IMG/VR virus record: IMGVR_UViG_3300036985_002246
Location: 135,476 to 199,475 of that record
Direction: 5' to 3' (one strand)
Length of the DNA stretch: 64,000 nt
Origin: a virus
In this document: one piece after another, positions 1 to 64,000 of the stretch
How the letters are laid out: every line of letters starts with the position of its first letter
Numbering within the stretch: position 1 is the first letter of the stretch
Program-made: the position numbers and the translations under genes
The notes under the pieces: generated by a model
Seen by the model: only the letters and a program-made list of their open reading frames with translations
Database searches by the model: none
Told to the model about the DNA's origin: nothing

Positions 1-579
1 AAGGTCGGCGAGGTGATCGACACCGACTCGACTGGGGCCACCGTGAAGTTCAAGTCGGGCGGCGAAGGCGTGTTCCCGGACGCTCAGAAGCTCCGTGGCG
101 TCGGGATCTACAAGTACACGCCCCCCTTCGTCATGCAGGGCTCCCCGGCGCTGGAAATGGTCTACCTCGCCGAAGAGAAGGAGATCCGCGACGAGCAGAA
201 GGTGATCGTCGATCGGTATCTCTCGAACGGGAAGACCCAGACCCGCTCCGGCAACTACTACTCTGGCTACGCCTTCACGGCCAGCGTGAACCAGGGCGGC
301 CAGGTCTACTTCTCGGTCTTCCCCCAGCAGCGCGTCGAGGTGGACCCGGAGTCGGAGAGCGGCTTCCTCCCCCGCAGCTTCAACCCGACGAAGGGCCAGG
401 TGCTCTACATGGGCCTGCTCGGCAAGCGTCCGGTCGGCTGGAAGGACCAGTGGGCGGAGCAGGAGAACGCTGGGCCGGAGGGTGCAATGCACTCGGCCTC
501 GCTCCGCGCCAAGGTCATTCGGCTCGCCCATGCGAAGCCTGAGCTTCGGGCAGCCCTCCTCCCGCTCCTGAAGAAGTGA
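1..579 (+). CDS. Hypothetical protein, 5'-truncated, ending in the LRAKVIRLAHAKPELRAALLPLLKK peptide
   Basis: Frame is open from base 1 (track start 13); C-terminal peptide matches the N-termini of the ORFs at 19048, 19472 and 23042. Confidence 0.75.
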   Translation, partial: KVGEVIDTDSTGATVKFKSGGEGVFPDAQKLRGVGIYKYTPPFVMQGSPALEMVYLAEEKEIRDEQKVIVDRYLSNGKTQTRSGNYYSGYAFTASVNQGGQVYFSVFPQQRVEVDPESESGFLPRSFNPTKGQVLYMGLLGKRPVGWKDQWAEQENAGPEGAMHSASLRAKVIRLAHAKPELRAALLPLLKK

Positions 580-614
580 GTCTCACGGCCCTCCAGGTTG
601 AGGGCTGGCCACGT

Positions 615-625
615 CGGTAGAGTCC
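615..625 (+). promoter_or_regulatory. GGTAGAGT intergenic motif followed by a hairpin
   Basis: Same octamer is intergenic at 7997, 34535 and 49408, with a variant at 6013. Confidence 0.45.
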
Positions 626-655
626 CCCGGAGGCACCAACCTCTGGAGGACTCGT

Positions 656-1852
656 ATGGCCGCTGAGACTGCTGAGATCCAATTCGCCACTGGGACGTTC
701 CAATCGTTCCGGGCTGTCGCGAAGATTCACCTTGGGAAGATCGCGACGGACGTTCGCGAGGGCGACATTATCCAGTTCGACGGTCAGACGATCAAGCTCG
801 GGGGCGTGGACCACTCCTACCCCGAGCTTCGAGCGGGTATCCGTGTCGGCTGGTTCGTCCCTGAGGCCGACAATATCTCGAACTACAAGCCCAAGCCCGC
901 CGACACCAACGTCCGGGCTGCCGTCGAGTCCAAGACCAAGGGGAAGAAGCAGGCGCTCCCCACAGTCTCCGACGACGAGAAGGACATGGGACCGGCCCGT
1001 GGGCGTCACGTCGTCAAGGCGGACGACCCCGACGAGGCCACTGAGGTCGCTTCCTTCAGCCGCGAAGTGAAGAACCAGGACGACCTGGAGCGCCCTGTCG
1101 GCCCCTCAATCCGGCGGACGGCAAGCGAGCAGAAGACCGACTCTGTCGGCAACGAGGACGCAAGGCCGGTTGGCAAGGTCCGGACCCCTGCGGTCATGAA
1201 GACCGTCGTGTCAGACGGCACCCAGGCTGCCCGTGAGGCAGCCAGGCTCGACAACGCTCCCCCTCCTCGTGCGATCCTCAACACGCCCAAGGGTGCGATC
1301 CATGCGGCGGAGGCTGAGAAGGTCGAGTCAATCCTCGACACTCTCAATCCTGAGGACCAGGCTCGTATCGTCCAGGAGCAGCGCAAGGCTCAGGCGCAGG
1401 CCGCTGCCAAGGCCGCTGCCAAGGTTGAGACAGCCGAAGAGGCTGCACCGAAGAAGGTCGAGCCCAAGGCTGCGAAGCCCGCCCAGGTCCCGGACGCGCC
1501 CCCTCCTATGACCCGTGAGCAGCAGATCGCCGCTGCCCGCCTCCTCCTGGCTGAGGAGGACGCTCGGGTCGCCGCAGCGGCAGCACCTCCCAAGGCTGCC
1601 GCCCCCAAGGCTGTGCCGCCCAAGAAGAAGGCACCGACCTCAATCGAGCAGATCGTGATCGAGGGCACCGACCTCGACCTGGGTCACGGCGTCAAGTGGG
1701 ACAAGACCCTCCACTGGCGGACCCGAGCGAAGATCGCTGCTGAGCAGTACGGGACCAATCAAGTGGTCCTGGAAGCTATCCGGGCAGTCGAGGCTCCGGC
1801 GGTGGTGGCTCTCATTGCAGAGCGCCTCGCTGCGATCCACCCGACCGCCTGA
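656..1852 (+). CDS. Hypothetical protein with Ala/Pro/Lys-rich linker between two globular ends
   Basis: ATG preceded by GGAGG; GC-rich codon usage; AAPK-type low complexity. Confidence 0.8.
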   Translation: MAAETAEIQFATGTFQSFRAVAKIHLGKIATDVREGDIIQFDGQTIKLGGVDHSYPELRAGIRVGWFVPEADNISNYKPKPADTNVRAAVESKTKGKKQALPTVSDDEKDMGPARGRHVVKADDPDEATEVASFSREVKNQDDLERPVGPSIRRTASEQKTDSVGNEDARPVGKVRTPAVMKTVVSDGTQAAREAARLDNAPPPRAILNTPKGAIHAAEAEKVESILDTLNPEDQARIVQEQRKAQAQAAAKAAAKVETAEEAAPKKVEPKAAKPAQVPDAPPPMTREQQIAAARLLLAEEDARVAAAAAPPKAAAPKAVPPKKKAPTSIEQIVIEGTDLDLGHGVKWDKTLHWRTRAKIAAEQYGTNQVVLEAIRAVEAPAVVALIAERLAAIHPTA

Positions 1853-1921
1853 CCGGGTCCGTCTCGGTTTCTCGCGGATAGGACGTGGTAGTACGAAGCA
1901 GCCTTCGCTGCCTGTACACCC

Positions 1922-2644
1922 ATGAACAGAACCAAAAGAGCCTCCAGTCAGGTCGCCTGGTCACTCCTCACTGAGGGTGTGACTCAGGCCCGCGTGGACA
2001 TTCACCGTCTGCGGCTCATGTTCGACCGAGCCCAGGTGCTGGTGGAGGAGTCCACGCAGCGGGACCACCTCTACTCGGTGGCGGGCGACATGATTGAGGG
2101 TCTTCCGGACACCCTCTCCTCCGTGGAGAGGGCGCTCGACCGGACCTCCTACGCGCTCGCTGTCATGGGTGAGGACTTCCTCCGCAGCAGGCTCACGTTC
2201 GACGACCGTGTCCGGGTGGACAGGGCCACGACGACCTCTCCCTTCTCGTCAAACCGGCAGAAGGAGTCGATCGAGGCCCGTGTGGCTCGTCGCTTCATTC
2301 AGGCTCAGAAGGGTGTGGCTCCGAGCGCGGAGCCCTACTTCTTCCACAACCCTGAGTTGCATGAGGTCCGGCAGTTCAGCCGGTCCAACGCCCCCTCGAA
2401 CATTCCTGCCGTCGCCGTCAACGCGGTGAAGGACCTGGACTCCTCTGAGCGGACGGTCGGTGAGGCCCGCCGAGAGGTCAAGAACGCCCCTCCGGTCCCG
2501 ACGAAGATCGACCAAATGCCCGGTGGCAAGGAGTTCTCCACGCTCAACCGCTACCTCGTGAGGACCGTGCAGCCTGGGGTGCGTGGTGTTCCGGAAGGCC
2601 ACGACGAGGTTCGCAAGCACCCCAAGCCGAAGGGGAACCTGTGA
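1922..2644 (+). CDS. Hypothetical protein, helical N-terminus, carries ARVARRF motif
   Basis: 240-aa ORF, ATGA overlap with the next gene. Confidence 0.75.
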   Translation: MNRTKRASSQVAWSLLTEGVTQARVDIHRLRLMFDRAQVLVEESTQRDHLYSVAGDMIEGLPDTLSSVERALDRTSYALAVMGEDFLRSRLTFDDRVRVDRATTTSPFSSNRQKESIEARVARRFIQAQKGVAPSAEPYFFHNPELHEVRQFSRSNAPSNIPAVAVNAVKDLDSSERTVGEARREVKNAPPVPTKIDQMPGGKEFSTLNRYLVRTVQPGVRGVPEGHDEVRKHPKPKGNL

Positions 2645-3219
2645 TGCCCCGGAACATTTCCAACCTCAACGGGTACACCTCCGAGCGGCAGCTTTCGATC
2701 TTCCACAAGGGCGACTCCATGCCCATGAAGATCGACCGGGCCATGGCGCGACATGGCTGGCCCGGAGGTACGTTCGTTCGCTGGGTGGACGACGGCACGG
2801 GCGACCCCTGCGTCACGATCGCTGACGGTCGCTACTGCGGGTTCACCCCGTGGGGCTCGAACGAGCCTGCGGACCAGTACACGTCGATCACACAGACGAA
2901 CCCGACGTACCGGTACATTACCCTGTTCTTCGGTGGCAACTTCGTCGCCACCACGACCTTCGAGACGCAGACCTACAAGGCCCGTCACGGCTTGACCCCG
3001 CCCACGCCTCTCGTCTACGCCCCACAGGACTTCCTGTACGTCAGCGAGAACGGGATCATTACCAATCAGGACGAGAGCAACCCGCTGGTGAACCCCGGTG
3101 GTCTGTTCCCTGACGGCACCCCAATCCTCGTGCCGTTCCTGTACTTCGGCCTGTGCGCTGTGCCCCCGAGCACCGCGACCGACGGCAAAATCTTCGTACA
3201 GACGAACGTCGGAGTCTGA
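2644..3219 (+). CDS. Hypothetical beta-rich protein, possibly virion-associated
   Basis: ATG overlaps the upstream TGA; typical codon usage. Confidence 0.7.
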   Translation: MPRNISNLNGYTSERQLSIFHKGDSMPMKIDRAMARHGWPGGTFVRWVDDGTGDPCVTIADGRYCGFTPWGSNEPADQYTSITQTNPTYRYITLFFGGNFVATTTFETQTYKARHGLTPPTPLVYAPQDFLYVSENGIITNQDESNPLVNPGGLFPDGTPILVPFLYFGLCAVPPSTATDGKIFVQTNVGV

Positions 3220-3221
3220 CC

Positions 3222-4814
3222 ATGAGCGGGCCGTCCCGACAGGCAGGACACGCTGCCCCGGCGGGCGAACTCTTCGGGGTTCGCACCGTCGTGGACGAGA
3301 AGCCTGCCAAGGGGATCGACGACCCTCTCGGCGACACGATCTACCACTCCCCAGGTGAGTCTCCGAAGTCTGACCGTGAGCGGGCCAAGCCGCAGCGGAC
3401 GGACACCAGGGAGAACCTCGACAAGGACCCGCCGGACCCGCCGGTCTTCAACACCCCCGGCCCCTCTGTTCCCATGCGGGACAGGGACACCCGGACGCCT
3501 GGCGACCCAGACCAGAGCGACAAGATCAAGGTCCGCACGCCCAGCGTCCCCGGTGAGGAGTACGGCCACCCCTACAAGGACAACGTCTACCCTCGCCGCA
3601 CCGACGGGGAGGGTGGTCCGAAGCCCTCACACACGGCCTCTGACTCCGACTTGAGTGAGGAGGAGGAGTTCCGGCTGGCTGGGCTCTTCCCCTCGTACTC
3701 GAAGCGGCAGCACAAGCAGCGGGGCCAGGCGAAGCGGTACTATCAGAAGTACTACCGGCGGCACAAGGGTCGGATCAAGACGAAGGCCAAGCGCCGGTAC
3801 AAGAAGGTCCGCAACAGTCCGAGCTTCAAGCGGCAGCGCAAGCTCCGGAACAACCCCAAGTACAAGAGCCGCTTTCGCAGGCTCCCGGCTGGGGGGGTTC
3901 ACTCGACGACTGAAATGGCGGACAGGCACCGCAAGCACGCCTCTGAGCCGCTCACCTTCTTCCACTCGGTCTTCGGGTGGGGGGACATTACGGACTTCTC
4001 TGAGGAGGGTGTGGTAGTCCACCTCGACGGCGAGGAGGAGGAGTGCCTCACGATCCCGATCTCCCTGTTCGTGAGGGGCGTCGTCTTCGACTCGGAGGAG
4101 GACACAGACTCCTTCTTCGACACTCTCGACGAGGTGTACGGAACACCTGACCCACGGGCCGTCGCTGCCACCTTCTACCGGGAGGTCTACACGCCCGGCT
4201 GGAACATGGACCCAGGGCAGGGGGCGCAGAATCTCGGCCTCCCAGGTCCGGAGAGCCCGATCGTGGACTCCCTCGAAGAGGAGCACGACGACCGGGCTCC
4301 AGGGCACAAGCTCGACATTCGCGAGTTCGACGGTGGCGGCGGCTCGGCCAAGGTCATTCCTTCGGGCCATGACTTCGCCAACAAGGAAGCCCACGGCCCC
4401 TCCGCCATTCGGGTCGCCAAGCGGCTCGCTGAAATGCTCGACGGCACCTCGAATGAGGTCCTTCAGCGGTCCACCTCGATCAAGCCGAAGGGGAAGCGGT
4501 TCGACCCGAAGAACTCAATGTTCACGTTCAGCGTTCCCGGCTCGGGTGGTGACTCCTACGTCGTGCGGATCAAGGCACTTCGCAAGGGCAACGTCACGAA
4601 GCTCTCGAAAATGGACCTGCTGGTGTCATGCTCGTGCGACTTCTGGCGGTGGCAGGGTCCAGAGCATTGGGCGAAGGTTGAGAGCTACCTCTACGGGAAG
4701 CCTCGTGGGACGGCCTCCAAGCCCGACATGAAGGACCCCTCCGGAGACCACCGTCTCTGCAAGCACGCAGCAGCCTGCCTTCGCTCGGTCAAGGGTTGGG
4801 AGCTTTCGAGGTAA
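3222..4814 (+). CDS. Multidomain protein with a very basic patch and a C-terminal SWIM-type zinc finger
   Basis: VSCSCDFW...HRLCKH fits the CxC...CxH SWIM signature; K/R-rich stretch around 3700-3890; ATG 3222 preferred over track start 3153. Confidence 0.75.
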   Translation: MSGPSRQAGHAAPAGELFGVRTVVDEKPAKGIDDPLGDTIYHSPGESPKSDRERAKPQRTDTRENLDKDPPDPPVFNTPGPSVPMRDRDTRTPGDPDQSDKIKVRTPSVPGEEYGHPYKDNVYPRRTDGEGGPKPSHTASDSDLSEEEEFRLAGLFPSYSKRQHKQRGQAKRYYQKYYRRHKGRIKTKAKRRYKKVRNSPSFKRQRKLRNNPKYKSRFRRLPAGGVHSTTEMADRHRKHASEPLTFFHSVFGWGDITDFSEEGVVVHLDGEEEECLTIPISLFVRGVVFDSEEDTDSFFDTLDEVYGTPDPRAVAATFYREVYTPGWNMDPGQGAQNLGLPGPESPIVDSLEEEHDDRAPGHKLDIREFDGGGGSAKVIPSGHDFANKEAHGPSAIRVAKRLAEMLDGTSNEVLQRSTSIKPKGKRFDPKNSMFTFSVPGSGGDSYVVRIKALRKGNVTKLSKMDLLVSCSCDFWRWQGPEHWAKVESYLYGKPRGTASKPDMKDPSGDHRLCKHAAACLRSVKGWELSR

Positions 4815-4822
4815 CGTCTCCC

Positions 4823-5206
4823 ATGCCCACCTACGACTACGAGTGCCCCAAGTGCGAGTCGAGCTTCGAGCGAGTGCTCCCGCTGGCTCAGTACCGAGAC
4901 CCCCAGACCTGTGAGACGTGCGGGGAGATTGCGACGAAGGTCATGTCCCCGGTCAACTTCGTGCTCAAGGGCGACAACTGGGCGTCGAAGGCCAATCGGA
5001 TCAGCGGGCAAATGGCTCAGAAGAACCGCAAGCTCGACGCCAAGCAGGCAGAGAGAAAGCGGTCCATGCCCGGCGTCACCCTCGTGCCCAACGTCAACGG
5101 GGAGCGCGTTGGCTCCTGGTCGGAAGCTCAGAAGCTCGCGGCCTCGAAGGGCAAGAACGCCGAGTCCTACGCTCCGAAGGTCCGCAAGGAACAGGCGAAG
5201 CAGTAG
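4823..5206 (+). CDS. FmdB-family zinc-ribbon protein
   Basis: N-terminus MPTYDYECPKC...CETCG is the MPxYxYxCxxC pattern; GAGG SD upstream. Confidence 0.8.
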   Translation: MPTYDYECPKCESSFERVLPLAQYRDPQTCETCGEIATKVMSPVNFVLKGDNWASKANRISGQMAQKNRKLDAKQAERKRSMPGVTLVPNVNGERVGSWSEAQKLAASKGKNAESYAPKVRKEQAKQ

Positions 5207-5240
5207 GTACGCAATAGATCCCCGGTAGGAGAACCTCTAC

Positions 5241-5999
5241 ATGACCCGCCAGCGAGACATTCCCTCCATTCAGTACCGGAGCCAGGGCCAGATCAATCTG
5301 ACCCTCCCGAAGGCTCCGGGGATCGACTTCTACGAGGTCCGTGGCGCGGCACGCCTGAATGACGCCTACGGGGCGGTCGCTGGCGTGCCTGGGTTCGGGG
5401 CGAACCCAATGTTCCGGATTCCCTGCGGAGGGGACTTCCGCTCGAAGGCGATCCAAATGAAGCGGCTCCCAGCCGTCGAGGAGTCGCAGCGAGGTCTGTC
5501 TCGGGCGGTCTATGACCCCGACGACTTCGCCACTCCGATCGTGGCAGGGGCGACCTACCTCCCGAGCGACGAGGTGACGGCGTACCTTCGTGTGGCCGCG
5601 TTCGACCGTGCGACCAACGCCTTCCTGCCCGAAGGTCCGATCCTGATTGTGCCACCCTACGACTTCTTCTCGACGAAGGAGCCGATCTTCACGCTCACAG
5701 GGGTTGCGCCCAATCTCGGTATCGGGGCGTTCCCCCCGAACCTCCCGGACACTCTGCCCCCGTCGGTCATGAACTTCCTGCTGCCCTCGTACAGCATGAC
5801 GCTCTCGATCGTGAACCTCGACCCTGTGGTCGGTGGGAAGCCTATCTTCGTGGGATTTCACCCAGGTATGCCTCCGACCGTCGTCATGCCTGGGGACGAG
5901 ATCGGGCTCACGGGCGCTGGTTCCCCTGAGTTCTTCATTGCCAGCCCGAACGGGAACCCCTGGTTCACAATCCGAGTCGCGGTCGCAAACAGCGCCTAA
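5241..5999 (+). CDS. Hypothetical protein, probable virion structural protein
   Basis: GGAG SD; Pro/beta-rich; structural context. Confidence 0.7.
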   Translation: MTRQRDIPSIQYRSQGQINLTLPKAPGIDFYEVRGAARLNDAYGAVAGVPGFGANPMFRIPCGGDFRSKAIQMKRLPAVEESQRGLSRAVYDPDDFATPIVAGATYLPSDEVTAYLRVAAFDRATNAFLPEGPILIVPPYDFFSTKEPIFTLTGVAPNLGIGAFPPNLPDTLPPSVMNFLLPSYSMTLSIVNLDPVVGGKPIFVGFHPGMPPTVVMPGDEIGLTGAGSPEFFIASPNGNPWFTIRVAVANSA

Positions 6000-6013
6000 C
6001 GCAGATTGGGTCC

Positions 6014-6041
6014 GGTAGAGGGTCTATCGTGGACCCTCTAC
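6014..6041 (+). terminator. Intergenic hairpin GTAGAGGGTC/GACCCTCTAC
   Basis: 10-bp perfect inverted repeat between the genes ending at 5999 and starting at 6113. Confidence 0.5.
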
Positions 6042-6112
6042 GGAGAGGGCTTCGGGCTCTCACATTTCACCCCCGTTCTCTGCGGCGGGTCCATTCTCAG
6101 GGAGACAAGACA

Positions 6113-6793
6113 ATGCCGTTCATCTGCAAGCGCCGTAGTGACATCCAGAATGGGATCCTCCAGGTCACTGACCTCTGGCCCAACGCCAGCCAGCGGAACC
6201 AGTCGATCGACCCGCAGCCCCAGGGTCCCCGCTACGTCAGCGCCCCGGTGACCAACACGGTCGTCCTGAGCAGCACGGGCGCGACCCAGCGGTACCTCGC
6301 GACGGCCCAGTCGGGCCTCTCGGCGTACCTCGTCGCCAACGTCGATGTGGCTGGCCCCGCGCTCACGCCCGCCCAGGCGGACGTGGCCTCGGCAGCCCTG
6401 ATCGCTGCCATGCAGGCAGGCGCGGTCCTCAACCTCGCGGCGATCAACGTGATCCTCAACGCGGCTGCGGCAGGTGCAACCCTCACGGGTGGTACCTCGA
6501 CCGGTGCGGTCATGGACGTGCTCCGGATCCTCTCGGGCGCGACCTACACAGTCCCGGCTGGCACGGTCGTTCAGGTCGTCGTCTCGACGTTCAACCCCCA
6601 GGCGACCCCTGCGGTGTGGAACGCGAACAACTTCGACTTCAACGCCTACCACGACATTCTCGTGAGCGACTCGTCGTTCTACATCTCGCTCGCTCAGGGC
6701 CAGATCAACGGCTTCTCGTCGGCTTCGTTCATGTACCTCGGGACGGCGGGCGCGGCGCTCGTCGTGTACGACAACACGGGTGCAGTCCTCTGA
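6113..6793 (+). CDS. Virion protein paralog 1 (MPFICKRRSDIQ...)
   Basis: GGAG SD at 6101, ATG 6113; strong similarity along its length to 6862..7911. Confidence 0.8.
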   Translation: MPFICKRRSDIQNGILQVTDLWPNASQRNQSIDPQPQGPRYVSAPVTNTVVLSSTGATQRYLATAQSGLSAYLVANVDVAGPALTPAQADVASAALIAAMQAGAVLNLAAINVILNAAAAGATLTGGTSTGAVMDVLRILSGATYTVPAGTVVQVVVSTFNPQATPAVWNANNFDFNAYHDILVSDSSFYISLAQGQINGFSSASFMYLGTAGAALVVYDNTGAVL

Positions 6794-6798
6794 GTCCT

Positions 6799-6823
6799 GG
6801 AGGGACCTGATTCTCAGGTCCCT
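6799..6823 (+). terminator. Hairpin AGGGACCTGA/TCAGGTCCCT between the tandem paralogs
   Basis: 10-bp perfect stem just after the stop at 6793. Confidence 0.5.
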
Positions 6824-6861
6824 TGCAGGTCTTGGTATCCTGCAACGCAAAGGGAAGTGGG

Positions 6862-7911
6862 ATGCCTTTTATCTGCCTCCGGCGCTCGGACATTCAGGAC
6901 GCGGTTCTTCAGATCACTGACCTCTGGCCCAACGCTTCGCAGCGGAACCAGAGCATTGATCCGCAGCCGCAGGGTCCACGCTACGTGGACGGGCCGAAGA
7001 CCTCTTCGGTGATCCTGAGCAGCACAGGTGCAACGCAGAGGTACCTCGCGCAAGCGCAGGTTGGCCTCGCCGCGTACCTGATCGCGAACGTGGAGGCCGC
7101 CAATCTGGCGGCCCTCACGCCCGCTCAGGCCGACACGATCGCTGCCTCCCTGATCGCCACAATGCGGGCGGGTGGGACGCTCAATCTCGCGGCGATCGAC
7201 GCGGCCCTCTCCACGACTGCCGGTGTGGCTGCGACCGCCACCCTGACGTTCGGTGGTGCCCCGGTCAACGGCGAGACCGTCACGATCAACGGCAAGGTCT
7301 ACACCTTCCGAGCGGTGATCAACGGGGCCTCTGTCAACGGTGACGTGCTGAACGACGCTCTGGCGGCCAACGCCATTGCGAACCTCGTCGCTGCGATCAA
7401 TCTCGGTGCGGGTTCCGGCGTCAAGTACGCCGCCGCCATGACGCTCCACCCGACGGTGTCCGCAGCCCCTGGGCTTCTTCCTGAGATCCTGGACGCGACG
7501 GCCAAGTTCCTGGGCGCAGCAGGCAACCTGCTCACGAACGCGACGAACGTCACGCTCGGCGTCTGGGCACCTGTCGGGTTCTTCGGTTCGGGCCTGGACG
7601 CCTCCCTGACCGGCGGTGCCTCGACCGGGACGGTCCTCGACGTGCTTCGGATCCTCGCTGGTGCGACCTACACGGTGCCCGCAGGGACCGTCATTCAGGT
7701 GCCCGTCTCGACGTTCAATCCTCAGCCGACCCCTGCGGCGTGGAACAGCGCGAACTTCTCGGACTTCAAGGACGTTCTGGTCTCGGACTCGTCGTTCTAC
7801 ACCAGCCTCGCGCAGGGTCAGATCAGCGGCTTCCTGTCGCCCCAGTTCAGCTACCGGGGCGTCACGAGCCCGGCGCTCACTGTGTACGACAACGCTGGCG
7901 CAGTTCTCTGA
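6862..7911 (+). CDS. Virion protein paralog 2 (MPFICLRRSDIQ...) with a ~123-aa inserted domain
   Basis: Aligns to 6113..6793 apart from an insertion at about 7225-7600. Confidence 0.85.
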   Translation: MPFICLRRSDIQDAVLQITDLWPNASQRNQSIDPQPQGPRYVDGPKTSSVILSSTGATQRYLAQAQVGLAAYLIANVEAANLAALTPAQADTIAASLIATMRAGGTLNLAAIDAALSTTAGVAATATLTFGGAPVNGETVTINGKVYTFRAVINGASVNGDVLNDALAANAIANLVAAINLGAGSGVKYAAAMTLHPTVSAAPGLLPEILDATAKFLGAAGNLLTNATNVTLGVWAPVGFFGSGLDASLTGGASTGTVLDVLRILAGATYTVPAGTVIQVPVSTFNPQPTPAAWNSANFSDFKDVLVSDSSFYTSLAQGQISGFLSPQFSYRGVTSPALTVYDNAGAVL

Positions 7912-7932
7912 CCTGAGCCCATGAGGTCCTCC

Positions 7933-7978
7933 CCCCGCCGCTTCGGCAGCGGGGTCGAAGCCGCCGAAAGGCGGCTTC
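7933..7978 (+). terminator. Tandem hairpins with UUCG and GAAA tetraloops
   Basis: CCCCGCCGC-TTCG-GCAGCGGGG then GAAGCCGCC-GAAA-GGCGGCTTC, followed by TGCTTT. Confidence 0.6.
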
Positions 7979-8035
7979 TGCTTTGGCCCTCCACGGCGGT
8001 AGAGTCCAACGGCTCACCCAGGGAAGGCCGAAGCA

Positions 8036-8266
8036 TTGGACGACGCTCATTACCACACAAGCGATCTGTACTACGCAGCGTTCCTGCGTGTGGCAGGCGT
8101 CAAGTTCATTGAAACGACCCGTGACGGCACCCGGACTATCTTCGTCTTCGAGAACGCTGAGGGCATTCGAGACCTGAAGCGCGAGTACTTCAATCGAACG
8201 GCCAAGGTAGGCGCACTCGACTACGCCGACCAGGTTCGCAGCATGAAGGCCATGATCCACCTGTAG
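8036..8266 (+). CDS. Small protein resembling DUF5659 (possible small DNA-binding fold)
   Basis: YHTSDLYYAAFL...IFVFE pattern; TTG start after GGGAAGG. Confidence 0.6.
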   Translation: MDDAHYHTSDLYYAAFLRVAGVKFIETTRDGTRTIFVFENAEGIRDLKREYFNRTAKVGALDYADQVRSMKAMIHL

Positions 8267-8305
8267 CGGGCCGCCTAGCTCCGCTATAGGCCGCTTCGGA
8301 TAGAG

Positions 8306-8674
8306 ATGGCTGTAGACGCTTACATCAACGAGCCGTTCATCTTCCAGACCCTCTTCGTGGATCCGGAAGGTGCGCCCGTTCTCGTCCTCAGCCCGAATAT
8401 CACAATCTTCCGCATGGACCCGCTGACCGGGGACGAGATCCCCATGGTGGTCGCAGGTCCCATGTCCCCTGTCTTCCCCCCGGAGCCAGGCCGGTTCGTC
8501 TTCCCGTATGTGATCCCGGCCACACTGCTCGACGGGGACACCCTCTACGCTGAGACACGGGCCACAGACCCGGTGACCCTCTACGTCACTATCTCGAACG
8601 AGACCCTCAACGTCAAGTCACGAGCCAGCAGCCCAACCGCCTGCGCTGGCCTCAACGCTAGGTTCGTGAAGTGA
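8306..8674 (+). CDS. Hypothetical Ig-like virion protein
   Basis: Beta-rich 122 aa, structural context. Confidence 0.65.
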   Translation: MAVDAYINEPFIFQTLFVDPEGAPVLVLSPNITIFRMDPLTGDEIPMVVAGPMSPVFPPEPGRFVFPYVIPATLLDGDTLYAETRATDPVTLYVTISNETLNVKSRASSPTACAGLNARFVK

Positions 8675-8728
8675 GCCAGGCGTCCGGACAGGACGTGACC
8701 GGCAGACTCCCGCCTCCGGGGGTCCGTC

Positions 8729-9106
8729 ATGGTTGAGTTCAACAAGATCATCACGATCCCCACCGGGGGCGGAAACCCCGCTGCCCCAGGTCCAGGGGAC
8801 TCTGTCGTCCTGAACATTGCCTCCCTCACGGTCGCGGGGCGGTACATTATCCGGGACTTCCAGCAGCCCCTGACAGGGCCGCTGAACGGCTTCAACACGG
8901 TCTTCACGACCGCGACCGCCTTCATTGCCTCAGGCCCCTCGAAGGAGTCGTTCTACCTGAACGGCGTGCTCCTTCTCCAAGGGGTCGGGAACGACTACAC
9001 GGTGTCAGAGTCCGGTGGGGTGGGCACTGGGTTCAACACCCTCACAATGGCCTTCGCCCCCAAGTCAGTGGACTGGCTGACGATCGACTACTGCCCGGCC
9101 CCGTAA
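8729..9106 (+). CDS. Virion protein with a phage Ig-like surface domain
   Basis: PLTGPLNGFNTVFT...FYLNG...NDYTV...APKSVDWLTIDY pattern common in phage surface proteins. Confidence 0.7.
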   Translation: MVEFNKIITIPTGGGNPAAPGPGDSVVLNIASLTVAGRYIIRDFQQPLTGPLNGFNTVFTTATAFIASGPSKESFYLNGVLLLQGVGNDYTVSESGGVGTGFNTLTMAFAPKSVDWLTIDYCPAP

Positions 9107-9171
9107 GCCCTGCCTCGACTGGCGGTGTTTCACCTATGCTGACGCCGGGATAACCCACCAGGAGTGTAGAC

Positions 9172-11121
9172 ATGGCCCGCACGTTCATTCAGCAAGAGAC
9201 GCAGATCCGCAACACCCCAGCGGCGGAGTACGCGGACAATATTGCGCCCACGCTGGCCAACTACCAGACGAACCCGACGAACCTCCAGCAAGACCTGAAC
9301 AACATTCGGTCTCAGGTTCACAACCTGCTGGAGACGATCTCGGTCGGCAACTGGTACGACCCCCTCAACACCCCCAGCACGTTCGAGTTCGGGGCGCAGC
9401 GTGGCGTCAACGACCTGAACACCGACCTGCACGACCTGGAGCGCAAGCGCGTCCTCGTCACGGTCTCCAGCCTGATCGACGTGGTGGTCCCGGCCAGCGT
9501 GCAGGCGACCAACACGTTCACCTCGACGGGTGCCTTCAGCACCACCGAGACGATCACGATCGGCGGCCAGGTCTACACGTTCGTCAGCCCCTTCGTGGAC
9601 GTGGCGGGCAACATTGACGCCTCGGGCACGACCGCCCAGACGCACCAGAACCTTCGCCGGGCGATCAACGGCAACGGCGTCGCGGGTGTCAACTACGGCA
9701 CGGGCACTCCGGTCAACACCTCCGTCACGGCGACCGACGGAGCCACCTCGAACGTCTTCACGGCGATCCTGGGCGGCACGGCGGGCAACCTGATCGCGAC
9801 CACGACGACGTGCGCGAACGCCACGGTTCCTGCGACGCTCACGGGCGGCACGGGTGACATCAGCATCCTGACGCTCGGCCAGCTTCCCTCGAACACGACC
9901 CAGGCCGTCGGCGCAGTCACCACGCTCGGCACGGTTGCCGCGTTCAACGCGACGTTCGGCTCAATCTCGCTCGCAGAGGTCGCAGGCTCCACGGCGATCT
10001 CGCCGAAGAACCTCTGTGAGATCGTGGACGGCTCGACACGCGACCCGATCCTCTCGTCAGGCCGCACGATCTACGCCCTGTTCCAGGTCGAGACGGTGAC
10101 CGACGGGATCACCATGACGGGCACCACGCCCAACCGAGCCCAGCTTTCCTACGTCCGCCTCACCTCCACTGGCGACGACCTGGAAATGGTCCCGGCAAGT
10201 GACATTGCGGGCAAGACGATCAACTACTCCTCGGTCGAGCGCAAGGGCCTCGACTCGCTGAGCGAGCAGGACTTCCTGCGCGGGGCGATCATTGACGTTC
10301 CCGCCGGAACCACGGTCACCCGTCAGATCGGCTACGACAATCAGGGCACGACTCCGGTCACCGTCCTGACCAACTCCCTCCTCGACCTGGGGACGGCCAG
10401 CGTGGACTGGGAGATCCGCGACCTCGCCTCGGTCATGCTGTTCAAGGTGCTCGAAGGCAGCACGGGCGGCACGAGCGAGGTGCAGGTCGGCGCAGCGACT
10501 GACCTCTTCAAGTCGAACGCCGTCCTCAACGAGTTCAACACGGGCGCGGCCTTCGACAACGCCGCAGCGGGCACCACGATCAACGTGGGCGTCACGGCGA
10601 ACCAGATCGACGCGGGCGGTGCCCTCACCGTCACCTCGGGCGGCGCTGCCGACCTGAACCTCGTGGGTGCCCTGGAACTCAACCTCACGGACAGCTACCG
10701 TGCGGGCTCGACCTGGAGCCTTGCAGCCGGTGTCGCGCTCTCCAGTGCCTCGGCTGAGTGGTCACTCTTCGAGACGAACTTCGGTGAGGTCAGCCTCCTC
10801 AACGCGATCAACCAAGCCTACGCCTCGGCGGCTGGCCCGACTCGCGGCACGAAGACCTACTCGAACGTGACGGTCACCTCGGTGGCGGGCACGGACATGA
10901 GCCTCGCCACGGCGACGCTCGACGCGGCGCTCCCGGACATGAGCCAGGGCACCTTTACCGACCACGACGTGTACCTGAACGGCAACCTGCTTCGTGGTGA
11001 GGCGTCGTATCCCGGAGCGAACGACTACGGCCCCGGTACAGTCCTCAACCCGGCACGGCTGAAGTTCGAGTTCATCACCAAGGTTGGTGACGTGATCTGC
11101 GTCGTGCCGTGGAACCCGTGA
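9172..11121 (+). CDS. Large Thr/Gly/Ala-rich virion surface protein (fibre/decoration-like)
   Basis: AGGAG SD; contains the shared ETITIGGQVYTF module and a C-terminal VYLNG Ig-like domain. Confidence 0.75.
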   Translation: MARTFIQQETQIRNTPAAEYADNIAPTLANYQTNPTNLQQDLNNIRSQVHNLLETISVGNWYDPLNTPSTFEFGAQRGVNDLNTDLHDLERKRVLVTVSSLIDVVVPASVQATNTFTSTGAFSTTETITIGGQVYTFVSPFVDVAGNIDASGTTAQTHQNLRRAINGNGVAGVNYGTGTPVNTSVTATDGATSNVFTAILGGTAGNLIATTTTCANATVPATLTGGTGDISILTLGQLPSNTTQAVGAVTTLGTVAAFNATFGSISLAEVAGSTAISPKNLCEIVDGSTRDPILSSGRTIYALFQVETVTDGITMTGTTPNRAQLSYVRLTSTGDDLEMVPASDIAGKTINYSSVERKGLDSLSEQDFLRGAIIDVPAGTTVTRQIGYDNQGTTPVTVLTNSLLDLGTASVDWEIRDLASVMLFKVLEGSTGGTSEVQVGAATDLFKSNAVLNEFNTGAAFDNAAAGTTINVGVTANQIDAGGALTVTSGGAADLNLVGALELNLTDSYRAGSTWSLAAGVALSSASAEWSLFETNFGEVSLLNAINQAYASAAGPTRGTKTYSNVTVTSVAGTDMSLATATLDAALPDMSQGTFTDHDVYLNGNLLRGEASYPGANDYGPGTVLNPARLKFEFITKVGDVICVVPWNP

Positions 11122-11135
11122 GGAGTCACTGAACC

Positions 11136-11705
11136 ATGAGCCATGAGAGAGTCGAACTGCGCGCTTCCGGAATGCACGACGTAGGGGTCCGTATGGACGA
11201 CCTGCTGGAGGGTGCCCGGAAGGAGGTCCTTCGCTGTGACGGAGCCGTGTCTGGGCTCCAGCAATGTGCGAAGGCAGTCGGCGAACTCACGCCTCATGTG
11301 GACAGGGACGTGGACGAGGGAAAGTACGACCTGGAGACGGCAAAGCAGATCAAGCTCTACTTGAGCCGGGCTATCCAGGTCGTACAGAACCTCGGCATGA
11401 ACGCCAGCAACCAGCGAATGCTCTCGGCTGGCCAAGTGCAAATGGCTGAGGTGGCGGTCTCCGTCACGAAGAAGATGTACGACGGCGAAATGCAGAAGTC
11501 GGCTGCGATTGCAGCCGCTGAAGCGTCTCCTGTCAGTGCGGACGGTCGCGGGCGTGTGGTGGGAATGCACCCGTCAGCCACGATCAAGGAGCAGCGCCTG
11601 GCAGAGGAGGCCGCTCCGGCTGTCGTCCCTCAGGTGGCCCAAGGGACAGCTACAGCCCCGGCCAGGAAGAAGCCGGGGCCAAAGCCGAAGAACACCAGTG
11701 TCTAA
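11136..11705 (+). CDS. Hypothetical coiled-coil protein with basic tail
   Basis: AGGAG SD; heptad-like helices. Confidence 0.7.
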   Translation: MSHERVELRASGMHDVGVRMDDLLEGARKEVLRCDGAVSGLQQCAKAVGELTPHVDRDVDEGKYDLETAKQIKLYLSRAIQVVQNLGMNASNQRMLSAGQVQMAEVAVSVTKKMYDGEMQKSAAIAAAEASPVSADGRGRVVGMHPSATIKEQRLAEEAAPAVVPQVAQGTATAPARKKPGPKPKNTSV

Positions 11706-12483
11706 GACCCCCGACAGGCACCCAGGAATCCTCGTCGAGACTGAGGAGATCCTGCTGGGCGGGGATGTCTCCGGCGACCCCACTGACCTGGGCGGAATGC
11801 GCTATGTCAGTGGTGCCTTCCGGTTCATGGACGCCATTGGGGTTTTCGATCCGAGAGGCACTGGTTCGGGTGACGTTGTCGGTCCGGCGTCCGCGACAGA
11901 CAACGCTATCGCCCGCTACGATCTGACCACCGGCAAGCTGATCCAGAACAGTTCCGCCACTGTTGACGACAACGGGTACATTGACAACGCACAGGGTCGG
12001 TTCAACGGCGTCCGCTACTACACTAGCTCGGCCACCGACCCGTCGTCACCCACCCCAGCCGACGGGGACATTTACTGGAACACCGCACTCGAAAAGGAAA
12101 TGCGGTACGACGGCACGCGCTCAAAGTGGCTCAGCGTGGAGTCGGTGACGTTTCTGTTCAACAGCCCGCAGGCCGCGATTGGCAGCTACTTCAAGCTGGG
12201 CGACGTTACCATGACCTCGACCAGGGGCTACAATATGCCCCACAACGCGACGCTCGTCGCCATGGGCGTCACGCGCAGCAACACGGGTACTGCGACACTT
12301 GAGGCGGTGGCCGCTGGATCTTCGCTGGCGACTCAGGCGATCGGCACTGCGACGAAAGTGAAGACCAACACGGTGAACGCTGACATTGCCGTTGACGTGG
12401 TGCTCTCAGCAAAGAATGCAAGCGCGAGTGCCAACGAGATCCTGAACGGAATCGGGTACTTCGTCGTGAAGTGGAGAGTCTGA
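11698..12483 (+). CDS. Putative fibre/spike-associated protein
   Basis: GTG 11698 overlaps the upstream stop; GDVVGPASATDNAIARYD is a common tail-fibre motif. Confidence 0.65.
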   Translation: MSKTPDRHPGILVETEEILLGGDVSGDPTDLGGMRYVSGAFRFMDAIGVFDPRGTGSGDVVGPASATDNAIARYDLTTGKLIQNSSATVDDNGYIDNAQGRFNGVRYYTSSATDPSSPTPADGDIYWNTALEKEMRYDGTRSKWLSVESVTFLFNSPQAAIGSYFKLGDVTMTSTRGYNMPHNATLVAMGVTRSNTGTATLEAVAAGSSLATQAIGTATKVKTNTVNADIAVDVVLSAKNASASANEILNGIGYFVVKWRV

Positions 12484-12484
12484 C

Positions 12485-15400
12485 GTGGTCACGATCATTG
12501 CGAAGAACACGACCGCTGCGGACCTCCCGATCGACAACCTGTCGGTGGTGGACGCTGTTATCCCGGCGTTCGGAACGGTGACGCTGACGGACTCCAACTT
12601 CGTCTATCAGATCCAGGCCGACCCGCAGCTTCGGGACTACGTCACCTCGGGCGACATAGTGATCAGCGACGGAACGTCCGACCTGTCCCTCACAGACGGT
12701 CTGAACTACCTGTCAACCGTCGCGATTGCGAACTCTTCGGCGAGCGTTGACACCTTCATAGCGGAGAACAGCCCCGCGCAGGTCGTCACGGTCGCGGTGA
12801 GCGGCGGGCAGCTTACGTCCGTAGCGGCAGCCATTGCGAGTATCACGGACGCGACGGTCACGAAGCCGTACATGGTGTCGGTGTACCCAGGCGAGTACAC
12901 CGAGCCGCCGTTCACAATGAAGCCCTACGTCTCGGTCGTCGGCGTGGACGGGTTCTACTCGGTCCATATCAAGACGAACAACGACTCGGCGCACTTCATT
13001 ACGGGCGAAGCGGGCTCCGAGCTTCTCAACGTCTCGCTCACGGGTCCAACCGGAGTCGGCTACGCGACCATTGACTACCAGACGGAGTCGCGGATCCCGT
13101 TCATGCTCGATCACGTTCTGATCCGTGGCGGCTACTACGGGGTCTGGTGCCACCCAGCCGCAGCACGGGGCGTCGTCCACGCCTTCTTCGTCACCGACTG
13201 GTACTCGGGCAACACGATCAATCAGCTTTTCCGCTCGACCGACTACGGCAATATCACCTGCATGAACTCGGCAAAAATGTCGGGTCCCGCAGGTAGCTGC
13301 GTGACCGGGTGGTATGGGTCAGGACCGCACGCCGAGTTCACCCTGGACCTGTGTGCCTTCCGCGACTCCAGTGGCACAGCCTTCTTTGCAGACAACGGTG
13401 CCTACTACCGCCTGACGGCCTGTGCGGTGTCAAAGGCGTCGAAGGCACTCCATATTGGGAGCACAGGCACGGCCTCTGAGTTCCAGGCGATCGGCTGCGT
13501 TATCAACGAGGCTGAGGTCACCACTCATATCCAGACCGACACCCCGAACTGCGTCGTTGAGTACCAGGGATCGGCATGGAGCAGCCGGTTCAATCTGGCG
13601 AGTGGGACGGATGCGTTCATCCTGGCCACGGACACCGACGCCTTGGCGGTGACTGTTGTTGGTGAGCTTCGGGTCGGCGACCTTGCCACGGCTGTTCCGG
13701 TGGGATCCTATCTCCGCAAGACCTCTTCGACAGCAAGCACCACGTTTACGACGCTCTCACGGGGCACCGGGCGCGTTCTGAACGTCGGTGCTGGAACCGG
13801 GTTTATCTCGAACGGGTCCAGTATCGTTGGGGTGACCTGGGGGGCAGCAACGCCTACCCTCACGGCGAACAGCAACCTCTGGGTCATTGTGGATTCAGCG
13901 GGTGTGGTTCAGGAAGTCCTCACGGAGCCGGACTATGAAGCCGTGGTTGTGCTGGCAATCGCGACCACCAGCGCCACCGACACTATCTTCCTTTCCAGGC
14001 ACTACGTCGCGGCGAGTCAGCACCTCCCGCACATGCACGAGTATTTCGAGACCGTGCTTGGGCCGCTGTCGGTGTCTGGCTGCACCACGGTCAAGCACGC
14101 TTCGCCGTCGCTCCAACTCGATGTGGATGGCGGCGTCTTTTACATTGCGGAGAATGAGTTCACGGCCAGTGCGAATGCTCCGATCACGTTCACCTACTGG
14201 TATCGCAACGGAAGCGGCGGGTGGAACTGGGTCACGTCGCAAACCTCGATCAACGTCACCCAGTACGACGACGGGTCCGGGACGCTCGCCACGCTAACGG
14301 GGACCAACTTTCGCCGCGATTCCGTCTATCTCATTTCCGGCACCTGGGGCACGGAGTACCATGTGGTACTCGGTCAGGAGCAGTTCGCGACCGCACTCCT
14401 CGCCGTTGTGAATCCGACCCCTCCGGAACAGCTTCGAGTGAACTCGCTGCGGGTGGCTGCGGTGGTTGTCCAGAAGGACGCGACAGACCTGACTTCGGTC
14501 ATTGACCAGCGCCCGATCCTCGGGCAACTCTCCACCGGAACGACAGCAGTCACGTCCCATGGTTCACTCTCTGGGCTCGGTGCGGACGACCACCCTCAGT
14601 ACCAGCTTGTCACGGGGAAGAACGCAGCGAACGGGTACGCGGGGCTGACTGCCGGGACGATGATTGCGACGGCTCAGCTTCCCTTCACAGCGACGCCTCC
14701 GGTCAACGTCACGAAGGCGGCGGCAGCCGTAGGGACTTCGACTGAGATTGCTCGACAGGACCACAAGCACGACGTGACGACGGCGGCGGCTGTTGCAGTT
14801 GGGACGGCGAACGCAGAGGGGTCAGCGACTTCACTTGCACGCTCTGACCACACGCACCAGGTCACGGGCTTCTCGATCGCAAACCTCACGATCGACGCGG
14901 AGGGCTACCCGAACCTGGGCGACGCCTCGACGACGACGCCAGCGACGCCAGCGACTGGGGTGACCCTCTTCTCGCGGTTCCGTGCTGGTCGCCACATGGC
15001 CTCCCAGGTCGGGCCGTCTGGCATTCCATACTCGTTTCAACCGGCGCTGTTCGCTAGCAAGATCACGCTCTGGACGGCGCAGGGCAACGGCACTTCGGTC
15101 AGCACGATCAACTTTGGCACGAGCAACACGGGCAACGCAACGGCTCGCAACGTCGCAACCACGAATTTCGCGACCTCACTCAGGCGACTGGCCTTCGTAT
15201 CAACCACAGGCTCCGGCAGTTCGTCGGGCACACGCCACAACCTGCTTCAGTTCTATCGTGGCGACGCTGCTGGGCGTGGCGGCTTCTTCTACGTGGCGCG
15301 CTTCGTGGTTGATACGATCTCGGCTGGAGCCCGGTGGTTCGTCGGCCTCTATGGCTCTGCTGCGGCGATCGGGAACGCGAACCCATCGTCACTTGCCAAC

Positions 15401-15736
15401 ACCCTCGGGTTCGGGATCGACGCCAGCCATACGACGGTGCGGTGGTTCTACAATGACGGATCCGGAACGGCGTCAAGCTCTGACATGGGTGCGAGCTTTC
15501 CCGCGAAGACGGCAAACGTCGTCTACGAGATTCGCATTTTCTGCCCGCCCAATGGCTCGACGATCTACTACTCGATCGAGCGGCTCGACTCGGCTGCTTT
15601 CGCTGAGGGGAGTGTCACTACGGACATTCCGGCGGCCACACAGCTTCTCTCGCCGCAGATTTGGGCGAACAATGGTGTCGATAACTCAGCAGTCGCACTT
15701 GCGGTCGTGTCGCAGTACCTTGAGACGGACAACTAG
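12485..15736 (+). CDS. Putative long fibre / receptor-binding protein, possibly with a beta-helix region
   Basis: 1083 aa; fibre motifs SHGSLSGLGADDHPQY, ARQDHKH and ARSDHTH; S/T/G/A-rich. Confidence 0.7.
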   Translation: MVTIIAKNTTAADLPIDNLSVVDAVIPAFGTVTLTDSNFVYQIQADPQLRDYVTSGDIVISDGTSDLSLTDGLNYLSTVAIANSSASVDTFIAENSPAQVVTVAVSGGQLTSVAAAIASITDATVTKPYMVSVYPGEYTEPPFTMKPYVSVVGVDGFYSVHIKTNNDSAHFITGEAGSELLNVSLTGPTGVGYATIDYQTESRIPFMLDHVLIRGGYYGVWCHPAAARGVVHAFFVTDWYSGNTINQLFRSTDYGNITCMNSAKMSGPAGSCVTGWYGSGPHAEFTLDLCAFRDSSGTAFFADNGAYYRLTACAVSKASKALHIGSTGTASEFQAIGCVINEAEVTTHIQTDTPNCVVEYQGSAWSSRFNLASGTDAFILATDTDALAVTVVGELRVGDLATAVPVGSYLRKTSSTASTTFTTLSRGTGRVLNVGAGTGFISNGSSIVGVTWGAATPTLTANSNLWVIVDSAGVVQEVLTEPDYEAVVVLAIATTSATDTIFLSRHYVAASQHLPHMHEYFETVLGPLSVSGCTTVKHASPSLQLDVDGGVFYIAENEFTASANAPITFTYWYRNGSGGWNWVTSQTSINVTQYDDGSGTLATLTGTNFRRDSVYLISGTWGTEYHVVLGQEQFATALLAVVNPTPPEQLRVNSLRVAAVVVQKDATDLTSVIDQRPILGQLSTGTTAVTSHGSLSGLGADDHPQYQLVTGKNAANGYAGLTAGTMIATAQLPFTATPPVNVTKAAAAVGTSTEIARQDHKHDVTTAAAVAVGTANAEGSATSLARSDHTHQVTGFSIANLTIDAEGYPNLGDASTTTPATPATGVTLFSRFRAGRHMASQVGPSGIPYSFQPALFASKITLWTAQGNGTSVSTINFGTSNTGNATARNVATTNFATSLRRLAFVSTTGSGSSSGTRHNLLQFYRGDAAGRGGFFYVARFVVDTISAGARWFVGLYGSAAAIGNANPSSLANTLGFGIDASHTTVRWFYNDGSGTASSSDMGASFPAKTANVVYEIRIFCPPNGSTIYYSIERLDSAAFAEGSVTTDIPAATQLLSPQIWANNGVDNSAVALAVVSQYLETDN

Positions 15737-15747
15737 GAGCTAGATCA

Positions 15748-16878
15748 GTGGCCGCCACGACCCCCAACACCGTGTTCGAGTACACCGTCGATTCCGACGG
15801 CATTTTCCCCAACAAGCGCGTGGACATTCCGCGCTTCACGGAGGAGATCCGCGCCAGCAGTATCTCCGTCGCGCTTCGTGGGATCACGATCGCCTCCGGC
15901 AACTGCGTGATCGAGTTCTCCGGCAACGCAAGCTCACCCCCAGGGCTGTCGTCGGCGGAGATTCTGGTCCTCGACACTCTGGTCACAAGCCACACAGGGG
16001 AGCCCCTCCCTGTGGGTGCTGCGACTGTGACCCTCTCCTCCCCGTCCAACCCGGAGAACAAGATCCCACTCTTTTCCCTCGCGGGACGCGAGGGCAGTGA
16101 GGTGATCTACGCCACGCACAACTACTGCGACAAGACCACCTGGTACTCGCAGAGCCTCCGGGCGGAGTCAGAGACCCTCGTGGACTCCGGGAATGGCCTC
16201 ACCTGGGGGAGCGCCCATACCCACTGGGTGGATATGTACTCCGGCAAGGTCATGGACGACGACGGGGTTCGCACAGACGTTTCCCACGGGTACTCCGTGG
16301 TCGTCACCGCGAACGGGGTCGAGAAGACCATGCGCGAGGTCTACGAGGACAACGGGGGTGACTACACCGTGGACTTCGCTGCGGGCACGGTCACGTTCTT
16401 CTCGGTCCCAACAGGCCCGGTGGTGGCGACCTACTCGTATGCGGACGGGTCTGCATGGATCCTCCGGGCCTCGCCCGGTAAGAACCTCGACGTTGAGTCC
16501 GCCGAGACGCAGTTCAGCACCGACGTGGAGATCACGGACTCGATCGTGTTCACCTTCCACGGGTATGCGGCTGTGTTCGCCCCAGCCGCCGTGGCCGCCA
16601 ACCTCTTGCAGCCCACCGACCTCGTGGAGATCGGGAGGGACACGTACAAGCGGTTCACCCAGATCATTGACAACGCGATCGGTTCCTTCCCTGTCGTCCC
16701 GGCCATTGGCGGTGCTGCCAGGGGCACACAGCACGCAGTCTACGGGTTCCCGTTCAGGTACGGGACGCTCCGACGGATCTACTCGGAGTACGGAATGGAA
16801 CTGCGGGTGTTCACGAAGCACGGTCGAGTGCTTCCCGGCGAGTACGCCACCACAACCTTCTACTGCGTGTCAAGGTGA
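15748..16878 (+). CDS. Putative virion protein with an Ig-like domain
   Basis: DYTVDFAAGTVTF motif; AGGAG SD; overlaps the patatin start. Confidence 0.65.
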   Translation: MAATTPNTVFEYTVDSDGIFPNKRVDIPRFTEEIRASSISVALRGITIASGNCVIEFSGNASSPPGLSSAEILVLDTLVTSHTGEPLPVGAATVTLSSPSNPENKIPLFSLAGREGSEVIYATHNYCDKTTWYSQSLRAESETLVDSGNGLTWGSAHTHWVDMYSGKVMDDDGVRTDVSHGYSVVVTANGVEKTMREVYEDNGGDYTVDFAAGTVTFFSVPTGPVVATYSYADGSAWILRASPGKNLDVESAETQFSTDVEITDSIVFTFHGYAAVFAPAAVAANLLQPTDLVEIGRDTYKRFTQIIDNAIGSFPVVPAIGGAARGTQHAVYGFPFRYGTLRRIYSEYGMELRVFTKHGRVLPGEYATTTFYCVSR

Positions 16879-17807
16879 AGGCCCTCTGTCTCAGTGGTGG
16901 GGGTGCTCGTGGTGCCTACCAGGTGGGCGCGATCAAGTACCTCATGGGTGAGCGTGGTGAGAACTACGACATTTTCACCGGCACCAGCGTCGGCGCTCTC
17001 AATGCGGCGTACCTTGCTCAGTTCCCTGTAGGGGAGGAGTTGGACGCGGCACACGGCCTGAGGGAACTGTGGCTCGGGCTTGACTCCTCGAAGGTCTGGC
17101 GGGAGTGGTACTGGGGGCTGCTGGGGCTCCTTCCAGTCGTTCTGCCGAAGTGGTTTGGTGGCAAGACCTCCGCCTACTCAACGGCTCCTCTGAGGGGATT
17201 GGTTGACCACCACCTCAGGCCGCGAGCGATCCTGTCTTCGGGGAAGAAGCTCCGAGTCGGGGCCGTGGACCTGGACTCAGGGGTCCGCAGGGTGTGGGAC
17301 GAGCAGGATCCTGCCCACCTACGGAAGGCTGTGCTCGCAAGCTCGTCCTTCCCGGTGTTCTTCGAGCCTGTCGAGATCAACGGACGCCTCTACACGGACG
17401 CCGGGGTGCGTGAGGTCAGCCCAATCGAGGACGCGATCAAGGCCGGGGCCAGGGAGATCCACCTGATCTCCACCAGACCCATGGAGGTCGTGGGTGCCTT
17501 CGACCGCAAGGGCGGCCTCTCGCTCGGGCGACGTGTGCTCGGGATCATGGAGTCTGAGATCGAGCGGTGGGACGTGAGGGCCGTCGAGTTGTACAACGCC
17601 CTCTACGAGGCGAGGCACCCGCTGGCCGTCGGCAAGTCCTACGTCACCCTGAAGGTGTTGCGCCCGGAGCAGGACCTGCTGGACAACGCCCTGGACTTCA
17701 ACACGACCGACATTATCGCCAACATGGGGCGCGGCTATGCCGACGCGAAGGCCATGAACTGGGGGTCCGGTCCTGCGGTACAGTCCGAGAGCAAGGTGCC
17801 CTCATGA
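16875..17807 (+). CDS. Patatin-like phospholipase
   Basis: SGGGARG oxyanion loop, GTSVG nucleophile elbow, DAG variant of the catalytic DGG. Confidence 0.92.
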   Translation: MKALCLSGGGARGAYQVGAIKYLMGERGENYDIFTGTSVGALNAAYLAQFPVGEELDAAHGLRELWLGLDSSKVWREWYWGLLGLLPVVLPKWFGGKTSAYSTAPLRGLVDHHLRPRAILSSGKKLRVGAVDLDSGVRRVWDEQDPAHLRKAVLASSSFPVFFEPVEINGRLYTDAGVREVSPIEDAIKAGAREIHLISTRPMEVVGAFDRKGGLSLGRRVLGIMESEIERWDVRAVELYNALYEARHPLAVGKSYVTLKVLRPEQDLLDNALDFNTTDIIANMGRGYADAKAMNWGSGPAVQSESKVPS

Positions 17808-18259
17808 GCGCAGAATCCAAGGTGCTTCAGGTCGGTCTAGGGGACGCCATGCGCCGTCTCCTCGACATTGAGATCCGCGTCCGCCACGGGATCACCACCC
17901 CCGAGGTGGCTGTCGAGCGGGATATGCTCCTCGAAGCCCTGAACCGGGTCGAGATCAATCTCGGGTTCGACTGTGACAGCGACGGGCTCCCCGACACCGT
18001 GGACCTGTTCAGGGAGACCTCTGAGACTTCCTGCTGCCGCCTCATTGACCTGCCAGGCGTGAAGCCCACGAAGAAGCCCACTGTGAAGAAGGCGGCACCT
18101 CCCCCGGCTCCCGTGCCACCTGCGGTCTCGCAGGAGGTGTCCTCCTCCCGTCTGGAGGAGCTTCCTTCGCTCACCACGGGTCCGCTCGGGACCCCAGCGG
18201 GTCCGGGCTTCTTCTCTCGAATGTTCAACCCGGCTGACAAGAAGGGTGGGAAGCAGTAG
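17804..18259 (+). CDS. Hypothetical protein with DCDSDG motif and Pro/Lys-rich tail
   Basis: ATGA overlap with patatin; track start 17567 overlaps patatin and is unlikely. Confidence 0.65.
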   Translation: MSAESKVLQVGLGDAMRRLLDIEIRVRHGITTPEVAVERDMLLEALNRVEINLGFDCDSDGLPDTVDLFRETSETSCCRLIDLPGVKPTKKPTVKKAAPPPAPVPPAVSQEVSSSRLEELPSLTTGPLGTPAGPGFFSRMFNPADKKGGKQ

Positions 18260-18567
18260 TGCCGACGCTCAACTTCCTGCTGCTCGCCTACGGGATCGCC
18301 TTCGGGGTCCAGAACAAGCTCCCGTTCCTTCGGGGCAAGCTGGCTGTCCTGGACGCACTGATCAAGTGTACCTACTGCTTGGGGTTCCACACGGGATACC
18401 TGGCTTGGGGTCTGTACTGGGTCATGGAGAGGCCGTCTCTTGGGACTGACGCCGGAAGCATTGCACTCTCGGTGGTCCTCGCCGTCGTGACGTGGGGGCT
18501 CTCTTCGGCGGCGTTCTCCTACGGGGTGGACACGGCGATCCGGTGGCTTGAATATCGCCCCCGGTAG
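18259..18567 (+). CDS. Small membrane protein with CxxC, DUF1360-like
   Basis: Hydrophobic helices flanking KCTYCLGFHTG. Confidence 0.65.
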   Translation: MPTLNFLLLAYGIAFGVQNKLPFLRGKLAVLDALIKCTYCLGFHTGYLAWGLYWVMERPSLGTDAGSIALSVVLAVVTWGLSSAAFSYGVDTAIRWLEYRPR

Positions 18568-18582
18568 GCGAGGGCTTCAAGC

Positions 18583-19014
18583 GTGCCGGTCGTACAACTT
18601 TTCCGACCTCAGAGTTCCGGGGACGTGATTCTTCCGGCGTCCATGCCGCCAGGGTATGTGCCCGGCTCGTACCTGAACATGGCCGTGAAGATCGTGGACG
18701 TGCTCGGGGTGCCCACGATCTACCCGTGCATGGCCCAGAAGAACACGGACAGCCCGCAATCGTTCTACGGGATCCTGAAGCAGGACCTCCCGACGGTGAT
18801 CGTCACGGCAGGCAGGGGGGCCGCCACGACTCCGCTCGTCGAGGGGGCGATCCCACTTGTGCCGGACAAGGACGTGTACCTGTCCTCGACCACGCCAGGG
18901 TATGTGACCCAGGCGACGCCCCAATCTTCAGGGACCGTCATGCTCCGGGTCGGGTTCGCCCTTGACGCTGCTCGGGTCATTCTGTCCGGTGACTTCCGGG
19001 TGGACTACTACTGA
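18583..19014 (+). CDS. Putative capsid decoration/cement-like protein
   Basis: DVYLSSTTPGYVTQATP...LRVGFA resembles DUF2190-like decoration folds. Confidence 0.5.
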   Translation: MPVVQLFRPQSSGDVILPASMPPGYVPGSYLNMAVKIVDVLGVPTIYPCMAQKNTDSPQSFYGILKQDLPTVIVTAGRGAATTPLVEGAIPLVPDKDVYLSSTTPGYVTQATPQSSGTVMLRVGFALDAARVILSGDFRVDYY

Positions 19015-19047
19015 GCCTATCAGCAGACCCTGCTAGGAGTCTCGTCC

Positions 19048-19431
19048 ATGTCCAATCTCCGCTCGAAGCTGATCCGCCTGGCCCACCAGAAGCCAGAGCT
19101 TCGGGCTGACTTGCTGCCGCTGCTCAAGTCGGCGAGACCCACGTTCGTGGAGGCCAAGCAGACGATCCTCGACTACCTGGGGGAGCACGGCTGGAAGCTC
19201 TCGGCCCCTGGACTCAAGGTCATGCACGCCACGTCCAAGGACGGGAAGGTGCGCCTCTGGTTCAAGGCACAGGCGGTCTACTTCACCTACAGCACGGGTA
19301 GACACGACTTCGGGGAGGCACACTCCCTTCACAACGACATTCGCTCAATGACCCCAGAGGCGTTCGCAAAGGACGCCGACGAGACCGCCAGGGCTGACCT
19401 CTGGGTGGAACGGGACGCTGAGCGGGGGTGA
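19048..19431 (+). CDS. Tag-bearing small protein (MSNLRSKLIRLAHQKPELRADLLPLLK + unrelated domain)
   Basis: AGGAG SD; shared N-terminal peptide. Confidence 0.8.
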   Translation: MSNLRSKLIRLAHQKPELRADLLPLLKSARPTFVEAKQTILDYLGEHGWKLSAPGLKVMHATSKDGKVRLWFKAQAVYFTYSTGRHDFGEAHSLHNDIRSMTPEAFAKDADETARADLWVERDAERG

Positions 19432-19471
19432 GCCACACCTCGTCTTTCACAACCAGTAGGGAGTCCTCTCA

Positions 19472-19930
19472 ATGTCCGACCGAACACTTCGAGCCAAGCT
19501 GATCCGCCTCGCCCACGCCAACCCCGAGCTTCGCGCTCAGATCCTCCCGCTCCTCAAGGACGCGGGCTGCGAGAAGCTGCCTGAGGGCGGCATGAGGGAC
19601 AACTGCGAGGAGAAGGTCGAGGAGGGCAAGGAGTCTGCCTCCAAGAAGGCCGGTGGCAACGACGTGATCGAGTACGTCCTCCCCATGGACGACATGGCCA
19701 AGCTCTACCACACGCTGAAGAAGCAGGACGAGCAGTCAGCCAAGCTCCTCATGGAGGTCTACAACGTCCTGCGGGATAGGCTCAAGCTCTCCGACGGCGA
19801 GAACGAGGCCATGAGCCGGGTCCGTGGCATGGTCACTCGTGGGCAGAACTGGGACGCGGCCCTCCTCCGCAACAACGTCTTCAAGGCCGCCCACTCGCTC
19901 GGCATGAAGCTGCCGAGCTTCATGTTCTGA
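19472..19930 (+). CDS. Tag-bearing small protein (MSDRTLRAKLIRLAHANPELRAQILPLLK + helical domain)
   Basis: GGGAG SD; shared N-terminal peptide. Confidence 0.8.
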   Translation: MSDRTLRAKLIRLAHANPELRAQILPLLKDAGCEKLPEGGMRDNCEEKVEEGKESASKKAGGNDVIEYVLPMDDMAKLYHTLKKQDEQSAKLLMEVYNVLRDRLKLSDGENEAMSRVRGMVTRGQNWDAALLRNNVFKAAHSLGMKLPSFMF

Positions 19931-19943
19931 GCGGAGACACTCG

Positions 19944-20840
19944 GTGGCAGTCGCATTTCTACCAGGGACAGTGCTCGGGCAGGGAGATCTCGACATTTTC
20001 CTGACGAACTCGTCGTCGATTGCGACCAACGCCTTCGAGATCACCTACGCGATCTACTGGGTCAGCAACGTCTTCCCGTTCCCCGAGATCCTGATCGGGT
20101 CGCCGAACCGGATCCCGCTGAACCCGAACGTCGGCGAGTACTACGCCTCGCTCCAGGTGCCGACCAACGCGAGTATCGGCACCTACCACATTCGGTGGAA
20201 CTTCAAGCAGTTCGCCGGGAGCCCAGTCCAGCAGGTCGTGCAGGAGTGGGCCGTGGTCACGCCTGGGACGACAACCTCCCCGATCTACACCCAGTGCGTC
20301 ACGTCAATGATCGGGAAGCTGCGGCTCCTCCTCCGCGACCAGAACCCCGACAAGTTCTACCACTTCCGCCCACCGGAGGCGGAAGGCAACATTGGCGCGT
20401 ACAACCAGGTCTTCGGTCAGATCTGGGAGGACGCTGAGCTTCTGGAGTACCTGGAGCGCGGGCTCGACTGGTGGAATATGTTCCCACCGACGACGCCTGA
20501 CCTGGACACCCTCGACAAGCTCTGCGCCGAGAAGTCCGTGTGGCGGACAGCCGTTCTGTGGGAGGCGATTGCTCACGCCTGCTTCGCTGTGTCACTCAAC
20601 TGGGTGGCGGACGAGTTCGACTACTCAATCGGTGGTGTTTCCCTCTCGATCGAGAAGTCCTCGAAGTACGAGTCACTCAAGCAGAACGCCGAGTCTCAGT
20701 TCGACAAGGCCACCGAAGCCAAGGCTCGGACCGTGAAGTTCATTCGCGGCTTGCAGCAGCCCAAGTACGGGATCGGGATAAGGTCGGCCTTTGGACCACA
20801 GGTAGGTCGGGGTGTGCTCAGTCCGAGGAATTTCCTCTAA
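19944..20840 (+). CDS. Head-tail adaptor / neck protein (T4 gp13-like) with N-terminal Ig-like domain
   Basis: Helical domain WEDAELLEYLERGLDWWN and FDYSIGGVSLSI motif typical of adaptors; position ahead of the tail module. Confidence 0.6.
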   Translation: MAVAFLPGTVLGQGDLDIFLTNSSSIATNAFEITYAIYWVSNVFPFPEILIGSPNRIPLNPNVGEYYASLQVPTNASIGTYHIRWNFKQFAGSPVQQVVQEWAVVTPGTTTSPIYTQCVTSMIGKLRLLLRDQNPDKFYHFRPPEAEGNIGAYNQVFGQIWEDAELLEYLERGLDWWNMFPPTTPDLDTLDKLCAEKSVWRTAVLWEAIAHACFAVSLNWVADEFDYSIGGVSLSIEKSSKYESLKQNAESQFDKATEAKARTVKFIRGLQQPKYGIGIRSAFGPQVGRGVLSPRNFL

Positions 20841-20958
20841 AACCTGAATCATTCCGGGTACCATCACTCCGTCATCAAGTACCTGAAGCGGTAACAGACA
20901 GCAAGAAAAGTACGGGTTAGGGGTAGACGTTCGGTTCTGGGTCAAGTAGACTCCAGGC

Positions 20959-22029
20959 ATGAAGTCCACGGCGACCGTCGAATGCCCGGCCTGCAAGAAG
21001 CTCATTCCGACCAAGGCGATCCCCAAACACACTTCGGGGTGTCACAGTTGGTCTACGGTCGTTGGGGTTCCCCCGTCCAAGTTCAACTGGGACGCCCACT
21101 GCAAGCGCGGCCCATACGCAGACGGGCTCATGGAGGGCACCAACTACGTTCGGTGCTTGGAGTGTGCGAAGAAGGGCTGGGACGCTCGTTTCAAGCGCAT
21201 GATGGACCACCTCAAGAAGGTCCACGGCTATGACGAGGCGACGTACCTTGCGAAGTACTCCAACGCGGCGGTGAGGATCGCCTCTACGGCCCAGAAGCGT
21301 GAGGGGACAGTCCAGGCTCGTTACGGGGTCGAGAACGTCTTTCAGGCCGACTCTGTGAAGCAGCAGAGCCGCAAGACAATGAGACAGCGGTACGGGGCCA
21401 GTCACCCACTTCAGGCTCTGAAGCCTCGCCAGAAGATGCTTGCAACCAATCTCACTCGCTACGGGTCAGCCAATCCGTTCGGCTCTGCTAAGATCAAAGC
21501 GAGGCTGAAGGCCACCAACATTCTCCGCTACGGGACCGAGTTCCCCAATCAGAACCGGGGGGTTATCGCTCGTCGTGTTGGGACGAACATGATCCGGTAC
21601 GGATCTCCCGTGCCACAGGGGTTTGGTAGGTCGGGAAAGACCTCCCTTGAGGATTGGGTAGACAAGCTCGCCCTAGCAGGCGTCGTCTACACCGGGGACC
21701 GTTCGTACTGGGTCCGGTGTACCGGACAGGACGGTTTTCCGAAGAACCGCAATCCCGACTTCGTGGTCTACTCGCCTGAGAACCTCGCCAGGGTGCTGGA
21801 AGGGGCACCTACCAATGAGGTCCGCACGAACAAGGTGATCGAGGTGCTGGGGGATTGGTGGCACCGGGAGGAGATCGTGGGCCTCCCCCGAGACGCCTAC
21901 GTTGCTTCCCGCATCGCGGAGTACGCCTCCGCCCGGATCTCCTGCCTCATCCTCTGGGAGTCCGAGGTCAAGAAGCAACCTGAGCTAGTCCTGGAGCGCC
22001 TCGCTGGGTTCCTCTCAGTAGGTCCGTGA
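20959..22029 (+). CDS. Free-standing homing-type endonuclease (PD-(D/E)XK / Vsr-like C-terminus, T-x-x-x-RYG repeats)
   Basis: CxxC fingers, five ~23-aa RYG repeats, NPDFVV...IEVLGDWWH...LILWE; atypical codon usage. Confidence 0.75.
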   Translation: MKSTATVECPACKKLIPTKAIPKHTSGCHSWSTVVGVPPSKFNWDAHCKRGPYADGLMEGTNYVRCLECAKKGWDARFKRMMDHLKKVHGYDEATYLAKYSNAAVRIASTAQKREGTVQARYGVENVFQADSVKQQSRKTMRQRYGASHPLQALKPRQKMLATNLTRYGSANPFGSAKIKARLKATNILRYGTEFPNQNRGVIARRVGTNMIRYGSPVPQGFGRSGKTSLEDWVDKLALAGVVYTGDRSYWVRCTGQDGFPKNRNPDFVVYSPENLARVLEGAPTNEVRTNKVIEVLGDWWHREEIVGLPRDAYVASRIAEYASARISCLILWESEVKKQPELVLERLAGFLSVGP

Positions 22030-22052
22030 GTTCTCTATAGGCCGGGGGTGAC

Positions 22053-23045
22053 ATGACCAATCTGCTTCGTCTGGTCGCAGTGCTGGGAGTGTCCCTCCTG
22101 TTCTCGTGCGGGCCGTCACCGGCTCCTCTTGTGGACGCAGGGTTCGACGCCGGGACGACCGACGGTGGGGTTCCTCCGACACGGCTCCGGGTGATCAACG
22201 GCTCCACCGAGACGCTGTGGATCTTCTACCAGGTCGGCTCGGGCGGCGGGTCGATCCCCACGGCTCACCAGGTCCAGTTGGCGGCTGGCGAGCACCTCGA
22301 CTACCCGATCCCCGACGAGGGCCTCGCGGCCACTCGGTTCTGGCCAGGCTACGGCTGTGACGACACCGGGAACAACTGCCAGATCGGGCAGTCAGGCGGC
22401 CCCGCAGACCAGGGCTTCACCTGCCCAAGCTACGGCTGCGCCCCGCCGATCGACTCGAAGTTCGAGGGCACCTTCGGCTGCCTTCCAAGCGTGCCGGTCG
22501 GCGACTGCCTGATCAACCCGTCGAGCCCGACGCATGACCCGCTCCCTGCCACGGACGGCTGGGACACGAGCATGGTTGACGGCTTCACGCTGCCCTTCCG
22601 GGTCGAGGTGTTCGGGGACTGTCCCGGCGGTCCGATCGCCAACACGATCGACTGCTCGGCGCTCCCCCTGTCCATGTGCCCGACCACGGAGGACCTCTCC
22701 ACGGACGGGGCATTCCCGGCGCTCATGTCGGAGAGCATGATGCTCACGAACCCCTCAAGCTCGCTGCCGGGTGGCTGCTACGCGGACTGCTCGAAGCTCA
22801 CCATGTCCCAGTGGTCTGGGCTCTCCTACGACCCCGCTTCGGCTGAGGCGCAAATGTACTGCTGCCCGACGCCGCCGATTGAGCCCCCGGCCTGCCGAGT
22901 CGGCCCAGTCGCGAGCACAGCCTACACCGACCTGGTTCACCGGACCTGCCCGCAGGTCTACGCCTACTCCTACGACGACGGGAGCGGGCTGTTCTCGTGC
23001 CCGGCGGGCGTCCACTACGAAGTCACCTTCTACGGACTACAATGA
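22053..23045 (+). CDS. Thaumatin-family (PR-5-like) lipoprotein
   Basis: Lipobox LLFSC; RFWPGYGC, DTSMVDGFTLP, CPQVYAYSYDD, YEVTFY; 16 Cys counted in the mature domain. Confidence 0.88.
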   Translation: MTNLLRLVAVLGVSLLFSCGPSPAPLVDAGFDAGTTDGGVPPTRLRVINGSTETLWIFYQVGSGGGSIPTAHQVQLAAGEHLDYPIPDEGLAATRFWPGYGCDDTGNNCQIGQSGGPADQGFTCPSYGCAPPIDSKFEGTFGCLPSVPVGDCLINPSSPTHDPLPATDGWDTSMVDGFTLPFRVEVFGDCPGGPIANTIDCSALPLSMCPTTEDLSTDGAFPALMSESMMLTNPSSSLPGGCYADCSKLTMSQWSGLSYDPASAEAQMYCCPTPPIEPPACRVGPVASTAYTDLVHRTCPQVYAYSYDDGSGLFSCPAGVHYEVTFYGLQ

Positions 23046-23338
23046 CCAATCTCCGCAGCAAACTGATCCGTCTCGCCCACTCGAATCCCGAGCTTCGGGC
23101 TGACCTCCTGCCGCTGCTCAAGACGGCTACCCCGCAGGAGTCCACCCCTGAGCAGCAGGCGGCTTCAGCAGAGGCCAAGCGTCTCTCGGAGATCGCGAAC
23201 GAGAAGGGGACGCGCTCCGCCCACGCCAAGGCGGCCTCTGCCCACAGGGCAGCCGCCGACCTCTACCCTTGGGGGCACCTCATGAAGAGCACACACAAGG
23301 GAATGGCGCAAATGCACAAGCAGAAGGCCGGGCGGTGA
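23042..23338 (+). CDS. Tag-bearing His/Ala-rich helical protein (MTNLRSKLIRLAHSNPELRADLLPLLK...)
   Basis: ATG 23042 overlaps the thaumatin stop; shared peptide. Confidence 0.8.
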   Translation: MTNLRSKLIRLAHSNPELRADLLPLLKTATPQESTPEQQAASAEAKRLSEIANEKGTRSAHAKAASAHRAAADLYPWGHLMKSTHKGMAQMHKQKAGR

Positions 23339-24363
23339 GCAGCGCGTACTTCGTAGCGACCCGCTTCCTGACTGCGAAGGTCTGGGTCAACCCGGAGAAG
23401 CTCCTCTCGGCCTACCAGGGGGAGTTGGTTGCCCTCAAGCGGGGGTTCCAGATTGGGTGGAGCAATCAGGGGCTGCGGATCTCTCTGTCCCATGTGCTCA
23501 ACGCAGCCAGGCCACTGGCTGACTGGGTGATCCAGACCCGCTCAATCCCCGCTGGCAAGTCCAAGGCGGTGGAGTTGGCCGCTCGCCTCGTGACGAATAT
23601 CGCCCGTGTGCCGACCGACGCCGTCGCCTGGTACGGGAAGAACTCTGGGAAGCTGGACCTTCTCCTGGAGGCTGCACAGTGGGGCGAGCGGGCGTCAACG
23701 GAGTCCGACGACAACCTGGAGGTCGCCACGGTTGGGCCGTTCAAGGTCCACAACACGATCGGGGCGAACGCCAAGCAACTCGGTGAGATCAAGGGGATCG
23801 TCGAGAACGCAGTCAGGTCACTGGGCACCACCCTCGACTTCAGGAAGGTGCTCTACGGCGACGTGTTCATTGTCGGCCAACTCAAGCAGTCAACCACGCT
23901 CGCTTGGTACTCGGTCACGGAAGACGACGTGTACGTCCGGTCCCTCATGAAGAAGGGGATCGACAGCCTCAAGAGCCTGACCCACGAGCTAGGGCACCGC
24001 TACTGGTTCAAGTTCTTCCCCACCGACGCAAAGCAGAGGGTCCTCAAGCTCTACTACGACCTGGGGAGCCAGCGCCCGGAACTGCCTGACCTGAAGGTGG
24101 GTGACCTCCTCCCAGTGGAGGTCCGTGGGGCGAAGGGTCCGATCACGATCGTCAGCAGGACAGGGCTCACCCTCGGGCTCTCCACAGGTGGTGCCGTGAG
24201 CATGATGGACGTGCAGAAGTTCCTTCGCAACAAGGCGGTCTTCCCGACCGTCTACGCGGCGAAGAACGTCGAAGAGTTCTTCGCCGAGTGCTTCGCGTTC
24301 TACACAATGGGGACGCTCAAGCCTGACCTGGCCGCTCAGTTCGAGGCCGCGATCAAGGGCTGA
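23335..24363 (+). CDS. Zincin-like metallopeptidase (HExxH)
   Basis: LTHELGHRYW and downstream YAAKNVEEFFAECFAFY, as in lethal-factor-like/MPTase domains; GTGA overlap. Confidence 0.8.
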   Translation: MSSAYFVATRFLTAKVWVNPEKLLSAYQGELVALKRGFQIGWSNQGLRISLSHVLNAARPLADWVIQTRSIPAGKSKAVELAARLVTNIARVPTDAVAWYGKNSGKLDLLLEAAQWGERASTESDDNLEVATVGPFKVHNTIGANAKQLGEIKGIVENAVRSLGTTLDFRKVLYGDVFIVGQLKQSTTLAWYSVTEDDVYVRSLMKKGIDSLKSLTHELGHRYWFKFFPTDAKQRVLKLYYDLGSQRPELPDLKVGDLLPVEVRGAKGPITIVSRTGLTLGLSTGGAVSMMDVQKFLRNKAVFPTVYAAKNVEEFFAECFAFYTMGTLKPDLAAQFEAAIKG

Positions 24364-24568
24364 CCTCGACGCGGAGTTCGTCAATGAGGAACCAGCGGTC
24401 GAAACCCCGTGCCTCATTGACCACTCGGGCGTGAGTACCAGCCGCCACTGTGACGACACACCATAGACCAGTGGGTCGCCCCTCGTGAACGTAGGGGGCG
24501 ATCACCTTCTGGCCCACGTCCACATAGTCCAGGGACGTGTACTTGGCGTTCAGGACTAGGTCAGTCAT
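24353..24568 (-). CDS. Small SH3-like hypothetical protein
   Basis: 71 aa beta-rich; overlaps neighbours in an operon-like chain. Confidence 0.55.
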   Translation of the reverse strand: MTDLVLNAKYTSLDYVDVGQKVIAPYVHEGRPTGLWCVVTVAAGTHARVVNEARGFDRWFLIDELRVEVSP

Positions 24569-24753
24569 CGCGACCCCTTGTGGGCGAGGTCAAACGCCTC
24601 GTCTTCCAGCTTCGTGATTCGGGCTCGATTGACCTCGGCGCTGATACCCCCACCGTAGAAGGTCTTGAGCCAGGTGTGGAGGTACTGGTAGCCCCTGTCG
24701 GAGTTGTCTGCCGACGAGTACGGCACGAGCTTGTGCCTAGCAGGCGTGCTCAC
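24565..24753 (-). CDS. Small hypothetical protein (MSTPARHKLVPY...)
   Basis: GTG 24753 overlaps the end of the upstream gene; track start 24945 is likely too long. Confidence 0.5.
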   Translation of the reverse strand: MSTPARHKLVPYSSADNSDRGYQYLHTWLKTFYGGGISAEVNRARITKLEDEAFDLAHKGSR

Positions 24754-25255
24754 GCAGTAGCTCGTCGAGCTTTGCGATCCGCTGGTCGAGGGGGACCCTC
24801 TTGTCCTTGAGGAAGGCGACCACTCCAGCACGCTCGTCCCTGCGCTTCTGGACGCCCGCCTTGCGGTCAGCCTCAGCCTTCCGACTGGCCTCACGCTCCC
24901 GGTAGAAGTCCTCCATGACTTGGGTGTGGTCCACGCCTGCCGCACGGCAGACCTCGTGAATGAGCGCGTGGAAGGTGCGTGCCTCGTCCTTGCTTCCGAT
25001 CAGCAGGTAGCTCCACGCCTGGGAGCCGAAGATTGGGGCGTCGAACCGCTCCTTCAGTGGTGTCTTGTCGTCCTTCTCGACCCACTCGCACTCCCGACCG
25101 GCCTTCACGAGCGCCTTGGCCAGTCCTTCGGTTGCCGGGCCGTAGGAAGGCACCCAGGTCAGGAGGCTCACGATCGCCTTGCGGATACTGGAGTGGCAGT
25201 GGTGCTCGACCACGTCTCCGCAGTCAGGACAGATCACTCGGATTTCCTTGCTCAC
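24737..25255 (-). CDS. Hypothetical protein with CxxC...HxH N-terminus
   Basis: AGGAG SD; GTGA overlap with the upstream gene. Confidence 0.7.
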   Translation of the reverse strand: MSKEIRVICPDCGDVVEHHCHSSIRKAIVSLLTWVPSYGPATEGLAKALVKAGRECEWVEKDDKTPLKERFDAPIFGSQAWSYLLIGSKDEARTFHALIHEVCRAAGVDHTQVMEDFYREREASRKAEADRKAGVQKRRDERAGVVAFLKDKRVPLDQRIAKLDELLREHAC

Positions 25256-25872
25256 AGTGGCGGCTCCTCGTGCTTGTAGGGGGTCAGCTTGACCTTGTAG
25301 AGGCCGACTGAGCAGTCGGGTTCGTCCCAGAGCAGCTTCTCGTCGCCCTGTGGAATGCGAGGGTCGTGGCGATTGAAGTCCAGGGCGCTGGAGAAGCTCC
25401 GAGCGCCCTGGTGCCCGAAGTAGTTGACCTCGTCAACCTGGTGGAAGTCGTCCTCACCATGGGTCTTGATCCGCACCCAGATCGGAGCGTCTGTGGCAAG
25501 TCCCTCGAACTGTGCTGCCGTCAGCACACGTCCGCGTGAAGCCTGAAGCTCACCCTCGACTCGGTACTGGCGGTAGTGGGGGGCCGGGGCTCCCTTGTAG
25601 GTGCGGTCGAAGACCTTCCACTTCGCGAGCCATTCCTCGACCTCGCGTGCAGACCGGTAGGTCTGCGACGTGTCCACGTCGCAGACGAGCTTGCCGTTGC
25701 GGACGAGCCACACGAGGATCTGGAGGCCCTTGCGCCCCTTGCCGACGTTTCGCAGGCGGGTTCCGGGAATGGGTGAGTCCGTGCTCGACCGGCTCGACTG
25801 ACACTCAGCCCGGAGCCCAAGCGCCGGGGTCGCGTTGATCTCTGCTGCGATAGCCTTGAGGGTTCTCGGCAC
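25252..25872 (-). CDS. Two-domain hypothetical protein
   Basis: GGAG SD before GTG 25872. Confidence 0.65.
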   Translation of the reverse strand: MPRTLKAIAAEINATPALGLRAECQSSRSSTDSPIPGTRLRNVGKGRKGLQILVWLVRNGKLVCDVDTSQTYRSAREVEEWLAKWKVFDRTYKGAPAPHYRQYRVEGELQASRGRVLTAAQFEGLATDAPIWVRIKTHGEDDFHQVDEVNYFGHQGARSFSSALDFNRHDPRIPQGDEKLLWDEPDCSVGLYKVKLTPYKHEEPPL

Positions 25873-25873
25873 G

Positions 25874-26047
25874 TCAATCTCCAAGCAGGGTGACGAGGGC
25901 CTCACGGCACACACGCTGACCCGCCTGACGGGTCTTACGCTCAATCGCCCGGTCGTTGCGGCGACGGTTTTTCGCCTTGCTCACGAGCCCCCACGACTTG
26001 TAGGAGCCACCAGCGACACGTTCCTTGCGTCCGACGTTGGTTGCCAT
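25874..26047 (-). CDS. Small Arg/Lys-rich protein (57 aa)
   Basis: GAGGA SD, ATG 26047; first gene after the minus-strand promoter motif. Confidence 0.6.
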   Translation of the reverse strand: MATNVGRKERVAGGSYKSWGLVSKAKNRRRNDRAIERKTRQAGQRVCREALVTLLGD

Positions 26048-26059
26048 GTTCGTCTTCCT

Positions 26060-26098
26060 CACCTATGAAGCGATTGAGCGCCACCTCTTTTCACGTTT
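26060..26098 (-). promoter_or_regulatory. Bipartite promoter-like motif CGTG-N19-CGCTT-N4-GGTG, copy 1
   Basis: Reverse complement AAACGTGAAAAG...ATCGCTTCATAGGTG. Confidence 0.75.
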
Positions 26099-26116
26099 CG
26101 TGCGAAAGATTGAGTG

Positions 26117-26155
26117 GATCGTGTAAAAGGGACCTCCCCACCCGCTTCATGGGTG
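26117..26155 (+). promoter_or_regulatory. Bipartite promoter-like motif, copy 2
   Basis: GATCGTGTAAAAGG...CCCGCTTCATGGGTG. Confidence 0.75.
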
Positions 26156-26169
26156 TAAGGGAGACGAAC

Positions 26170-26385
26170 ATGACGACCTGCCACGAGATCCCCAAGGGCT
26201 GCGAAGAGTGCGACGGCGAGGGTTGCGACAAGTGCTGCGAGCGGGACGACCTGGAAAACTACGCGGACTCGGCTCTCGCGGACGCAGACGCAGACGACAT
26301 GGACGGGGACGCGGGTTCGGCGCTCGCGTCGGCTGGCTTCGGCACCGACGAGGACTACGGGGGCTTCAGTGACTTCGACGATTGA
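26170..26385 (+). CDS. Small Cys-rich, highly acidic protein
   Basis: GGGAG SD; CEEC/CDKC pairs then a D/E-rich tail DGDAGSALASAGFGTDEDYG. Confidence 0.75.
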   Translation: MTTCHEIPKGCEECDGEGCDKCCERDDLENYADSALADADADDMDGDAGSALASAGFGTDEDYGGFSDFDD

Positions 26386-26516
26386 ACGTCGAAGCCGTCG
26401 GCGCAGACCTGCACCACTCCCCACCAAGCGGACCGTGGGAGGGGACGTGCTCACCTCCCTTCTCATGTGGGCCGTCATTGCCCTCTGCTGGTTCTCAGTC
26501 CACTCCTGAGGTCGCC

Positions 26517-26843
26517 ATGAAGCTCACCGAGTACGTCGTCTTCGTGTCCTGGTTCGACGAGCTTGCTACGCTCGTCCTGGACGCCTCCTCACCTGAGGAG
26601 GCTGTTGCTATGGCGAAGGACGCCATGGAGAAGCGCGTCCGGGACAAGGGCACCGAGTGCAAGTGGTCCGAAGCAGACACTGAGGAGCGTGTCGCCCGGT
26701 ACAGGAACGGCTACGAGTACAGGGCGAGCACGACGGCGAAGATCCTCGCAAACAGCAGCAAGGCCCCCGTCGAACGGAAGCGCCTGCTGGAGACGCTCAA
26801 GTCCTGGCGCGAGCCACGGCTCCCCACGGGCTGCCCGTATTGA
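26517..26843 (+). CDS. Hypothetical protein
   Basis: GAGG SD before ATG 26517. Confidence 0.65.
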   Translation: MKLTEYVVFVSWFDELATLVLDASSPEEAVAMAKDAMEKRVRDKGTECKWSEADTEERVARYRNGYEYRASTTAKILANSSKAPVERKRLLETLKSWREPRLPTGCPY

Positions 26844-26852
26844 AGGAACCCC

Positions 26853-27116
26853 ATGGCCGACAAGAGAACAGTTCCGGCGTTCGCAGTCTTCCTCTCCGGC
26901 ATTTTCATGCACGGCAAGGAAGAGCCCAACTCCAACTTCGGGGCGCTCGGGCCGCTCGCGGTGTTCGCACGCGAGATCGACGCCAAAAACTACGTCAAGT
27001 GTGGCCGGAGGCAGGGGTTCCTTCCCCCAGGTAAGGGGAAGGGTCTCCCGAAGGTCACAATCGTTCAGGTCGAGATCGCAGTCCCGGAGGCAGCGTTCTC
27101 CCCTGAGTGGTTGTGA
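26853..27116 (+). CDS. Hypothetical protein
   Basis: AAGGA SD; 87 aa. Confidence 0.6.
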   Translation: MADKRTVPAFAVFLSGIFMHGKEEPNSNFGALGPLAVFAREIDAKNYVKCGRRQGFLPPGKGKGLPKVTIVQVEIAVPEAAFSPEWL

Positions 27117-27148
27117 CCTGCTTGATCCGCCTATCGGCCTGCTCCCGT

Positions 27149-27421
27149 ATGACTTCCCTCAAGCTCGCTCTCCTTCTCGCTCTCTCAATCACAGTTCTCG
27201 GCTGCGACTCCACGCCCGCCCCCACGCCCGTGGACGCAGCCGTGGTGGTGGACGCTGGCGACCTCTCCGACGCAGCCGACGTTGGTGTTGCTGACGACGC
27301 AGCGGCTGACGACTCTGGCACCGTCGAGGACGCAGGCACCGTCGAGGACGCTGCGGTCGCGGACGACGCAGGGTCAGTCGAGGACGCTGGCGAGATCGAC
27401 GCGGCGACCGACGCAGGTTGA
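27149..27421 (+). CDS. Small acidic lipoprotein with DAG repeats
   Basis: Signal peptide ending VLGC; repeated xxEDAG units. Confidence 0.75.
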   Translation: MTSLKLALLLALSITVLGCDSTPAPTPVDAAVVVDAGDLSDAADVGVADDAAADDSGTVEDAGTVEDAAVADDAGSVEDAGEIDAATDAG

Positions 27422-27429
27422 CCTGCTGG

Positions 27430-27468
27430 AATCGTGAAAAGGTCGTTCTCCCACCCGCTTCTAGGGTG
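27430..27468 (+). promoter_or_regulatory. Bipartite promoter-like motif, copy 3
   Basis: AATCGTGAAAAGG...CCCGCTTCTAGGGTG. Confidence 0.75.
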
Positions 27469-27917
27469 TGAAGAGCCTCGTCATTCTCGTCGGTGCTTCT
27501 GGCTCTGGGAAGTCCTCCTGGTGCCGTGGTCACCCAGGACCGGCTGTGGTCTGCTCGGCAGACGACGGGCTCATTGACCCGGACGGCGTGTACAGGTACG
27601 CCCCTGAGAAGCTCGGGGCAGCACACTCGGCCTGCATGGAGAAGGCGCGTGGCGCAATGGTGAGGGGTGTGTCCCTCGTCGTGATCGACAACACGAACAC
27701 GCGCATTTCCGAGATCGGGCGCTACCTCAATCTCGGGGACCAGTTCGAGTACAGCCCTCAGATCTTCGTGTTCGACTCGGAGCGCAACCCGGAGGTCCTT
27801 GCTGCCAGGAATCAGCACGGGATCCCCGCCTTTGCGATCCGGAAGCAGCTTGATCGGATCGGCTACACGCTGGACAACTGGCCTGAGTCGTTCCCGCTGT
27901 TTCGACGAATCGTGTAA
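27468..27917 (+). CDS. AAA_33-type P-loop kinase (polynucleotide-kinase-like)
   Basis: Walker A GASGSGKS, VVIDNTN, RNxH lid. Confidence 0.85.
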   Translation: MKSLVILVGASGSGKSSWCRGHPGPAVVCSADDGLIDPDGVYRYAPEKLGAAHSACMEKARGAMVRGVSLVVIDNTNTRISEIGRYLNLGDQFEYSPQIFVFDSERNPEVLAARNQHGIPAFAIRKQLDRIGYTLDNWPESFPLFRRIV

Positions 27918-27946
27918 AAGGGTCTCCCCCGCCCGCTTGTAGGGTG
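27908..27946 (+). promoter_or_regulatory. Bipartite promoter-like motif, copy 4
   Basis: AATCGTGTAAAAGG...CCCGCTTGTAGGGTG, overlapping the kinase stop. Confidence 0.75.
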
Positions 27947-27958
27947 GAGGACCCGTCC

Positions 27959-28768
27959 ATGCGCTACAGATACATGATCGTCTCGGCCCTACTCCTGTGG
28001 GCCACCCCCCTGCAAGCACAGGCTCCGACGCCTCTCGAAGAGGCTCGTGCTCTCTTTGCTAGGGGCGACACGGCGTTCAACGAAGCTCGGTGGATCGATT
28101 GCGCCCACCTGTTCGAGCGGAGCTTCACGATCGCTTTCCGCCCCGAGCTTCTCTACAACGTCGGCCTCTGCTACCAGCGGGCGGCGGGTGCTCTGCCGGA
28201 CGAGCAGGCTGCACCGCTCCTGGGCCGGGCGGTGGCTGCCTTCCGGCGCTACCTGCGCGAGGTTCCTGCTGCGACCAACGCGGAGCGGGTCCAGACGGCG
28301 GTGGCCGACATTCAGGCTCGGCTCGACAGCATGGACCCCGCTGTCAGCCCAGTCACGGAGGTCACTGCACCGCCTGTGAGGGAGGTCGCTCCGGTCGTAC
28401 CTGAACCTGACTCGGTGGTTGTGGGGGACCCAATCCCCACGCCAGCGCCCGTGACGGTGGCCCGCAACGACTACACGCTCACGATCGTCACGGGGGCGTT
28501 GACCCTCGTCTCGACGGCACTCGCAATCGGGCTTGGACTCCACGCGCAGTCGCTCTACTCGGACCTCTCCTCGACGTGCGGTCAGACCCCGGCAGGTTGC
28601 AACGAAGCTCGGATCTCGGAGGTAGGCTCGTACTCGCTCGCCACGAACCTCCTGTGGGTCGTCTCTGGTCTTGCCCTTGTCGGAACTTCAATCAGCTTCG
28701 CAATCGAGTTCACAGCGACAGACACGCGACCCTCCTTGGTCGCCCTCACGGTGGGAAGGACCTTCTGA
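27959..28768 (+). CDS. Exported TPR protein with C-terminal membrane helices (myxobacterial-type)
   Basis: Signal peptide; TPR EARALFARG...PELLYNVGLCY; two TM helices with a CxxxxxxC loop. Confidence 0.8.
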   Translation: MRYRYMIVSALLLWATPLQAQAPTPLEEARALFARGDTAFNEARWIDCAHLFERSFTIAFRPELLYNVGLCYQRAAGALPDEQAAPLLGRAVAAFRRYLREVPAATNAERVQTAVADIQARLDSMDPAVSPVTEVTAPPVREVAPVVPEPDSVVVGDPIPTPAPVTVARNDYTLTIVTGALTLVSTALAIGLGLHAQSLYSDLSSTCGQTPAGCNEARISEVGSYSLATNLLWVVSGLALVGTSISFAIEFTATDTRPSLVALTVGRTF

Positions 28769-29295
28769 TGCGCTACCTACTGACGACGGTCCTGATCCTC
28801 ACGTCCGGGTGTGCCTTCGACGTTGCAGGGCTTCATGGAACGGGAGTGCTCGACGACGCTGGCCCAATGACGGGCGATACTGGTCCTGAAGTGGACGCAG
28901 GCTCCGAAGTGGACGCAGGTCCAACGCTCGTGGACTCCGGTTCCGAAACCGACGCAGGACTGGACTCTGGATCTGACGTGGACTCCGGCTCAACTGAGGA
29001 CGGGGGTTCAACCGGGCCGACTTGCTGCCTGCCAGAGCGTGTCCTGCCCTCACCTGTACCCTGTCACCTGTTCACGGACGGCACGTCTGACTGCTGCGAC
29101 GGGCTCCTGTGCTACGGCAGCGGTGGGTGCGTGCTGCCCACTGGTGGTGGTGGACGGCTTGGCTCCCTATGTCTTGACGGAGGCGACGGTCCCGACGGCG
29201 GGCGTCTGCTGCTCTGTGTCACGGCGACCACTTGCAACATGGACACTGGAATGTGCGTCGTGGACCCCACGCACGTCACCCTGCTTCAGTGCTAG
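28768..29295 (+). CDS. Lipoprotein with DAG/DSG repeats and Cys-rich C-terminus
   Basis: Lipobox LTSGC; TGATG overlap; Cys-rich knot-like tail. Confidence 0.75.
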   Translation: MRYLLTTVLILTSGCAFDVAGLHGTGVLDDAGPMTGDTGPEVDAGSEVDAGPTLVDSGSETDAGLDSGSDVDSGSTEDGGSTGPTCCLPERVLPSPVPCHLFTDGTSDCCDGLLCYGSGGCVLPTGGGGRLGSLCLDGGDGPDGGRLLLCVTATTCNMDTGMCVVDPTHVTLLQC

Positions 29296-29317
29296 TCGAT
29301 AGGATTGGAGGTGCGCA

Positions 29318-30013
29318 ATGAAGACCAAGTACCCTCGGACCTTCCACCTCCCGTGGAGTGAAGGCGCGACCGACGACGACAAGACGCATGACCAGGAGAC
29401 CGTCGAGCGAATGTTCGGCGGCAAGCAGGTCATTGTCACCGAGAAAATGGACGGGGAGAACACCACGATCTACTCGACGGGGGAGTGCCATGCGCGGAGC
29501 CTCGACTCGGCTGGACACGCCTCGCGGGACTACGTTCGCGGCAAGGCCCGTGAGGTGGGCTGCGCAGGGTTCCCTGAGGGTTGGCGTCTCATGGGGGAGA
29601 ACCTCTACGCCAAGCACTCAATCGAGTACGACCTGCTCCCCGACTACTTCGTGGTCTTCGGGGTTGCAGACGCCTCGAACATGGCTCGGCCCTGGTCTGA
29701 GGTCGAGGAATGGGCAGACCTTCTGGGCCTGCCCGCTGCGCCTGTTCTCTGGCAGGGCACCTGGGACACGAAGAAGGTCATGTCCCTCTACCCGTTCAAG
29801 TCCCTTCTGACCTCCACCGGAACGAGCGAGGGGTACGTCGTGAGGGTCGCGGGCTCATTCCCAATGAGCAGCTTCGACAAGCACGTCGCGAAGTTCGTGC
29901 GGGCCAAGCACGTTCAGACGGACCAACACTGGATGCACCAGCAGGTCACGCCCAACAAGCGCGTCACGACCTCGGCTGAGCAGGTCGTGGAGAGAGTTCT
30001 TGGCTCTCGCTAG
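29318..30013 (+). CDS. ATP-dependent RNA ligase
   Basis: KYPRTFHLPWS, motif I TEKMDG, GENL, FVVF, EGYVV, KFVR; GGAGG SD. Confidence 0.9.
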   Translation: MKTKYPRTFHLPWSEGATDDDKTHDQETVERMFGGKQVIVTEKMDGENTTIYSTGECHARSLDSAGHASRDYVRGKAREVGCAGFPEGWRLMGENLYAKHSIEYDLLPDYFVVFGVADASNMARPWSEVEEWADLLGLPAAPVLWQGTWDTKKVMSLYPFKSLLTSTGTSEGYVVRVAGSFPMSSFDKHVAKFVRAKHVQTDQHWMHQQVTPNKRVTTSAEQVVERVLGSR

Positions 30014-30055
30014 GGCTCCTATCCAGGTCGCAGATTGTGACCTGGATAGGAGCCC
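30013..30055. terminator. 17-bp perfect inverted repeat
   Basis: GGGCTCCTATCCAGGTC / GACCTGGATAGGAGCCC directly after the ligase stop. Confidence 0.7.
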
Positions 30056-30096
30056 CTCTCCACGCTCCCCCTCGCCGCCCCTTCAAGTGAGGGCGC

Positions 30097-30480
30097 ATGA
30101 GCCGCCCCCGATCCCCACCGCCCCCGGCCCCCTACGTGGTCGAGTTCTGGCGGGAGACAGTCAAGCGCGGAGGGGCCTTCGCAACTGTTCCCGGTGGTCG
30201 CGTCCTCCGGCACGGTCGCCGGTACGTCCCGCATTTCCGTGGACCCAGCACTCAGAGCGTAGACCCGAACACGTTCTATATGTCAGAGTTCTCCTCTGCA
30301 CGGGCGCGGCCTTGGCAGAAGTTCCGGGTGTGTTACTACAACCCCCTGACGGGTGCTCGGTCGGCTCTGTCGGCTGAGACGATTGTTGTGATTGGTACTG
30401 CTTCGACAGACCAGATCCGCACCTACGGGGTAGGGCGGAACCCGGCGCACGTCGCTGGCTCGGTGGTGATCAAGCGGTAG
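30097..30480 (+). CDS. Hypothetical basic protein bracketed by two structured elements
   Basis: GAGG SD; 127 aa. Confidence 0.55.
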   Translation: MSRPRSPPPPAPYVVEFWRETVKRGGAFATVPGGRVLRHGRRYVPHFRGPSTQSVDPNTFYMSEFSSARARPWQKFRVCYYNPLTGARSALSAETIVVIGTASTDQIRTYGVGRNPAHVAGSVVIKR

Positions 30481-30588
30481 ATTGGAAGTGGACCCCTGCT
30501 ACGGTGGCTTCAAGGTTGCCCTCTGGCAGCCTCAAAGTGTCCCCCCGGAGACTTCAAAGCCACCCTAGGAGGGGTTCACTTCCCAATC
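30480..30588 (+). ncRNA. Candidate structured RNA (or ssDNA) element: three-way junction
   Basis: ~30-bp closing stem plus two 8-bp hairpins, with CA linkers at all three junction strands. Confidence 0.6.
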
Positions 30589-30643
30589 ATTGGGGGCTAG
30601 GTCAGGTTCTCGGGCCGGTGCGTAAAGATCCCACAGAGGATCA

Positions 30644-33097
30644 ATGCCCACCACCGAAAACACAAAGTTCTCCCTTCGCAACTTCTCCGGCAAGCCCACC
30701 AAGCACTTCCGCGTCGAGCGGGACGACCTGACGGGCCAGGCCCCTGTCGCCAAGAAGACGCCCTCCCACCACATTCTCGTGGTGGACCGGTCGGGCTCCA
30801 TGTACGGCGACCTCCCCGACCTGAAGACCATGGTCGAGAAGCTCCTGACGCTCGGCGAGTTCGACGACCCGACGCTCCGGGTCAGCCTCGTCAGCTACTC
30901 GTCCCAGGGTGACGTGAAGCTCCACTTCAGCCGCGTCACCGTCGCCGACGTGATGAAAGCGTCGAGCCCGTACCTCAAGGAGATCCGTGCGATCCGTGCG
31001 ACCGCCATGACCTGTATCTCCCAGGGGCTCGTCATGGCCGAGACGGTGATCGACGACAAGGAGACGACCTGCGTCACCCTCCACACGGACGGCTTCGCGA
31101 ACGACGCCTCCCCGTCGGCAGAGGCCCGCACGATCGCTGCGACCGTCGAGAAGCTCAAGAAGCACCCCAACCTCTTCGTCAACACGATCGCCTACCGCGA
31201 CTGGTGCGACTTCAATCTGCTCTCCTCGATCAGCAACGCGCTCTCCGGCGCGTGTATCCAGGCCAAGAGTATCAAGCAGGTCTACGAGGCGCTCTACAAC
31301 GCGACGGCGCTGCTCGCGGGCTCCATGGCCCCGGCGATCGAGGCGTCGGTCGGCAACGCCGACTATATTGCCTTCGTCTCCAAGTCCGCCCGCAAGGTGC
31401 TTGGGTCGGAGGACAACCTCGTGGTCCGTGGTCTCGGCTCGACCGACGACCGCTCGGTCTACCGCTACTTCGAGGTCACGGAGGCTGAGTACGCGAAGCT
31501 CTCGTGCCCCGAGACGCTCGGCTCGGCGTCGGCGGACGCAATCGCGACCTACTGCCGGGCGCAGATCAGCGAGGGCCACCACAACACGGCCAAGTACGCG
31601 CTCGTCGCCATGAAGAGCGACACGCTCCTGAACTCGCACTACCGGGCGCTCGTCTCGTCGGACGTGGCGACCTTCGCGGGTGCGGTCGAGGACACGCTGT
31701 TCTCGGCCACGGCGTACCCGCTGGCTGCGGACTACGGCCTCGCGGCGAAGGGTCCGTCGGTTCTGAAGGTGCTCTCGGTCCTCGACCAGCACTCGAAGTC
31801 CCTGAGCGTCAACCTGAAGGTGCTGCTCGCTGGTTACAAGCGGCGCGGGCTCAAGAAGGTGCCTGGGGTTCGCCTCGAAGACGGTACGCTCCAGGTGCCG
31901 ACCGTCGAGTCCCGCTACCGCACGGCGAACGAGGAGTGGGTCACGGTCAACGGGTTCGAGTTGAACCGCAACACGGCCACCGTGAATATGCTCGTCTCGC
32001 AGCCGATCGACCTCTTCCCGCACGGCGGGAACGCTCGGATCGCCTCCGTCTCCGGCGTGGGTCTGGACGGCCTCAAGTCGTTCAACAACTACACGCTCGT
32101 GAGCGACGGCTCGCTGAACGTGGGGCAGATCATGCTCAAGACCTCGGACAAGCGGTGCTTCCGCGAACTGAAGGACCTGGGCGTCGTCACGGGTGAGTAC
32201 GCTCCGGGCGTGGTCTTCGCGATCGACTTCTCGAACCTCCCGCTCGTGGACTTCGAGGCGAGCTTCGACACGGTGGCCCCGGACGAGGTTCGTGACCTCG
32301 CGAAGCTCACGGTCCTCTCGAAGATCCTCTCTGGCATGACCAAGGGGGAATCGACGGCCATGACTTCGGAGCAGATCGCCGAACTCAAGAAGCACTACCT
32401 GACCCCGGCGCTCTACTTCTCGCCCCCGACGACCGGAGAGCACGCCAATCTCCAGGACGCAATCGCCCAGGGCAAGATCGACACGCGGCTCTCGTACAAG
32501 ATCGACGTGGGTATCCCGGCGCTGACCTCGGTGTCGAAGCTGAAGTCGGGCAACGAGTACCTCCAGCGTCGGTTCACGTCGTCGTTCCACGGCAAGCCGG
32601 TCGAGAAGTCGAACCTCCAGGAGATCCTCCTCCCCGGCACGACCTGGGAGGTGAAGAAGCTCACCGCCCGCACCCAACTCGACGAGGTGGACGCCCTCTC
32701 GTTCCCAATCTACGAGGGTGTCCTCGGGACCGGGGCGACCGCCGAAGTCGAGCGCGTCCTCAAGCTCGCCGGACACGAGGACCCCAAGGGCTTCCTCAAG
32801 AGCCTCTCGGGTGACCACGAGGCTGCGGTCGCCTCGGTCACGGACGCGCTGCGGCTCGTGGACGGCATGATCGAGTCGTTCTACGACCGGATCCGCCCCC
32901 TCGCCTTCTACATTGGGGCAACCGGGCTGGTCCCGGATTCGCTCAATGCGAAGGCGTCCGCTGCCGAAGCGTTCGCGACGCAGTTTCCGGAGGCCAAGCT
33001 CTCGAAGGCGGAGAAGGAGGACGGCACCTTCTTCACGCTCCCGAACGGGCTCGTGGTGACGGTGTTCGTGAAGGGCGAGTACTTCACGGTCTCCTGA
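30644..33097 (+). CDS. vWA-domain protein with a large C-terminal region of unknown function
   Basis: MIDAS motif VVDRSGSM and LHTDG; GAGGA SD; 817 aa. Confidence 0.88.
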   Translation: MPTTENTKFSLRNFSGKPTKHFRVERDDLTGQAPVAKKTPSHHILVVDRSGSMYGDLPDLKTMVEKLLTLGEFDDPTLRVSLVSYSSQGDVKLHFSRVTVADVMKASSPYLKEIRAIRATAMTCISQGLVMAETVIDDKETTCVTLHTDGFANDASPSAEARTIAATVEKLKKHPNLFVNTIAYRDWCDFNLLSSISNALSGACIQAKSIKQVYEALYNATALLAGSMAPAIEASVGNADYIAFVSKSARKVLGSEDNLVVRGLGSTDDRSVYRYFEVTEAEYAKLSCPETLGSASADAIATYCRAQISEGHHNTAKYALVAMKSDTLLNSHYRALVSSDVATFAGAVEDTLFSATAYPLAADYGLAAKGPSVLKVLSVLDQHSKSLSVNLKVLLAGYKRRGLKKVPGVRLEDGTLQVPTVESRYRTANEEWVTVNGFELNRNTATVNMLVSQPIDLFPHGGNARIASVSGVGLDGLKSFNNYTLVSDGSLNVGQIMLKTSDKRCFRELKDLGVVTGEYAPGVVFAIDFSNLPLVDFEASFDTVAPDEVRDLAKLTVLSKILSGMTKGESTAMTSEQIAELKKHYLTPALYFSPPTTGEHANLQDAIAQGKIDTRLSYKIDVGIPALTSVSKLKSGNEYLQRRFTSSFHGKPVEKSNLQEILLPGTTWEVKKLTARTQLDEVDALSFPIYEGVLGTGATAEVERVLKLAGHEDPKGFLKSLSGDHEAAVASVTDALRLVDGMIESFYDRIRPLAFYIGATGLVPDSLNAKASAAEAFATQFPEAKLSKAEKEDGTFFTLPNGLVVTVFVKGEYFTVS

Positions 33098-33135
33098 ATC
33101 GTGAAGTGTCCGGGTCCCCAATCGCTTCCAGGGTG
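33097..33135 (+). promoter_or_regulatory. Bipartite promoter-like motif, copy 5
   Basis: AATCGTGAAG...ATCGCTTCCAGGGTG, starting at the vWA stop. Confidence 0.7.
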
Positions 33136-33146
33136 AGGACCCAGAC

Positions 33147-33461
33147 ATGACACTGCGAGAGAAGCCAGAAGCAGGCTGGAACCCGCGATTCGTACTGTGG
33201 TGCGAGTCTCGCGGCTTCCAGCCTGATTCGTTTGACCGGGCTGAGGGCGAGGACATGAAGCTCGTCGAGCATGGCGACGGGAAGCAGTATCCGTGGACGC
33301 TCGTGTTCTCCGACTGGATCAAAGCCCAGTGGAAGGAGTGGGCTCACTCGATCGGGTTCAAGGACAGCAACTTCTGGCAAGCTCACCGGCTGGCCCAGGC
33401 TGCTGGTCACGGTCCCGCAGAGTTCGACGCCTGGCTTCGGCTGAAGGTCAAGGGAGCCTGA
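33147..33461 (+). CDS. Trp-rich hypothetical protein
   Basis: GAGGA SD; 104 aa. Confidence 0.7.
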   Translation: MTLREKPEAGWNPRFVLWCESRGFQPDSFDRAEGEDMKLVEHGDGKQYPWTLVFSDWIKAQWKEWAHSIGFKDSNFWQAHRLAQAAGHGPAEFDAWLRLKVKGA

Positions 33462-33464
33462 CCG

Positions 33465-34004
33465 GTGGGCTACGGCAAGCTCAACCAAGCGCAGCGTCGG
33501 GCGGTCACCCCGCACCTCGTCGGAAAGACCGTCCATGACCTCGGGGCGGGGGACTTGGAGTTGGCTCGGGAGTGCCTGTCCCTCGGGGCAGGACACGTCG
33601 TCGCGATCGACAAGGAGAGGAACTTCTCTCTCCCGCGAGCGAAGATCACCAAGCTCCACATGAGCTTTGCCGAGTTCAATGACCCTGCACCGACGGTGAT
33701 CCTCTCCTGGCCTGTGAATCACCCGGCTCACGGACTCCTGCGGCTCGTCAAGGAGGCTGAGACAGTCGTCTACCTCGGGACGAACACTGACGGCATGGCG
33801 TGCGGCACCAAGCCTCTGTGGAAGCACCTCGCCACGAGGAAGGTGCTGGCCCATGTCCCCGTCCGGGAGAACACGTTGATCGTCTACGGCGCGCTCCTGG
33901 GGAAGTCCCGCAAGGTCTTGCCGGAGGAGTACGCGGCTCTGAACACGGACGAGATCTACTCGTTCGACAGCCTGTACGGACCCAATCCGGTTGTCAGGCT
34001 CTAG
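33465..34004 (+). CDS. Class I SAM-dependent methyltransferase-like protein
   Basis: VHDLGAG motif I and acidic AIDKE motif II. Confidence 0.65.
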   Translation: MGYGKLNQAQRRAVTPHLVGKTVHDLGAGDLELARECLSLGAGHVVAIDKERNFSLPRAKITKLHMSFAEFNDPAPTVILSWPVNHPAHGLLRLVKEAETVVYLGTNTDGMACGTKPLWKHLATRKVLAHVPVRENTLIVYGALLGKSRKVLPEEYAALNTDEIYSFDSLYGPNPVVRL

Positions 34005-34016
34005 CCTGCTCCGAGC

Positions 34017-34430
34017 ATGACGTGGGAGTACGCGGCCACAATCGTTCGAGTTCTCGACGGTGACACCGCCGTCTTCAGGCTGGTCAAGACCTTCACCCAG
34101 GAGGTTGACTTCGGCTTCTCCATTCACGACTCCATGGCGCTCACCAAGAGCACGGAGTTGAGCTTCAGGTTCTTCGGGATCAACTGCCCGGAGATCCATA
34201 GTTCAAACGCGGCGCTCAAGGCCCGTGGGCTGAAGGCGAAGGCGGAGGTCGAGCGCCTGTGCTCCCTCGGTCCCCTGCGGCTCGTGAGCTACAAGCCAGA
34301 CAAGTACGGGCGCTGGCTCGCAGACCTCTATGTGACCCCTCCTGGCAAGCCGGAGGTCTGGATCAACAAGGCTCTCCTGGACGGTGGTTTCGCCCTCCCC
34401 TACAACGGCGACGGTGTGAAGCCGGTTTGA
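34017..34430 (+). CDS. Thermonuclease (SNase family)
   Basis: RVLDGDT, RFFGINCPE, DKYGRWLA, INKALL..GFA. Confidence 0.9.
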   Translation: MTWEYAATIVRVLDGDTAVFRLVKTFTQEVDFGFSIHDSMALTKSTELSFRFFGINCPEIHSSNAALKARGLKAKAEVERLCSLGPLRLVSYKPDKYGRWLADLYVTPPGKPEVWINKALLDGGFALPYNGDGVKPV

Positions 34431-34435
34431 CTCCC

Positions 34436-34528
34436 ATGTCAGATCTGTCCGGGACGGAGGTCATATGGGTCTTGGCGCTGATTCTTTTCTGGATCGCCAT
34501 GATCGTTCGTGACGACTGGAAGCGGTAG
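34436..34528 (+). CDS. 30-aa single-TM peptide
   Basis: MSDLSGTEVIWVLALILFWIAMIVRDDWKR. Confidence 0.4.
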   Translation: MSDLSGTEVIWVLALILFWIAMIVRDDWKR

Positions 34529-34576
34529 GCTCTCTGGTAGAGTCCCGAGCCCAGGACCCTCGGGCAGAGGAAGAAC

Positions 34577-34888
34577 ATGACTGACAAGACGATCGAGACG
34601 GCAGAGGCCACCCCGACTGAGATCGCAAAGAAGCTCTCCCCTGAGGAGGTGACGGCGCTGACGCAAATGCACCGTCAGGCGCAGGAGACCGTTCAGCAGA
34701 TCGGGCAGAGCGAGGTCCGCAAGGCTCGCCTTCTCGCGAGCCTCTCGGAGGTCGAGGAGCGCGCTCAGGGGATCATGAACGCGGCGGCGGCTCGGCTCGG
34801 GATTGAGCCTGGGACGCCCTGGCAAATGGCACCGGACGGGACGGTCGTGATCCTACCCCGCCAGCAGCCGCCTGCTCAGACGCACTAG
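34577..34888 (+). CDS. Small coiled-coil protein
   Basis: GAGGA SD; downstream of a GGTAGAGT motif. Confidence 0.7.
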   Translation: MTDKTIETAEATPTEIAKKLSPEEVTALTQMHRQAQETVQQIGQSEVRKARLLASLSEVEERAQGIMNAAAARLGIEPGTPWQMAPDGTVVILPRQQPPAQTH

Positions 34889-34917
34889 GCACGCTATCTT
34901 CCCCAAGAGGGAAGCCA

Positions 34918-36291
34918 ATGGTGTGGACCCCGACGACGTACCCGCTGGCCCCCATGAACGTCATGGTGGTCAGCCCCTTCGAGAAGGGAATGCTGGACAT
35001 TCGCTGGGACGACCCGTCCCTTCTCGGTGGGAATTCTGCGTACAACGTCCTTGGAGTCAACGTGTACCGGTCGGACGCCTCCGACCGTGGGCCGTTCCGC
35101 AGGGTGAACTCGTTCCCGGTCGGTGGGACGTTCTTCCGTGACTACACGGACGTGGCTCTCGTCGCCAACGAGGTCATTCCGTGGGAGACGGGCTGGCAGT
35201 CCCGTGGAGACGCTCCGAACGTCCGACGGTGGACGCTCAGGACGCGGTACCCGCAGTACAAGCCCCGGACGCAGGGGATTGCGGCGAACTCCCAAGAGGA
35301 CGTGATCGTCACGATCAACGGGCTCCCGGCTCGGATTCACGAGGTCTTCGGCCCGTCGAACGAGATCACCCTCGGAGACGCCCCGGACCTCAACCCACTC
35401 AACGACAGGTTCGTGTTCGCGCCCCTACCTACGGGTTCGGCGGACGCGGTGGTAGTCACCTACTACACGCTCAGGAACCTCGTTCAGCCTGGGGTGGACA
35501 AGAAGAGCTTCTACCGGGTGACGACGGTGGCGGAGGACGCGACTCAGCCTGGGGGTCTGATTGAGACTCCGCTGAACGTGACCATGCCCGCGTCGGACCA
35601 GCAGGTCGAGCAACTCGACTACATTTGGCGCGAGGCGATCCGCCGCAACAACTGGATCCTCACCCAGGGCGGCGAGCGCGTGAAGCTCTTCGTTCAGAAG
35701 GTCGCGGGGGTTCCCTGCGAGTGTCGGATTGACGTGGACGGTCGGCAGCGGGCCTACTCGAAGCAGCCCTCGAACCGCTGCAAGATCTGTTACGGGACCG
35801 GGTTCGTCGGCGGTTACGAAGGCCCATACGACATTATCATGGCTCCCGACGACGCGGAGAAGCGCATTTCCCAGACCTCCACAGGTCGCCGGAAGGAGCA
35901 CTCCTACGAGGTCTTCATGACCTTCACGCCGATCGTCTCCCAGCGTGACTTCGTCGTGAAGCAGAGCAACGACCGGTACTCGATCGGTCCTGTCCGTCGT
36001 CCCTCGAACCGGGGGAACGTCATGCAGCAGCACTTCAATCTCGGGTACCTCGACTCGGCGGACATTCGGTACTCGGTGCCGATCGACGGGGCGATTGCGT
36101 CCCCCAATCTCCCGTGGCCTCAGACCCGGTACACCTACAACCCGCCTCGGGAGACCTACGACGCACGGGAGGATCCGCCGTGGCCAGTCACGCCGGACGC
36201 GGCCTTGCCGGAAGCAACCGACAAGGACAACGTCCCCGGCCCTGTTCAGATTCGCTCAAGGACGGGTACCGGGGAAAACATTGACTACTAA
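34918..36291 (+). CDS. Neck / head-closure protein (T4 gp14-like) with FN3/Ig N-terminus and zinc finger
   Basis: GGERVKLF...CECR...CKICYGTGFVGGY...RDFVV...RYSI pattern; position. Confidence 0.6.
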   Translation: MVWTPTTYPLAPMNVMVVSPFEKGMLDIRWDDPSLLGGNSAYNVLGVNVYRSDASDRGPFRRVNSFPVGGTFFRDYTDVALVANEVIPWETGWQSRGDAPNVRRWTLRTRYPQYKPRTQGIAANSQEDVIVTINGLPARIHEVFGPSNEITLGDAPDLNPLNDRFVFAPLPTGSADAVVVTYYTLRNLVQPGVDKKSFYRVTTVAEDATQPGGLIETPLNVTMPASDQQVEQLDYIWREAIRRNNWILTQGGERVKLFVQKVAGVPCECRIDVDGRQRAYSKQPSNRCKICYGTGFVGGYEGPYDIIMAPDDAEKRISQTSTGRRKEHSYEVFMTFTPIVSQRDFVVKQSNDRYSIGPVRRPSNRGNVMQQHFNLGYLDSADIRYSVPIDGAIASPNLPWPQTRYTYNPPRETYDAREDPPWPVTPDAALPEATDKDNVPGPVQIRSRTGTGENIDY

Positions 36292-36339
36292 CAGGAACCG
36301 GAGAGAATCACAATAGGGGCTCTATCGCCGCCGCTAGGT

Positions 36340-37338
36340 GTGAACGTCTGCGGCGTGTGTTTTCTCCCCGTTGTCTCTCACAACGCCTACGCTCAGCACC
36401 TTCGTGGAAGGTTGGACGCCCGCCACCAGGAGGCTCTCGTCAGCTATGAGGCGTGGCTGGCAGTTCACCTCACGACGTACAGGTGCTCGAAGTGCAGGTG
36501 TTTGTACCGGCGGGAGCCTCTCACTCACAGGAGCGGGCCAGGTCTGTGTACCTCGTGCCGACACCTCAAGGAGACCCTGCCGACCAGAACCTACGAGTCC
36601 TTGGTGAATCGTAAGGACGAGGCCCCTGTCGGTTGGGATTCTCTGGTGGTGCAACAGGACGTGTGGACCCCAAACGAGGCTCTCTGCGAAGAGGTGCTCA
36701 GAGTCACCCAGGGCCAAGAGAGGGTCCGTGACGCCATGGCTAGGTTGGGCCTCAGCTTCAGGCTATTCAAGGCTGTGGGTGTTCATGTCCTTGGGGCAGA
36801 CGCCTACAAGGAATGGGCTTCAGCTAGAGAGTGGAGACGGTCGTCCAAGGTCGGGAAAGCCCATGCTGACCGTTACCGGGCGATGAGCCCTGACGAGAAG
36901 GCAGCCGTGCTCCAGAAGCGGTTCCCACGGGTGAGGTCGAAGATTGAGATCATGATGACCGACGTTCTCGTGGCACTTGGTGAGACTGACTTCGTCACGA
37001 ACCACTGGCAAGCTTTTGAGATCTTCGGTCGTGTTTCTCCGCGAGAGGCTGACATCAAGCTGACCCTCGGGGCCGACCGCAAGCTGGTTCTGCTGTGTGA
37101 CGGTGAGGCTTTCCACGGTCCAGGGTGCATTTTCGGCAACCCCGCCGACCGCATTCGCGACGACATGGCGACTACTCACGCCTACTTTGACGCCGGATAC
37201 TCCGTGGTGCGGTACTCAGAGACTGAGATCAAGTCAGGGGTGGCTGGTGGTCACTTGTCCATGATCCTGACGAGATTGAGAGCAGAGGGTGGGCGAATCT
37301 TCCGCCTATGGTATCCCGCACTTGAGGAATGGGTCTGA
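36340..37338 (+). CDS. Free-standing endonuclease, DUF559/Vsr-like C-terminus
   Basis: Zn-finger N-terminus; EADIKL...LLCDGEAFHG...VVRYSETEI; atypical codon usage. Confidence 0.75.
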   Translation: MNVCGVCFLPVVSHNAYAQHLRGRLDARHQEALVSYEAWLAVHLTTYRCSKCRCLYRREPLTHRSGPGLCTSCRHLKETLPTRTYESLVNRKDEAPVGWDSLVVQQDVWTPNEALCEEVLRVTQGQERVRDAMARLGLSFRLFKAVGVHVLGADAYKEWASAREWRRSSKVGKAHADRYRAMSPDEKAAVLQKRFPRVRSKIEIMMTDVLVALGETDFVTNHWQAFEIFGRVSPREADIKLTLGADRKLVLLCDGEAFHGPGCIFGNPADRIRDDMATTHAYFDAGYSVVRYSETEIKSGVAGGHLSMILTRLRAEGGRIFRLWYPALEEWV

Positions 37339-37354
37339 AGGAGGGCACCCCAGC

Positions 37355-38020
37355 ATGACCAAGAAGAGCACACCCTCCACTCCCCCACCGGCAGACTCGT
37401 CGATCGTGCCTGACCCCACAGACAGCCACCCGATCGTTCGGGTGAGCAAGTGGGTTGGTATCTTCGTCGGGATCGGCGGGGGCCTGGCCTTGCTGGTGAC
37501 GGGGATCTGGAAGGTCGGCGACCTCCTCAACGACCTGGAGCAGGTCCAGACCGACGTGGCTGCCCTCCGGTCCTCGGTGACTGAGGCTTCAGCGGAAGCC
37601 CGCCGTCGCAGCGACATTCAGGAGGAGATCCTCCTCAACCTACGCATTGCGGTGGCCTCGCTTCAGGCCAGGTCAGGCACGCCACGAGGCGGGAGCGCCC
37701 CGTCTTCCACACCCCCTGTCACTCGTCCGCGTGTGCCCGTAGCCCGTGTTCGGCCCCACCCAGTGGCAGATACCCCCCCGAGCCCTGAGGTGGCTGCGCT
37801 GGTGCTGAGCCTGCCACCGCTTCCTATGGCCCCACCCGACCCGCCTGTGGCCCCGCCTCAGCCGCTTGTCGCAGTGGCCCCACCCCACGTCGTGTCCCTG
37901 GCCGAGTTGCCCACGATTGTGAGGGAGGGGAGGAGCCTGGACGCCACCGCCTACGCCCGCGAGGTGGAGACGACTGACGTGGCGCTGGAGCGGGCGAACA
38001 TTCTCCTCGACGCACTATGA
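37355..38020 (+). CDS. Membrane-anchored coiled-coil protein with Pro-rich linker
   Basis: One TM helix, heptads, Pro-rich tail; GGAGG SD. Confidence 0.65.
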   Translation: MTKKSTPSTPPPADSSIVPDPTDSHPIVRVSKWVGIFVGIGGGLALLVTGIWKVGDLLNDLEQVQTDVAALRSSVTEASAEARRRSDIQEEILLNLRIAVASLQARSGTPRGGSAPSSTPPVTRPRVPVARVRPHPVADTPPSPEVAALVLSLPPLPMAPPDPPVAPPQPLVAVAPPHVVSLAELPTIVREGRSLDATAYAREVETTDVALERANILLDAL

Positions 38021-38673
38021 AGATCCAGAAGAGGCCACGACCGACTCAGAAGACCCCGCTCAGGAGCAGATACGTCGGCCCTCTGGAGCGTCAGGTTGGG
38101 GCAATCCTCGACAGGTCTGACCTTCAGTTCTTCGGGCGCTGCCTGATCAAGTACATTCGCGAGGAAGCCAAGAAGGACGCGGCCAAGACCGGCCAGGTGC
38201 CCACCTCGGACGAGTTCTACAAGTCGTTCTCGTACCAGGTGAAGGACAACACGATCGAGGTGTCCTCAAGCTGGCCCTGGATCGACCTGGTCGTCTTCGG
38301 CACCAACGGGCCGTACAAGATGACCTGGCTCACGCAGCAGGCTCACAAGGAGGGCGGCGGGAAGGACGCTGCCAAGCCCAACCCCAAGGAGGCCAAGGCA
38401 GCGCCCTTCAAGCCTCGTGGTACCTACAAGCCGCCCTCGATCCGACAGGTCGTCGAGAGGAAGAAGGCGGCCAGCGTTCTGAAGGTGCCGCTCCGCACTC
38501 GAACTGGGGAGATCGTCATTCGCACGGCCCCCCTCACGTTCGACAAGGCTTGGGTCCACCCAGGGATCGCCAAGCACAACTTTATCAACCGCGCCTTCGA
38601 GCGCGCTCGGAAGGATTGCGTCTCCCGGTTCATGGAGAAGAACATTGGGAAGATCCTGGACGGGGTACTCTGA
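38017..38673 (+). CDS. Putative neck/tail-completion protein (HK97 gp10-like)
   Basis: Helical N-terminus and HPGIAKHNFINRAFE C-terminal motif. Confidence 0.55.
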   Translation: MKIQKRPRPTQKTPLRSRYVGPLERQVGAILDRSDLQFFGRCLIKYIREEAKKDAAKTGQVPTSDEFYKSFSYQVKDNTIEVSSSWPWIDLVVFGTNGPYKMTWLTQQAHKEGGGKDAAKPNPKEAKAAPFKPRGTYKPPSIRQVVERKKAASVLKVPLRTRTGEIVIRTAPLTFDKAWVHPGIAKHNFINRAFERARKDCVSRFMEKNIGKILDGVL

Positions 38674-38674
38674 C

Positions 38675-39295
38675 GTGGGGGAGGTCGAGATCACCTGTAT
38701 TGGGGACACAGCCCATGTCCCCGACCTCGGCCTGAGAATGACCCGTGGGTCGAAGGTCCACACGAGCCTCTCCGCGATTGCCAAGTCGCGTGACCTCGAA
38801 GACGCCAAGAGCCGTGGGCTCGTCTCGGTGAGGATTCTGAGGGCACAGACGATCCGAAGGGACAGCCTACCCATGTCAGCACCCCCGGAGTCCTCCTCCG
38901 CGAACCAGAGAACGATCGCCAGGTCCGCTCACCAGCCCACCACTGAGGGGGGTGACAACCACTCGACAGACCTGCTGAGGGAACTCCTCTTCGAGATCCG
39001 TGGCCTTCGAGAAGACCTCCGGAAGCGCCAACCGGAACCTCAGACTGCGCAACTGGCGATAGCAATCGGGAACGCTGTCCGGGGTGCCTTGAGCGGCCTT
39101 CAGTTTGGGTCAGGCGGGGGAAGCACAGCCTCCTTCGCCTCGGAGCCAGAAGAGCGGTTCATTCCTCGTGGTATCGTCTCAGAGTCGGCGAAGGCTGACA
39201 TTGAGATCACCCACTCGGTGACTCCAAGTACCTCAGGTCTGGACGACGCGAGCGGGGCTCTTCGGAACGCCCGCCGCCAGACGAAAGAAAGATGA
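38675..39295 (+). CDS. Hypothetical protein
   Basis: GTG just after the upstream stop; ATGA overlap with the actin-like gene. Confidence 0.65.
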   Translation: MGEVEITCIGDTAHVPDLGLRMTRGSKVHTSLSAIAKSRDLEDAKSRGLVSVRILRAQTIRRDSLPMSAPPESSSANQRTIARSAHQPTTEGGDNHSTDLLRELLFEIRGLREDLRKRQPEPQTAQLAIAIGNAVRGALSGLQFGSGGGSTASFASEPEERFIPRGIVSESAKADIEITHSVTPSTSGLDDASGALRNARRQTKER

Positions 39296-40311
39296 CCGGA
39301 ACCATGAGCGGGAAATCCGAAACAGTCCGTGGTGTGGGCCTCGACGTAGGTACCATGAATTTCGTCTCCGCCCGGCGGACCTCGAAGGGCGTCGAGACTC
39401 GCCGAATGAGGGACGCATTCCTCGATCTCCCGCCTGAGTCGAAGAAAATGCTCAAGCTGTCGGGGGTCTCCTATGTGGACCGGGAGGACGAGATCCTGAT
39501 CCTCGGCGACGCAGCCCTCGACATGGCCAACGTCTTCGGTCGTGAGGCGCGGCGTCCGCTCTCGGGTGGTCTTGTCTCCTCCACGGAGGCGGACTCCCTG
39601 GAGGTGCTGGGGCTCCTCGTCCGGAACGTCCTCGGGCCGCCGGAGGAGCCAGGCGAGCACTGCTACTTCTCGGTCCCAGCGGCCCCGGTCGATCTGGTGG
39701 GCCGCGACGTGGTCTACCACCGTGGGATCTTCGACCGCATTGTCTCTGAGTGCGGGTACACGCCCCACTCGGGGAACGAGGCCATGGCGATCGTCTACGC
39801 CGAGACGGCGAAGGACGGCTTCTCGGGGATCGCCCTCTCGTTCGGCTCGGGCATGACCAACGTCGCGCTCTCCGTGAGCACGGTCGAGGGGTTGTCCTTC
39901 TCGGTCGGGCGGGGTGGGGACTGGATCGACGCAGGCGCGGCGAAGTCGGTCGGGTCCACGCAGGCGCGAATGTGCTCGGTCAAGGAGAAGGGGATCGACC
40001 TCAACAACCCGACCTCCAGGGAGCAGGAGGCGCTCGCCTTCTACTACAAGAACCTCGTCGAGTACGTCCTCGACCAGATCGCCCTTCAGTTCAAGGCCGT
40101 CGAAGGCCGGTTCTCGCTCCCGAAGCCGATCCCAATCGTCGTCTCCGGGGGCACCTCCCTGGCCGGTGGGTTCCTGGAGTTCTTCATCGGGGTCTTCGAG
40201 AAGAAGCGCAAGCGGTTCCCGATCCAGGTGAGTGAGATCCGAGCCGCTAGCGACCCGCTCAACTCGGTCGCTCACGGCCTCCTCGTTCAGGCTCTCCAAG
40301 AGTACGAGTGA
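39292..40311 (+). CDS. Actin-fold (ASKHA) ATPase, MreB/ParM/MamK-like
   Basis: Phosphate-1 GLDVGT, connect-1 NEAMA, phosphate-2 SFGSGMTN, adenosine VSGGTS, connect-2 DPLNSVAHG. Confidence 0.88.
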   Translation: MTGTMSGKSETVRGVGLDVGTMNFVSARRTSKGVETRRMRDAFLDLPPESKKMLKLSGVSYVDREDEILILGDAALDMANVFGREARRPLSGGLVSSTEADSLEVLGLLVRNVLGPPEEPGEHCYFSVPAAPVDLVGRDVVYHRGIFDRIVSECGYTPHSGNEAMAIVYAETAKDGFSGIALSFGSGMTNVALSVSTVEGLSFSVGRGGDWIDAGAAKSVGSTQARMCSVKEKGIDLNNPTSREQEALAFYYKNLVEYVLDQIALQFKAVEGRFSLPKPIPIVVSGGTSLAGGFLEFFIGVFEKKRKRFPIQVSEIRAASDPLNSVAHGLLVQALQEYE

Positions 40312-41003
40312 TGCCTGCGGGTGGCATTTACCTGATCAGACTTTCAGATACCCACTACTACGGTGGTAGGGCGTCCGATTTTCGCGTCAGGTGGGGGAAC
40401 CATCTCTCGGCCCTGAAGGCTGGGAGACACCCAAACCCGTTCATGCAAAACGTCTTCAGCAAGCACAGACTTTTCAATGCTTCGGTGCTGTTGGAGATTC
40501 AGGACGAGTCTGGGAGGCTCAGGGCAGAGCAGGAATGGCTTGACGCCAACTTTGGCAGAGCCGGTTGTCTCAATGTCAGCCCGTCTTCCGAGCGTGGCTC
40601 CAGCAAGGGTGTGAAGAGAGCCACCCCCGAAACCGGAAAGAGAATCTCTGCGTCCCTCAAGGGAAGGCCCTGCTCTCCTGAAACGCGAGAGAAGCTGAGG
40701 TCTGCTTCAAGGAAGCGGTGGGACACAACCACCGACTCGGAGGAAACGAGGGGGAAGAAGTCTCTCGCTGCTAGGGGACGCAAGCATACCGAGACCTCAA
40801 AGGTGAGAATGTCAGAGATTGCTCTGGGTAGGGGTGGTTTGGGGCCAAGACACCACTCGGTAGAGACACGTCAGAAGATGTCTGACAGCCAGAAGGCTCG
40901 GTTTGACAGTGCGGCCCGGCACAAGTCTTCAGAGGCGCAGAGGGCGAGGCGGGCTAGGGAGCGGGTCGCTCGTGAACAGGAGGCGACGTGTACTTCCATT
41001 TGA
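40308..41003 (+). CDS. GIY-YIG homing endonuclease with NUMOD3-like repeats
   Basis: GIYLI...YYGG...RWGNH; HTETSKVRMS, HSVETRQKMS repeats; atypical codon usage. Confidence 0.88.
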   Translation: MMPAGGIYLIRLSDTHYYGGRASDFRVRWGNHLSALKAGRHPNPFMQNVFSKHRLFNASVLLEIQDESGRLRAEQEWLDANFGRAGCLNVSPSSERGSSKGVKRATPETGKRISASLKGRPCSPETREKLRSASRKRWDTTTDSEETRGKKSLAARGRKHTETSKVRMSEIALGRGGLGPRHHSVETRQKMSDSQKARFDSAARHKSSEAQRARRARERVAREQEATCTSI

Positions 41004-42109
41004 CCGAAGCCACGCGCAGGCGTCTGATCAAGGAGATTAGGGCATATTGGTCCCTTCACCCACGCTATCAGGATCTGGTGGCGAATGTGCAGGGCAAGTA
41101 TTCCTTCGAGGAACGCCCTCAGTACGGGATCATTCTCAAGACCGGCTCGGCCACCAAGGTCCAGTTCTCGGCGGACAACTTCATGGGGACCGTGGCGAGC
41201 TATGTGGCTCTCGCGAGGATCCCTGGCTACGCCGGGCTGTCGGTCGAGTGGGTCCGAGAAGACGCCCTCGCAATCCAAGCGAACGGCGGGCGGTTCCCGT
41301 CGCCTGCGGGGGTCTACTACTGCGAAATGGCCACGGAGGACACGTTCTTCGTGGACCCGCTGCTCGACGTGAGAGACGAGCGGGTGCTCATGACGACGAA
41401 CTCGGAGGGCTCCCTTCAGGGGATCCCCTACGCCGGGAGCCTGCGGGTCTTTGAAATGCCCAGCGGGCGGCTCCTCACCCCTGGGGTGAACTACACGATC
41501 GGAGCGGACCAGACCACGATCTACCTGGCTGTGCCTCTGGCCAACGGTCAGGCGCTCTCGGCGGACTACCGGGTCGCTGGAGCGTCCACCGGGCCGTGGA
41601 AAATGGAGCCCCAGTCGGGCCTCAGCCATGTGATCCCCGGCGTCGTGCTGGTCTTCGGTCGGCGCTACCAGAAGGGCGACCGCTGGGCGGTGGTGGTGTC
41701 TCAGATCCGCGAGCCTGCGTACCTGGAGTACGGCGGCAAGTGGGAACTGAGTATCGACATTGACATTATCGCCCGTGACGTGACCTCCCAGGTCGAGATC
41801 GCCGACCAGACGGCCATGTTCCTCTGGGCGATCCTACGCCCGAACCTGATCAACGAGGGTATCGAGATCTCCGACGTGTCCATGGGCGGCGAGTCCGAAG
41901 AAGTCTACGACGAGAACGGCGACGACTACTTCTACAACTCGTCGATCTCCATGACCGTGGCGACCGACTGGTTCATGCACGTCCCAATCCTCCCCAGGAT
42001 CTTGTCCTACCAGGAGGACGTGAAGGGGCTGCCTCAGGACCTCACCCTGTCGCCGTTCAAGGACCCGTTCTTCTCAGGGAAGTTCGAGCACTTCGAGAAG
42101 ATTCTCTGA
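40988..42109 (+). CDS. Tail terminator / sheath-stabiliser-like protein with inserted Ig-like domain
   Basis: Position just before the sheath; WELSIDIDIIARD...GIEISDVSMGGESEE; internal TPGVNYTI domain. Confidence 0.55.
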   Translation: MYFHLTEATRRRLIKEIRAYWSLHPRYQDLVANVQGKYSFEERPQYGIILKTGSATKVQFSADNFMGTVASYVALARIPGYAGLSVEWVREDALAIQANGGRFPSPAGVYYCEMATEDTFFVDPLLDVRDERVLMTTNSEGSLQGIPYAGSLRVFEMPSGRLLTPGVNYTIGADQTTIYLAVPLANGQALSADYRVAGASTGPWKMEPQSGLSHVIPGVVLVFGRRYQKGDRWAVVVSQIREPAYLEYGGKWELSIDIDIIARDVTSQVEIADQTAMFLWAILRPNLINEGIEISDVSMGGESEEVYDENGDDYFYNSSISMTVATDWFMHVPILPRILSYQEDVKGLPQDLTLSPFKDPFFSGKFEHFEKIL

Positions 42110-42168
42110 TTGTGTGGCCCTTCGTGGCGGTGCTGTACCTATATCCGCCGCATTGAGGAGAGGCCACC

Positions 42169-42606
42169 ATTCCCGTCTTTCGCTACCAGTGCTCGTCCTG
42201 CGGATTGAACTTCTCTGCCCGCGTCGCTTCGGCGACGGCAAAGGCGAAGTGCGTCTGCGGGGCAGAAGCAGGGCAAGACCTCCCTCGGTCCTTCTCGGTG
42301 AGCACCAACGTCCCCACGCAGGGGCTGTCGGCTCCTGACACCGGGCTGTCCTCGCACGACTACGTCTATGACCGGGTCGTGGGTGAGGACTCCAGGACGA
42401 AGTGGGCGCAGATTGCGGCCCGCCAGAAGGACAAGGTTCGGGTGATCGAGGCTGAGGGTGTCACCGGCTTCGACCTCAGCCGGAAGCCAGACGGCACCTA
42501 CGGGGTCATGACCCCACAGCAACGAGCGGCCTCCGAGAGGTCACGGAAGTTTCACTTCAAAATGGACGCCCACGGCAAAGCCCTGAAGGCGCAGAAGGCC
42601 ACCTGA
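42169..42606 (+). CDS. FmdB-family zinc-ribbon protein, apparent ATT start
   Basis: (M)PVFRYQCSSCG...CVCG in frame with track ORF 42205; GAGGAG SD upstream of ATT 42169. Confidence 0.7.
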   Translation: MPVFRYQCSSCGLNFSARVASATAKAKCVCGAEAGQDLPRSFSVSTNVPTQGLSAPDTGLSSHDYVYDRVVGEDSRTKWAQIAARQKDKVRVIEAEGVTGFDLSRKPDGTYGVMTPQQRAASERSRKFHFKMDAHGKALKAQKAT

Positions 42607-42735
42607 ACCTGGTCACCTCCCGGTGCTTCAGCACCGTGGTCAATCACCGACTCACGCTATCCCCCGCGCTTTCCACTTCTCCTCCTTTACTCGGGAGGGG
42701 TTTGATTCACCCAGCAGTTCCAGGAGCGCGCTACC

Positions 42736-45700
42736 ATGCCGACACTTCTTCAGGGCGGATATGCACCGCCGGGCGTCTACACCCAGACCTTCTTCGGCGT
42801 CCCCCCGACCCCGACCCCGATTCCCGACCGCCTGCCTGTCTTCATTGGCACGGGTATCGAGATCCTCTCCCGCTCGAACCTCCCCGTCGTCCGTGGCTCC
42901 TCCAGCACGATCGACCAGCAGGTCGTGGACGAGGACGAGTCCGGTCGCGCCGTCGTGAACGTCTCGCCGAGTGGTGTCGTCACCCTCGGGGACTTCGACG
43001 GGTCGCTCACGAAGTTCCAGGTCCGCAATCTCCCGATCGTCTCGGGTGACGGAACGGGCACCCCGGCGGTGGACACGAGCGCCGTCTCGTGCCGGATCAA
43101 CGGCTTCCCCGTCGTCGTCCTCGGGCTCGACGCCGCGAAGGGCCTCGTCGAGATCGCGGTCGCCCCGGCTGCCACGGACATTGTCCGCTGCACCTACTAC
43201 TTCGACCGCTCGGACACCCTGACGACCGACAACGTGTCGGACCAGGTCACCCAGGACGCCGCCGTCCTCGACGGCCAGGCTGGGCAGAACTTCGCGTTCT
43301 CGGCTGGCGCGAACGACGTTTTCTCAATCTCGGTGGACGGCCTCGCGTTCGTGAACGTCACCATGCCCTCGTCGGCTCCCTCGGTGAGCGGCGCAGTGGT
43401 GGCAGCGACGATCAACGGCGCAGCCGGTATCGGCTCGCTCGTCGCCACGACCTACGTCAACAACCTCGGCCAGGTCTGCCTCCGCCTCTCGGCGGACAAG
43501 TCGATCGTGATCGGGACCGGGACCTCGAACACGACCCTCGGGTTCACGCCGAACACGGCGACCTCCCGCAATCGGATCTTCTACACGTTCCAGGGTCCGA
43601 TCGTGGACGGCACGGGCGGCGGTATCACGACCACGGACCCCTCGCGGATCGTCGTCCTCGTGGACGGTGTCCAGGTCATTCCGACGGCGGTCAACGGCTC
43701 GGCTCGGAGCTTCACGCTCCCGTTCGCTCCGGCCATGGGCTCCACGGTCACGGTCAGGTACTTCTTCAACACCTGGCAGGACACGTTCGACTACCTCGCC
43801 AACATTGGCGTCACCTCGATCTCTCGGGTCGCACTGACCCCGGACGGCTCGACGGCGGGCACGTTCATTCAGGGCGTCAGCTACGTCCTGAAGGACGACG
43901 TGATCGTGTGGGGAACGGCGGCCCTGATCTCGGCTGCCACTCACACGGAGGGCGGGGCGACGCTCGGCAACTCGCAGATCCAGGCCATGCTCGTGGACAA
44001 CCAGGTCTTCCTGGCCCCCTGCTCGCCGACGGTGAACAACACTGGGGTCGTCTCGGTCGAGAGCCGCACGGTGTTCCAGCTTCCGTACCAGCCCACGACG
44101 GGCAACGGTCGCGGCAACCCGCTCGGCTCGGCGCTCTACCAGACGGTGTCCAACGGACGGATCGACCTTCCGACGACCCGCCCCGACCTGATCACGGCGT
44201 ACTGGGGCTTCGGCGTTCAGGACGCGATCAACCGTGGCTCGGTCACGGTCCTCAAGGTGGACAGCACGACCTCGCAGATCACGCTCGGCACGAGCGTCCC
44301 TGAGGGTGCCTCGGTCTACGCGAGCTTCTACTACAACACGCTCGTGGACATGGCGAACATTGGCTCCAGCCACGCCTACACGCTGACGTGCGTGACGGCG
44401 GGTCCGGGCGGCCTCGGCACCTACTCGCTCACCAACGGCTCGGGAACCTCCCTCTTCGGAGTGAGCCTCACGGGCAAGGGCACCGACCTCACGACCGTCG
44501 AGATCGTGTTCCCGAGCGGCTCGGAGTTCTTCCCTGACGCACGGGTCGAGGGTGCTGTCCCGGTCGAGGAGACCGCCACGATCGAGTTCGCCACGTCGGA
44601 CGTGACACCGGCTCGGTTCACGAACCTCGGACCTGGCCCCTACTACACGATCGACAACGTCTCGGACCACCTCCGGGTGACCTTCGACGGTGTCGCGGCC
44701 AACACGGGCCTCGCTGCCGGTGTGGACCTCTCCTCGCCCACAGGTGGGACTCGCGCTGGCGCGTTCGCCCACCTCCTCGGTGAGGAGATCAAGTACACGG
44801 CGGCTTCGGGCGAGACGACCTACGACCTCACCTCGGGTGTGGACGACGCACTCAATCTCCTCGTGGACGGCGTGCCTCTGGCAGCGACGACCGGCACGGT
44901 CGCTGGTGCCACGGCAGCTACGTTCGTCTCGGCGATCAACGCAGCGGCGGTCGCGGTGGGCAACGAGCCCTACCTCAGCAGCGCGGGTGCCTTCACCGGG
45001 TACACGGTCGCTCTCAACGAGTACGACCAACTCACGCTCCACTACACCGGAGGCACGAGCGGTGCGTCCGGCAACCAGGTGATCACCCTCACCCCTGGTC
45101 TGTACGTCTCGGTCGGGGCGCTCGTCACCCAGATCAACACCCAACTCGCGACGGTCAACGCCACGGGCGGCCTCCTCGGCTCGGTCACGGCTTCGGCGCT
45201 CGCGTCGGGTCAGATCCGGTTCACGCTCACCCTCGGGAAGGCCAGTGACCTTCTGACCTTCGGCGGGATCCCGCTTGCGGCAGAGACGGTCACGATCGAC
45301 GGCGTGGTCTACACGTTCGTCGCGGTGCCTGCCCTGCCGGGCGACGTGTTGATCGGCCTCTCGGCAACGGCCTCGCTCCAGAACCTCGTCGCAGCGATCA
45401 CGCTCGGTGCGGGTGCAGGCACGCTCTACGGAACGGGCACGACGCTCCACCCGACGGTGACGGCGGCCATGGGTGTCGGCGCAACCATGCTGGCGACGGC
45501 AAAGCTCAGCGGGATCGCTGGGAACCTGATCGCAGTCGCCTCGGGCGTCACGCTCGGAGTGTGGGCCACCCCGACGCTCCTCGGCGGTGACGACGCGGGC
45601 TACCTGGAGTTCGTGACGAACGCGGCTCCGGCTCGGGACTTCGCAATCCTGGCGGGGATCGACACGGACGCGGCAACGAACGGCAATCAGACCAAGCTCT

Positions 45701-48042
45701 ACAACGGTCCGATCGCTCGTCGCTACACGGTGGCCACCACCTCGGGTCGTCTCCCCTACGACCGGATCATGCTCCGCAACCGAATCTTCCCCGGCGGGAA
45801 CTCGGTGTCCTACGCCTCGGTCCTTCCGCAGACGGGGATCACCCTCCAGGGTGGCACCGGAGCGGTGAAGGCTGGTCTTCTCAACGGCGAGACGGCTGAG
45901 GCGGTCTTCGGGGCGAACGTGAAGGCCCCGACGCTGGTCGCCTACACCGGGTGGACGGACGGTCAGGTCGCCGCTGCAACCTTCGGCGACGCCCGCGACG
46001 GCCAGGCGAACGTGATCTTCTTCGACGGGACGGACCCGTCGAACCCCGCGAACAACCTCCTGACCTTCACGGCAGGCGGCGGGCTCGTCACCGTGGTCTT
46101 CACGGCCTCGGCTCTTGGCACGAGCACAGCCCTTGGGCCGGTGACGGTCGCGGGCTCAGTGCTCGGTCAGATCAACGCCGCGATCGTGGCGGCTGGCCTC
46201 GCTTCGACCGTCCAGGTTCTCCAGGAGGGCTCCGCTATCCGGCTCGTCGGCGGCGGTGTCGGCCCGGCTGCAACCCTGGTGATCGGAGCGGGTAGCTCGA
46301 ACAACACCCTCGGCTTCGCTGAGGGCGACTCGGCGGCCCCGGTCCCCGTCTCCACCCGCCAGTTCGTGTCGGCTCTCATGGCCCACTCCCAGGCGGCTGG
46401 TGCGTTCACGACGGCCATGCTCGCCTACGCGGCACCCAACGTGTTCTTTTTCGCAGGTCGGGCACTCGCCGGTCTCCAGAAGGACTCGACGGGCAACGTC
46501 TTCCTGTACTTCCAGAGCCTGACGCTCGGAGTCGGGTCGAGTATCGACTTCAACAACGCCACCTCGCTCAATGCTCTCGTGACCGGGACCATGCTCCTGA
46601 TCACGGCGGCGGACGGGTCGTCCGGCGAGGCTGCGATCAGCGGCTTCTTCGTCACCTCCTCGAACCCCGGCCTCGGCTCGGGCTCGTCGAACACCTCGGT
46701 GTTCAACTCGGGTGTCGGCCAGGACGGTGTGGTCGGTCAGACCTACGTGGACGACGTGACGGGCCTGACCTTCACGATCCTCCCACGCACGGGCGGGCTC
46801 GCCTACCCGACGGGCGCGAACGCGACCCTCACCTTCCGGGTGAGCAAGACGTTCACGACCGACGGCAACATTCCGACCCTCGCCGTCCCCGGCCTCGAAC
46901 TCACGGTCACGAACACCTCCTCGGTGTTCGTGGGTGACTCGGCGTTCGTGGAGACCTTCAAGAAGACCGGGTCGGAGCCCACGAACGGCGAGGTCTACTA
47001 CGTCAGCTACAGCTACATGAAGCAGGACTTCACCCCGAAGTTCTTCTCGCGGCTGTCGGAGGTCGTGGCGGAGTACGGACCGGTGAGCCCGGACAACCCG
47101 CTCTCGCTCGCGGCGTACCTGGCCTTCCAGAACGGCTCGTCGATCATTGCGACCTACCAGGTGCTCAAGCAGCCTGGTTCGTCCCAGGCGAGCGAGCAGT
47201 CGTACCTCGACGCCCTCACAGCCCTGGAGGGTGCGTCCCTCCCCGGCAATATCTCGCCGACGGTCCTCGTGTTCCTGACCCCGGCGACGTACAACCTGGC
47301 GAAGTTCACCGCGATCCACTGCGACGTGCAGTCCTCGATCCGCTACCGGTCGGAGCGCACCGCAATCTTCGGCTACGCCTCGGGCACTCAGCCGTCGCAG
47401 GCTGGTGCGCTCGCGGAGTCGGTCGGCGCAACGCGAGTTCGCTTCGTCTACCCAGACATTGCGACGCTCACCCTCACCGACGTTCTCGGCACGTCCAAGA
47501 CGTACCTCGTGGACGGTCGGTACGTCGCAGGGGCTGTCGCCTCTTCGACCACCGCCCCGAGTATCGACTCGGCAACCCCGTGGACGGGTCGGCTGCTCAG
47601 CGGCTTCACGAGCCTCGCCCGGACGCTCGACGCAGTGGAGGCCAACCAGGTCGCCTCGCGTGGTGTGACCGTGATCGAGGAGCGGCTCCCCTACATGAGG
47701 ATCCGCCACGGCCTCACCTCCGACATGAGCAACACGCTCACCAAGCTGCCGACGGTCATTCAGATCGCCGACGATATGCAGCGTCGCGCTCGTGCGGTCC
47801 TCGACCAGTTCGTCGGGGTCAAGTTCCTCCCGCAGATCCTCGGGCAGATCGAGGGCCAACTCAGCGAAATGTTCAAGCGCGCTGTGCAGGGCCAGATCAT
47901 CACGAGCTTCACCGGAGTCTCCGTGGTGCTCGACCCCGCCGACCCCACGGCAGTCCTCGTCGAGGCGTTCTACATTCCCGTCTTCCCGCTGCTCTACATT
48001 CAGTTGACCTTCCGCGTCTCGGCGCAGTCGGCGACGGTCTGA
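42736..48042 (+). CDS. Contractile tail sheath protein, unusually large (1768 aa)
   Basis: N-terminal PGVY motif; C-terminal IRHGLT...VEAFYIPVFPLLYIQLTF sheath signature; followed by the tube gene. Confidence 0.92.
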   Translation: MPTLLQGGYAPPGVYTQTFFGVPPTPTPIPDRLPVFIGTGIEILSRSNLPVVRGSSSTIDQQVVDEDESGRAVVNVSPSGVVTLGDFDGSLTKFQVRNLPIVSGDGTGTPAVDTSAVSCRINGFPVVVLGLDAAKGLVEIAVAPAATDIVRCTYYFDRSDTLTTDNVSDQVTQDAAVLDGQAGQNFAFSAGANDVFSISVDGLAFVNVTMPSSAPSVSGAVVAATINGAAGIGSLVATTYVNNLGQVCLRLSADKSIVIGTGTSNTTLGFTPNTATSRNRIFYTFQGPIVDGTGGGITTTDPSRIVVLVDGVQVIPTAVNGSARSFTLPFAPAMGSTVTVRYFFNTWQDTFDYLANIGVTSISRVALTPDGSTAGTFIQGVSYVLKDDVIVWGTAALISAATHTEGGATLGNSQIQAMLVDNQVFLAPCSPTVNNTGVVSVESRTVFQLPYQPTTGNGRGNPLGSALYQTVSNGRIDLPTTRPDLITAYWGFGVQDAINRGSVTVLKVDSTTSQITLGTSVPEGASVYASFYYNTLVDMANIGSSHAYTLTCVTAGPGGLGTYSLTNGSGTSLFGVSLTGKGTDLTTVEIVFPSGSEFFPDARVEGAVPVEETATIEFATSDVTPARFTNLGPGPYYTIDNVSDHLRVTFDGVAANTGLAAGVDLSSPTGGTRAGAFAHLLGEEIKYTAASGETTYDLTSGVDDALNLLVDGVPLAATTGTVAGATAATFVSAINAAAVAVGNEPYLSSAGAFTGYTVALNEYDQLTLHYTGGTSGASGNQVITLTPGLYVSVGALVTQINTQLATVNATGGLLGSVTASALASGQIRFTLTLGKASDLLTFGGIPLAAETVTIDGVVYTFVAVPALPGDVLIGLSATASLQNLVAAITLGAGAGTLYGTGTTLHPTVTAAMGVGATMLATAKLSGIAGNLIAVASGVTLGVWATPTLLGGDDAGYLEFVTNAAPARDFAILAGIDTDAATNGNQTKLYNGPIARRYTVATTSGRLPYDRIMLRNRIFPGGNSVSYASVLPQTGITLQGGTGAVKAGLLNGETAEAVFGANVKAPTLVAYTGWTDGQVAAATFGDARDGQANVIFFDGTDPSNPANNLLTFTAGGGLVTVVFTASALGTSTALGPVTVAGSVLGQINAAIVAAGLASTVQVLQEGSAIRLVGGGVGPAATLVIGAGSSNNTLGFAEGDSAAPVPVSTRQFVSALMAHSQAAGAFTTAMLAYAAPNVFFFAGRALAGLQKDSTGNVFLYFQSLTLGVGSSIDFNNATSLNALVTGTMLLITAADGSSGEAAISGFFVTSSNPGLGSGSSNTSVFNSGVGQDGVVGQTYVDDVTGLTFTILPRTGGLAYPTGANATLTFRVSKTFTTDGNIPTLAVPGLELTVTNTSSVFVGDSAFVETFKKTGSEPTNGEVYYVSYSYMKQDFTPKFFSRLSEVVAEYGPVSPDNPLSLAAYLAFQNGSSIIATYQVLKQPGSSQASEQSYLDALTALEGASLPGNISPTVLVFLTPATYNLAKFTAIHCDVQSSIRYRSERTAIFGYASGTQPSQAGALAESVGATRVRFVYPDIATLTLTDVLGTSKTYLVDGRYVAGAVASSTTAPSIDSATPWTGRLLSGFTSLARTLDAVEANQVASRGVTVIEERLPYMRIRHGLTSDMSNTLTKLPTVIQIADDMQRRARAVLDQFVGVKFLPQILGQIEGQLSEMFKRAVQGQIITSFTGVSVVLDPADPTAVLVEAFYIPVFPLLYIQLTFRVSAQSATV

Positions 48043-48049
48043 ACGGGCC

Positions 48050-48550
48050 ATGGACGACTCGAAGCTCGGCGGTTCGGACGGTAACTACATGACGAAGCAG
48101 AACCTCTGGGTTCTGCATGAGACAAGTAGCCTGCTCAACGAACTGATCCCTGAGGGTGAGCCGCTGCCCGATTGGGTCGAGGCTCATATCAACTCCGCCG
48201 CCACGCATATGCAGGACGTGGCGGCGTGGGCGGCCTCCGAAGCCAAGCTCAGTATCAAGACCTCTGGGTACGGGCGTGGCTACGGTCAGGTGCTTCGAGG
48301 CGACCCTCGGTGGCTCACGGCGAAGTACCCTGGCACCGACTCCAAGGGCAACCCCTTCAAGAAGGGGGAGGAAGTGCTCTACTGGCCCTCGACCAAGACC
48401 TTCATGACTGGAAAGGACGCCCAGGACGCCTGGCGCAAGTTCCAATCCGAGAAGGGCGACGAAGAGGGCAACCCCTACGCTCGAAGTGCCTCCAGGGTCG
48501 CCTCCAAGTACCTGGGCACCCGTTTCCGCCCCTATAGCCCGCCACGGTAA
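48050..48550 (+). CDS. Two-module small protein between sheath and tube
   Basis: LPDWVEAHINSA module, GDPRWLTAKY module, SRVASKYL motif. Confidence 0.75.
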   Translation: MDDSKLGGSDGNYMTKQNLWVLHETSSLLNELIPEGEPLPDWVEAHINSAATHMQDVAAWAASEAKLSIKTSGYGRGYGQVLRGDPRWLTAKYPGTDSKGNPFKKGEEVLYWPSTKTFMTGKDAQDAWRKFQSEKGDEEGNPYARSASRVASKYLGTRFRPYSPPR

Positions 48551-48577
48551 GGACGGCCCTCGTCCCCACGGAGATCC

Positions 48578-49390
48578 ATGTCCAACACCGACATCAACCC
48601 ATCGAATGGCGTACAAGGTAGCTCCTACCTCTACGACTTCGGGACGAGCCCGAACACACGGGTTGCCGTCTCCCAGAAGGTCCGACTCCTCGCCCCGGCC
48701 TACGGCTCGGGGACGAAGGCTCTGTTCCAAATGGGCGTCGTCTCCTCGTTCAGCCCGAGCCAGAGCCGGAGCGTCGAGCCCGTTCGTGGTATCGGCTACG
48801 GCGACATGATCGCGGAACTCGTTCCGTCGGTCACGGAGCCCGTCACCGGCTCGATCGAGCGCGCCCTCCTGTACCTCGCGAACCTCTGGCAGGCGACGGG
48901 CTACTCGGGCGGCGTGGACGGCCCGGTCCGTTCGCTCGCCCACCACAGGTGGCCCTTCGACATTGAGCACCAGTTGGTGTTCTCGACCCTCGCTGACTCG
49001 GACCTCGGGTTCGCCAACACGGGTCACTCGGGAGCAGAGCGGAACTTCGGCGGCGGCGTCCAGAAGGTCAGCTTCCCCCAGGTCAGCGTCCCGACCCCGG
49101 CTCCGCCGACCTACGGTGCAAACCAGGGGCACTCGGCGATCATCACCATGTACGAGGCGTGCTGGTTCACGTCCTGGTCGGCGACCTACACGCAGGACGC
49201 CGGGCAGATCATGGAGTCCGGCGACGTGAGCGTCTCGGACGTTCACGACTTCTCCTCGCTCTACGGGGAGTTCCTCCCGACCGGCAACGACCCCTCGGTG
49301 GACCAGCTTGGTTCGATCCGCTACGGCGGCTCGGCTGAGATCGGAACACTGACGGGCGCTGGCGCAGTCGGCGGCACGGGTATCCGCTGA
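48578..49390 (+). CDS. Tail tube protein
   Basis: GVVSSFSPSQSRSVEPVRGIG...ELVP...YEACWFTSWS...IMESGDV; follows the sheath. Confidence 0.85.
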   Translation: MSNTDINPSNGVQGSSYLYDFGTSPNTRVAVSQKVRLLAPAYGSGTKALFQMGVVSSFSPSQSRSVEPVRGIGYGDMIAELVPSVTEPVTGSIERALLYLANLWQATGYSGGVDGPVRSLAHHRWPFDIEHQLVFSTLADSDLGFANTGHSGAERNFGGGVQKVSFPQVSVPTPAPPTYGANQGHSAIITMYEACWFTSWSATYTQDAGQIMESGDVSVSDVHDFSSLYGEFLPTGNDPSVDQLGSIRYGGSAEIGTLTGAGAVGGTGIR

Positions 49391-49415
49391 GCCTAGGCTC
49401 AGGTCTGCGGTAGAG

Positions 49416-49449
49416 TACGGGGAGCCTGCGGGAACGCAGGCTCCCCGTA
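49416..49449 (+). terminator. 15-bp perfect hairpin with GGAA tetraloop
   Basis: TACGGGGAGCCTGCG-GGAA-CGCAGGCTCCCCGTA after the tube gene. Confidence 0.7.
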
Positions 49450-49469
49450 TCCGTTTCAGGAGCAAACCT

Positions 49470-50738
49470 GTGGCTCTCACTCTCCAAGATCTCAAGGCGG
49501 CAATGGCCCCTCTTGCCTTGATTGGCAAGGGCGAACTGACCTTCGAGGTCAATGGGACGAAGATCTCCCTTCGAGCCCTGACCCCGGAAGAAGAGATCCA
49601 GGTGCAGCGGTTTTCCCGGTCGGTCCTGGGTGAGGGCGACCTCACTGACCAGAGCAATGCCCTGGAGTACCTCGACAGGTTCAGGATCGGCTCGCTCGGC
49701 TACAGTATCGTCCAGGTCGGCGACCTCGACTTCCGTAACGTGGAGTTCGTCGAGACTGGGGAGAAGCTCGCGAGCGGGGTTGCAATCAAGGTCAAGCGCC
49801 ACGAGGCGATCCAGCAACTCGTGAGCACCTGGTCGCGGAACATGACCGTCGCCGTCTTCAAGAAGTTCGGCGAACTCATGAACCAGGTCGAGAAGGAAGT
49901 CGAAGGGCTGATCGAGTTTGAGTCCGTCGATTTCGACGGTGAGATCGCCCGGCTCGAAGAGCGGATCCGGGAACTCAAGGAGGACAAGGCCCGCCTCACC
50001 CTGTCAGAGGCTGACCCCCGGACCAATCTCCGGCAGCAGGTCGCTGTCTCCGGCAAGTCGTTCCGACGCCCGGAGGCTGGGAGCACAGCAGCCGCTGCGG
50101 GGTCAACCGACTCGCCCCAAGAGCAGCAGAACACGGCCCAAGAGGCCGAGACCGTCACGGTCCCCTCCGACATTGACCGCGAACTCTCTGAGGACCAGGA
50201 GGAGGAAGAGCAGGCTCAGGAGGAGCCCTCCATGGACCTCCTCGGAGCCCAGGAGGCGGCCCCGCCGGTCGAGAGCCTCCGCAAGTCCGTGCTGGACCGT
50301 GGGGCCGGACGTGTGGCCTCCCCGCTCCCTCTGAGGCCACAGAGCCAAACCCAAGAGGAGCCTCAGGCGGCCCTGGGTGAGGAAGACGCCCCGGAGCCCA
50401 CGGCGGACGACCCGCTCTCGAACGTGGTGTCGTCCATGGTGGACATGGGAGACCCTGAGGCGTCCGAGAAGGCCGTCGAGGCGGAGACGCGGCGGATCAT
50501 GGAAATGCGGGCCAATGCCGCAGCGCGAGGTGTCGTCCGGAAGCCTCCCCATGTCGCAGCGAAGCAAGCGGCTCAAGAGGTCGAGCACCCGATCGCCGCA
50601 GGCACCAAGGACGGCATGGAGGTGTACCGAATGCCCACGCAGACCCTCTCCGACCGGAAGCCCCCCGAGCAGGTCCAGGCTCAACCGGCACGCAGCAACG
50701 TCAACCCCCGCTTCAAGCCGACACGCAGCGGGGGCTGA
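49470..50738 (+). CDS. Putative tail assembly chaperone with acidic low-complexity C-terminus
   Basis: Position between tube and tape measure; ISLRALTPEEE motif; AGGAG SD. Confidence 0.65.
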   Translation: MALTLQDLKAAMAPLALIGKGELTFEVNGTKISLRALTPEEEIQVQRFSRSVLGEGDLTDQSNALEYLDRFRIGSLGYSIVQVGDLDFRNVEFVETGEKLASGVAIKVKRHEAIQQLVSTWSRNMTVAVFKKFGELMNQVEKEVEGLIEFESVDFDGEIARLEERIRELKEDKARLTLSEADPRTNLRQQVAVSGKSFRRPEAGSTAAAAGSTDSPQEQQNTAQEAETVTVPSDIDRELSEDQEEEEQAQEEPSMDLLGAQEAAPPVESLRKSVLDRGAGRVASPLPLRPQSQTQEEPQAALGEEDAPEPTADDPLSNVVSSMVDMGDPEASEKAVEAETRRIMEMRANAAARGVVRKPPHVAAKQAAQEVEHPIAAGTKDGMEVYRMPTQTLSDRKPPEQVQAQPARSNVNPRFKPTRSGG

Positions 50739-50862
50739 CCCCGCTCCGGTGAACCACGCCTGTGCTTCCCTCCACGACCTCTCGACTTCCAAGGTGTCGA
50801 GCTACCTATTTCAGAAGGGCTAGCAGACAAGGTAGCCCCTGTCCAACGGCTCTCCTGAGGGT

Positions 50863-52077
50863 GTGATGCTGCCTAGCACGACCAAGGAGCAGAGGGGTCC
50901 CATGTACGAGGACCTGATTCCTCTGGTCGTACCTGGGTTCCTCACGACGCGCCTTCAGATTGGGGACACCTCCCTCGGTGTCCGCTCTCTGTCCCTGAAC
51001 GACACCAACCACCTCCGCAAGGTAGCTCGTGAGGGTGGCACCGACTGGGCGTTCCACCTGGCGGCAGCCAGCATTTGGATGATCGACGGTGTCTCCCTGC
51101 TGGAGAACTACCCGAACAATCAAATGCCTGCGCTTGTGGCCCTTCGGGGTAGCCACAGGTCCATGGTCCGGCTGGTGTTCACGCAGGCGCTGAGCTTCTT
51201 CCGCCGAATGCGGGACGCCAACCGCGTGTTCGAGGCGTTCCTCTACGAGGACGAGTCCAGGCGGCTCTGGAAGTCCACGAACAACGGGACGCACCCAATC
51301 TGGGCGCAGACGGGAATGCCGGGGCTCGACCGCCTCGGCCTGAACCCGTTCCAATCCTCGTGGATCCAGTGGAACCGCTCGGAGGACGACAGGCTCGACG
51401 ACGACTACCAGTGGAGCCTGACGAAAATGCTCGTGTCGGTGCAGTCCTCGAAGTCGGCCAAGAAGCTCGACGCGAAGGACAAGACCAGGCTCGAAGCAGA
51501 GAAGTCACGCAGGGCAGAGGTCCAGAACCGCGCCTACTACACCTTCAAGGGCGTCCTCGACGAGGAGGGCAAGCGGAAGGAGGACCCAATCCTTCAGGTG
51601 CTCCAGCCCAGGACGGCCCAGGAACTCTCGGAGGAAATGCGCCGCTGGGTCACGGGCGAGAAGGACATTCACGACCTCGTGGTCGAGGACTACAAGAACC
51701 GTATCAAGGTTGAGTACGAGGAGAAGGAGCACGAGGCAGAACTGGCTCTTCAGCAGGCCCAGGCGAGGAAGTTCCGGGAGGAGCAGAGCCTGGGGGTCGC
51801 GAAGCCTCGCATGGTCGGGTACACGGCGGAGGAGCTTGCCAGGCTACGTCCGGCTTCTCAGAAGGCGGGCGCGAAGTTCATCATTGAGGCCAACATGACC
51901 TCCCGGAACTTCAATCGCTACCTGCGGGACAACCCGGACGCTGGCTCCCTCGACGTGGTGGACGGGCGGATCGTCGTGAAGAACCCCTCTATCAGCCCCC
52001 AAGGTGACGAGGAGGCTGCTCCTGCTCCGACTCTCAACGAGTTGATCGCGAACCGGAAGCCCACCCTGAATGGCTAA
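50863..52077 (+). CDS. Second tail assembly / pre-tape-measure protein
   Basis: Position; overlaps the tape measure start. Confidence 0.6.
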   Translation: MMLPSTTKEQRGPMYEDLIPLVVPGFLTTRLQIGDTSLGVRSLSLNDTNHLRKVAREGGTDWAFHLAAASIWMIDGVSLLENYPNNQMPALVALRGSHRSMVRLVFTQALSFFRRMRDANRVFEAFLYEDESRRLWKSTNNGTHPIWAQTGMPGLDRLGLNPFQSSWIQWNRSEDDRLDDDYQWSLTKMLVSVQSSKSAKKLDAKDKTRLEAEKSRRAEVQNRAYYTFKGVLDEEGKRKEDPILQVLQPRTAQELSEEMRRWVTGEKDIHDLVVEDYKNRIKVEYEEKEHEAELALQQAQARKFREEQSLGVAKPRMVGYTAEELARLRPASQKAGAKFIIEANMTSRNFNRYLRDNPDAGSLDVVDGRIVVKNPSISPQGDEEAAPAPTLNELIANRKPTLNG

Positions 52078-55000
52078 GAGCAACAGCGATCATACAGTCA
52101 AGCTGAACGCTGACTTCTCCGACTTCGTCCGCCAGGCGAAGAAGGCGGGGGAGAAGTCGGCTGACCTGCTGAGCAAGGCGATTGAGGCGGGGGTCAAGGA
52201 CTCCACCTTCAGGGCATACAAGAAGTCGGTCAAGGACTACTCGAAAATGCGTGCAGAGGCGGAGCAGACCGCCTCAGCCCTTCAGTACGCCCTGGCTGCG
52301 AAGCAGGCGAACAAGGTCGGGGCCAAGCTCAAGAAGACCGCTGAGGAGATCGCCCGGCTCACCACCGAACTCAACGACGCGAGCCTCGACGACGACATGA
52401 AGAAGCGGAAGAAGGCCGAGAAGGCTTTCTTCCAGGAGAAGTGCAAGCTCCTCGAAAAGCTGAACGCGAACTCCTCGGAGACCCTCAAGGACGACATGAC
52501 CGCCCTGCGGACGGGCATGGCGAAGATGAACCGCCAAATGGTGATCTCCAACGTGAAAATGGGGATCAACGCCAAGTGGGCGAAGGTGGTGAACTACCAA
52601 ATGGGGGACGGGGCGAAGGACTTCAGCACGGGCGTGGAGAATGCCCTCACCAAGTTCAAGGACGGCCTGTCGAACATTGACGTTGGGGCCATGCTCTCGG
52701 GTGGGATCACCTCCGCCGGGAAGGGCATGGGCGGCATTGCGGAGGCCCTCGGGTCGCTGGGGGGAATGGGCGGAGCAATCGGCGGCCTGGCCTCGGCGCT
52801 GGCCGGTGTGGCAGTGGTTCTTGGACCCTTGATCATTGCCTTCGGCCTCTTTGCCGGGGTCATGTTCAGTATCGACAAGGAGGTCAAGGAATTCAACAAG
52901 AGCGCGATCAACACGTTCGGCACCAGGGGGGTCATGAGCCTGGGTGCCGGGAACATGAGGGACAACCTCACGGTCCTGAGGCACGCCACACAAGACCTGA
53001 ACAAGACGCTTGGGCTCACCTCCGAAGAGGCCATGGGCGTGTTCGACGCCTTCGACGCCGGAGGTATCTCCCTCAATCGGCTCACGCAAGGTGCTGTCAC
53101 CGCTGCTCAGAAGGAGAAGGCTCTCGGGAACGTGCTCAGGGAGACAGCTTCCACGGCCAAGGCGCTCGGTGTTGGAGTCAGCGAGTTCACCACGACCCTC
53201 GCAGAGTACTCAAACGACCTGGCGACCTCCCTGGAGAGCGTCACGGACCAGTTCGCCATGGTGTCGAAGCAGGCGGGCGACGCAGGGTTCTCGACCCGGC
53301 GGTTCTACTCGCTGATCACGCAGGCGTCTGCTGGCCAGGCTTCCCTCAACACGCAACTGAGTCAGACGGGCGACCTGCTGATCCGAATGAGCAAGACGAT
53401 CGGGGACAAGGCCGCAGCGGAAATGATTGGGTCCGCGAACAGAGCGTTCAAGGACATGGGCACTGCCGACCGGACTCGAAGGGTCATGACGACCGGCGGC
53501 AAGGAAATGAAGAGCATTGTCTCCAGGGACGCTGAGAGGCAGGGCCGCAACTTTGCCTCCGACCTGTCCAAGCAAATGACCAATCCGGAGGTCACCAGGG
53601 CCTTCGCGACTGCTGCCGCAACCGGTGTTCCGATTTCCGAAGCGGCTCGCACTGACATGACCGGGGCCACTCTCGTCAGAGAAATGGAGTCCATGACCCG
53701 GCAGCAGCAGGAAACCCTTCAGGCGGCCTTCACGACCTCCACGGACAAGACCGTGTCTGGATTGGGTCGTCGCATGGCTGACTTGAACAAGGTCAGCGTG
53801 GGCAAGAGCGGCCAGTTGTTCGACCTGACCGAGTCCATGGGGCACCTGAGCGCGGGAGCCACAATCGAAGCGAACCTCCACTCCGTGGACGCCCTGACTG
53901 GTGGGACACCCCTCAGTGAGTTGAGGGGTCCCATGAAGATGATGGCCGAGCAACTCTCCGGTATGTCCGTTTCGGAGCTAGAGAATGCCCAGGCCATGTC
54001 TGCCGCCTCTGAGGCAAGTCTCAGAATCCTGACTGGTATCAAGGACCAACCCCTCCCCCTGGACGAGGACGCGGCCAGGGCTTTGGCTGAAGACCAGGAC
54101 AGAAGGTACGGCGCTCATATCGCTGAGGGCGGAAAGATCGTCACAGCCAGCGGTGCTGAGGTCCGAGACGCCACCGACCTGCTTACGGCCTCCGTGGAGA
54201 GTGGTGCCCTCACTAAGGAAGTGAAGGACGAGAACACTGTCCTTGCTGAGGACTCACTCGACGAGACCATGACGATCTCGGACGTACTCCAGAACGAGAT
54301 CACCCAGTACCTGCGCGGAATCTACGAAGACGTTGGTCTACCCCTGCTCGACATTCTTGAGGGGTGGATGGGCACCTCCGAGCAGAAGCGGATCCGGCAC
54401 GAGACAACCGCCTACAAGAAGTCCCTCTCCAGTTCCACTCGGGACGCCATGGCAGAGAAGCGGTCCGGCGAGCGCACCGTCTCTACGCTCGGGCGAAAGA
54501 CCGACCGGACCCCAGAGGAGGACGCCCAACTGAGGCAGGCTCAGCTTACGGTCGAGCGTGCAGACGCAATGATTGCGGCTGCGGACACCGCCCGGAAGAG
54601 GATCGAGGGGTATGTGGGCGAGGACGGGAAGGACGTTGCACCCGACCTCTCAGCACTCGCAGACTACTACGAGTACTCAGTGGAGGGTGTGGGCACCTAC
54701 TCGACAGAAGAGCAAGCTCGTCGGGCCATGACCCCCGAGCAAATGGCAAATGAGTCTGCTGGCATTGGCCCAGGTACGTTCGGTGGCGGGGAGTACGTCA
54801 CGAAGACGGCTGCCCGTCACACGAGCGGTTATGGGGCGGCACACTCTCTGGTTGAGGAGGCAGGGTCAGATGTCGTTCGGCGGCACCGACTCGCAGACGA
54901 GGCTGGCGGCACGGCAGCCCCTGCTCCAGTTGCTGTGGCCCCTGGGGCTCCAACTGCACCGACGGCTCCCACTACAGCAGCAGCGATTGAGAGCTTTGGG

Positions 55001-55840
55001 GCAACCGACCTGTCTGCATTCGGGGTTGCCTCCGCTGCACCTCCAACCAGCGGTGCGCCTACAATGGCGGGAGAGGGGGCGACAGAGGACGCTGCTTCCG
55101 CAGTTCATGAGCCGATCGTCGCAGCGACAGAGGCCCACACAGCAGAGACAGTCACTCAGGGTGAGGCAACTCGCACAGCGATTGAGACCTCCTCTTCAGA
55201 GGGCACCAAGGCTGTCGTCAGAGCCCTCACGAAGGACGTGAAGCTCGGGAACGCGCTCGCACGGAGCAATCTTCCAGACGCGATCGTCGCGGCTCAGGTC
55301 AAGCAGCAGATCACTGCTCTTGCCTCGGCAGCGGGCCTCTCTGGAGAGGACGCAGACACCGCCATTTCCGAGTACATGGAGAAGGGGACTTTCTCCACGA
55401 AGCTGACAGAAGCCTTTGGGTCGGGAATGGACGACGCCACGAGGTCGGCCCTGTCTTCTTCGGCAGCGTCTCTCGGCGGGTTCGCTGGTGGTACGACCTC
55501 CACTGGTCTCAACGTGGCTGCGAGGGGCTCCCACTCAAGAAGGCGTGCGGTCGAGGACGAGGTCGAGGCCGCAGACACAGACGTTGCGACTGTTCTCCCA
55601 CCGGCCCACGACTTCCTCTACCGGGGGGACGGGGTTCGAGGGACAATCACGCCGATCGACACGGCGGACGACGTTATGGGCATGAAGGGCGGAGGCCCAA
55701 TCGACCGAGCCATGGGTGGCTCCGGCGGCTCTGTCACCGTGAATATCTACGGCGGCGACGAGCGCCGGGTCTTCGACGTGGTGAAGCGCGTCCTCCAGCA
55801 GTCGGGGATCGGACCCGGACGGGTGACCTCGCGTGCCTAA
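52070..55840 (+). CDS. Tape measure protein
   Basis: 1256 aa, helical, Gly-rich hydrophobic segment, C-terminal GGSVTVNIYG motif. Confidence 0.85.
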   Translation: MAKSNSDHTVKLNADFSDFVRQAKKAGEKSADLLSKAIEAGVKDSTFRAYKKSVKDYSKMRAEAEQTASALQYALAAKQANKVGAKLKKTAEEIARLTTELNDASLDDDMKKRKKAEKAFFQEKCKLLEKLNANSSETLKDDMTALRTGMAKMNRQMVISNVKMGINAKWAKVVNYQMGDGAKDFSTGVENALTKFKDGLSNIDVGAMLSGGITSAGKGMGGIAEALGSLGGMGGAIGGLASALAGVAVVLGPLIIAFGLFAGVMFSIDKEVKEFNKSAINTFGTRGVMSLGAGNMRDNLTVLRHATQDLNKTLGLTSEEAMGVFDAFDAGGISLNRLTQGAVTAAQKEKALGNVLRETASTAKALGVGVSEFTTTLAEYSNDLATSLESVTDQFAMVSKQAGDAGFSTRRFYSLITQASAGQASLNTQLSQTGDLLIRMSKTIGDKAAAEMIGSANRAFKDMGTADRTRRVMTTGGKEMKSIVSRDAERQGRNFASDLSKQMTNPEVTRAFATAAATGVPISEAARTDMTGATLVREMESMTRQQQETLQAAFTTSTDKTVSGLGRRMADLNKVSVGKSGQLFDLTESMGHLSAGATIEANLHSVDALTGGTPLSELRGPMKMMAEQLSGMSVSELENAQAMSAASEASLRILTGIKDQPLPLDEDAARALAEDQDRRYGAHIAEGGKIVTASGAEVRDATDLLTASVESGALTKEVKDENTVLAEDSLDETMTISDVLQNEITQYLRGIYEDVGLPLLDILEGWMGTSEQKRIRHETTAYKKSLSSSTRDAMAEKRSGERTVSTLGRKTDRTPEEDAQLRQAQLTVERADAMIAAADTARKRIEGYVGEDGKDVAPDLSALADYYEYSVEGVGTYSTEEQARRAMTPEQMANESAGIGPGTFGGGEYVTKTAARHTSGYGAAHSLVEEAGSDVVRRHRLADEAGGTAAPAPVAVAPGAPTAPTAPTTAAAIESFGATDLSAFGVASAAPPTSGAPTMAGEGATEDAASAVHEPIVAATEAHTAETVTQGEATRTAIETSSSEGTKAVVRALTKDVKLGNALARSNLPDAIVAAQVKQQITALASAAGLSGEDADTAISEYMEKGTFSTKLTEAFGSGMDDATRSALSSSAASLGGFAGGTTSTGLNVAARGSHSRRRAVEDEVEAADTDVATVLPPAHDFLYRGDGVRGTITPIDTADDVMGMKGGGPIDRAMGGSGGSVTVNIYGGDERRVFDVVKRVLQQSGIGPGRVTSRA

Positions 55841-56501
55841 CCAACGCTCAATCATTCGGTCGGCCTTCGAGTCGGCTGAGGACGAGTTCTTGGGCCTCGG
55901 CAAGCGCCCCGTCGTCTTCGACATTATGGCTCCGGGTAGTGGGACCTCCCTCTTGGGGGACAGCCTCAAGCTGGTCCTGCACGTCAACCCAAACTCAATG
56001 CAGTTCAGCTACACGAAGGTGATCGAGCGCCAGCAGACGCTCGGCGGCTTCGTCGAGTACCACTGGGGAAACTCCCCCGCTGAGGTGTCGCTCAGCCTGG
56101 CCACGGGTGGCTTCGTCCGGCTGTTCACCGGGCTCTCGAATATCACGGGCGTCACCCCCTCGAACGCGAGCATTCAGCCTACGTCAATGCAGGCGACGAG
56201 CACCGGGGGGACTCGCCGGGACACGATCGCCTACGACAAGTACCTGGACCTCCTGGCCCTCTTCAAGAACAACGGGGCGATCTACGACGCGAACGGGACT
56301 ATCGCCCTACAGGGGCAGATCAAAATGATGTTCGACGGCGGCTCGTGGTGGGGGTACTTCACGACCTTCTCTGTCGAGGAGACGGCGGAGCAGCCCTACC
56401 AGTTCGCCCTCACAGCGGCCTTCACCGTGGACCGAGAGAAGCACGCGCTCCGCACGATCAACGTGCCGCTCGTCCCAATGTCTAGGACAGTAGGGACCTG
56501 A
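55833..56501 (+). CDS. Tube-initiator / baseplate tube-like protein 1
   Basis: LHVNPNSMQFSYTK...WWGYFTTFSVEETAEQPYQF pattern after the tape measure. Confidence 0.75.
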   Translation: MPNQRSIIRSAFESAEDEFLGLGKRPVVFDIMAPGSGTSLLGDSLKLVLHVNPNSMQFSYTKVIERQQTLGGFVEYHWGNSPAEVSLSLATGGFVRLFTGLSNITGVTPSNASIQPTSMQATSTGGTRRDTIAYDKYLDLLALFKNNGAIYDANGTIALQGQIKMMFDGGSWWGYFTTFSVEETAEQPYQFALTAAFTVDREKHALRTINVPLVPMSRTVGT

Positions 56502-56503
56502 CC

Positions 56504-57736
56504 ATGGCAGACCCAGTCAGAATTCAGCCAGCCAGGTTCTTCGAGCACCTCCCGACGGCGCAGAACTACGAGCGTGAGTACGAGGTCCAGGACACGATCC
56601 CGATCGACGGGGCGAAGGCGAGCCTCAAGTCGTTCTCGCCGTTCGTCATGCGGGTGCTCCCCCCCATGATCCTCGGGAACACCTTCAACACCCTCGGGGT
56701 TTCGCAATCTCGTGCGACGCCGCTCGACGGGTCGGTGGCTACGACCACTCCTCGCGCAGACTACGCTGGGGCGATCCGGGGGCTCAATCAGCGGAGGTCA
56801 GCCTCTGAGGCCACCTACCAGGACGACGTGAACCGGGGGACAGCGATTCCCGGAATGTCCAGCGCGACCGCCCGCGACATTGACGAGTACGTCTCGAACT
56901 CGGCCAGGAACCAATCGATCTCGCCGAACGTCCCGGCTTCGAGCCATATCCGGATCGTCCCGGCGATCTCCAACGACGCCTCGGCGCTCTCGATCCTGCT
57001 GCAACTCGTGCAAATGCGGGAGATCCCACCGATCTGCCTGTATATCAACCCAACGACCTTCTCGGTCAACCACGCGAAGATCGCGCAGTTCCAGGAGCGG
57101 TCCCGCTACGGGTACGTCTACCAGGCGTGGGGCGAAGAACTCACGAAGGTCAGCTTCTCCTGCATGATTGGTGCGTACATTGCGGGCCATGGGAACCGCT
57201 CGCAGACCGGGGTAGCCACGGGCGTCCAGCGGGCCTCGAAGAGGGACTCAGCCAGCTTCCAGCAACTCATGTCTGTCTTCTCCCTCTACCAGAGCAGCGG
57301 CTACATTCAGGACACGACCGCGAACTCGACGGGTCGGCGGTCCCTGGCGAACCTGCTGGTCGGCAACACCTCGATCGAGTACGACCAGACCGTGTACGTC
57401 GGGCACATGGACTCGTTCTCGTACTCGGAAGAAGACACCCAACAGAACGGCGGCCTCAAGTTCGACATTGAGTTCACCGCAGTCAGGGTCTACGACGTGG
57501 CCCAGCCGCAGTCGTCGATCGCCCCTGAGAACTCCCCCAGCAACTTCTACAACCCGGCCTCGGGCGTCTCCCCCTCCAGCGGGTCAAGGCTCTCCAGGAC
57601 GTTCAGGGGGTCGGGGCCGACCCAGTTCCTCACCGCACCCACGGTCGGCGGTGCTCCGGCTCAGCCCTGGTCCGGGGCCGCAGCAGGCACACCCTCAGCG
57701 ACCGGTAGCGTGATCACGACTCGGCGGACACCGTGA
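56504..57736 (+). CDS. Tube-initiator / baseplate tube-like protein 2
   Basis: LYINPTTFSVNHAK...YVGHMDSFSYSEE...KFDIEF, paralogous to 55833. Confidence 0.7.
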   Translation: MADPVRIQPARFFEHLPTAQNYEREYEVQDTIPIDGAKASLKSFSPFVMRVLPPMILGNTFNTLGVSQSRATPLDGSVATTTPRADYAGAIRGLNQRRSASEATYQDDVNRGTAIPGMSSATARDIDEYVSNSARNQSISPNVPASSHIRIVPAISNDASALSILLQLVQMREIPPICLYINPTTFSVNHAKIAQFQERSRYGYVYQAWGEELTKVSFSCMIGAYIAGHGNRSQTGVATGVQRASKRDSASFQQLMSVFSLYQSSGYIQDTTANSTGRRSLANLLVGNTSIEYDQTVYVGHMDSFSYSEEDTQQNGGLKFDIEFTAVRVYDVAQPQSSIAPENSPSNFYNPASGVSPSSGSRLSRTFRGSGPTQFLTAPTVGGAPAQPWSGAAAGTPSATGSVITTRRTP

Positions 57737-60700
57737 GCATTGTCAATCGCCCCTACGCTGGAACGTGGAATCCGAACCAGCGGAAGATCATTCAGTACAC
57801 GCCGGACGCGCTCGTCTACCTGAACGGTGACACGGGCATGGCGGGGTGCCAGACCTGCCACCACCGGATCGACATACAGCAGTTCGTCACGTCGATCTCG
57901 GTGGACGCTGGCGTGGACCCTGGGGCTAGCTCGTCGAGTATCACCCTCTCGATCCCCAGGCACTACGGGGACTCAATCTTCAGGGACGGGAACACGATTC
58001 TCCGCAACGGGTTGGAGGTCCAGGTCTACTTCCGTGGGTACTTCCCCATGACCGGAATGGCTGACCCGGACGCGGACCCAGAGTCCAACGTCGTCGCTGG
58101 GGTCAACCTCTCGGACATTCCCCAGTACCCCTACTACCCCGTGTTCCATGGGGTGGTCACGGGCGTCTCCCACGAGTACTCGGGAGGCTACTACTCGGCG
58201 TCGCTGACCTGCTCGGGAATGCTGCACTTCTGGCAGTATATGCAGATCGCCTCGAACGGGGCCTTCTTCGGAGCCCGTCCGAACAACTCGGGGGTCAGGA
58301 CCAGTCTTCGGGGGCACGTCTTCACGGGCATGAGCCCCTTCTCGATTATCTACGCCCTCTACCAGAACACTCTGGGTGCTGCGGCGGGCGTCGGGTTTGC
58401 GCTCCAGAGCCGCACGAATATGCAGGCGGTCTCGACCGCTACGGGCGACTCCAGCTACGCAATGGTCCAGCAGTACTGGGAGCGGCGGTTCCTTCAGGGA
58501 ATGTACCGGCTCAGAATGCACGGGGCGTCAGGCCAACTCTTCTCTGGCTCGACGCAGGCGTACCTCTCCAGGCTCGGCGGACGGGACGCTCGGATCCTCT
58601 CGGTCGTCACAGGCAACAACCGTAGCGAGCGTGACCCTCTAGCCTCTAGCGCGGAGGAGTTCAACCTGATCGACCGGGACGGGGCAGGCCGGATCAATCG
58701 TGGTGCCGACCTGCGCTTCACGGCTGGGTCAGGTGGCGGTGCGCGAGACTACGGTGTGGTCGTCCCGCAAATGCAGGCGTTCGTCAACGACATTTCCCAA
58801 TGGGGTCAGGTCAACCTCTTCGAGACGACCTACGAGAGCAAGCTCGACGTTGCCACTCAGGTCTCGAATATCTGCGGCTACGAGTTCTACCAGGACATGG
58901 ACGGGGACCTGGTGTTCAAGCCGCCCCTCTACAACCTCGACACGTCCTCGTCGAGGATCTACCGGCTTGAGCCGGAAGACATTGTCTCGATCTCCTTCAC
59001 TGAGTCCGAGCCGGAGGCCACCTACGCCACCGTGAGTGCGGGTCCGTTCCAGAATATGCGTGGGGCTGTGGACGAGGCCGAGTTTGGCGTCCGGGCCACC
59101 TACTACGACTACCGGCTGATCGCCCAGTTCGGCTGGCGTGAAGGCTCACTGGAGTCGAACTACTACTCGAACGCTCGGTCGGCCTTCTACGCAGCGGTCG
59201 CGAACCTCGACAAGCTCAATCAGGGCATGAACTCGGCCTCGGTCACGATCCCGCTTCGGCCTGAGATCCGCCAGGGCTTCCCTGTCTACATTCCTCACAT
59301 TGACTGCTTCTACTACGTCCAATCGGTCAGCCACGCCTTCTCCTACGGAAGCGCCTGCACGACGACGCTGAACCTGATCGCTCGCCGTCGGAAGTTCATT
59401 CCTCCGGGGAACCCTGACGTTCCAGGGATCCGGGGTATCACCCTCGAACAGACGACGAATCCCCCGAAGCCGGTCCAGTACCTCGACAACAGCAACATTC
59501 CTCGGGTCCTCGGCTTCCCGAACGTCGTCCTGGCGCTCGACCCAGAGCGGATCAACCCACTGTTCTTCGTCTTCGGTTTGGACTCTGAGGAGGACCGCAG
59601 TCGAGCGACCGGCGCGACCAGGCAGGCTCGCAGGGAACTCCTTGCGTCGAACTTCGCTCAGATCCTCGTGGACCAGAACGTCATTGGCGTTGGGACACCC
59701 CCTCCCGCCCCAGCGGACCCTACTGCAATCAGTCCGGAGACCTCGGCAGCGGTGGACGCAGCCCTTGCGTCTTTTGATTCAGCAGGTGGGTCTACCACCC
59801 CCTCTGCCACCACCCCCTCCGCCCCGACTGCGCCTGCCCCCACGGCAACGGCAGCGGCGGTTGACTCTGCCGCCCCTGCCACCACATACACGAGCCGCGA
59901 GAGTGTGATCGTTGGCCCATGGATAATCCTGGTCGCTGACCGTCTGAACCAGACCGTCACCTCCACACAGTTGAGGGAGGGTCTGTCGTCTCTCATTGAC
60001 GAGCGGACGAGCAGTCGCTCGCGTGTTCGAGAGATTGACACTGAGATCCAACGGCTGGAGCACAGGATCCAGCAGCCTGGGGCGTCAGCAGAAGTCATTT
60101 CGACGGCCTCAGCCTCGCTTACTACCCTTCGCGCAGAGGCTGAGACGCTGAACGGCTTCCTGATCGGGAACACCACCACTGGCAGCCACAGCGCCCTGTC
60201 TGAGGACGCGGCCCTCGTGAACTACCTCCTCAGTCAGATCCGTCAGAGGAACCCGAGCACGGCCAGTCGGGACATGAGCGTTGACGCCACAGGGACGATC
60301 AACAACTCGACGAACCTGCTCGACCTTCTTGGGGACCGGAAGGCTGCCATGGGGATCAACACCCCCGGCTACTACCGGTACTACTCGTCGGCTCACCCGA
60401 ACCCCAATCAACAGGGGTACACGCCACTGGCAACCACGGATACGACCGGTGTGGCTTCAGACAGTCCTTCGGAGACGGGCACGCCCGAGAGTCTTGCTCA
60501 AGCGGACCGGGACAGCACCAGGTCTGTTGCAATCAGCCCGGCGAGGAGGGCCGAACTGGAGAGTCAGATTGCCAGCCTCAACGCGAATATCACCCAAATG
60601 GGTGAGTTCGTGGCCCTAGATATCAACCCACAATCTGACCTCGACGCCCTCAGGGCACAGAGGACCTCGCTTGCCTCCCAACTGAGTGCAGGCATTGCGG

Positions 60701-63072
60701 CGGCGACTGCGAGCACGGAGCCAGCCACCTACAGCACTGTGGGCGTCCGCGATCTCACCGGGGAGGACCTCGGGGCGGACGCTGTCGTGAACCCCGATAG
60801 CATTGCTGGGCTCGTCGCCCTGCACAACGTGAACCCTGTGAACGGGCTGAACGTCCGGACGTTCAACTCGCAAGACCCCGTGCCCACGCCCACGGACCAG
60901 ATCTTCGCCCTGCTCTTCGAGCAGCGAGACACCACTCGCGTTGGGACGCAGACCGTCTTCAGGGAGTCTGGCAACGTCAGGGCGGTCGCAGACGCAATCC
61001 TGGAGTGCCTCAATCCAACCTCCCGTCTCGGGGCGGCCTTGGGCGCGAAGTACGTTCAGGGGCTTGGCACCCCACCAGTGGCCAATCAAGCCGAGACGAA
61101 GGGTGCTCTGATCACCCGGATCGTCGGGACTGTTGCCGGTCTGAAGGGCACCGGGGGCACCAACATTTCCTCCCCGGACATTACCGGCGGCGCAGTGAAC
61201 GGCAACGCCGAGAACGCAGCCGACACGGCCCTGGTTGTAGGCCCCACGAACACGCTGAACGTGGCGCAGAACACGCTCATTGCTAAGGGCAACCGGGTCA
61301 TTCAGCAGATCACCAAGGCGAATGAGGAGAACATTCGTCGAGCCGTGCGTCTGATCCTCGCCAACCCGCCGACGACGGTGCCGTCCACCGCACCTACGAC
61401 TGCACCGACCGCAGCCACACCCACTGCACCGACCCCGGCAGCGGTGCCTGTATCCGAGACTGACGCAGCCCTTGCTGCACGAGTCTCTCGGGGACATGGG
61501 ACGATCTCCCCTGAGGTTCTTCGGGCCGTTAGAGCCCTAGAGTCGAATGGTCATGCGGACGCAATCCGGTTCGAGGCTAGGCTCTACCACGACGCTACGG
61601 GGATCACGGTCGCCACGATCCCTGGGGAGTCCGCTCGCGCCCGGTTCAACCGGGTGTACGCCGCCGCTGTGGCGGAGGGCAGCGTGGCCCACCAGCGCGC
61701 AGCGATTGAGTCCACCTCGTGGGGCTACTACCAGGTGCTCGGTGCAGCCCTGCTCGCTGCGCACCCGTCGGATCCGATCGAGGCGTTCGACAACGACCCA
61801 GTGGGTGTCAGCACTGAGCTTCTCGGTGACTACCTCAACGACCGGCCTGCTGTTCGCCGGGCTATGGAAGCAGTCACTGCGAACCCCACGCAGGAGAACA
61901 TTCATGCCCTGGCTTGCGTGTACAACGGAGCGGTGCAGCCACGAGCGAGAGGCGCACCAGCCGTCTGCCGGAACCCAACCGACGGCACCTGGACGGACAA
62001 GAACAATCGGTGGACCAGCCGGTTCACCGCAGCCCTGAACAACCCCTCCTCTGGAGCTATCCCTAGGTCCCGGACCACCGGGGCGAGCAGGGGGCGTAGG
62101 AGCGGCGGGTCCTCCGGCACCGCAGTCAGAGGTGAGGCCGGTCGTCAGATTGCAGCAGCCCTTCGGTTCTGGCTGGCTGACATTGGCAAGCTCTTCCCCG
62201 GTGGCGTCCCTGGACGGCTCCCCTTCAGTGTGGGACGCGAGGAAGGGCTGATCGTCGAGCACGTCAGCACCTACTCGCCTGTGTTCCCGGTGAGTGACGC
62301 CGTGGGCTACGAGCACTACGGGACGTATCAGTACGGGCGTGGCCTGAGCATTGAGCCAGGGGGCAACTACGAGACCCTCATGGCGGTGGACCCATTCCAG
62401 TACGTCGAGCCAGCCCTGGCAGCCGCATTCGCCGACGCAGTTCTGCGTTCCGGGAGTGCAGAGAACACGGGTGCCGTGGCGGCGGCTCTACAGGCCATTG
62501 CCAGCGACGAGCAGTTCCTGAACAGCCCTGGGGCAGACATTGCCCTGCGCACCTACCGGGAGGGCTCGGCGGGTTCAGACCCGCAGGGGGACAGGACCGC
62601 AATGCTCGCCTCGGGCCTCTCGAACTACGTCATGAGTGACCGAGACGCAGTCACCAGGCTCCCGGTGTCCAACGTGGCATTCAGGCTCACGGACCTCAAT
62701 CCGAACATGACGGGCAACGACACCTGTGAGTGTCGTGGTGCAGAGGCTGACCTCGTGCTTGGTGCCTATATGCGTGGAGCCAACGAGGGGACGTTCACTA
62801 CCGTCGCGACGCCCGACGAGGCGACCCGGTGGGTGGCAAACCAAATGTCCCTCGCGGCGGACTCTTGGGTCCTCTCCCAGAACGCCCTGCGTGGTGCTGC
62901 TCTTTCTGGCCTGGGTCGCAGGTCAGTCTTCGACAGCGTGCAGGGCATTCTCGGGATCGCGTCTCAGGTCACGGCACCGTTCAACCAACTGGGGAGTGAC
63001 CTGGCTGGTGTGGCGGACCCCACCAGCCAGAACCTCCGTCGGCTGAATCAGCTAGCTGGCCGGGTCGGCTGA
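57733..63072 (+). CDS. Baseplate hub protein (gp27/Mu gp44-like) with an inserted N-acetylmuramidase-like domain
   Basis: VTSISV, FHGVVTGVS, YEFYQDMDGDLVFKPP, IRQGFPVY hub motifs; LRAVRALESNG...IRFE...STSWGYYQVLG muramidase motif at about 61500-62040. Confidence 0.82.
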   Translation: MSIVNRPYAGTWNPNQRKIIQYTPDALVYLNGDTGMAGCQTCHHRIDIQQFVTSISVDAGVDPGASSSSITLSIPRHYGDSIFRDGNTILRNGLEVQVYFRGYFPMTGMADPDADPESNVVAGVNLSDIPQYPYYPVFHGVVTGVSHEYSGGYYSASLTCSGMLHFWQYMQIASNGAFFGARPNNSGVRTSLRGHVFTGMSPFSIIYALYQNTLGAAAGVGFALQSRTNMQAVSTATGDSSYAMVQQYWERRFLQGMYRLRMHGASGQLFSGSTQAYLSRLGGRDARILSVVTGNNRSERDPLASSAEEFNLIDRDGAGRINRGADLRFTAGSGGGARDYGVVVPQMQAFVNDISQWGQVNLFETTYESKLDVATQVSNICGYEFYQDMDGDLVFKPPLYNLDTSSSRIYRLEPEDIVSISFTESEPEATYATVSAGPFQNMRGAVDEAEFGVRATYYDYRLIAQFGWREGSLESNYYSNARSAFYAAVANLDKLNQGMNSASVTIPLRPEIRQGFPVYIPHIDCFYYVQSVSHAFSYGSACTTTLNLIARRRKFIPPGNPDVPGIRGITLEQTTNPPKPVQYLDNSNIPRVLGFPNVVLALDPERINPLFFVFGLDSEEDRSRATGATRQARRELLASNFAQILVDQNVIGVGTPPPAPADPTAISPETSAAVDAALASFDSAGGSTTPSATTPSAPTAPAPTATAAAVDSAAPATTYTSRESVIVGPWIILVADRLNQTVTSTQLREGLSSLIDERTSSRSRVREIDTEIQRLEHRIQQPGASAEVISTASASLTTLRAEAETLNGFLIGNTTTGSHSALSEDAALVNYLLSQIRQRNPSTASRDMSVDATGTINNSTNLLDLLGDRKAAMGINTPGYYRYYSSAHPNPNQQGYTPLATTDTTGVASDSPSETGTPESLAQADRDSTRSVAISPARRAELESQIASLNANITQMGEFVALDINPQSDLDALRAQRTSLASQLSAGIAAATASTEPATYSTVGVRDLTGEDLGADAVVNPDSIAGLVALHNVNPVNGLNVRTFNSQDPVPTPTDQIFALLFEQRDTTRVGTQTVFRESGNVRAVADAILECLNPTSRLGAALGAKYVQGLGTPPVANQAETKGALITRIVGTVAGLKGTGGTNISSPDITGGAVNGNAENAADTALVVGPTNTLNVAQNTLIAKGNRVIQQITKANEENIRRAVRLILANPPTTVPSTAPTTAPTAATPTAPTPAAVPVSETDAALAARVSRGHGTISPEVLRAVRALESNGHADAIRFEARLYHDATGITVATIPGESARARFNRVYAAAVAEGSVAHQRAAIESTSWGYYQVLGAALLAAHPSDPIEAFDNDPVGVSTELLGDYLNDRPAVRRAMEAVTANPTQENIHALACVYNGAVQPRARGAPAVCRNPTDGTWTDKNNRWTSRFTAALNNPSSGAIPRSRTTGASRGRRSGGSSGTAVRGEAGRQIAAALRFWLADIGKLFPGGVPGRLPFSVGREEGLIVEHVSTYSPVFPVSDAVGYEHYGTYQYGRGLSIEPGGNYETLMAVDPFQYVEPALAAAFADAVLRSGSAENTGAVAAALQAIASDEQFLNSPGADIALRTYREGSAGSDPQGDRTAMLASGLSNYVMSDRDAVTRLPVSNVAFRLTDLNPNMTGNDTCECRGAEADLVLGAYMRGANEGTFTTVATPDEATRWVANQMSLAADSWVLSQNALRGAALSGLGRRSVFDSVQGILGIASQVTAPFNQLGSDLAGVADPTSQNLRRLNQLAGRVG

Positions 63073-64000
63073 ATCAGCCAGGTCCGGCTCGGAAGCGATT
63101 GAGCCCGGCGCAGGCTGACTCGCCAAGTCTGGCACCGTGGTGTCAGTGCCTTCTGTGGCGTCGGTACCTTCTGCGGTCGGCTGTGTTGGAGCCGAAGGGT
63201 CAGGGCACCCTGCGTGACCTGGACGGCACCAGAAACGGTTCGCCGTTGGGCCTGTCTCGAAGGGGACCAGTCCACGAGCCTCGGCGATATGATCGTCGCA
63301 AGCTCCAGCCGCGTCTTCACAGCGACCACCCCAAGCAATGATCGGGGCACCCGCATAGGGGCCAAGGTGGTGTCCAGCGAGCAGTTGGCGGGTGAGAGCT
63401 TGGATTGCAAGCCACCTAGGCAGGTAGTCACGCTCCCAGTTCAGGTCCGCACGGAAGCCAGCAGGGCGGGTGTTTTCCAGATTGAGGTTGACGATCCACC
63501 TTGTCCTCGGGGAACGGGGCACCCACTGCTCAGTGACGTAGTGGGTGTGGCGGCGTAGTGCGCCCATGAGGGTCTCCCCTCGTGCCCGCGTCTGTCGGAC
63601 CACCTGGTAGATCAGTGGGCAGTCAAGCTCGGCTCGGTTCTGGTCGGGGGCGGGGTCACACGCGGCTTCGCCTGGATCGCAGGGGTTGTGGATCCAGTTG
63701 GCCTCGCTCACACACAGGCGAGAGAAGACCAGCACCGTTGTGTCAAGCAACTCGGGGTCCCGTCGGAGGTTGTTGATCTCAGGCCATGACGGGCTGTACA
63801 ACCTGCCGAACGCCCTCCGCTCCTCGGGGTCAGTGCTGTCGTACCCAGGGTAGAAGCTGGGCGCAGACGTGACACGGGTCGCACGGTGCATACCACGCAT
63901 CATGGTCGCGAGGCTGATACTCGCGACCTCGACGGGTGCTGCGGCGACGGGTGCTGCGACCTCGACGGGCCTTGCAGCAGGAGGAGACACCCTAGGCGTC
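63052..64000 (-). CDS. Convergent hypothetical protein, open past the window end; possibly cell-wall-hydrolase-like
   Basis: No in-frame stop between 63990 and 64000; RLCVSEA...DCPLI...AWGG; Cys-rich. Confidence 0.6.
   Translation of the reverse strand, partial: TPRVSPPAARPVEVAAPVAAAPVEVASISLATMMRGMHRATRVTSAPSFYPGYDSTDPEERRAFGRLYSPSWPEINNLRRDPELLDTTVLVFSRLCVSEANWIHNPCDPGEAACDPAPDQNRAELDCPLIYQVVRQTRARGETLMGALRRHTHYVTEQWVPRSPRTRWIVNLNLENTRPAGFRADLNWERDYLPRWLAIQALTRQLLAGHHLGPYAGAPIIAWGGRCEDAAGACDDHIAEARGLVPFETGPTANRFWCRPGHAGCPDPSAPTQPTAEGTDATEGTDTTVPDLASQPAPGSIASEPDLADSADPAS

Follow-up and report, generated by a model that had tools for sequence, protein, structure and literature searches.

A movable, undescribed peptide tag on unrelated small proteins of an uncultured huge phage

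In an uncultured huge phage, no fewer than seven small proteins unrelated to one another carry the same kind of peptide, 24 to 26 residues long, at the beginning or the end of the polypeptide. The window analysed here is the whole stretch of 64,000 nucleotides, the terminal 64 kb of a fragment of 199 kb (parent phage of about 450 kb). The tag is a real and movable module that has not been described before, and we infer that it serves in docking. In the most favoured explanation, held tentatively at a probability of about 0.35, it would be a hairpin by which the tagged proteins dock on an acidic partner common to them all, possibly the scaffold of the prohead. Huge phages consist mostly of dark matter, and here at least seven proteins bear the same signature of 24 residues. 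Should the tag dock on a single partner, the identity of that partner would place thousands of unannotated proteins in a location and a common pathway, and a small natural handle would become available for loading foreign proteins onto a phage assembly. If it only pairs with itself, it would represent a compact natural dimerisation module.

Tag copies in the window and in the whole record

The original prediction of a peptide fused to four proteins of the window was confirmed by a six-frame motif search and by the translations, the four copies being located as follows.

1 to 579, + strand: 3' part of gene a (272 aa), which starts at record position 135233, 243 nt ahead of the window
502 to 576, + strand: tag of a, the last 25 residues, LRAKVIRLAHAKPELRAALLPLLKK, followed by the stop codon (domain E 3e-14)
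19048 to 19431, + strand: gene b (127 aa), N-terminal tag and a domain with the motif WFKAQAVY
19057 to 19128, + strand: tag of b, 24-residue core, from residue 4
19472 to 19930, + strand: gene c (152 aa), N-terminal tag, second portable motif and helical C-terminal part
19487 to 19558, + strand: tag of c, from residue 6
19562 to 19651, + strand: second portable motif of c, 30 residues, GCEKLPEGGMRDNCEEK...
23042 to 23338, + strand: gene d (98 aa, basic)
23051 to 23122, + strand: tag of d, from residue 4

A profile constructed from these four copies was run against every six-frame ORF (3,647) of the 199,475-base record. It recovered the same four copies at E values of 1e-14 to 1e-17, together with three further N-terminal copies (record positions 7991, 63916 and 64925) and a degenerate eighth copy (record position 75591), while all remaining ORFs of the record gave E values above 0.4. 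The parts outside the tag were also predicted to be different in each protein, and BLASTP detected no mutual relationship between them, except for the 30-residue motif shared by the proteins at 19472 and at record position 7991, where an internal stretch is 90% identical to the motif of c. All seven tagged proteins are basic (pI 8.5-10.3). Just ahead of gene a are the genes of the major capsid protein and a LAGLIDADG endonuclease, and an 86% identical orthologue of a (L032/L099) is likewise tagged at the C-terminus. The start of d overlaps the stop codon of a thaumatin-like gene (ATGA). The sequences upstream of the tagged genes have no promoter in common.

Conservation, position and predicted fold of the tag

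The claim that selection acts on the peptide was supported both by codon entropy and by comparison of codons within the genome. For 105 copies from related phages, the mean entropy at the three codon positions was 0.80, 0.37 and 1.68 bits; the third position is nearly random and the second fixed, indicating that selection acts on the peptide. Six residues are invariant among these copies (L1, R2, A9, P13, R16 and P21) and about 10 more are nearly invariant. Protein identity between the copies at 19048 and 23042 is 92%, against 83% for the DNA, and even inside one genome the same residue is encoded by the same codon in just 45% of cases. An element acting at the level of DNA, such as a mobile or recombination cassette with only incidental translation, would agree with the tandem arrays formed by tagged genes (four in a row in L023) and with the slot after the capsid gene, which holds different tagged genes in different phages. 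This possibility is, however, already contradicted by the codon entropy and by the short nucleotide runs common to the copies of this genome (longest, 7-25 nt), and the upstream DNA is not shared among tagged genes either; we regard it as extremely improbable.

The portability of the tag, predicted to occur on either terminus of unrelated proteins, was supported by comparison of the cargos. In addition to the lack of relationship among the cargos, the cargo domain of b is present without the tag in four other huge phages, and the cargo family of a probably carries its tag N-terminally in the related phage G002 and C-terminally in this phage, as judged from two collinear BLASTP segments (E 2e-4 and 2e-3) and from the hhalign P value of 7e-4, against 0.03 or more in 20 shuffles. 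Tag-only proteins also exist, with two tags and no cargo (P0129, 63 aa). Among near relatives, 86 of the 105 copies are N-terminal, and in about 85% of copies the first tag residue lies 2-4 residues past the initial Met. The best 150 cluster representatives contain 172 internal copies, with 122 at the N-terminus and 53 at the C-terminus. The tags occur singly or with long linkers between them, the linkers of multi-tag proteins being rich in Lys and Glu.

The K-x-A sequence proposed to follow the tag is present after the three N-terminal copies of the window (KSA, KDA and KTA), and the endings in this genome also include KQA, EKSA and DKEA. It did not hold across the relatives, where K is found in 72 of 105 copies and the next residue is variable, Glu occupying the position after K24 in about 19 copies and Ser, Thr, Gln, Ala or Asp in the others. 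No consensus of a protease site was detected after the tag in these 105 copies.

The AlphaFold model of the tag consists of a helix (residues 3-13), a break and a second helix (residues 15-27), with pLDDT of 78-88 over the tag residues. The tag is thus predicted to be a self-contained, basic and amphipathic two-helix hairpin, LRSKLIRLAH and ELRxxLLPLLK being connected by a turn at x-N-P, and its hydrophobic face exceeds the requirement of a hairpin on its own. In the model of a two-tag protein (P0119, pTM 0.38), 61-70 residues including both tags superpose on compact four-helix bundles with an rmsd of 2.3-3.7 A, indicating that this model packs its two tags together. A Foldseek search of solved structures with the tag model returned only generic helical hairpins (E > 3), and the best match in a PDB sequence search was glutaredoxin at the chance level (E 0.92).

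Relation to the phage head and possible roles

Among the genes of the phage is one for a prohead protease (phrog_18299, head maturation protease, E 1e-12), followed directly by a gene for a very acidic 501-aa protein rich in Ala, Glu and Lys (L094:14307-15812; net charge -49, pI 4.5), a candidate for the scaffold. A few tagged genes sit within the head operon. In both this phage and LR745208, the uncultured assembly that is the sole GenBank phage record with the tag, a tagged gene is located just 3' of the capsid gene and its endonuclease insert, and LR745208 also has a tagged 134-aa gene with the scaffold-like gene to one side and, to the other, the gene that comes before that of the capsid protein. 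For 80 capsid loci picked irrespective of tags, however, the density of tags within 7 kb of the capsid gene was about 1 per 40 kb, equal to the genome-wide density, and the neighbours of tagged genes map throughout the genome in related phages. Among loci chosen by the tag, the place behind the capsid gene seemed to be regularly taken by a tagged gene, but the same was found in only 4 of 21 loci chosen by the capsid gene, and a conserved slot of this kind was rejected. A tagged orthologue of the head polyprotein was also rejected, the LR745208 orthologue lacking the entire C-terminal half.

Two complete genomes, G003 and G004, encode a capsid protein about 90% identical and the protease and carry no tag, indicating that the tag is an add-on and not a part of head assembly; the scaffold-like gene is retained in G003 at least. 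In all, 573 contigs share this capsid protein. The predicted loading into virions is supported only in part, by the basic nature of the tagged proteins, the acidic scaffold-like gene and the few tags in the head operon, and weakened by the lack of enrichment near head genes, the tag-free relatives, the absence of a cleavage-site consensus and the frequency of internal and repeated copies, which also weighs against the favoured explanation below. After a comparison of four genomes, the genes present in the two tagged genomes, LR745208 and G002, and missing from G003 and G004 were only three short, spurious-looking ORFs, one of which was checked and is antisense to a conserved gene; the power of this comparison is low, only 127 LR745208 ORFs having a match in G002 and about 78 in each of G002, G003 and G004. 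The comparison thus gave no sign of a dedicated receptor.

In the favoured explanation, the tag would be a protein-protein docking module, in which an identical surface on every copy (the invariant R2, R7 and R16, the near-invariant H10 and the over-broad hydrophobic face) binds a single conserved partner, probably acidic, so as to gather fast-changing small accessory proteins into one assembly. A common partner is suggested by the likeness of tags at the variable positions, which is higher within a genome than between genomes (0.579 vs 0.491; reached in 0 of 1000 permutations). The best candidate for the partner would be the prohead core or scaffold, represented by the 501-aa protein; the link to the head is proposed because the tagged proteins are basic, the scaffold candidate is acidic and some tagged genes are near head genes. 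The tagged proteins would then be passengers inside the head, and removal of the tag would not be obligatory. As a more speculative extension, the tag might serve a large clade of huge phages as an address code, in which a position-independent folded tag loads changing small effectors, for instance for anti-defence or takeover, into the capsid or some other compartment built by the phage via docking on a conserved core protein, with multi-tag proteins in the role of scaffolds and single-tag proteins in that of clients.

The main rival of docking on a partner, itself doubtful, is self-pairing: two hairpins would form a four-helix bundle as a general dimerisation or networking domain, single-tag proteins dimerising or joining and two-tag proteins folding back or cross-linking. 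Within-genome likeness agrees also with such mutual recognition, as do the excess of the hydrophobic face, the frequency of two-tag proteins, some without any cargo, the failure to find a partner gene in the four-genome comparison, and the packing in the P0119 model. The confidence of that model is low, however, and AlphaFold tends to pack helices within a single chain. Moreover, a net charge of about +3 per hairpin disfavours pairing, and indiscriminate pairing among a dozen unrelated proteins would lead one to expect divergence, whereas near-identity was observed. Alternatively, the basic amphipathic hairpin might be a tether that localises the cargo by binding DNA, in the manner of SAP or HeH helix-loop-helix motifs, or lipid of the inner membrane. 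The invariant arginines, the positive net charge, the Lys/Glu-rich linkers and the nucleic-acid-related nature of some cargos (WGR, zinc ribbons, TFIIS_M and a PHROG named DNA binding protein) fit this role. Generic binding of DNA or lipid, however, does not need six invariant and about 10 nearly invariant residues, two prolines among the invariant ones, and the tag in the four window proteins matched no Pfam family including SAP, HeH and Rho_N, even at E values up to 1, nor was a SAP, HeH or Rho_N match detected over the tag among 114 representatives; a tether is quite unlikely.

The T4 internal proteins provide the closest precedent for cargo of the head, being variable and basic, sharing an N-terminal capsid-targeting sequence and co-purifying with the scaffold gp22 (PMC9026906). 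The tag resembles this sequence as a short peptide common to otherwise unrelated, basic and fast-evolving small phage proteins, mostly N-terminal in close relatives, and its phage encodes both a prohead protease and an acidic scaffold-like protein. The T4 sequence was reportedly described by Mullaney and Black in 1996 for IPI, IPII, IPIII and Alt. Prohead proteases cleave at L/I-x-E in T4 and at A/S/G-x-E in phiKZ-like phages. A true propeptide of the T4 type, binding the prohead core and cut by the protease after K-x-A, is favoured by this precedent, by the start of most copies close to the Met and by LR745208, where 8 of the 11 copies end with L-K-E-A in agreement with the rule for T4 gp21. 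The tag is, however, 24-26 residues long and a predicted hairpin, against 10 residues of unlike sequence in T4, and it is also C-terminal, internal and repeated. No consistent L/I-x-E site follows it: only about 19 of 105 copies have E as the putative P1 residue, and in this phage the position is occupied by S, D, T, Q or E. Taken with the tag density and the tag-free phages, the predicted addressing to the prohead with subsequent removal found no support, and a T4-type propeptide is unlikely.

The P22 scaffolding protein contains a C-terminal helix-turn-helix domain for coat binding, a hairpin of about 30 residues which docks by charge onto a capsid component and can carry foreign cargo into procapsids. 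The tag resembles it in its predicted two-helix hairpin fold and in its basic, amphipathic character. In P22, however, one copy is carried by one dedicated protein, whereas the tag is a family on many proteins, and the PDB sequence search revealed no relation, the fold search giving generic hairpins. The cargo-loading peptides of encapsulins and the encapsulation peptides of bacterial microcompartments are short, portable and joined at either terminus by loose linkers to unrelated cargo, and scaffold proteins there also bear several copies. They differ from the tag in serving cellular compartments, in being shorter single-helix or extended peptides, and in sequence.

Distribution of the tag

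The tag matched no entry in Pfam, PHROGs and NCBIfam, and neither did most of the cargos. ESM Atlas gave no usable feature match, and all of the longer tagged proteins, when searched for names or Pfam domains, were unnamed. A variant leucine-rich or HEAT-like repeat was considered and rejected, the LRV match occurring in 1 of 114 tagged proteins and contiguous arrays being absent. Literature searches with motif strings and with phrases for a shared targeting signal yielded no relevant paper, and the tag is absent from the text of a survey of huge-phage folds. Among GenBank phage records, no cultured phage carries the tag. It is essentially confined to viral sequence: among 185,579 species genomes of cellular organisms, only three small or phage-like MAG contigs contained it, whereas it was detected in 3,553 representatives of protein clusters, which are metagenomic and apparently viral. 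A complete relative of 485 kb encodes eleven tagged proteins.

Copies of the tag and constraint on the peptide

The tag, a peptide of 24-26 residues, was confirmed at all four predicted sites in the window (C-terminal at 502-576; starting at 19057, 19487 and 23051). The remainders of the tagged proteins (the cargos) are unrelated, as had been claimed, and the tag is not part of one larger shared domain. A profile of the four copies, run against the complete record translated in six frames, found all four again (E 1e-14 to 1e-17) and added three N-terminal copies at record positions 7991, 63916 and 64925, together with a degenerate eighth copy at 75591. Since the next-best score was E > 0.4, chance is excluded for these copies.

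Degenerate eighth copy
Record 75591-76091, outside the window: helix 1 kept (MSLRSKVIRLASS), helix 2 lost

For codon analysis, 105 ungapped copies in codon register were taken from this record, IMG/VR contigs and LR745208, a related uncultured huge-phage assembly. Mean entropy was 0.80 bits at the first codon position, 0.37 at the second and 1.68 at the third. Residues L1, R2, A9, P13, R16 and P21 are invariant, and I6, R7, L8, H10, L15, L19, L20, L22 and L23 nearly so. Copies within this genome share 58-92% protein identity, yet exact shared nucleotide runs of only 7-25 nt. These two observations bear out the original prediction of selection on the peptide, indicating that the constraint lies on the peptide rather than the DNA and that the paralogues are old.

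Distribution and modularity

Eleven copies were detected in LR745208 (complete, 485 kb; capsid protein 93% identical), and in IMG/VR a pattern scan located 71 tag loci, spread over about 35 large contigs. When 1.84 billion cluster representatives were searched with a profile, 3,553 proteins passed E ≤ 1e-3 and 458 passed E ≤ 1e-10; single proteins had as many as seven matched stretches, taken as tag copies. Among 185,579 species genomes only three contigs matched the strict pattern, all of them short or phage-like MAG contigs. The tag was not found in cultured phages, it matched nothing in Pfam, PHROGs, NCBIfam or PDB sequences, and none of the papers searched contained the motif strings. The tag is a real, undescribed and portable hairpin, almost confined to viral or phage-like sequence.

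In near relatives about 85% of tags begin 2-4 residues past the initial Met. Among the best-scoring representatives, a set that favours multi-tag proteins, the commonest position is internal. Some proteins consist of two tags and a linker only, such as the metagenomic representative P0129 (63 aa) and a 103-aa protein of the related genome G002. Cargos with Pfam matches are diverse (RelA_SpoT, pentapeptide repeats, WGR, zinc ribbons, DUFs), and the cargo domain of gene 19048 is also present in four further huge phages, where different N-terminal parts precede it. The cargo of the first tagged gene, which bears its tag C-terminally in this phage, probably shares ancestry with a 355-aa protein of G002 that is tagged N-terminally. 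Support comes from BLASTP, with two collinear segments (E 2e-4 and 2e-3), and from hhalign, whose P of 7e-4 compares with 0.03 or more in 20 shuffles.

The head module and the virion-address reading

The window is the terminal 64 kb of a 199,475-b IMG/VR virus record (G+C 63.7%) of 45% completeness by CheckV, corresponding to a phage of about 450 kb. The first tagged gene, whose 3' end is window 1-579, adjoins the head module after its LAGLIDADG gene.

Head module (L094), upstream of the window
Whole module: large terminase and portal, 1,038-aa polyprotein, head maturation protease, 501-aa acidic protein, 272-aa protein, major capsid protein, LAGLIDADG endonuclease gene
L094:14307-15812: 501-aa protein between prohead protease and capsid gene; Ala/Glu/Lys-rich, net charge -49, pI 4.5
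L094:16737-17615: major capsid protein, 292 aa
L094:17763-18686: LAGLIDADG homing-endonuclease gene, immediately 3' of the capsid gene

The 501-aa protein, for which a search gave no family match, is a likely scaffolding protein. At the site of the LAGLIDADG gene, LR745208 carries a 1,229-aa ORF with two LAGLIDADG-like segments (about 392528-396214). Of the 573 IMG/VR relatives of the major capsid protein, the 80 best (L106-L185) are 89-100% identical. The genomes that carry it span 38-64% G+C and 290-618 kb, and its conservation is unusually strong for genomes so divergent.

The tag had been proposed as an address for loading proteins into the virion. In favour of this, the seven tagged proteins all have a basic pI (8.5-10.3) and the scaffold candidate is strongly acidic. 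In addition, the internal proteins of T4 offer a precedent, in which a shared targeting peptide is carried by variable basic proteins co-purifying with the scaffold (PMC9026906). In both this phage and LR745208 a tagged gene lies just downstream of the capsid gene and endonuclease insert, with unrelated cargos, and in LR745208 a tagged 134-aa gene separates the scaffold-like gene from the one that precedes the capsid gene. Against it, in 80 loci chosen by capsid gene (at least 89% identity, best 80 of 573 relatives), the tag occurs within 7 kb of that gene in only about 11, and in the slot after it in only 4 of the 21 loci showing both flanking genes. Tag density near the capsid gene is about 1 per 40 kb, the same as across the whole genome, and the genes flanking tagged genes in related contigs have counterparts scattered throughout this genome. 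G003 (375,691 b) and G004 (312,136 b), both 100% complete with capsid proteins about 90% identical, carry no tag; G002 has three copies and G001 one. At the supposed cut site the residue varies between copies, and no shared promoter was found upstream of the tagged genes. The contrary points outweigh those in favour, indicating that the tag family is a lineage-specific accessory expansion over a conserved core.

Predicted fold, possible partners and associated motifs

AlphaFold, given 70 aligned copies, predicted helices at 3-13 and 15-27 separated by a break at an N-P turn (block pLDDT 78-88 over the tag); with this model, Foldseek found only generic antiparallel hairpins. The tag has a net charge of about +3. 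Conserved hydrophobic residues occupy 10 of 24 positions, more than a lone hairpin could bury, which argues for docking on a partner or a second copy. At variable positions, likeness is 0.579 within and 0.491 between genomes, a difference reached by none of 1000 permutations; this fits tags that have co-adapted with a single partner or with one another.

The reading we prefer, at a probability of roughly 0.35, is that the tags dock on an acidic partner common to them, for which the prohead scaffold is the first candidate. The LR745208 genes present in tag-bearing G002 and missing from tag-free G003 and G004 are only three short, spurious-looking ORFs, one of which, when checked, was antisense to a conserved gene. 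If the partner is phage-encoded, it is therefore more likely either the tag itself or one of the about 78 reading frames with matches in every one of the four genomes. Self-pairing of tags, a tentative alternative, draws weak support from the AlphaFold model of a two-tag protein, which is of low confidence (pTM 0.38) and superposes across both tags on compact four-helix bundles (rmsd 2.3-3.7 Å over 61-70 residues). A true propeptide cleaved as in T4 is unlikely, and we consider tethering to nucleic acid or membrane rather improbable. A cassette acting at the DNA level can practically be discounted, because the constraint sits on the peptide.

In gene 19472 the tag is followed by a second portable peptide, 30 residues long and containing two cysteines.

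Second portable peptide
Window 19562-19651: GCEKLPEGGMRDNCEEK...

A 90% identical stretch lies within the tagged protein at record 7991 (about 8333-8425; L006), which is otherwise unrelated, and a looser form was found in 18 of 170 tag-bearing metagenomic proteins. The gene at window 19944-20840 has no match in Pfam or PHROG. The gene at 20959-22029, between the tagged pair and a thaumatin-like gene, matches DUF7487 and PHROG homing-endonuclease families (E 2e-13), and the sole match of the gene at 34918-36291 is a weak one to a virion structural protein family (E 4e-4). A third motif, F-P-T-x-E-A-L-K-K-Y-L-K-E-H-P-x-A-D-x-x-x-H-T-V, stands about 14 residues after the tag, at constant spacing, in 13 representatives and several IMG/VR loci (L023, L045, L079); in this genome it occurs without the tag, within the 1,038-aa head-module polyprotein (L094 about 10045, residue ~548).

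Follow-up and report, generated by a model that had tools for sequence, protein, structure and literature searches.

Structural proteins of phages are known to carry Ig-like accessory domains, such as Big_2 on major tail proteins and Hoc on T4 heads (Fraser et al., 2006, as cited in PMC9230969). Additional (outer) domains are also found on contractile tail sheaths, and sheaths of jumbo phages may have five or more (Evseev et al., 2022, PMC9230969). Here we describe a module of about 120 residues that occurs in a 64,000-nucleotide stretch of a viral contig (IMG/VR record IMGVR_UViG_3300036985_002246, positions 135,476 to 199,475; hereafter the window) and resembles each of these systems in part. 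Like the Ig-like phage domains, it is small and self-folding, has been attached to virion proteins of many classes, varies in presence between close relatives and is horizontally exchanged. The Ig-like domains are dispensable for assembly and have been proposed to mediate weak adhesion, and by analogy the module may resemble them in these respects too. Unlike the all-beta Ig sandwich, it combines mixed strands with a long helix and has no Pfam model, and in many cases it is placed within a loop of its host protein instead of at a terminus. With the outer domain (residues ~88–215) of the 500-residue sheaths of A-1(L), Mu and Milano it shares the same predicted fold (Z 8–11) and a position away from the N- and C-terminal core. 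However, its hosts also include tail proteins of siphophages and at least three further, non-sheath gene families of this phage clade, and nearly identical sheaths have gained, lost or exchanged it. The variable outer domains of flagellin, FlgE and FliD are likewise mid-subunit inserts, in helical tubes where the subunit termini make up the conserved core. Their fold resembles that of the module (Z 5.5–7.2), and one FlgE hook protein bears six module copies, but these proteins belong to bacterial motility organelles and not to virions.

Two tandem genes in the window encode protein A (6113–6793, + strand, 226 aa; P0001) and its old paralog, the module-bearing protein B (6862–7911, + strand, 349 aa; P0002). 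Pairwise protein alignment showed about 72% identity from end to end outside a 129-residue insert in B, which agrees with the first-pass annotation of the two genes as collinear except for an insertion at about 7225–7600. Identity was 73% between A residues 1–116 and B residues 1–117, and 70% between A 122–226 and B 247–349. From this alignment and a profile search, the module copy was assigned to B residues 118–246 (7213–7599, + strand; profile envelope 7189–7617). T-L-T-F-G-G precedes it and S-L-T-G-G follows it, and A has the fused T-L-T-G-G. A is a module-less member of a gene family conserved in huge phages, with 227–233 aa in about 100 relatives. Orthologues of B in four relatives have 345–348 aa and carry the module at the same site (59–74% identity among module-bearing B orthologues), and a 252-kb relative keeps the A/B pair. 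The model of the A/B backbone gave no Foldseek match and a best VIA-align Z of 4.6, and the ESM Atlas returned nothing for A. Judged solely by gene neighbourhood, A, B and the protein encoded at 9172 are putative virion proteins.

A second copy was found by alignment and profile search in a giant tail sheath protein (42736–48042, + strand, 1768 aa), at residues ~832–955 (45229–45600, + strand). The B module matched sheath residues 840–944 with 57% identity over 109 aa (E 5e-26), close to the placement first given for this copy (about 45241–45590). The identification of the host protein as a sheath also held. Annotated tail sheaths from 225 phage records matched its C-terminal 400 residues, the best matches among cultured phages being Tunturiibacter phage Tunturi_5 (2e-43) and Bacillus phage G gp178 (1e-30), and the C-terminal core of the 1768-aa protein is homologous to known sheaths. 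PF17482 was detected in 3 of 28 homologues (best E 1.5e-6); the 1768-aa sheath itself gave nothing above threshold in Pfam, PHROGs or NCBIfam. PDB sequence searches with the sheath and with a sheath family profile returned nothing, BLAST revealed no internal repeats in the sheath, and the 166-aa ORF downstream (48050–48550), considered as a possible tail tube gene, had no match in Pfam or NCBIfam.

The sheath module, flanked by RFTLTLG and DDAGYLEF, sits in a hypervariable, recombining stretch at residues ~690–1000. A survey of presence and absence in related sheaths, proposed earlier as a check, found about 30 with the module at the same site and others without it, and the distribution was patchy on the sheath backbone tree. 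Sheaths P0296 (with the module) and P0319 (without it) are 100% identical over residues 1–660, 50–80% identical over ~690–990, and 95–100% identical again thereafter.

The third copy, described at first as a more diverged one at about 9500–9850, was located by profile search, alignment and tree at 9472–9867 (+ strand) in protein C, the 9172 protein (9172–11121, + strand, 649 aa). It belongs to a different subfamily from the other two, with 36% identity to the B module (E 7e-9) and 40% to the sheath module (E 4e-9). The module lies at the same place in 114 of 120 relatives of C, and the other 6 (~530 aa) are without it; one relative, P0006, has about eight copies. The nearest outside relative of the C module is P0088 (61% identity), with which it paired in the tree at 100/100*. 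C itself had no annotation above threshold in Pfam, PHROGs or NCBIfam.

When the six frames of the 199,475-base contig were searched with a profile built from 331 domain instances, three copies and no more were found (E 1e-34 to 1e-39; next match E 0.7). The family is very large, with 4449 cluster representatives at E<=1e-3 and 2292 at E<=1e-10, and proteins carry the module singly or in tandem arrays of up to 13. It was found in 80 viral contigs with varied architectures. When ten hosts from viral contigs were tested, five matched phrog_290 ‘minor tail protein’ and one a ‘virion structural protein’, and in the ‘major tail protein’ of Stenotrophomonas phage Sonora the module occupies residues 24–155 (E 5.8e-45). 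The sheath and C modules match siphophage tail proteins of cultured phages, while a tblastn search of cultured phages with the B module gave no match. The module thus occurs on several classes of virion protein (sheath, tail, capsid) as well as on unannotated proteins. Neither Pfam, PHROGs nor NCBIfam gave anything above threshold for A, B, C or the sheath; the only PHROG match of the module itself was weak and to the function-less phrog_28344, and its ESM Atlas leads were all sub-threshold (0.89, a crAss auxiliary capsid protein). An LxGG motif stands at the domain boundary in 175 of 328 instances, and the family consensus ends in LTGG. The LTGG/LLGG hinge noted earlier is present, but represents the C-terminal motif of the family's own domains. 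The natural with/without pair A and B was borne out, and module-less members were found in all three host families of the window and in a fourth. These results support the view that the module is an autonomous domain placed in several unrelated proteins.

Structure prediction, also suggested at the outset, yielded a self-folding domain of mixed strands and one long helix of 12 residues (pLDDT 90). Over the whole domain this predicted model has the fold of sheath outer domains: it aligned with that of the cyanophage A-1(L) sheath (8kee_C 88–191) at Z 11.2 and an rmsd of 2.7 over 102 aa, with the Mu sheath (9ki1) at Z 8.9 and with the Milano sheath (8foy) at Z 8.3. Foldseek also matched the model to the A-1(L) sheath (E 1.6e-4, probability 1.0). 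Sequence identity in these structural alignments was 20–26%, and a profile of the three copies found no PDB chain at E<1, thus no solved sheath by sequence. In a viral structure library, matches with TM 0.82–0.83 included a major capsid and a major tail protein. An Ig-like identity for the module was considered and rejected: the Ig-type Pfam models Big_2, I-set and FN3 gave no match at E<=10, and the helix-bearing model fits sheath outer domains instead. Two top module-bearing proteins show a weak Big_2 match as well. FliC PF12445 matched only the B copy, below its gathering threshold (17.5 bits, where 23.2 are required; E 0.005).

The first-pass annotation had read the three copies as a recently mobile, putatively adhesin-like domain, copied by intragenomic recombination from one structural gene onto others, and had pointed to an identical stretch of DNA. 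This 19-base word (7440–7458, + strand, identical to 45441–45459) is real and is the longest exact word shared by the B and sheath modules (P = 0.02 under codon-usage simulation). The two copies also belong to one subfamily, and their third-position identity (0.55) and share of identical codons at identical residues (0.67) both exceed codon-usage simulation, as recent copying would predict. However, the word encodes TLHPTV, the most conserved motif of the family, and the codon share exceeded simulation for every pair, including the ancient pairs with the C copy (0.62–0.64); we tentatively ascribe this excess to stronger codon preference at conserved residues. The B and sheath modules share 56–57% protein identity and 64% nucleotide identity, with dS about 0.8. 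Unrelated outside proteins reach up to 57% identity to the B module and 60–61% to the sheath module, so that identity within the window is no higher than identity to outsiders, the outcome named in advance as speaking against recent copying. Moreover, the nearest relatives of the B module are those of B orthologues (74–75%) and that of the sheath module lies in an orthologous sheath (74%). In a domain tree of 366 instances the sheath copy grouped with orthologous sheath copies (98/95*) and the B copy, also strongly supported, with B orthologues, indicating that each has long resided in its host family. Given the identity, tree and codon tests, recent copying within the genome is rejected as extremely unlikely. 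A reading of the module as a DGR target domain was also rejected because DNA identity is low: the three copies share no word longer than 19 bases and are 55–64% identical in nucleotides, well short of the near-identity of a template repeat.

Gene conversion between loci would keep the copies alike or overwrite them, so that the set co-evolves and the pair in the window has drifted. The evidence that bears on it comes from relatives of this phage, many of the compared proteins being from metagenome assemblies and possibly chimeric. A 208-aa protein encoded upstream of the window is module-less here, and P0257 of the relative G003 is this protein with a module that falls inside the B clade (96/96*). 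The G003 sheath module lies in the same clade together with that of the fourth host gene (96/96*); it is 77% identical to the B module of its own genome, and its identity to other sheath modules does not exceed 67%. In addition, the module in P0095 links an N-terminus from the fourth host family with the C-terminus of a B protein, and the B_P0158 module is 83% identical to a sheath module. These observations favour exchange between loci and support the conclusion that the domain entered new host genes during the history of this phage clade. On the other hand, dS between the G003 copies is >1, P0095 may be an assembly artefact, and P0158 and P0274 form short branches in a polytomy, so their high identity need not mean kinship. 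AU tests left vertical descent of the sheath modules unrejected, both when all of these modules were taken as one clade (p 0.069) and when the clade was that predicted by the sheath backbone (p 0.087). With these non-significant tests and a polytomous backbone on ~125 columns, transfers between loci are suggested but not proven. The B/sheath pair of the window carries no such signal, and gene conversion as the general account appears unlikely. We consider it decidedly unlikely that gene conversion maintains a matched display cassette, keeping the same surface specificity on several virion parts while recombinational swaps with relatives would in time change that specificity everywhere. If true, this process would be captured in G003, where the three copies resemble one another more closely than they do their orthologues. 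An account in which all three copies were acquired wholly independently from outside donors, and none was copied from one host gene of the lineage to another, would agree with the clearly different subfamily of the C copy and with the outside proteins P0041, P0046 and P0032, which share a poorly resolved group with the B and sheath copies. But the B, sheath and fourth-host copies of the clade cluster together among the 366 instances and the G003 copies form one supported clade, which makes this account very improbable.

The copies in the window are thus probably old, inherited copies of a decoration domain, with recombination of sheath segments and occasional new insertions as the turnover. 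The module would belong to a very large, as yet unnamed family, whose members are accessory domains of ~120 residues that fold by themselves and that phages hang on the outside of virion parts, for example on capsid proteins, on the tail sheath and on tail tube or ‘major/minor tail’ proteins. In this clade, whose members are uncultured huge phages, it would occupy a fixed site in no fewer than four families of host genes (the sheath, B, the 9172 protein and the 208-aa protein), and each copy of the window would have entered its host gene long ago and been inherited with it since. Since the B and sheath copies fall in one subfamily, they probably go back to an older common source, and the C copy, being from another subfamily, would represent a separate acquisition. 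The main turnover would be homologous recombination between related phages, in which whole variable sheath segments are swapped via their conserved flanks; an incoming segment may bear the module, be without it or bear other inserts. More rarely, a copy would be placed in a new gene. Such swaps and occasional placements would account for the presence/absence variation among close relatives. We infer that the module is a dispensable, fast-evolving surface decoration; for the sheath, a place on the virion surface is implied by homology. By analogy with proposals for Ig-like phage domains, it may bind weakly to host surface polymers, for which we see a little under an even chance; a putative role in lateral contacts that stiffen the long tail is somewhat less likely.

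Shuffling of accessory domains among phage structural proteins is already well established, and the value of these findings is descriptive and not conceptual. They define an abundant phage domain family of thousands of clusters without a Pfam model, and the predicted fold ties this family to the ordinary outer domain of tail sheaths. They also point to the exposed middle of giant sheaths as a recombination hot spot. The four pairs of proteins that occur naturally with and without the module in this clade would provide ready controls for studying the function of decoration domains.

Protein A (6113-6793, + strand, 226 aa) and protein B (6862-7911, + strand, 349 aa), two ORFs in the window (the terminal 64 kb of one virus contig of 199,475 bases, G+C 63.7%), are tandem paralogs with 70-73% identity across both halves. 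In the A/B alignment, residues 118-246 of protein B (129 residues, 7213-7599) had no counterpart in protein A, which carries no module. This module was matched at residues 840-944 of a 1768-residue protein (42736-48042; module DNA 45241-45600) with 57% identity (E 5e-26), and at residues ~108-208 of a 649-residue protein (9172-11121, the 9172 protein; module DNA 9490-9858) with 36% identity (E 7e-9). The latter two copies were 40% identical to each other. The 1768-residue protein was identified as the tail sheath by matches between its last 400 residues and sheaths annotated in 225 phages, among them Tunturiibacter phage Tunturi_5, Bacillus phage G and Mycobacterium phage Myrna. A six-frame search of the whole contig with a 331-instance profile found these three copies and no others. 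The first-pass annotation had described tandem paralogs differing by an insertion in the second, the same module inside the sheath, a more diverged copy in the 9172 protein and a 19-base identity (7440-7458 = 45441-45459), and all of these were borne out. The Gly-rich motif that it had taken for a hinge beside the module is present, but it is part of the domain rather than a separate hinge, because the family consensus itself terminates in LTGG.

A short direct repeat brackets the B module, T-L-T-F-G-G on the left (7243-7260, ACC CTG ACG TTC GGT GGT) and S-L-T-G-G on the right (7603-7617, TCC CTG ACC GGC GGT), whereas protein A has a fused T-L-T-G-G at 6479-6493. The repeat may be a microhomology trace at the insertion, or the family's own terminal motifs. 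Elsewhere in the window, a 339-aa protein (39292-40311, + strand) matched Volactin (PF25216) strongly over its full length (E 1.6e-71); Volactin is a family of actin-like proteins, found here in a huge phage.

The module was modeled by AlphaFold from 39 domain sequences (pLDDT 90, pTM 0.85), giving a predicted fold of nine strands and one helix. The best structural match was residues 88-191 of the cyanophage A-1(L) sheath (Z 11.2, rmsd 2.7 over 102 residues), with other sheath outer domains from Mu (Z 8.9), phiTE (Z 8.8) and Milano (Z 8.3), and the next matches (Z 5.5-9.0) were T7-type nozzle proteins, flagellin outer domains, FliD and T4 gp11. The model thus indicates the fold of the outer, exposed domain of ordinary sheaths, not an Ig fold. 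In a viral structure library, a major capsid protein and a major tail protein matched the module (TM 0.65-0.69), outranked by unnamed proteins of phages PhiJL001 and RcTitan. Tyr30, Gly69, Gly101, Thr24, Ile25, Thr31, Asn57, Leu58, Ala61, Ile62, Tyr72 and Ala97 were invariant or nearly so; these are residue types usual in cores or turns, and none looks catalytic.

Pfam, PHROG and NCBIfam gave no above-threshold match for any of the three copies. A three-copy profile searched against 1.84 billion cluster representatives found 4449 proteins at a cut-off of E<=1e-3 and 2292 at the stricter E<=1e-10. Many of these proteins hold 2-13 tandem copies. The family appears to be undescribed, with no Pfam model and only a partial overlap with phrog_28344, which is without known function. 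In viral contigs, the module was N-terminal, central or C-terminal in proteins of 140-1780 residues, sometimes in two adjacent genes. Five of ten host proteins tested there matched phrog_290 'minor tail protein' and one of ten phrog_3287 'virion structural protein', and the 'major tail protein' of Stenotrophomonas phage Sonora carries the module at residues 24-155. By these matches, the nameable hosts in viral contigs and phages are tail or virion proteins. In the library of representatives, a bacterial FlgE flagellar hook protein of 1182 aa (P0040; Flg_bb_rod, FlgE_D2 and Flg_bbr_C all present) holds six module copies mid-protein. The module was shown to occur on tube-like assemblies, and we infer its display at the surface of the virion. 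The wider notion of a promiscuous display domain is supported.

The sheath site was compared among 120 sheaths on a backbone tree (1563 columns, module region excluded). No insert was found in 76, a clear module in 21, a divergent module-sized insert in 16 and larger unrelated inserts in seven. The distribution was very patchy, and sister sequences differed. P0296 (with module) and P0319 (without) were 100% identical over residues 1-660, dropped stepwise to 50-80% over ~690-990 and returned to 95-100%; the pairs P0281/P0290 and P0365/P0362 showed the same pattern. Such a profile is the mark of homologous recombination, in which the entire variable segment is exchanged, rather than of insertion or excision at clean borders. 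Nevertheless, the insert borders were constant (...RFTL(T/A)L, then the module, then D(A/D)(S/A)GYLEF...). In the window sheath, residues 721-930 were the least conserved against the nearest relative (70-80% versus 85-95% elsewhere). A second low-conservation patch at residues ~1199-1259 (46330-46510; 69-73% versus 85-95% elsewhere, same comparison) could represent a further variable segment on the surface. At the site equivalent to ~45230, some sheath relatives had larger inserts of ~250, 470 and 850 residues (relatives noted for other inserts here: P0284-P0286, P0288, P0290, P0364 and P0387), and a more distant group with ~1780-aa sheaths had a divergent module-sized domain.

A further host family was found through a relative, G003 (252 kb), which carries the module three times, once each in B, the sheath and P0257 (331 residues). 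The orthologue of P0257 in our contig is a 208-residue protein ~17 kb upstream of the window (G000:C1:118160-118786; L094:1661-2287) with no Pfam or PHROG match. Its residues 1-80 were 71% identical to P0257 and its residues 85-208 were 61% identical to residues 208-331, with the module lying between. By this alignment, the family is a fourth module host of which our phage has the module-less form, another natural with/without pair. Because four families include natural forms without the module, in some cases in sheaths otherwise identical, the comparisons show the module to be dispensable for its host proteins, and they also show it evolving faster than these proteins.

The module behaves like the Ig-like accessory domains of phages but differs from them in fold; it also behaves like the already described sheath 'additional domains' (PMC9230969), and it shares the sheath outer-domain fold. 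The module would either bind host surface polymers weakly or brace neighbouring subunits, and both roles were proposed for the sheath domains by Evseev et al. (PMC9230969). Adhesion is slightly favoured, since rapid divergence and cassette swapping would be more in keeping with a partner facing outward than with an internal contact that is fixed.

Movement between genes was suggested for the G003 lineage. In a tree of the domain built with IQ-TREE from 46 rows and 127 columns, the G003 sheath and P0257 modules fell inside the B clade (96/96). The G003 sheath module was 77% identical to the B module of the same genome but did not exceed 67% identity with the other sheath modules. These results suggest copying between loci within that lineage. 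However, vertical descent was compatible with the AU tests (p 0.069 and 0.087), and the G003 copies differ from one another by dS >1. P0095 (312 aa, 4.2-kb metagenome contig) joins a fourth-family N-terminus (70% to the 208-aa family), a module (90% to the G003 B module) and an A/B-family C-terminal half (73%). It may be a real recombinant formed through the common module, or an assembly artefact.

For the copies in the window, the claim of recent intragenomic shuttling was unsupported. The B and sheath modules were 56-57% identical, no higher than to domains of outside proteins (57% at best for B, 60-61% for the sheath), which is the outcome that the first-pass annotation itself had named as refuting its reading. 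On the domain tree, the partners of the sheath copy were sheath copies from orthologues (100/94 and 98/95) and those of the B copy were B orthologues, and the 9172 copy grouped with P0088 (100/100), distant from the other two. In four relatives, which also retain a separate A gene, a B orthologue (345-348 residues, 59-74% full-length identity) carries the module in the corresponding place. On a backbone tree built after removal of the module columns, their A genes formed one group with the B genes outside, and therefore the A/B duplication predates these phages. About 30 sheath relatives carry the module at residues ~817-965. Among relatives of the 9172 protein, 114 of 120 carry it (residues ~89-243) and P0006 has ~8 copies; six of ~530 residues are without it, including the closest, P0389 (77% identity). 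A search of the records of five relatives (G001, G003, G005, G006 and G007, the last a complete 436-kb genome) found no member of the 9172 family.

The DNA comparison agreed with this. The B and sheath modules were 64% identical (third positions 0.55), with dS ~0.8, similar to the A/B flanks (0.57-0.83). At identical residues they shared 0.67 of codons, against ~0.43-0.44 expected from a codon-usage simulation. The pairs of either copy with the 9172 copy, certainly ancient (dN 0.63-0.65), gave 0.62 and 0.64, and non-homologous controls gave 0.34-0.42; the excess was therefore ascribed to conserved positions and not to recency. The 19-base word, with a simulated probability of 0.02, coincides with the most conserved motif, TLHPTV. 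Since old paralogous pairs are also alike in codons, short exact DNA words are poor evidence of recent transfer for old paralogous domains in this genome.

Follow-up and report, generated by a model that had tools for sequence, protein, structure and literature searches.

The window, i.e. the whole stretch of DNA that was analysed, encodes at positions 22053-23045 a protein with the thaumatin/PR-5 fold, which belongs to Pfam family PF00314 and CAZy family GH152. The gene sits in a real phage genome. It is a sporadic, mobile accessory gene, not a part of the core phage equipment, and strong purifying selection acts on it in the phage lineage. Its product is predicted to be exported and lipidated. 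The reading to which slightly better than even credence is given is that of an envelope-anchored thaumatin-fold protein that acts on a beta-glucan of the infected cell and is exchanged between phages as a cassette. The protein family is known and its bacterial sub-family is already annotated by NCBI; what is new is the phage setting.

The window makes up the final 64 kb of an IMG/VR record (G000; 199,475 bp) with an estimated completeness of 45%. Genes for the large terminase (phrog_2, 1e-29) and the portal protein (phrog_16240, 5.5e-36) are located 34-38 kb upstream of the thaumatin gene, and a ribonucleotide reductase, a UvsX-like recombinase and a helicase are encoded on the same contig. 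Terminase homologues were also found in G002 and G003, both of which carry a thaumatin gene. The earlier note on this DNA, made from the sequence alone, had described a thaumatin lipoprotein in a phage. The phage setting was confirmed by the terminase and the portal and by flanks that consist of phage DNA and are syntenic in relatives. Features of the locus are listed below (positions in the window; L084 and L094 are independent contigs of close relatives).

19944 to 20840, plus strand: conserved backbone gene (298 aa) that delimits the variable locus on the left; identity to L084 and L094, 93%
20959 to 22029, plus strand: homing endonuclease gene (DUF7487), free-standing and immediately 5' of the thaumatin gene (PF24308, 4.6e-13; phrog_3339 and phrog_12131, ~3e-13)
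22044 to 22049, plus strand: Shine-Dalgarno-like G-rich run just 5' of the ATG (letters read directly)
22053 to 23045, plus strand: thaumatin-like ORF, 330 aa
22053 to 22109, plus strand: predicted signal peptide with the lipobox L-F-S-C19 at its end (pattern test and model)
22110 to 22175, plus strand: DAG-type flexible tether, Pro/Asp/Ala/Gly-rich, residues 20-41 (model and alignment)
22176 to 23045, plus strand: thaumatin/GH152-fold domain, residues 42-330, plus stop codon; cleft R95, E138, D171, D176, D308/D309
23042 to 23338, plus strand: 98-aa gene with an N-terminal tag motif, its ATG overlapping the thaumatin stop
23335 to 24363, plus strand: HELGH zinc-peptidase-like gene with a GTG start, adjoining the locus in L084 and L094
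24737 to 25255, minus strand: 172-aa ORF of the right flank, used in the dS comparison

The thaumatin identity proposed in the earlier note was borne out by an HMM match above the cut-off and by the fold. The Pfam Thaumatin profile (PF00314) was matched with 59.8 bits against a cut-off of 27.4 (E 3.9e-16), the match covering profile positions 93-207 only, i.e. the C-terminal half. A profile from 62 relatives was compared with the PDB and matched 26 thaumatin-like chains (best 7e-18). The AlphaFold model obtained on the alignment of the 62 relatives (pLDDT 91, pTM 0.85) displays the three-domain thaumatin fold. Additional domains were searched for in Pfam and PHROGs and none was found. A virion-borne polysaccharide depolymerase was considered and rejected: the protein has a single domain, a predicted signal peptide and lipobox of its own, and no fusion to a tail fibre or tail spike.

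The REDDD acidic cleft residues and sixteen conserved Cys in eight disulfides are features of the thaumatin/PR-5 family (PMC3048497). In the profile alignment, residues R95, E138, D171, D176 and D308/D309 of the window protein align with the motif residues of 2ahn, 3zs3, 4l2j and 4jru. R95, E138, D171, D176 and D308 are invariant in 40 sequences of the phage clade and D309 is an Asp in 37/40. The strands bearing the cleft residues are the least variable segments of the clade alignment. With regard to the cysteines, the earlier note had counted 16 Cys and linked them to eight disulfides. The count was right (17 Cys, i.e. the lipobox Cys and 16 in the mature part), but the N-to-C clamp is lost and one pair is located in an insertion: the canonical first and last Cys (NGC...FYC) are replaced by S51 and G328, and C143 and C152 sit in an insertion that is gapped against the plant proteins. 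Both clamp Cys are present in 22 members of the phage clade and neither in 17 (mixed, 0); in the wider set, these numbers are 49 and 12 (mixed, 0). Since they are always jointly present or jointly absent, there is good evidence that the two clamp Cys form a pair. From the alignments, the window protein most likely contains seven canonical disulfides and one family-specific pair.

The stop codon of the upstream gene (22029) and the ATG of the thaumatin gene (22053) are 23 nt apart. A promoter and terminator scan of the region 17.5-26.5 kb of the window gave nothing above chance. The N-terminus of the protein (M-T-N-L-L-R, with the single positive charge R6) is followed by a hydrophobic core and by L-F-S-C19, and residues 4-13 form the signal-peptide helix of the structure model. 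The lipobox is accepted by a PROSITE-PS51257-type pattern and its Cys is kept in 39/40 phage-clade relatives in the alignment. Two observations count against the preferred reading at this point: Phe at position -2 is atypical, and 17/40 members of the phage clade fail the strict lipobox pattern. The tether, which reads ...VDAGFDAGTTDGG... in the window protein, is disordered in the model (residues 21-35, pLDDT <50), and similar DAG-rich tethers are borne by Myxococcota homologues. Both the lipobox and the DAG linker claimed in the earlier note are therefore present, the first as a pattern match and the second as a disordered tether in the model. Variability of the clade alignment peaks in the tether and in surface insertions at residues 231-240 and 251-260. 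The mature protein carries a strong excess of acidic residues (D+E 33 vs K+R 8). Together, these sequence features are those expected of an exported, Lgt/Lsp-type lipoprotein, which would be lipidated at Cys19.

L084 and L094 lack the homing endonuclease gene at this site. The gene may have been inserted recently as a mobile element and might assist in the transfer of the adjacent thaumatin cassette. On the other side of the thaumatin gene, translational coupling to a tag-bearing gene and to the peptidase had been put forward. The start/stop overlaps are real, with an ATGA between the thaumatin stop and the start of the 98-aa gene (23042-23045) and a GTGA between the stop of this gene and the start of the HELGH peptidase (23335-23338), but the linkage is only local. 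In L084, a distinct gene of ~310 aa with the same tag is found at the place of the 98-aa gene; in L094, the peptidase directly follows the thaumatin gene and there is no tag gene; in other carrier phages, neither the tag gene nor the peptidase is beside the thaumatin gene. The HELGH protein (no match in Pfam, PHROGs or NCBIfam) is conserved beside the variable locus in L084 and L094 at 68% identity. A conserved partner gene was also considered. This candidate was rejected, the small recurrent neighbour being a common CxxC zinc-ribbon (FmdB-like) protein.

In the 199-kb contig, at least six copies of the tag motif (LRSKLIRLAH..PELR..LLPLL) were counted. This peptide of ~23 aa stands at the N-terminus of six or more proteins that are otherwise unrelated, and at the C-terminus of a seventh. 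Sites in the window are 19057-19125, 19487-19555 and 23051-23119; sites elsewhere in G000 are at 8000, 63925 and 64934, with a C-terminal variant in G000 135233-136054. The tag-bearing proteins beside the thaumatin gene of L084 (4148-4516 and 5708-6640) differ from those of the window. Other genes of the window were recorded. A patatin-like phospholipase (PF01734, 1e-33) is encoded at 16875-17807 among large, structural-looking genes. The gene at 30644-33097 codes for an 817-aa protein that has a von Willebrand A domain (PF13519/PF00092) in its N-terminal part and matches phrog_2426. At 39292-40311, the phage carries a full-length match to Pfam Volactin (PF25216, 1.6e-71), an actin-like family whose name comes from an archaeal protein. 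Volactin copies 65-71% identical to it occur on short contigs that had been assigned to MAGs of Thermoplasmata and Actinomycetota; these are probably mis-binned phage contigs.

The thaumatin gene lies inside the phage genome, between phage genes, and its distribution among relatives is patchy. Seventy IMG/VR contigs contain a terminase 54-90% identical to that of this phage. None of the 23 terminase-related contigs of at least 100 kb that were searched (0/23) carries the thaumatin gene, five of them being estimated at least 90% complete. As a positive control of this survey, the gene was recovered in 4/4 known carriers. Its position varies between carriers: the position in the window is common to L084 and L094; in L096, L103 and G002, the gene adjoins a conserved head-region gene; in L101 and L102, it adjoins an RNA-ligase homologue; in L100, L106 and L107, it adjoins a homologue of G000 47896-48582; and in L117, it is located 5 kb from fibre-like genes. 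Contigs L089, L093, L099 and L105 have blocks in common with G001, and the thaumatin gene positions are again varied.

G001 (IMG/VR, 297,749 bp; L152-L166) carries a thaumatin copy 74% identical to that of the window. IMG/VR classes it as a 90%-complete virus, but searches with phrog_2, PF03237, PF05065, the terminase of G000 and, by tblastn, all G000 proteins revealed no terminase or capsid gene in it, so no weight was put on its viral status. Its gene content includes a NAMPT, an RtcB-type ligase, a large helicase, an IS605-type OrfB/TnpB and other transposases. G001 and this phage have 11 accessory genes in common (39-73% identity).

Exchange of alleles was seen when L084 and L094 were compared. 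The DNA on either side of the locus is 97.8-99.6% identical and the left-border gene is identical, whereas the thaumatin genes are only about 71-72% identical. Synonymous divergence was calculated for the thaumatin gene and three flanking genes.

dS, L084 vs L094: left-flank gene (19944-20840) 0.00; peptidase 0.08; 172-aa ORF 0.00; thaumatin 1.25
dS, window vs L084: left-flank gene (19944-20840) 0.68; peptidase 0.64; 172-aa ORF 0.36; thaumatin 0.24

Between L084 and L094, the flanks are near-identical and the thaumatin alleles are old; between the window and L084, the pattern is reversed. Because flank and thaumatin dS contrast in opposite directions in the two comparisons, it is concluded that thaumatin alleles move between co-occurring phage backbones. 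Directly upstream of the L084 thaumatin gene, 58 nt (L084 4616-4673) repeat the 3'-terminal part of the left-flank gene (L094 9353-9410) with 86% identity. From its sequence and location, it looks like a recombination scar at the border of the cassette. The dN/dS of the thaumatin gene is 0.028 between the window and L084. Against more distant alleles, for which dS is saturated, it is ~0.2, and there is no sign of positive selection.

The bacterial homologues of the protein had been called sparse, which is outdated. When every cluster representative was scored, 450 clusters (50% identity) matched at E <1e-3. With a narrow peptide pattern, 67 species genomes with a thaumatin-like gene were found, mostly Polyangia, a class in which these genes are thus common. 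Among the Polyangia matched are Nannocystis, Sorangium, Byssovorax, Chondromyces, Minicystis, Kofleriaceae and Sandaracinaceae; Acidobacteriota and some Gamma- and Alphaproteobacteria were matched outside this class. The best named matches are from Nannocystis (61%) and from a Thermoanaerobaculia MAG (60%).

A phylogeny had been called for in the earlier note together with the HMM search reported above, and it separates the phage clade from named bacteria. In a tree of 92 rows, the window protein is placed inside a 44-row clade (SH-aLRT 85), with an inner 30-row clade at 96; the 44-row clade contains all viral-contig copies but one and zero named bacterial genomes. In a tree of 38 rows, 13 copies form one clade without any named bacterium inside (UFBoot 94 / SH-aLRT 89, i.e. 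below maximal support), of which 11 have homologues of this phage's genes in their flanks and two are viral by IMG/VR classification alone. The Nannocystaceae form a separate clade (100/100) in the same tree. When the window protein and its 98% twin were forced to group with the Nannocystaceae, a group chosen after inspection of the tree, 55.7 log-likelihood units were lost and the grouping was rejected by the AU test (p = 4e-7). On long branches, the G003 copy (39% identity) clusters with sequences from Alphaproteobacteria, an indication that it was acquired independently. The earlier note had the gene taken from a predatory host. The trees instead point to a gene long resident in huge phages; recent capture from a host is not supported, given the distinct clade of the phage copies, an identity of only 61% to the best named match and the rejected grouping with Nannocystaceae.

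A myxobacterial host of the phage is plausible in view of the nearest relatives, the DAG-type tethers shared with Myxococcota and the GC content of 63-65%. Species genomes were scanned with the patatin and actin-like genes of the phage, and only stray matches on MAG contigs were obtained.

As to function, the domain is found in fusion with CBM56, CBM6/CBM35, GH16/SKN1-type glucanase domains or a ricin lectin in homologues whose domain is 46-52% identical, and a beta-glucan is proposed as the ligand because of these fusions. CBM56 is a beta-1,3-glucan-binding module. Two GH152 members are characterised, a beta-1,3-glucanase and a beta-1,3-1,4-glucanase, and the REDDD cleft of the family holds the presumed catalytic pair (PMC11800479). 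In the proposed mechanism, the signal peptide would direct the protein through the Sec pathway, Cys19 would be lipidated and the DAG-rich flexible tether would hold the disulfide-rich domain of ~290 residues at the envelope of the infected cell, where the acidic cleft would bind, and probably cut, a beta-1,3-type glucan. The likeliest target would be a polymer that covers or surrounds the infected cell (surface glycan, matrix glycan or receptor), and the gain for the phage would concern release, re-adsorption or superinfection. We infer the lipidation, the beta-glucan specificity, the catalysis and the host-surface target.

An envelope-anchored beta-glucan binder and probable cutter is the best-supported reading because an invariant cleft is combined with an export signal and a tether. 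A target at the infected cell is favoured since the protein is apparently tethered, the locus is variable and alleles are exchanged between near-identical phages. Three points count against this reading. Many thaumatin-like proteins with an intact REDDD motif bind without cutting, or act on membranes. To our knowledge, no beta-1,3-glucan is known in the suspected hosts. Bacterial gene neighbourhoods (Nannocystis, Thermoanaerobaculia, Marinicella, Nisaea and Thiohalocapsa) consist of unrelated housekeeping genes and give no functional hint. A bolder version, in which huge phages of Myxococcota-like hosts keep private, exchangeable thaumatin-lipoprotein alleles that cut or mask a beta-glucan-type receptor or matrix polymer, is regarded as rather doubtful. 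If true, the phages would have made a receptor-destroying or exclusion system from a fold hitherto known only in the antifungal defence of eukaryotes, and the swapping of alleles would mirror an arms race between co-infecting phages.

Exchange of alleles also bears on the predatory or nutritional role put forward in the earlier note, in which a myxobacterium-like infected cell would display the glucanase against fungal, oomycete or algal beta-glucan and so keep itself supplied with nutrients while a long infection proceeds. In its favour, the nearest named relatives belong to Nannocystis and other Polyangia, the CBM56, GH16 and ricin modules of the free-living homologues are typical of secreted enzymes that degrade external glucans, and the cleft is intact. 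However, the gene is not a recent host copy, a tethered protein would reach external particles poorly, and the swapping of ~71%-identical alleles in otherwise identical backbones is unexpected for a housekeeping-type nutritional enzyme; the swap pattern fits genes of cell-surface or inter-phage conflict better. This role is considered unlikely.

A comparably low probability is given to a lectin without enzyme activity, the anchored domain masking a glycan or glycoprotein receptor and thereby blocking superinfection or the loss of progeny on debris. Superinfection exclusion is a classic role of phage lipoproteins; the Llp lipoprotein of T5, for instance, acts on FhuA. The variable accessory locus, with alleles swapped between near-identical phages as in arms-race genes, and the highly variable surface insertions (231-240 and 251-260) would suit such a role. 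Yet all the presumed catalytic residues of the cleft are invariant, the overall dN/dS of ~0.2 gives no sign of positive selection, and we know of no receptor. An osmotin-like membrane-active protein, which would damage the outer membrane to aid lysis or kill competitors or grazers after release, is very improbable. Finally, host DNA misassembled onto a phage contig, the event that the earlier note had named as refuting its claim, or a decaying passenger gene is practically excluded, even though the contig was assembled from a metagenome and is only an estimated 45% complete, because phage DNA flanks the gene over 157 kb on one side and over the 41 kb to the contig end on the other, its GC3 (0.86) falls among the values of the surrounding genes, L084 and L094 as independent contigs show identical junctions with synteny kept, and the frame is intact with the low dN/dS given above.

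Deposited phage genomes (50,697) were searched by tblastn and gave no match to the thaumatin-like protein. No family matching it was found in PHROGs or NCBIfam. A search of the full-text literature found no paper on phage or myxobacterial thaumatin-like proteins. No cultured phage with the gene was found. GH152 is among the least characterised glycoside hydrolase families and both its characterised enzymes are eukaryotic. The phage-resident branch, apparently lipid-anchored and under strong purifying selection, would be a compact new source of GH152 proteins for characterisation. The exchange of the cassette between co-occurring phages suggests that some huge phages manipulate glucan at the host surface.

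Thaumatin-like proteins are textbook eukaryotic defence proteins. The window protein was compared with long-type members from plants and fungi, i.e. Pru av 2 (2ahn), Mal d 2 (3zs3), osmotin (1pcv) and a Puccinia TLP (7p23). Unlike these, it is phage-encoded and predicted to be anchored by a lipobox. Its domain is ~80 residues longer, with insertions; the NGC...FYC disulfide is absent in its sub-clade and the C143/C152 pair is in an insertion. By eye, the protein sequence does not seem to fit the PROSITE thaumatin signature. Its bacterial relatives are the 'thaumatin family proteins' annotated by NCBI in Nannocystis, other Polyangia, Acidobacteriota and Gammaproteobacteria, and a bacterial TLP structure has been solved (Amycolatopsis rifamycinica, 7p22). 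The phage copies differ from them in forming a separate clade. Carbohydrate-binding or GH16 modules take the place of the anchor, or accompany it, in many of the bacterial copies, and the non-myxobacterial copies have ordinary signal peptides.

The GH64 laminaripentaose-producing beta-1,3-glucanases (3gd0, 5h9x and 7vtk) have 360-410 residues and only 11-15% identity to the window protein; membership of GH64 was rejected, no sequence-level match being found. Virus-encoded proteins with the thaumatin fold, as in the window, are known from Tupanvirus, Feldmannia virus and closteroviruses (BFVD), but these viruses have eukaryotic hosts and the sequences are unrelated in detail (12-18% identity). 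Among the predicted viral structures of BFVD, no phage protein gave a significant match. T5 Llp and the Cor proteins of phi80 and N15 are small and without an enzyme fold, unlike the window protein. They are likewise phage lipoproteins or morons that occupy a variable accessory locus, are patchy in distribution and are exchanged horizontally.

Follow-up and report, generated by a model that had tools for sequence, protein, structure and literature searches.

A bipartite motif repeated in this giant phage very probably constitutes a phage-specific class of promoters, and on balance it appears to be a promoter of sigma-70-family geometry whose probable reader is the phage's own ECF-like sigma factor. 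The window, i.e. the whole stretch of 64,000 nucleotides that was analysed, lies on a contig of 199 kb which covers only about 45% of the genome. A PWM scan of this contig finds 23 sites (22 strong and one weak), all of them intergenic on a contig of which about 87% is called coding. Every site points into an adjacent co-oriented gene or RNA, five pairs being divergent, with the start codon in most cases 7-15 nt beyond the terminal GGTG. With the same PWM, the reversed-sequence control contained no site scoring above 16. The sites are confined to 13-63 kb and 161.5-168.6 kb of the contig, while the long plus-strand blocks of the contig contain none.

Promoter copies in the window and their predicted transcripts

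The original prediction placed five copies in the window, with 19 nt from CGTG to CGCTT and 4 nt from CGCTT to GGTG, and all five were recovered at their positions with exactly this spacing. A search of the window with the exact pattern gave five matches with no mismatch against 0.19 expected by chance, and none of 100 shuffled controls reached five. The motif is longer than first noted, as an A-T/A-C prefix precedes it, a C-rich run within it ends with a nearly invariant C 4 nt 5' of CGCTT, and a ribosome-binding site and start codon follow directly 3' of GGTG. The copies and the units behind them are as follows (window positions).

26059..26098, minus strand: promoter copy 1, left half of a divergent pair; exact pattern match, PWM score 46.1; predicted +1 at 26060, ATG of the first gene at 26047; the positional orthologue in relatives carries CGTTT
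24353..26047, minus strand: leftward unit of copy 1, five small genes of 57 to 206 aa (codon-bias gene calls)
26117..26156, plus strand: promoter copy 2, right half of the divergent pair; pattern, PWM and positional orthologue; predicted +1 at 26155, ATG at 26170
26170..27421, plus strand: unit of copy 2, four small genes without assigned function (codon-bias gene calls)
27430..27469, plus strand: promoter copy 3; pattern and PWM; predicted +1 at 27468
27468..27917, plus strand: unit of copy 3, a single gene for a P-loop kinase-like protein (AAA_33), GTG start, predicted leaderless
27908..27947, plus strand: promoter copy 4; pattern, PWM and positional orthologue; predicted +1 at 27946, ATG at 27959
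27959..33097, plus strand: unit of copy 4, a 269-aa gene, more small genes and a vWA-domain protein
30644-33097, plus strand: the 817-aa vWA-domain protein, last gene of the copy 4 unit
33097..33136, plus strand: promoter copy 5; pattern, PWM and positional orthologue; predicted +1 at 33135, ATG at 33147
33147..33461, plus strand: first gene of the copy 5 unit, 104 aa

The closeness of three copies to the preceding stop codon, also part of the original prediction, holds for copies 3, 4 and 5. Copy 3 begins 9 nt past the TGA at 27419-27421, the kinase stop TAA (27915-27917) falls within CGTGTAAA, the -35 box of copy 4 (site 27908), and the vWA stop TGA (33095-33097) abuts copy 5 (site 33097). 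The proposed unit of one promoter and one to four genes is roughly right for the window, but elsewhere units exceed ten genes. Few of the products can be named: the kinase-like protein matches Pfam PF13671 (E 1.9e-11, residues 4-116), a Pfam search with the first gene of the copy 1 unit gave no match, and PHROGs and Pfam provide almost no names for the large proteins of the window. A DMDGD string in the 1779-aa protein of the window is within chance expectation and without a sequence match in the PDB. In the relative G001 the 104-aa gene behind copy 5 has shrunk to a mini-ORF of nine codons, with the same promoter in front.

Each copy consists of a predicted -35 box TCGTGWAAA, a rigid spacer and a predicted -10 box CGCTT, followed by GGTG. 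Among 84 unique sites from this and related contigs the spacing is invariant and spacer columns 12-22 are low in information. Mutual information is found only between neighbouring columns of these sites, and the lack of long-range covariation means that no hairpin is indicated. Reading the motif as a hairpin or RNA element was thus discarded; no Rfam family matches it. Motif position 39 is the exact start of three gene families that lack a ribosome-binding site, namely the kinase with its GTG, a gene at contig position 13739, and a family in which GGTG is replaced and ATG occupies positions 39-41. These starts would place the boxes at canonical -35 and -10 distances, and the geometry fits a sigma-70-family promoter with TCGTGWAAA at -36 to -28, the conserved C at -16 and CGCTT at -12 to -8. 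From the leaderless start codons we infer that transcription starts at the last G of GGTG or no more than about 3 nt away from it; in more distant lineages the leaderless-type start codons are found at motif position 42, 3 nt further down. A sigma-type start at this point would yield mRNAs that begin with the start codon itself or with a ribosome-binding site and a leader of 11-16 nt. At copy 3 the predicted +1 is the first base of the kinase GTG, so the kinase mRNA would be leaderless. An earlier start of the kinase is precluded by an in-frame TAG at 27462-27464, its AAA_33 domain starts at residue 4, and the arrangement of promoter and GTG is conserved in G001 and L044. The mismatch to the sigma70 consensus was borne out, as no consensus promoter was found between positions 24 and 35 kb in the window. 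In the same interval, terminator-like sites are not above chance and none adjoins a site.

A concerted box switch between phage lineages

Comparison with a sister lineage of about 75-88% nucleotide identity to this phage reveals a difference in the -10 box, which reads CGCTT in all 34 unique sites of G000 and G003 and CGTTT in 49 of 50 unique sites of the sister lineage. The 15 sites that are positional orthologues between the lineages all differ at this one base. Such a concerted one-base switch implies a co-evolving reader, and promoter and sigma factor appear to have changed together in these related phages. The sister form of the sigma, termed NVA after its loop residues (DAS in the present lineage), shares contigs of 52 kb and 18 kb with an exact copy of a 76-aa protein that follows a CGTTT site, the linkage resting on exact protein identity. 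G003 carries a 'provirus' flag; no host flank is seen, and a giant protein and a methylase are encoded in its first 20 kb. These phages are present in sediment samples of the Ga03152xx series.

Four further lineages of the sigma (about 50% identity) have promoters of the same architecture, each with its own boxes, e.g. GTGTAG..CGT(A/T)A and, as the consensus of L083, GGTAA-N16-CGTT. No recognisable version of the motif was found in LR745208.1 (485 kb, 55% GC), a relative by its vWA protein which encodes a sigma 37% identical to that of the phage, or in L005 and G002 (51% GC), for which the relationship likewise rests on the vWA protein. Counts of k-mers or dyads in L003 gave nothing clear.

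The candidate sigma factor and other possible readers

Two sigma-like genes are relevant on the contig (contig positions, both outside the window).

316-1122: divergent ECF-like sigma, 268 aa
111778-112401: sigma region-4 protein, 207 aa, adjoining a NusG-like gene (pair at 111.3-112.4 kb)

In the 268-aa protein, Pfam places region 2 at residues 109-172 and a C-terminal HTH at 231-256. Sigma70_r2 scores 22.6 bits on the protein and 24.7 bits in six-frame translation (cut-off 24), and the ECF model TIGR02937 scores 17.8 against a cut-off of 42.9 (E 0.002). Its profile matches the sigma-H structure 3mzy across both domains, and its AlphaFold model consists of two helical domains with pLDDT above 90, the top structural neighbours of which are almost all sigma factors, mostly ECF, at weak fold-search E-values (0.01-0.8). 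The protein has the ECF (group 4) layout, with sigma-2 and sigma-4 domains only, joined by a linker. The sigma-2 cores of the DAS and NVA lineages differ by five substitutions in total, four of which lie together in the loop that connects helices 122-138 and 150-176 (LGKCPFDAS versus LGTCPFNVA). In 62 homologues, the variable positions of this stretch sit in an otherwise invariant frame, and by its position the loop would correspond to the ECF specificity loop reading the -10 element (PMC6411747). Upstream of the sigma gene the DNA is motif-free in every lineage with enough flank (G000, L064, L080, L083 and L084). The family is widespread, with 281 homologues found in metagenomes, many on very large contigs.

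That this particular sigma reads the motif seems somewhat the likelier case, on correlative grounds: one clean contrast (DAS versus NVA) and co-occurrence. The dedicated regulon originally proposed, under an alternative sigma or a phage RNA polymerase, is supported. The alternative sigma is favoured because of the bipartite geometry, the presence of a phage ECF-like sigma, the promoter change that tracks it and the failure to detect a polymerase gene.

One explanation which does not require a phage-encoded reader, but which appears unlikely, is that a host sigma recognizes the motif, either the housekeeping factor, the host being an unusual one, or an ECF sigma of the host that the phage exploits. 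Phages usually start with the host holoenzyme, the genes downstream look early or accessory, and the -10 box resembles the ECF CGTT element. However, among 185,579 bacterial and archaeal species scanned there were only eight scattered single hits and no genome with multiple copies (metagenome matches at 37-56% GC were single and low-scoring, and were treated as chance). A C/T switch at 15 orthologous sites in phages about 80% identical would also need a matching change in the host sigma, and the box variants are specific to each phage sigma lineage. A TAnnnT-type element (GGTAGAGT), found 5-6 nt ahead of GTG starts in other intergenic regions, is a better fit to a host -10 element than the motif.

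Equally improbable is a sigma-free RNA polymerase encoded by the phage (single-subunit, virion-packaged or divergent multisubunit), the gene of which would have escaped detection or lie in the missing 55% of the genome. The incompleteness of the contig leaves room for such a gene, as do giant proteins without family match (1779 aa in the window, 3647 aa in G003), and conservation continues through the predicted start as in T7-type promoters. Yet a variable spacer of fixed length between -35 and -10 boxes indicates two-domain sigma recognition rather than a contiguous promoter, and all lineages examined carry a sigma of the matching family. Searches of G000 with PF00940, which also found nothing in control genomes, and with PF00562 gave no match, nor did those of G001 and G003 (PF00562 only).

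A slightly less probable reading retains a sigma-type promoter but assigns it to another phage factor, the 207-aa region-4 protein or an activator acting with the host sigma. A second sigma-like gene is indeed present in the phage, and the evidence, being correlative, does not distinguish between factors that evolve together within the same genomes. The 207-aa protein, however, matches region 4 only, in its N-terminal half, and has no region 2 to read the -10 box, and in L080 its homologue, a second sigma-like gene, belongs to an operon driven by the motif, so that the regulon more probably produces this protein than is read by it. An activator with the host sigma is unlikely as the -10 box is unlike TAnnnT.

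Under the favoured mechanism, the reader would be the host RNA polymerase core carrying the phage's own 268-aa sigma. The sigma gene, situated behind a long motif-free region, would be expressed first, and the sigma would then turn on at least 23 motif-bearing units, in which small accessory genes, genes for repair and chaperone functions, and small RNAs are encoded. While the motif, its positions, the variants specific to each lineage and the co-occurrence with the sigma family are observed, the start site, the identity of the sigma and the timing of its expression are inferred here. As a side effect, inverted promoter copies have served as breakpoints of cassette inversions. More tentatively, and with rather less confidence than the choice of reader, a clade of giant uncultured phages may possess a natural series of sigma/promoter pairs that match each other, in which a loop change of two or three residues (DAS to NVA) retuned one -10 base from C to T at all promoters of the genome. 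The 40-nt promoters, with their leaderless or minimal-leader starts, may at the same time be inverted-repeat substrates by which whole promoter-gene cassettes are flipped.

Rearrangements and comparison with known systems

The suggestion that the motif is also a recombination handle was upheld in part. Both inversions found between the phage and its sister lineage break within the -35 boxes of promoter copies in inverted orientation. Where genes were gained, lost or replaced, however, there is no tie to the motif: of 60 such events, only 5 have a cassette boundary in relatives that abuts a site, against a share of about 17% of intergenic gaps in which a site is present. The idea of promoters as shuffling handles is thereby limited, the motif explaining inversions and not gene gain and loss. 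That the repeats are primarily recombination sites or mobile-cassette ends, their promoter look being secondary, is very improbable in spite of the two inversions, as every site keeps a strict orientation and a strict distance to the start codon, 15 sites are kept at orthologous positions, few of the indel or replacement events touch a site, and no recombinase association was seen.

In the T7 group, the promoters of close relatives differ at a few positions throughout the genome, with corresponding changes in a specificity loop of the reader, which is a single-subunit polymerase acting on one contiguous block of about 20 bp. The present phages share the switch of few positions in all promoters at once and its apparent match in a specificity loop, but their motif is bipartite, and no T7-like polymerase was found on the incomplete contig.

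The PeSL cassettes of T4-type phages join a sigma-70-like promoter to a terminator stem-loop, and their exchange yields indels, replacements and mini-circles (PMC2839356, PMC4122927). Likenesses are the near-identical promoter copies among small accessory genes in plastic regions, and their coincidence with rearrangement breakpoints. The analogy, drawn in the original prediction, nevertheless fails on two defining features: there is neither a sigma-70-like promoter nor a stem-loop, for which the stop-to-motif distance of 0-9 nt leaves no room. Only inversions track the repeats here.

Bacterial ECF (group 4) sigmas use stringent boxes and rigid spacers, with CGTT as a common -10 element, as in the GGAAC-N16/17-CGTT type (PMC6411747). 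The phage promoters resemble these in box stringency, rigid spacer length, a CGTT-like -10 and a -10 base that would be read by the sigma-2 specificity loop. They differ in that the -35 box lacks the AAC core and the -10 box of the window lineage is CGCTT; the phage sigma is only marginally recognised by ECF models, and no anti-sigma partner was seen.

The closest parallels are gp47 of Salmonella phage 7-11, with the promoter GTAAtg-N16-aCTA, and another phage-encoded sigma, gp36 of phiEco32 (PMC8948821, PMC12276001). These are ECF-like two-domain phage sigmas that bring the host core polymerase to conserved non-sigma-70 promoters, a role predicted here. The bipartite consensus, fixed spacer and GTAA-type -35 box recall phage 7-11, and the sigma model has the phiEco32 gp36 complex (9m7y) as one of its structural neighbours. 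Unlike these, the present sigma is without close sequence relation to them, is extended by 100 aa at its N-terminus and belongs to giant phages that are uncultured; its predicted units look early or middle and accessory, as opposed to late and structural, and the predicted promoter is fused to a ribosome-binding site or leaderless start.

The system would thus be of an already familiar kind, a phage sigma with its own promoters. It provides a predicted transcription map (co-switched units, probable mRNA starts and leaderless genes) of a giant phage in which almost nothing can otherwise be annotated, and a testable role for a widespread sigma-like protein family of metagenomes. The apparently matched promoter/sigma pairs form a natural set, in which box variants paired with specificity-loop changes constitute a natural experiment on -10 reading by ECF-type sigmas, and the pairs of the different lineages are a possible source of orthogonal pairs.

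Distribution and anatomy of the repeated motif

The contig from which the window is taken (G000; 199,475 bp, 63.7% GC, the window being its final 64 kb) is 45% complete according to CheckV, and its closest deposited relative is an uncultured phage of 485 kb (LR745208.1) with a vWA protein 62% identical. The original prediction held that five copies of a bipartite motif, CGTG(T/A)AA followed by CGCTT-N4-GGTG (window 26060-26098, minus strand; 26117, 27430, 27908 and 33097), define gene cassettes and a dedicated alternative-sigma or phage-RNAP regulon. A pattern search recovers all five with exactly the predicted positions and spacings (0.19 matches expected in the window) and counts 17 matches across the entire contig. 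A whole-genome scan, proposed with that prediction, used a PWM built from motif copies and gives 23 sites on the contig with a clean gap to background, and no match scoring above 16 occurs in a reversed-sequence control. All 23 sites are intergenic by codon-bias gene calls; each has a co-oriented gene or RNA directly ahead, and five divergent pairs are found. The sites are confined to contig 13-63 kb and 161.5-168.6 kb, and none occurs in the long plus-strand blocks of the contig. A scan of 185,579 bacterial and archaeal species (one genome each) yielded only eight single matches, scattered and no more than chance would give.

Among 84 unique sites pooled from this contig and its relatives (position 1 being the prefix's first A), positions A2, C4, T6, G7, A9, A10, C23, C27, G28, T30 and T31 are invariant or nearly so, as are most of G36, G37, T38 and G39, and positions 12-22 vary in sequence while constant in length. 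Mutual information is restricted to neighbouring columns and thus offers no support for reading the motif as a hairpin; no Rfam family matches it. Where a ribosome-binding site exists, the start codon lies 7-15 nt from GGTG. Three unrelated gene families lack such a site and start exactly at motif position 39:

Window 27468: kinase GTG, with an in-frame TAG upstream and the Pfam domain from residue 4
Contig 13739: leaderless-type gene start at position 39
Related 60-kb contig G003 and three metagenome contigs: GGTG replaced, ATG at positions 39-41

In leaderless translation the start codon must be the mRNA 5' end, and the most simple reading of these starts would place +1 at position 39. CGCTT would then span -12 to -8 and TCGTGWAAA -36 to -28, a canonical sigma-70-family geometry. 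As start codons lacking a ribosome-binding site fall at position 42 in more distant lineages, the predicted start site is position 39 plus or minus 3. The kinase stop TAA (window 27915-27917) lies within the -35 box of the promoter that follows, a coding/promoter overlap of 10 nt.

Two other intergenic elements were noted. There are about eight occurrences of G(G)TAGAGT(CC). Three copies that lie outside the window precede a GTG start by 5-6 nt, one of them immediately following a terminator-like hairpin. The element resembles a TAnnnT-type -10 box of leaderless genes and is possibly a host-type promoter class of the phage.

Window 617, 7999, 34537 and 49410: G(G)TAGAGT(CC)
Contig 25829, 42678 and 54497: G(G)TAGAGT(CC)
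Contig 1364-134688, outside the window: 15 copies of GCGTAAGG(T) in non-motif intergenic DNA, 4-8 nt ahead of many start codons

For the last, an extended ribosome-binding site and a further -10-like element are both conceivable.

A candidate sigma factor and the change in the -10 box

A scan of the collection with the motif identified G001 (37.7 kb, syntenic with the window at 68-87% nucleotide identity), G003 (60 kb, 12 motif sites) and about 35 metagenome contigs, mostly from sediment and of 60-62% GC. The -10 box is CGCTT in all 34 unique sites of G000 and G003 and CGTTT in 49 of 50 unique sites of the 60-62% GC lineage; BLAST alignment pairs 15 sites by position across these two lineages, and all 15 differ at this one base. 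The same change in so many paralogous promoters would be hard to explain unless the factor reading them had changed.

A candidate for this factor is a 268-aa protein (contig 316-1122, outside the window) that matches Sigma70_r2 at threshold and has an HTH towards its C-terminus. It has 281 metagenome homologues, many of which come from very large contigs while some carry the JGI name sigma-24, and the family profile aligns with the sigma-H structure 3mzy across both domains. In the AlphaFold model a disordered N-terminus of 100 aa precedes two helical domains predicted with confidence. The closest structural neighbours of the model are nearly all sigma factors, chiefly ECF; Foldseek E-values are weak (0.01-0.8), as two domains free to move relative to each other would give. 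The sister-lineage orthologue (P0002/P0123) is 75% identical overall and differs in the sigma-2 core of about 85 residues by only five substitutions, one at its N-terminal edge and four clustered in the loop joining helices 122-138 and 150-176 (LGKCPFDAS to LGTCPFNVA). Among 62 homologues, loop positions 138, 140, 145 and 146 are highly variable in an otherwise invariant frame, and by position this is the specificity loop, which takes up the flipped-out -10 base in ECF sigmas; these are also reported to tolerate no change in either their boxes or the spacer length (PMC6411747). The sister (NVA) sigma is physically tied to the CGTTT lineage, since a 76-aa protein behind a CGTTT site in three metagenome contigs (L016, L078, L079) has an exact copy on 18-kb and 52-kb contigs encoding that sigma.

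The DNA around four sigma homologues of about 50% identity carries recurrent intergenic sites that share this architecture and register but have lineage-specific boxes, and where the -35 box differs the sigma C-terminal domain differs also:

L080, loop DVR: GTGTAG with CGT(A/T)A, 9 sites
L082, loop DER: CGTGTA with CGTTAC
L084, loop DAR: TGTAAG with CGTT
L083, loop DVK: GGTAA-N16-CGTT, near the textbook ECF consensus

The motif is very probably a promoter class, and the 268-aa sigma is favoured, with less assurance, as its reader. The smaller remaining probability is divided among a host sigma, a phage polymerase that escaped detection and a different phage factor; searches found neither a T7-like nor a multisubunit polymerase, in sequence that covers less than half of the genome.

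In every lineage with sufficient flank, several hundred motif-free bases lie ahead of the sigma gene, and L080 carries a second sigma-like gene (region 4 only) within a motif-driven operon. This suggests a cascade in which a first promoter would yield the 268-aa sigma, which would serve the motif regulon and, through it, later factors. The G000 homologue of the region-4 protein (207 aa) has its sole match, to sigma region 4, in the N-terminal half; together with the preceding ORF it may form a later-stage transcription module.

Contig 111330-112401, outside the window: NusG/KOW-like ORF followed directly by the 207-aa protein
Contig 1-110, outside the window: a 16-nt unit repeated in tandem about seven times, at the contig start

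A block about 200 nt upstream of the sigma gene is conserved in L064, a related contig.

Genes behind the motif and their rearrangement

Motif-driven units are chiefly strings of small unknown genes, with a DNA ligase, an RlaP RNA-repair protein, a chaperonin, an AAA_33 kinase, an AAA_5 ATPase with its vWA/CobT-like partner, and the vWA protein of the window. Behind certain sites lies a structured RNA in place of an ORF, one being tRNA-like; from these promoter copies a small-RNA family seems to be part of the regulon. A short cggt...agaaag string is common to some of these sequences.

Contig 28723, 32667, 39799 and 62639: ORF-less structured sequence after a promoter copy
G003 35114, L084 12584 and L080 16213: the same

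Among the giant proteins, that of 1779 aa (window 57733-63072) weakly matches a muramidase around residue 1300, contains the string DMDGD around residue 390 and shows no family or PDB sequence match, and a 3647-aa protein of G003 has no matches at all.

The motif was also predicted to be a recombination handle for accessory-gene exchange, a claim borne out only in part. BLAST of G000 against all sister-lineage contigs revealed two inversions with colinear flanks, both broken at the -35 boxes of two outward-facing, inverted promoter copies:

Contig 18932-19318: promoter and 100-aa gene, flipped in L016, L038 and L051; confirmed at nucleotide level and by 55% protein identity of the flipped gene
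Contig 28706-30232: promoter, tRNA-like RNA and genes, flipped in six contigs

Cassette boundaries in relatives do not otherwise follow the motif: a site adjoins just 5 of 60 gene gains, losses or replacements, against 18 of 103 intergenic gaps that contain one. In G001 (6025-6054) the gene following site 33097 (window 33147-33461, 104 aa) has become a 9-codon ORF through a clean internal in-frame deletion. Its first seven and final two codons remain, as does the stop/start overlap with the gene downstream, which leaves promoter and translational coupling intact. The promoters have therefore acted as breakpoints of inversions and do not mark cassette borders in general, as PeSLs do.

Comparison with known systems

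The proposed analogy to the early-promoter cassettes of T4-type phages (PeSLs) breaks down, as these are defined by a sigma-70-like promoter and a stem-loop (PMC2839356), both absent here. A phage-encoded sigma with private promoters is a system of known kind, exemplified by gp47 of phage 7-11 with its private bipartite consensus (PMC8948821). The sigma family and its distribution among giant phages, the concerted retuning of promoters at one base, and the promoter fused to leaderless or minimal-leader starts appear to be undescribed in the searchable literature.
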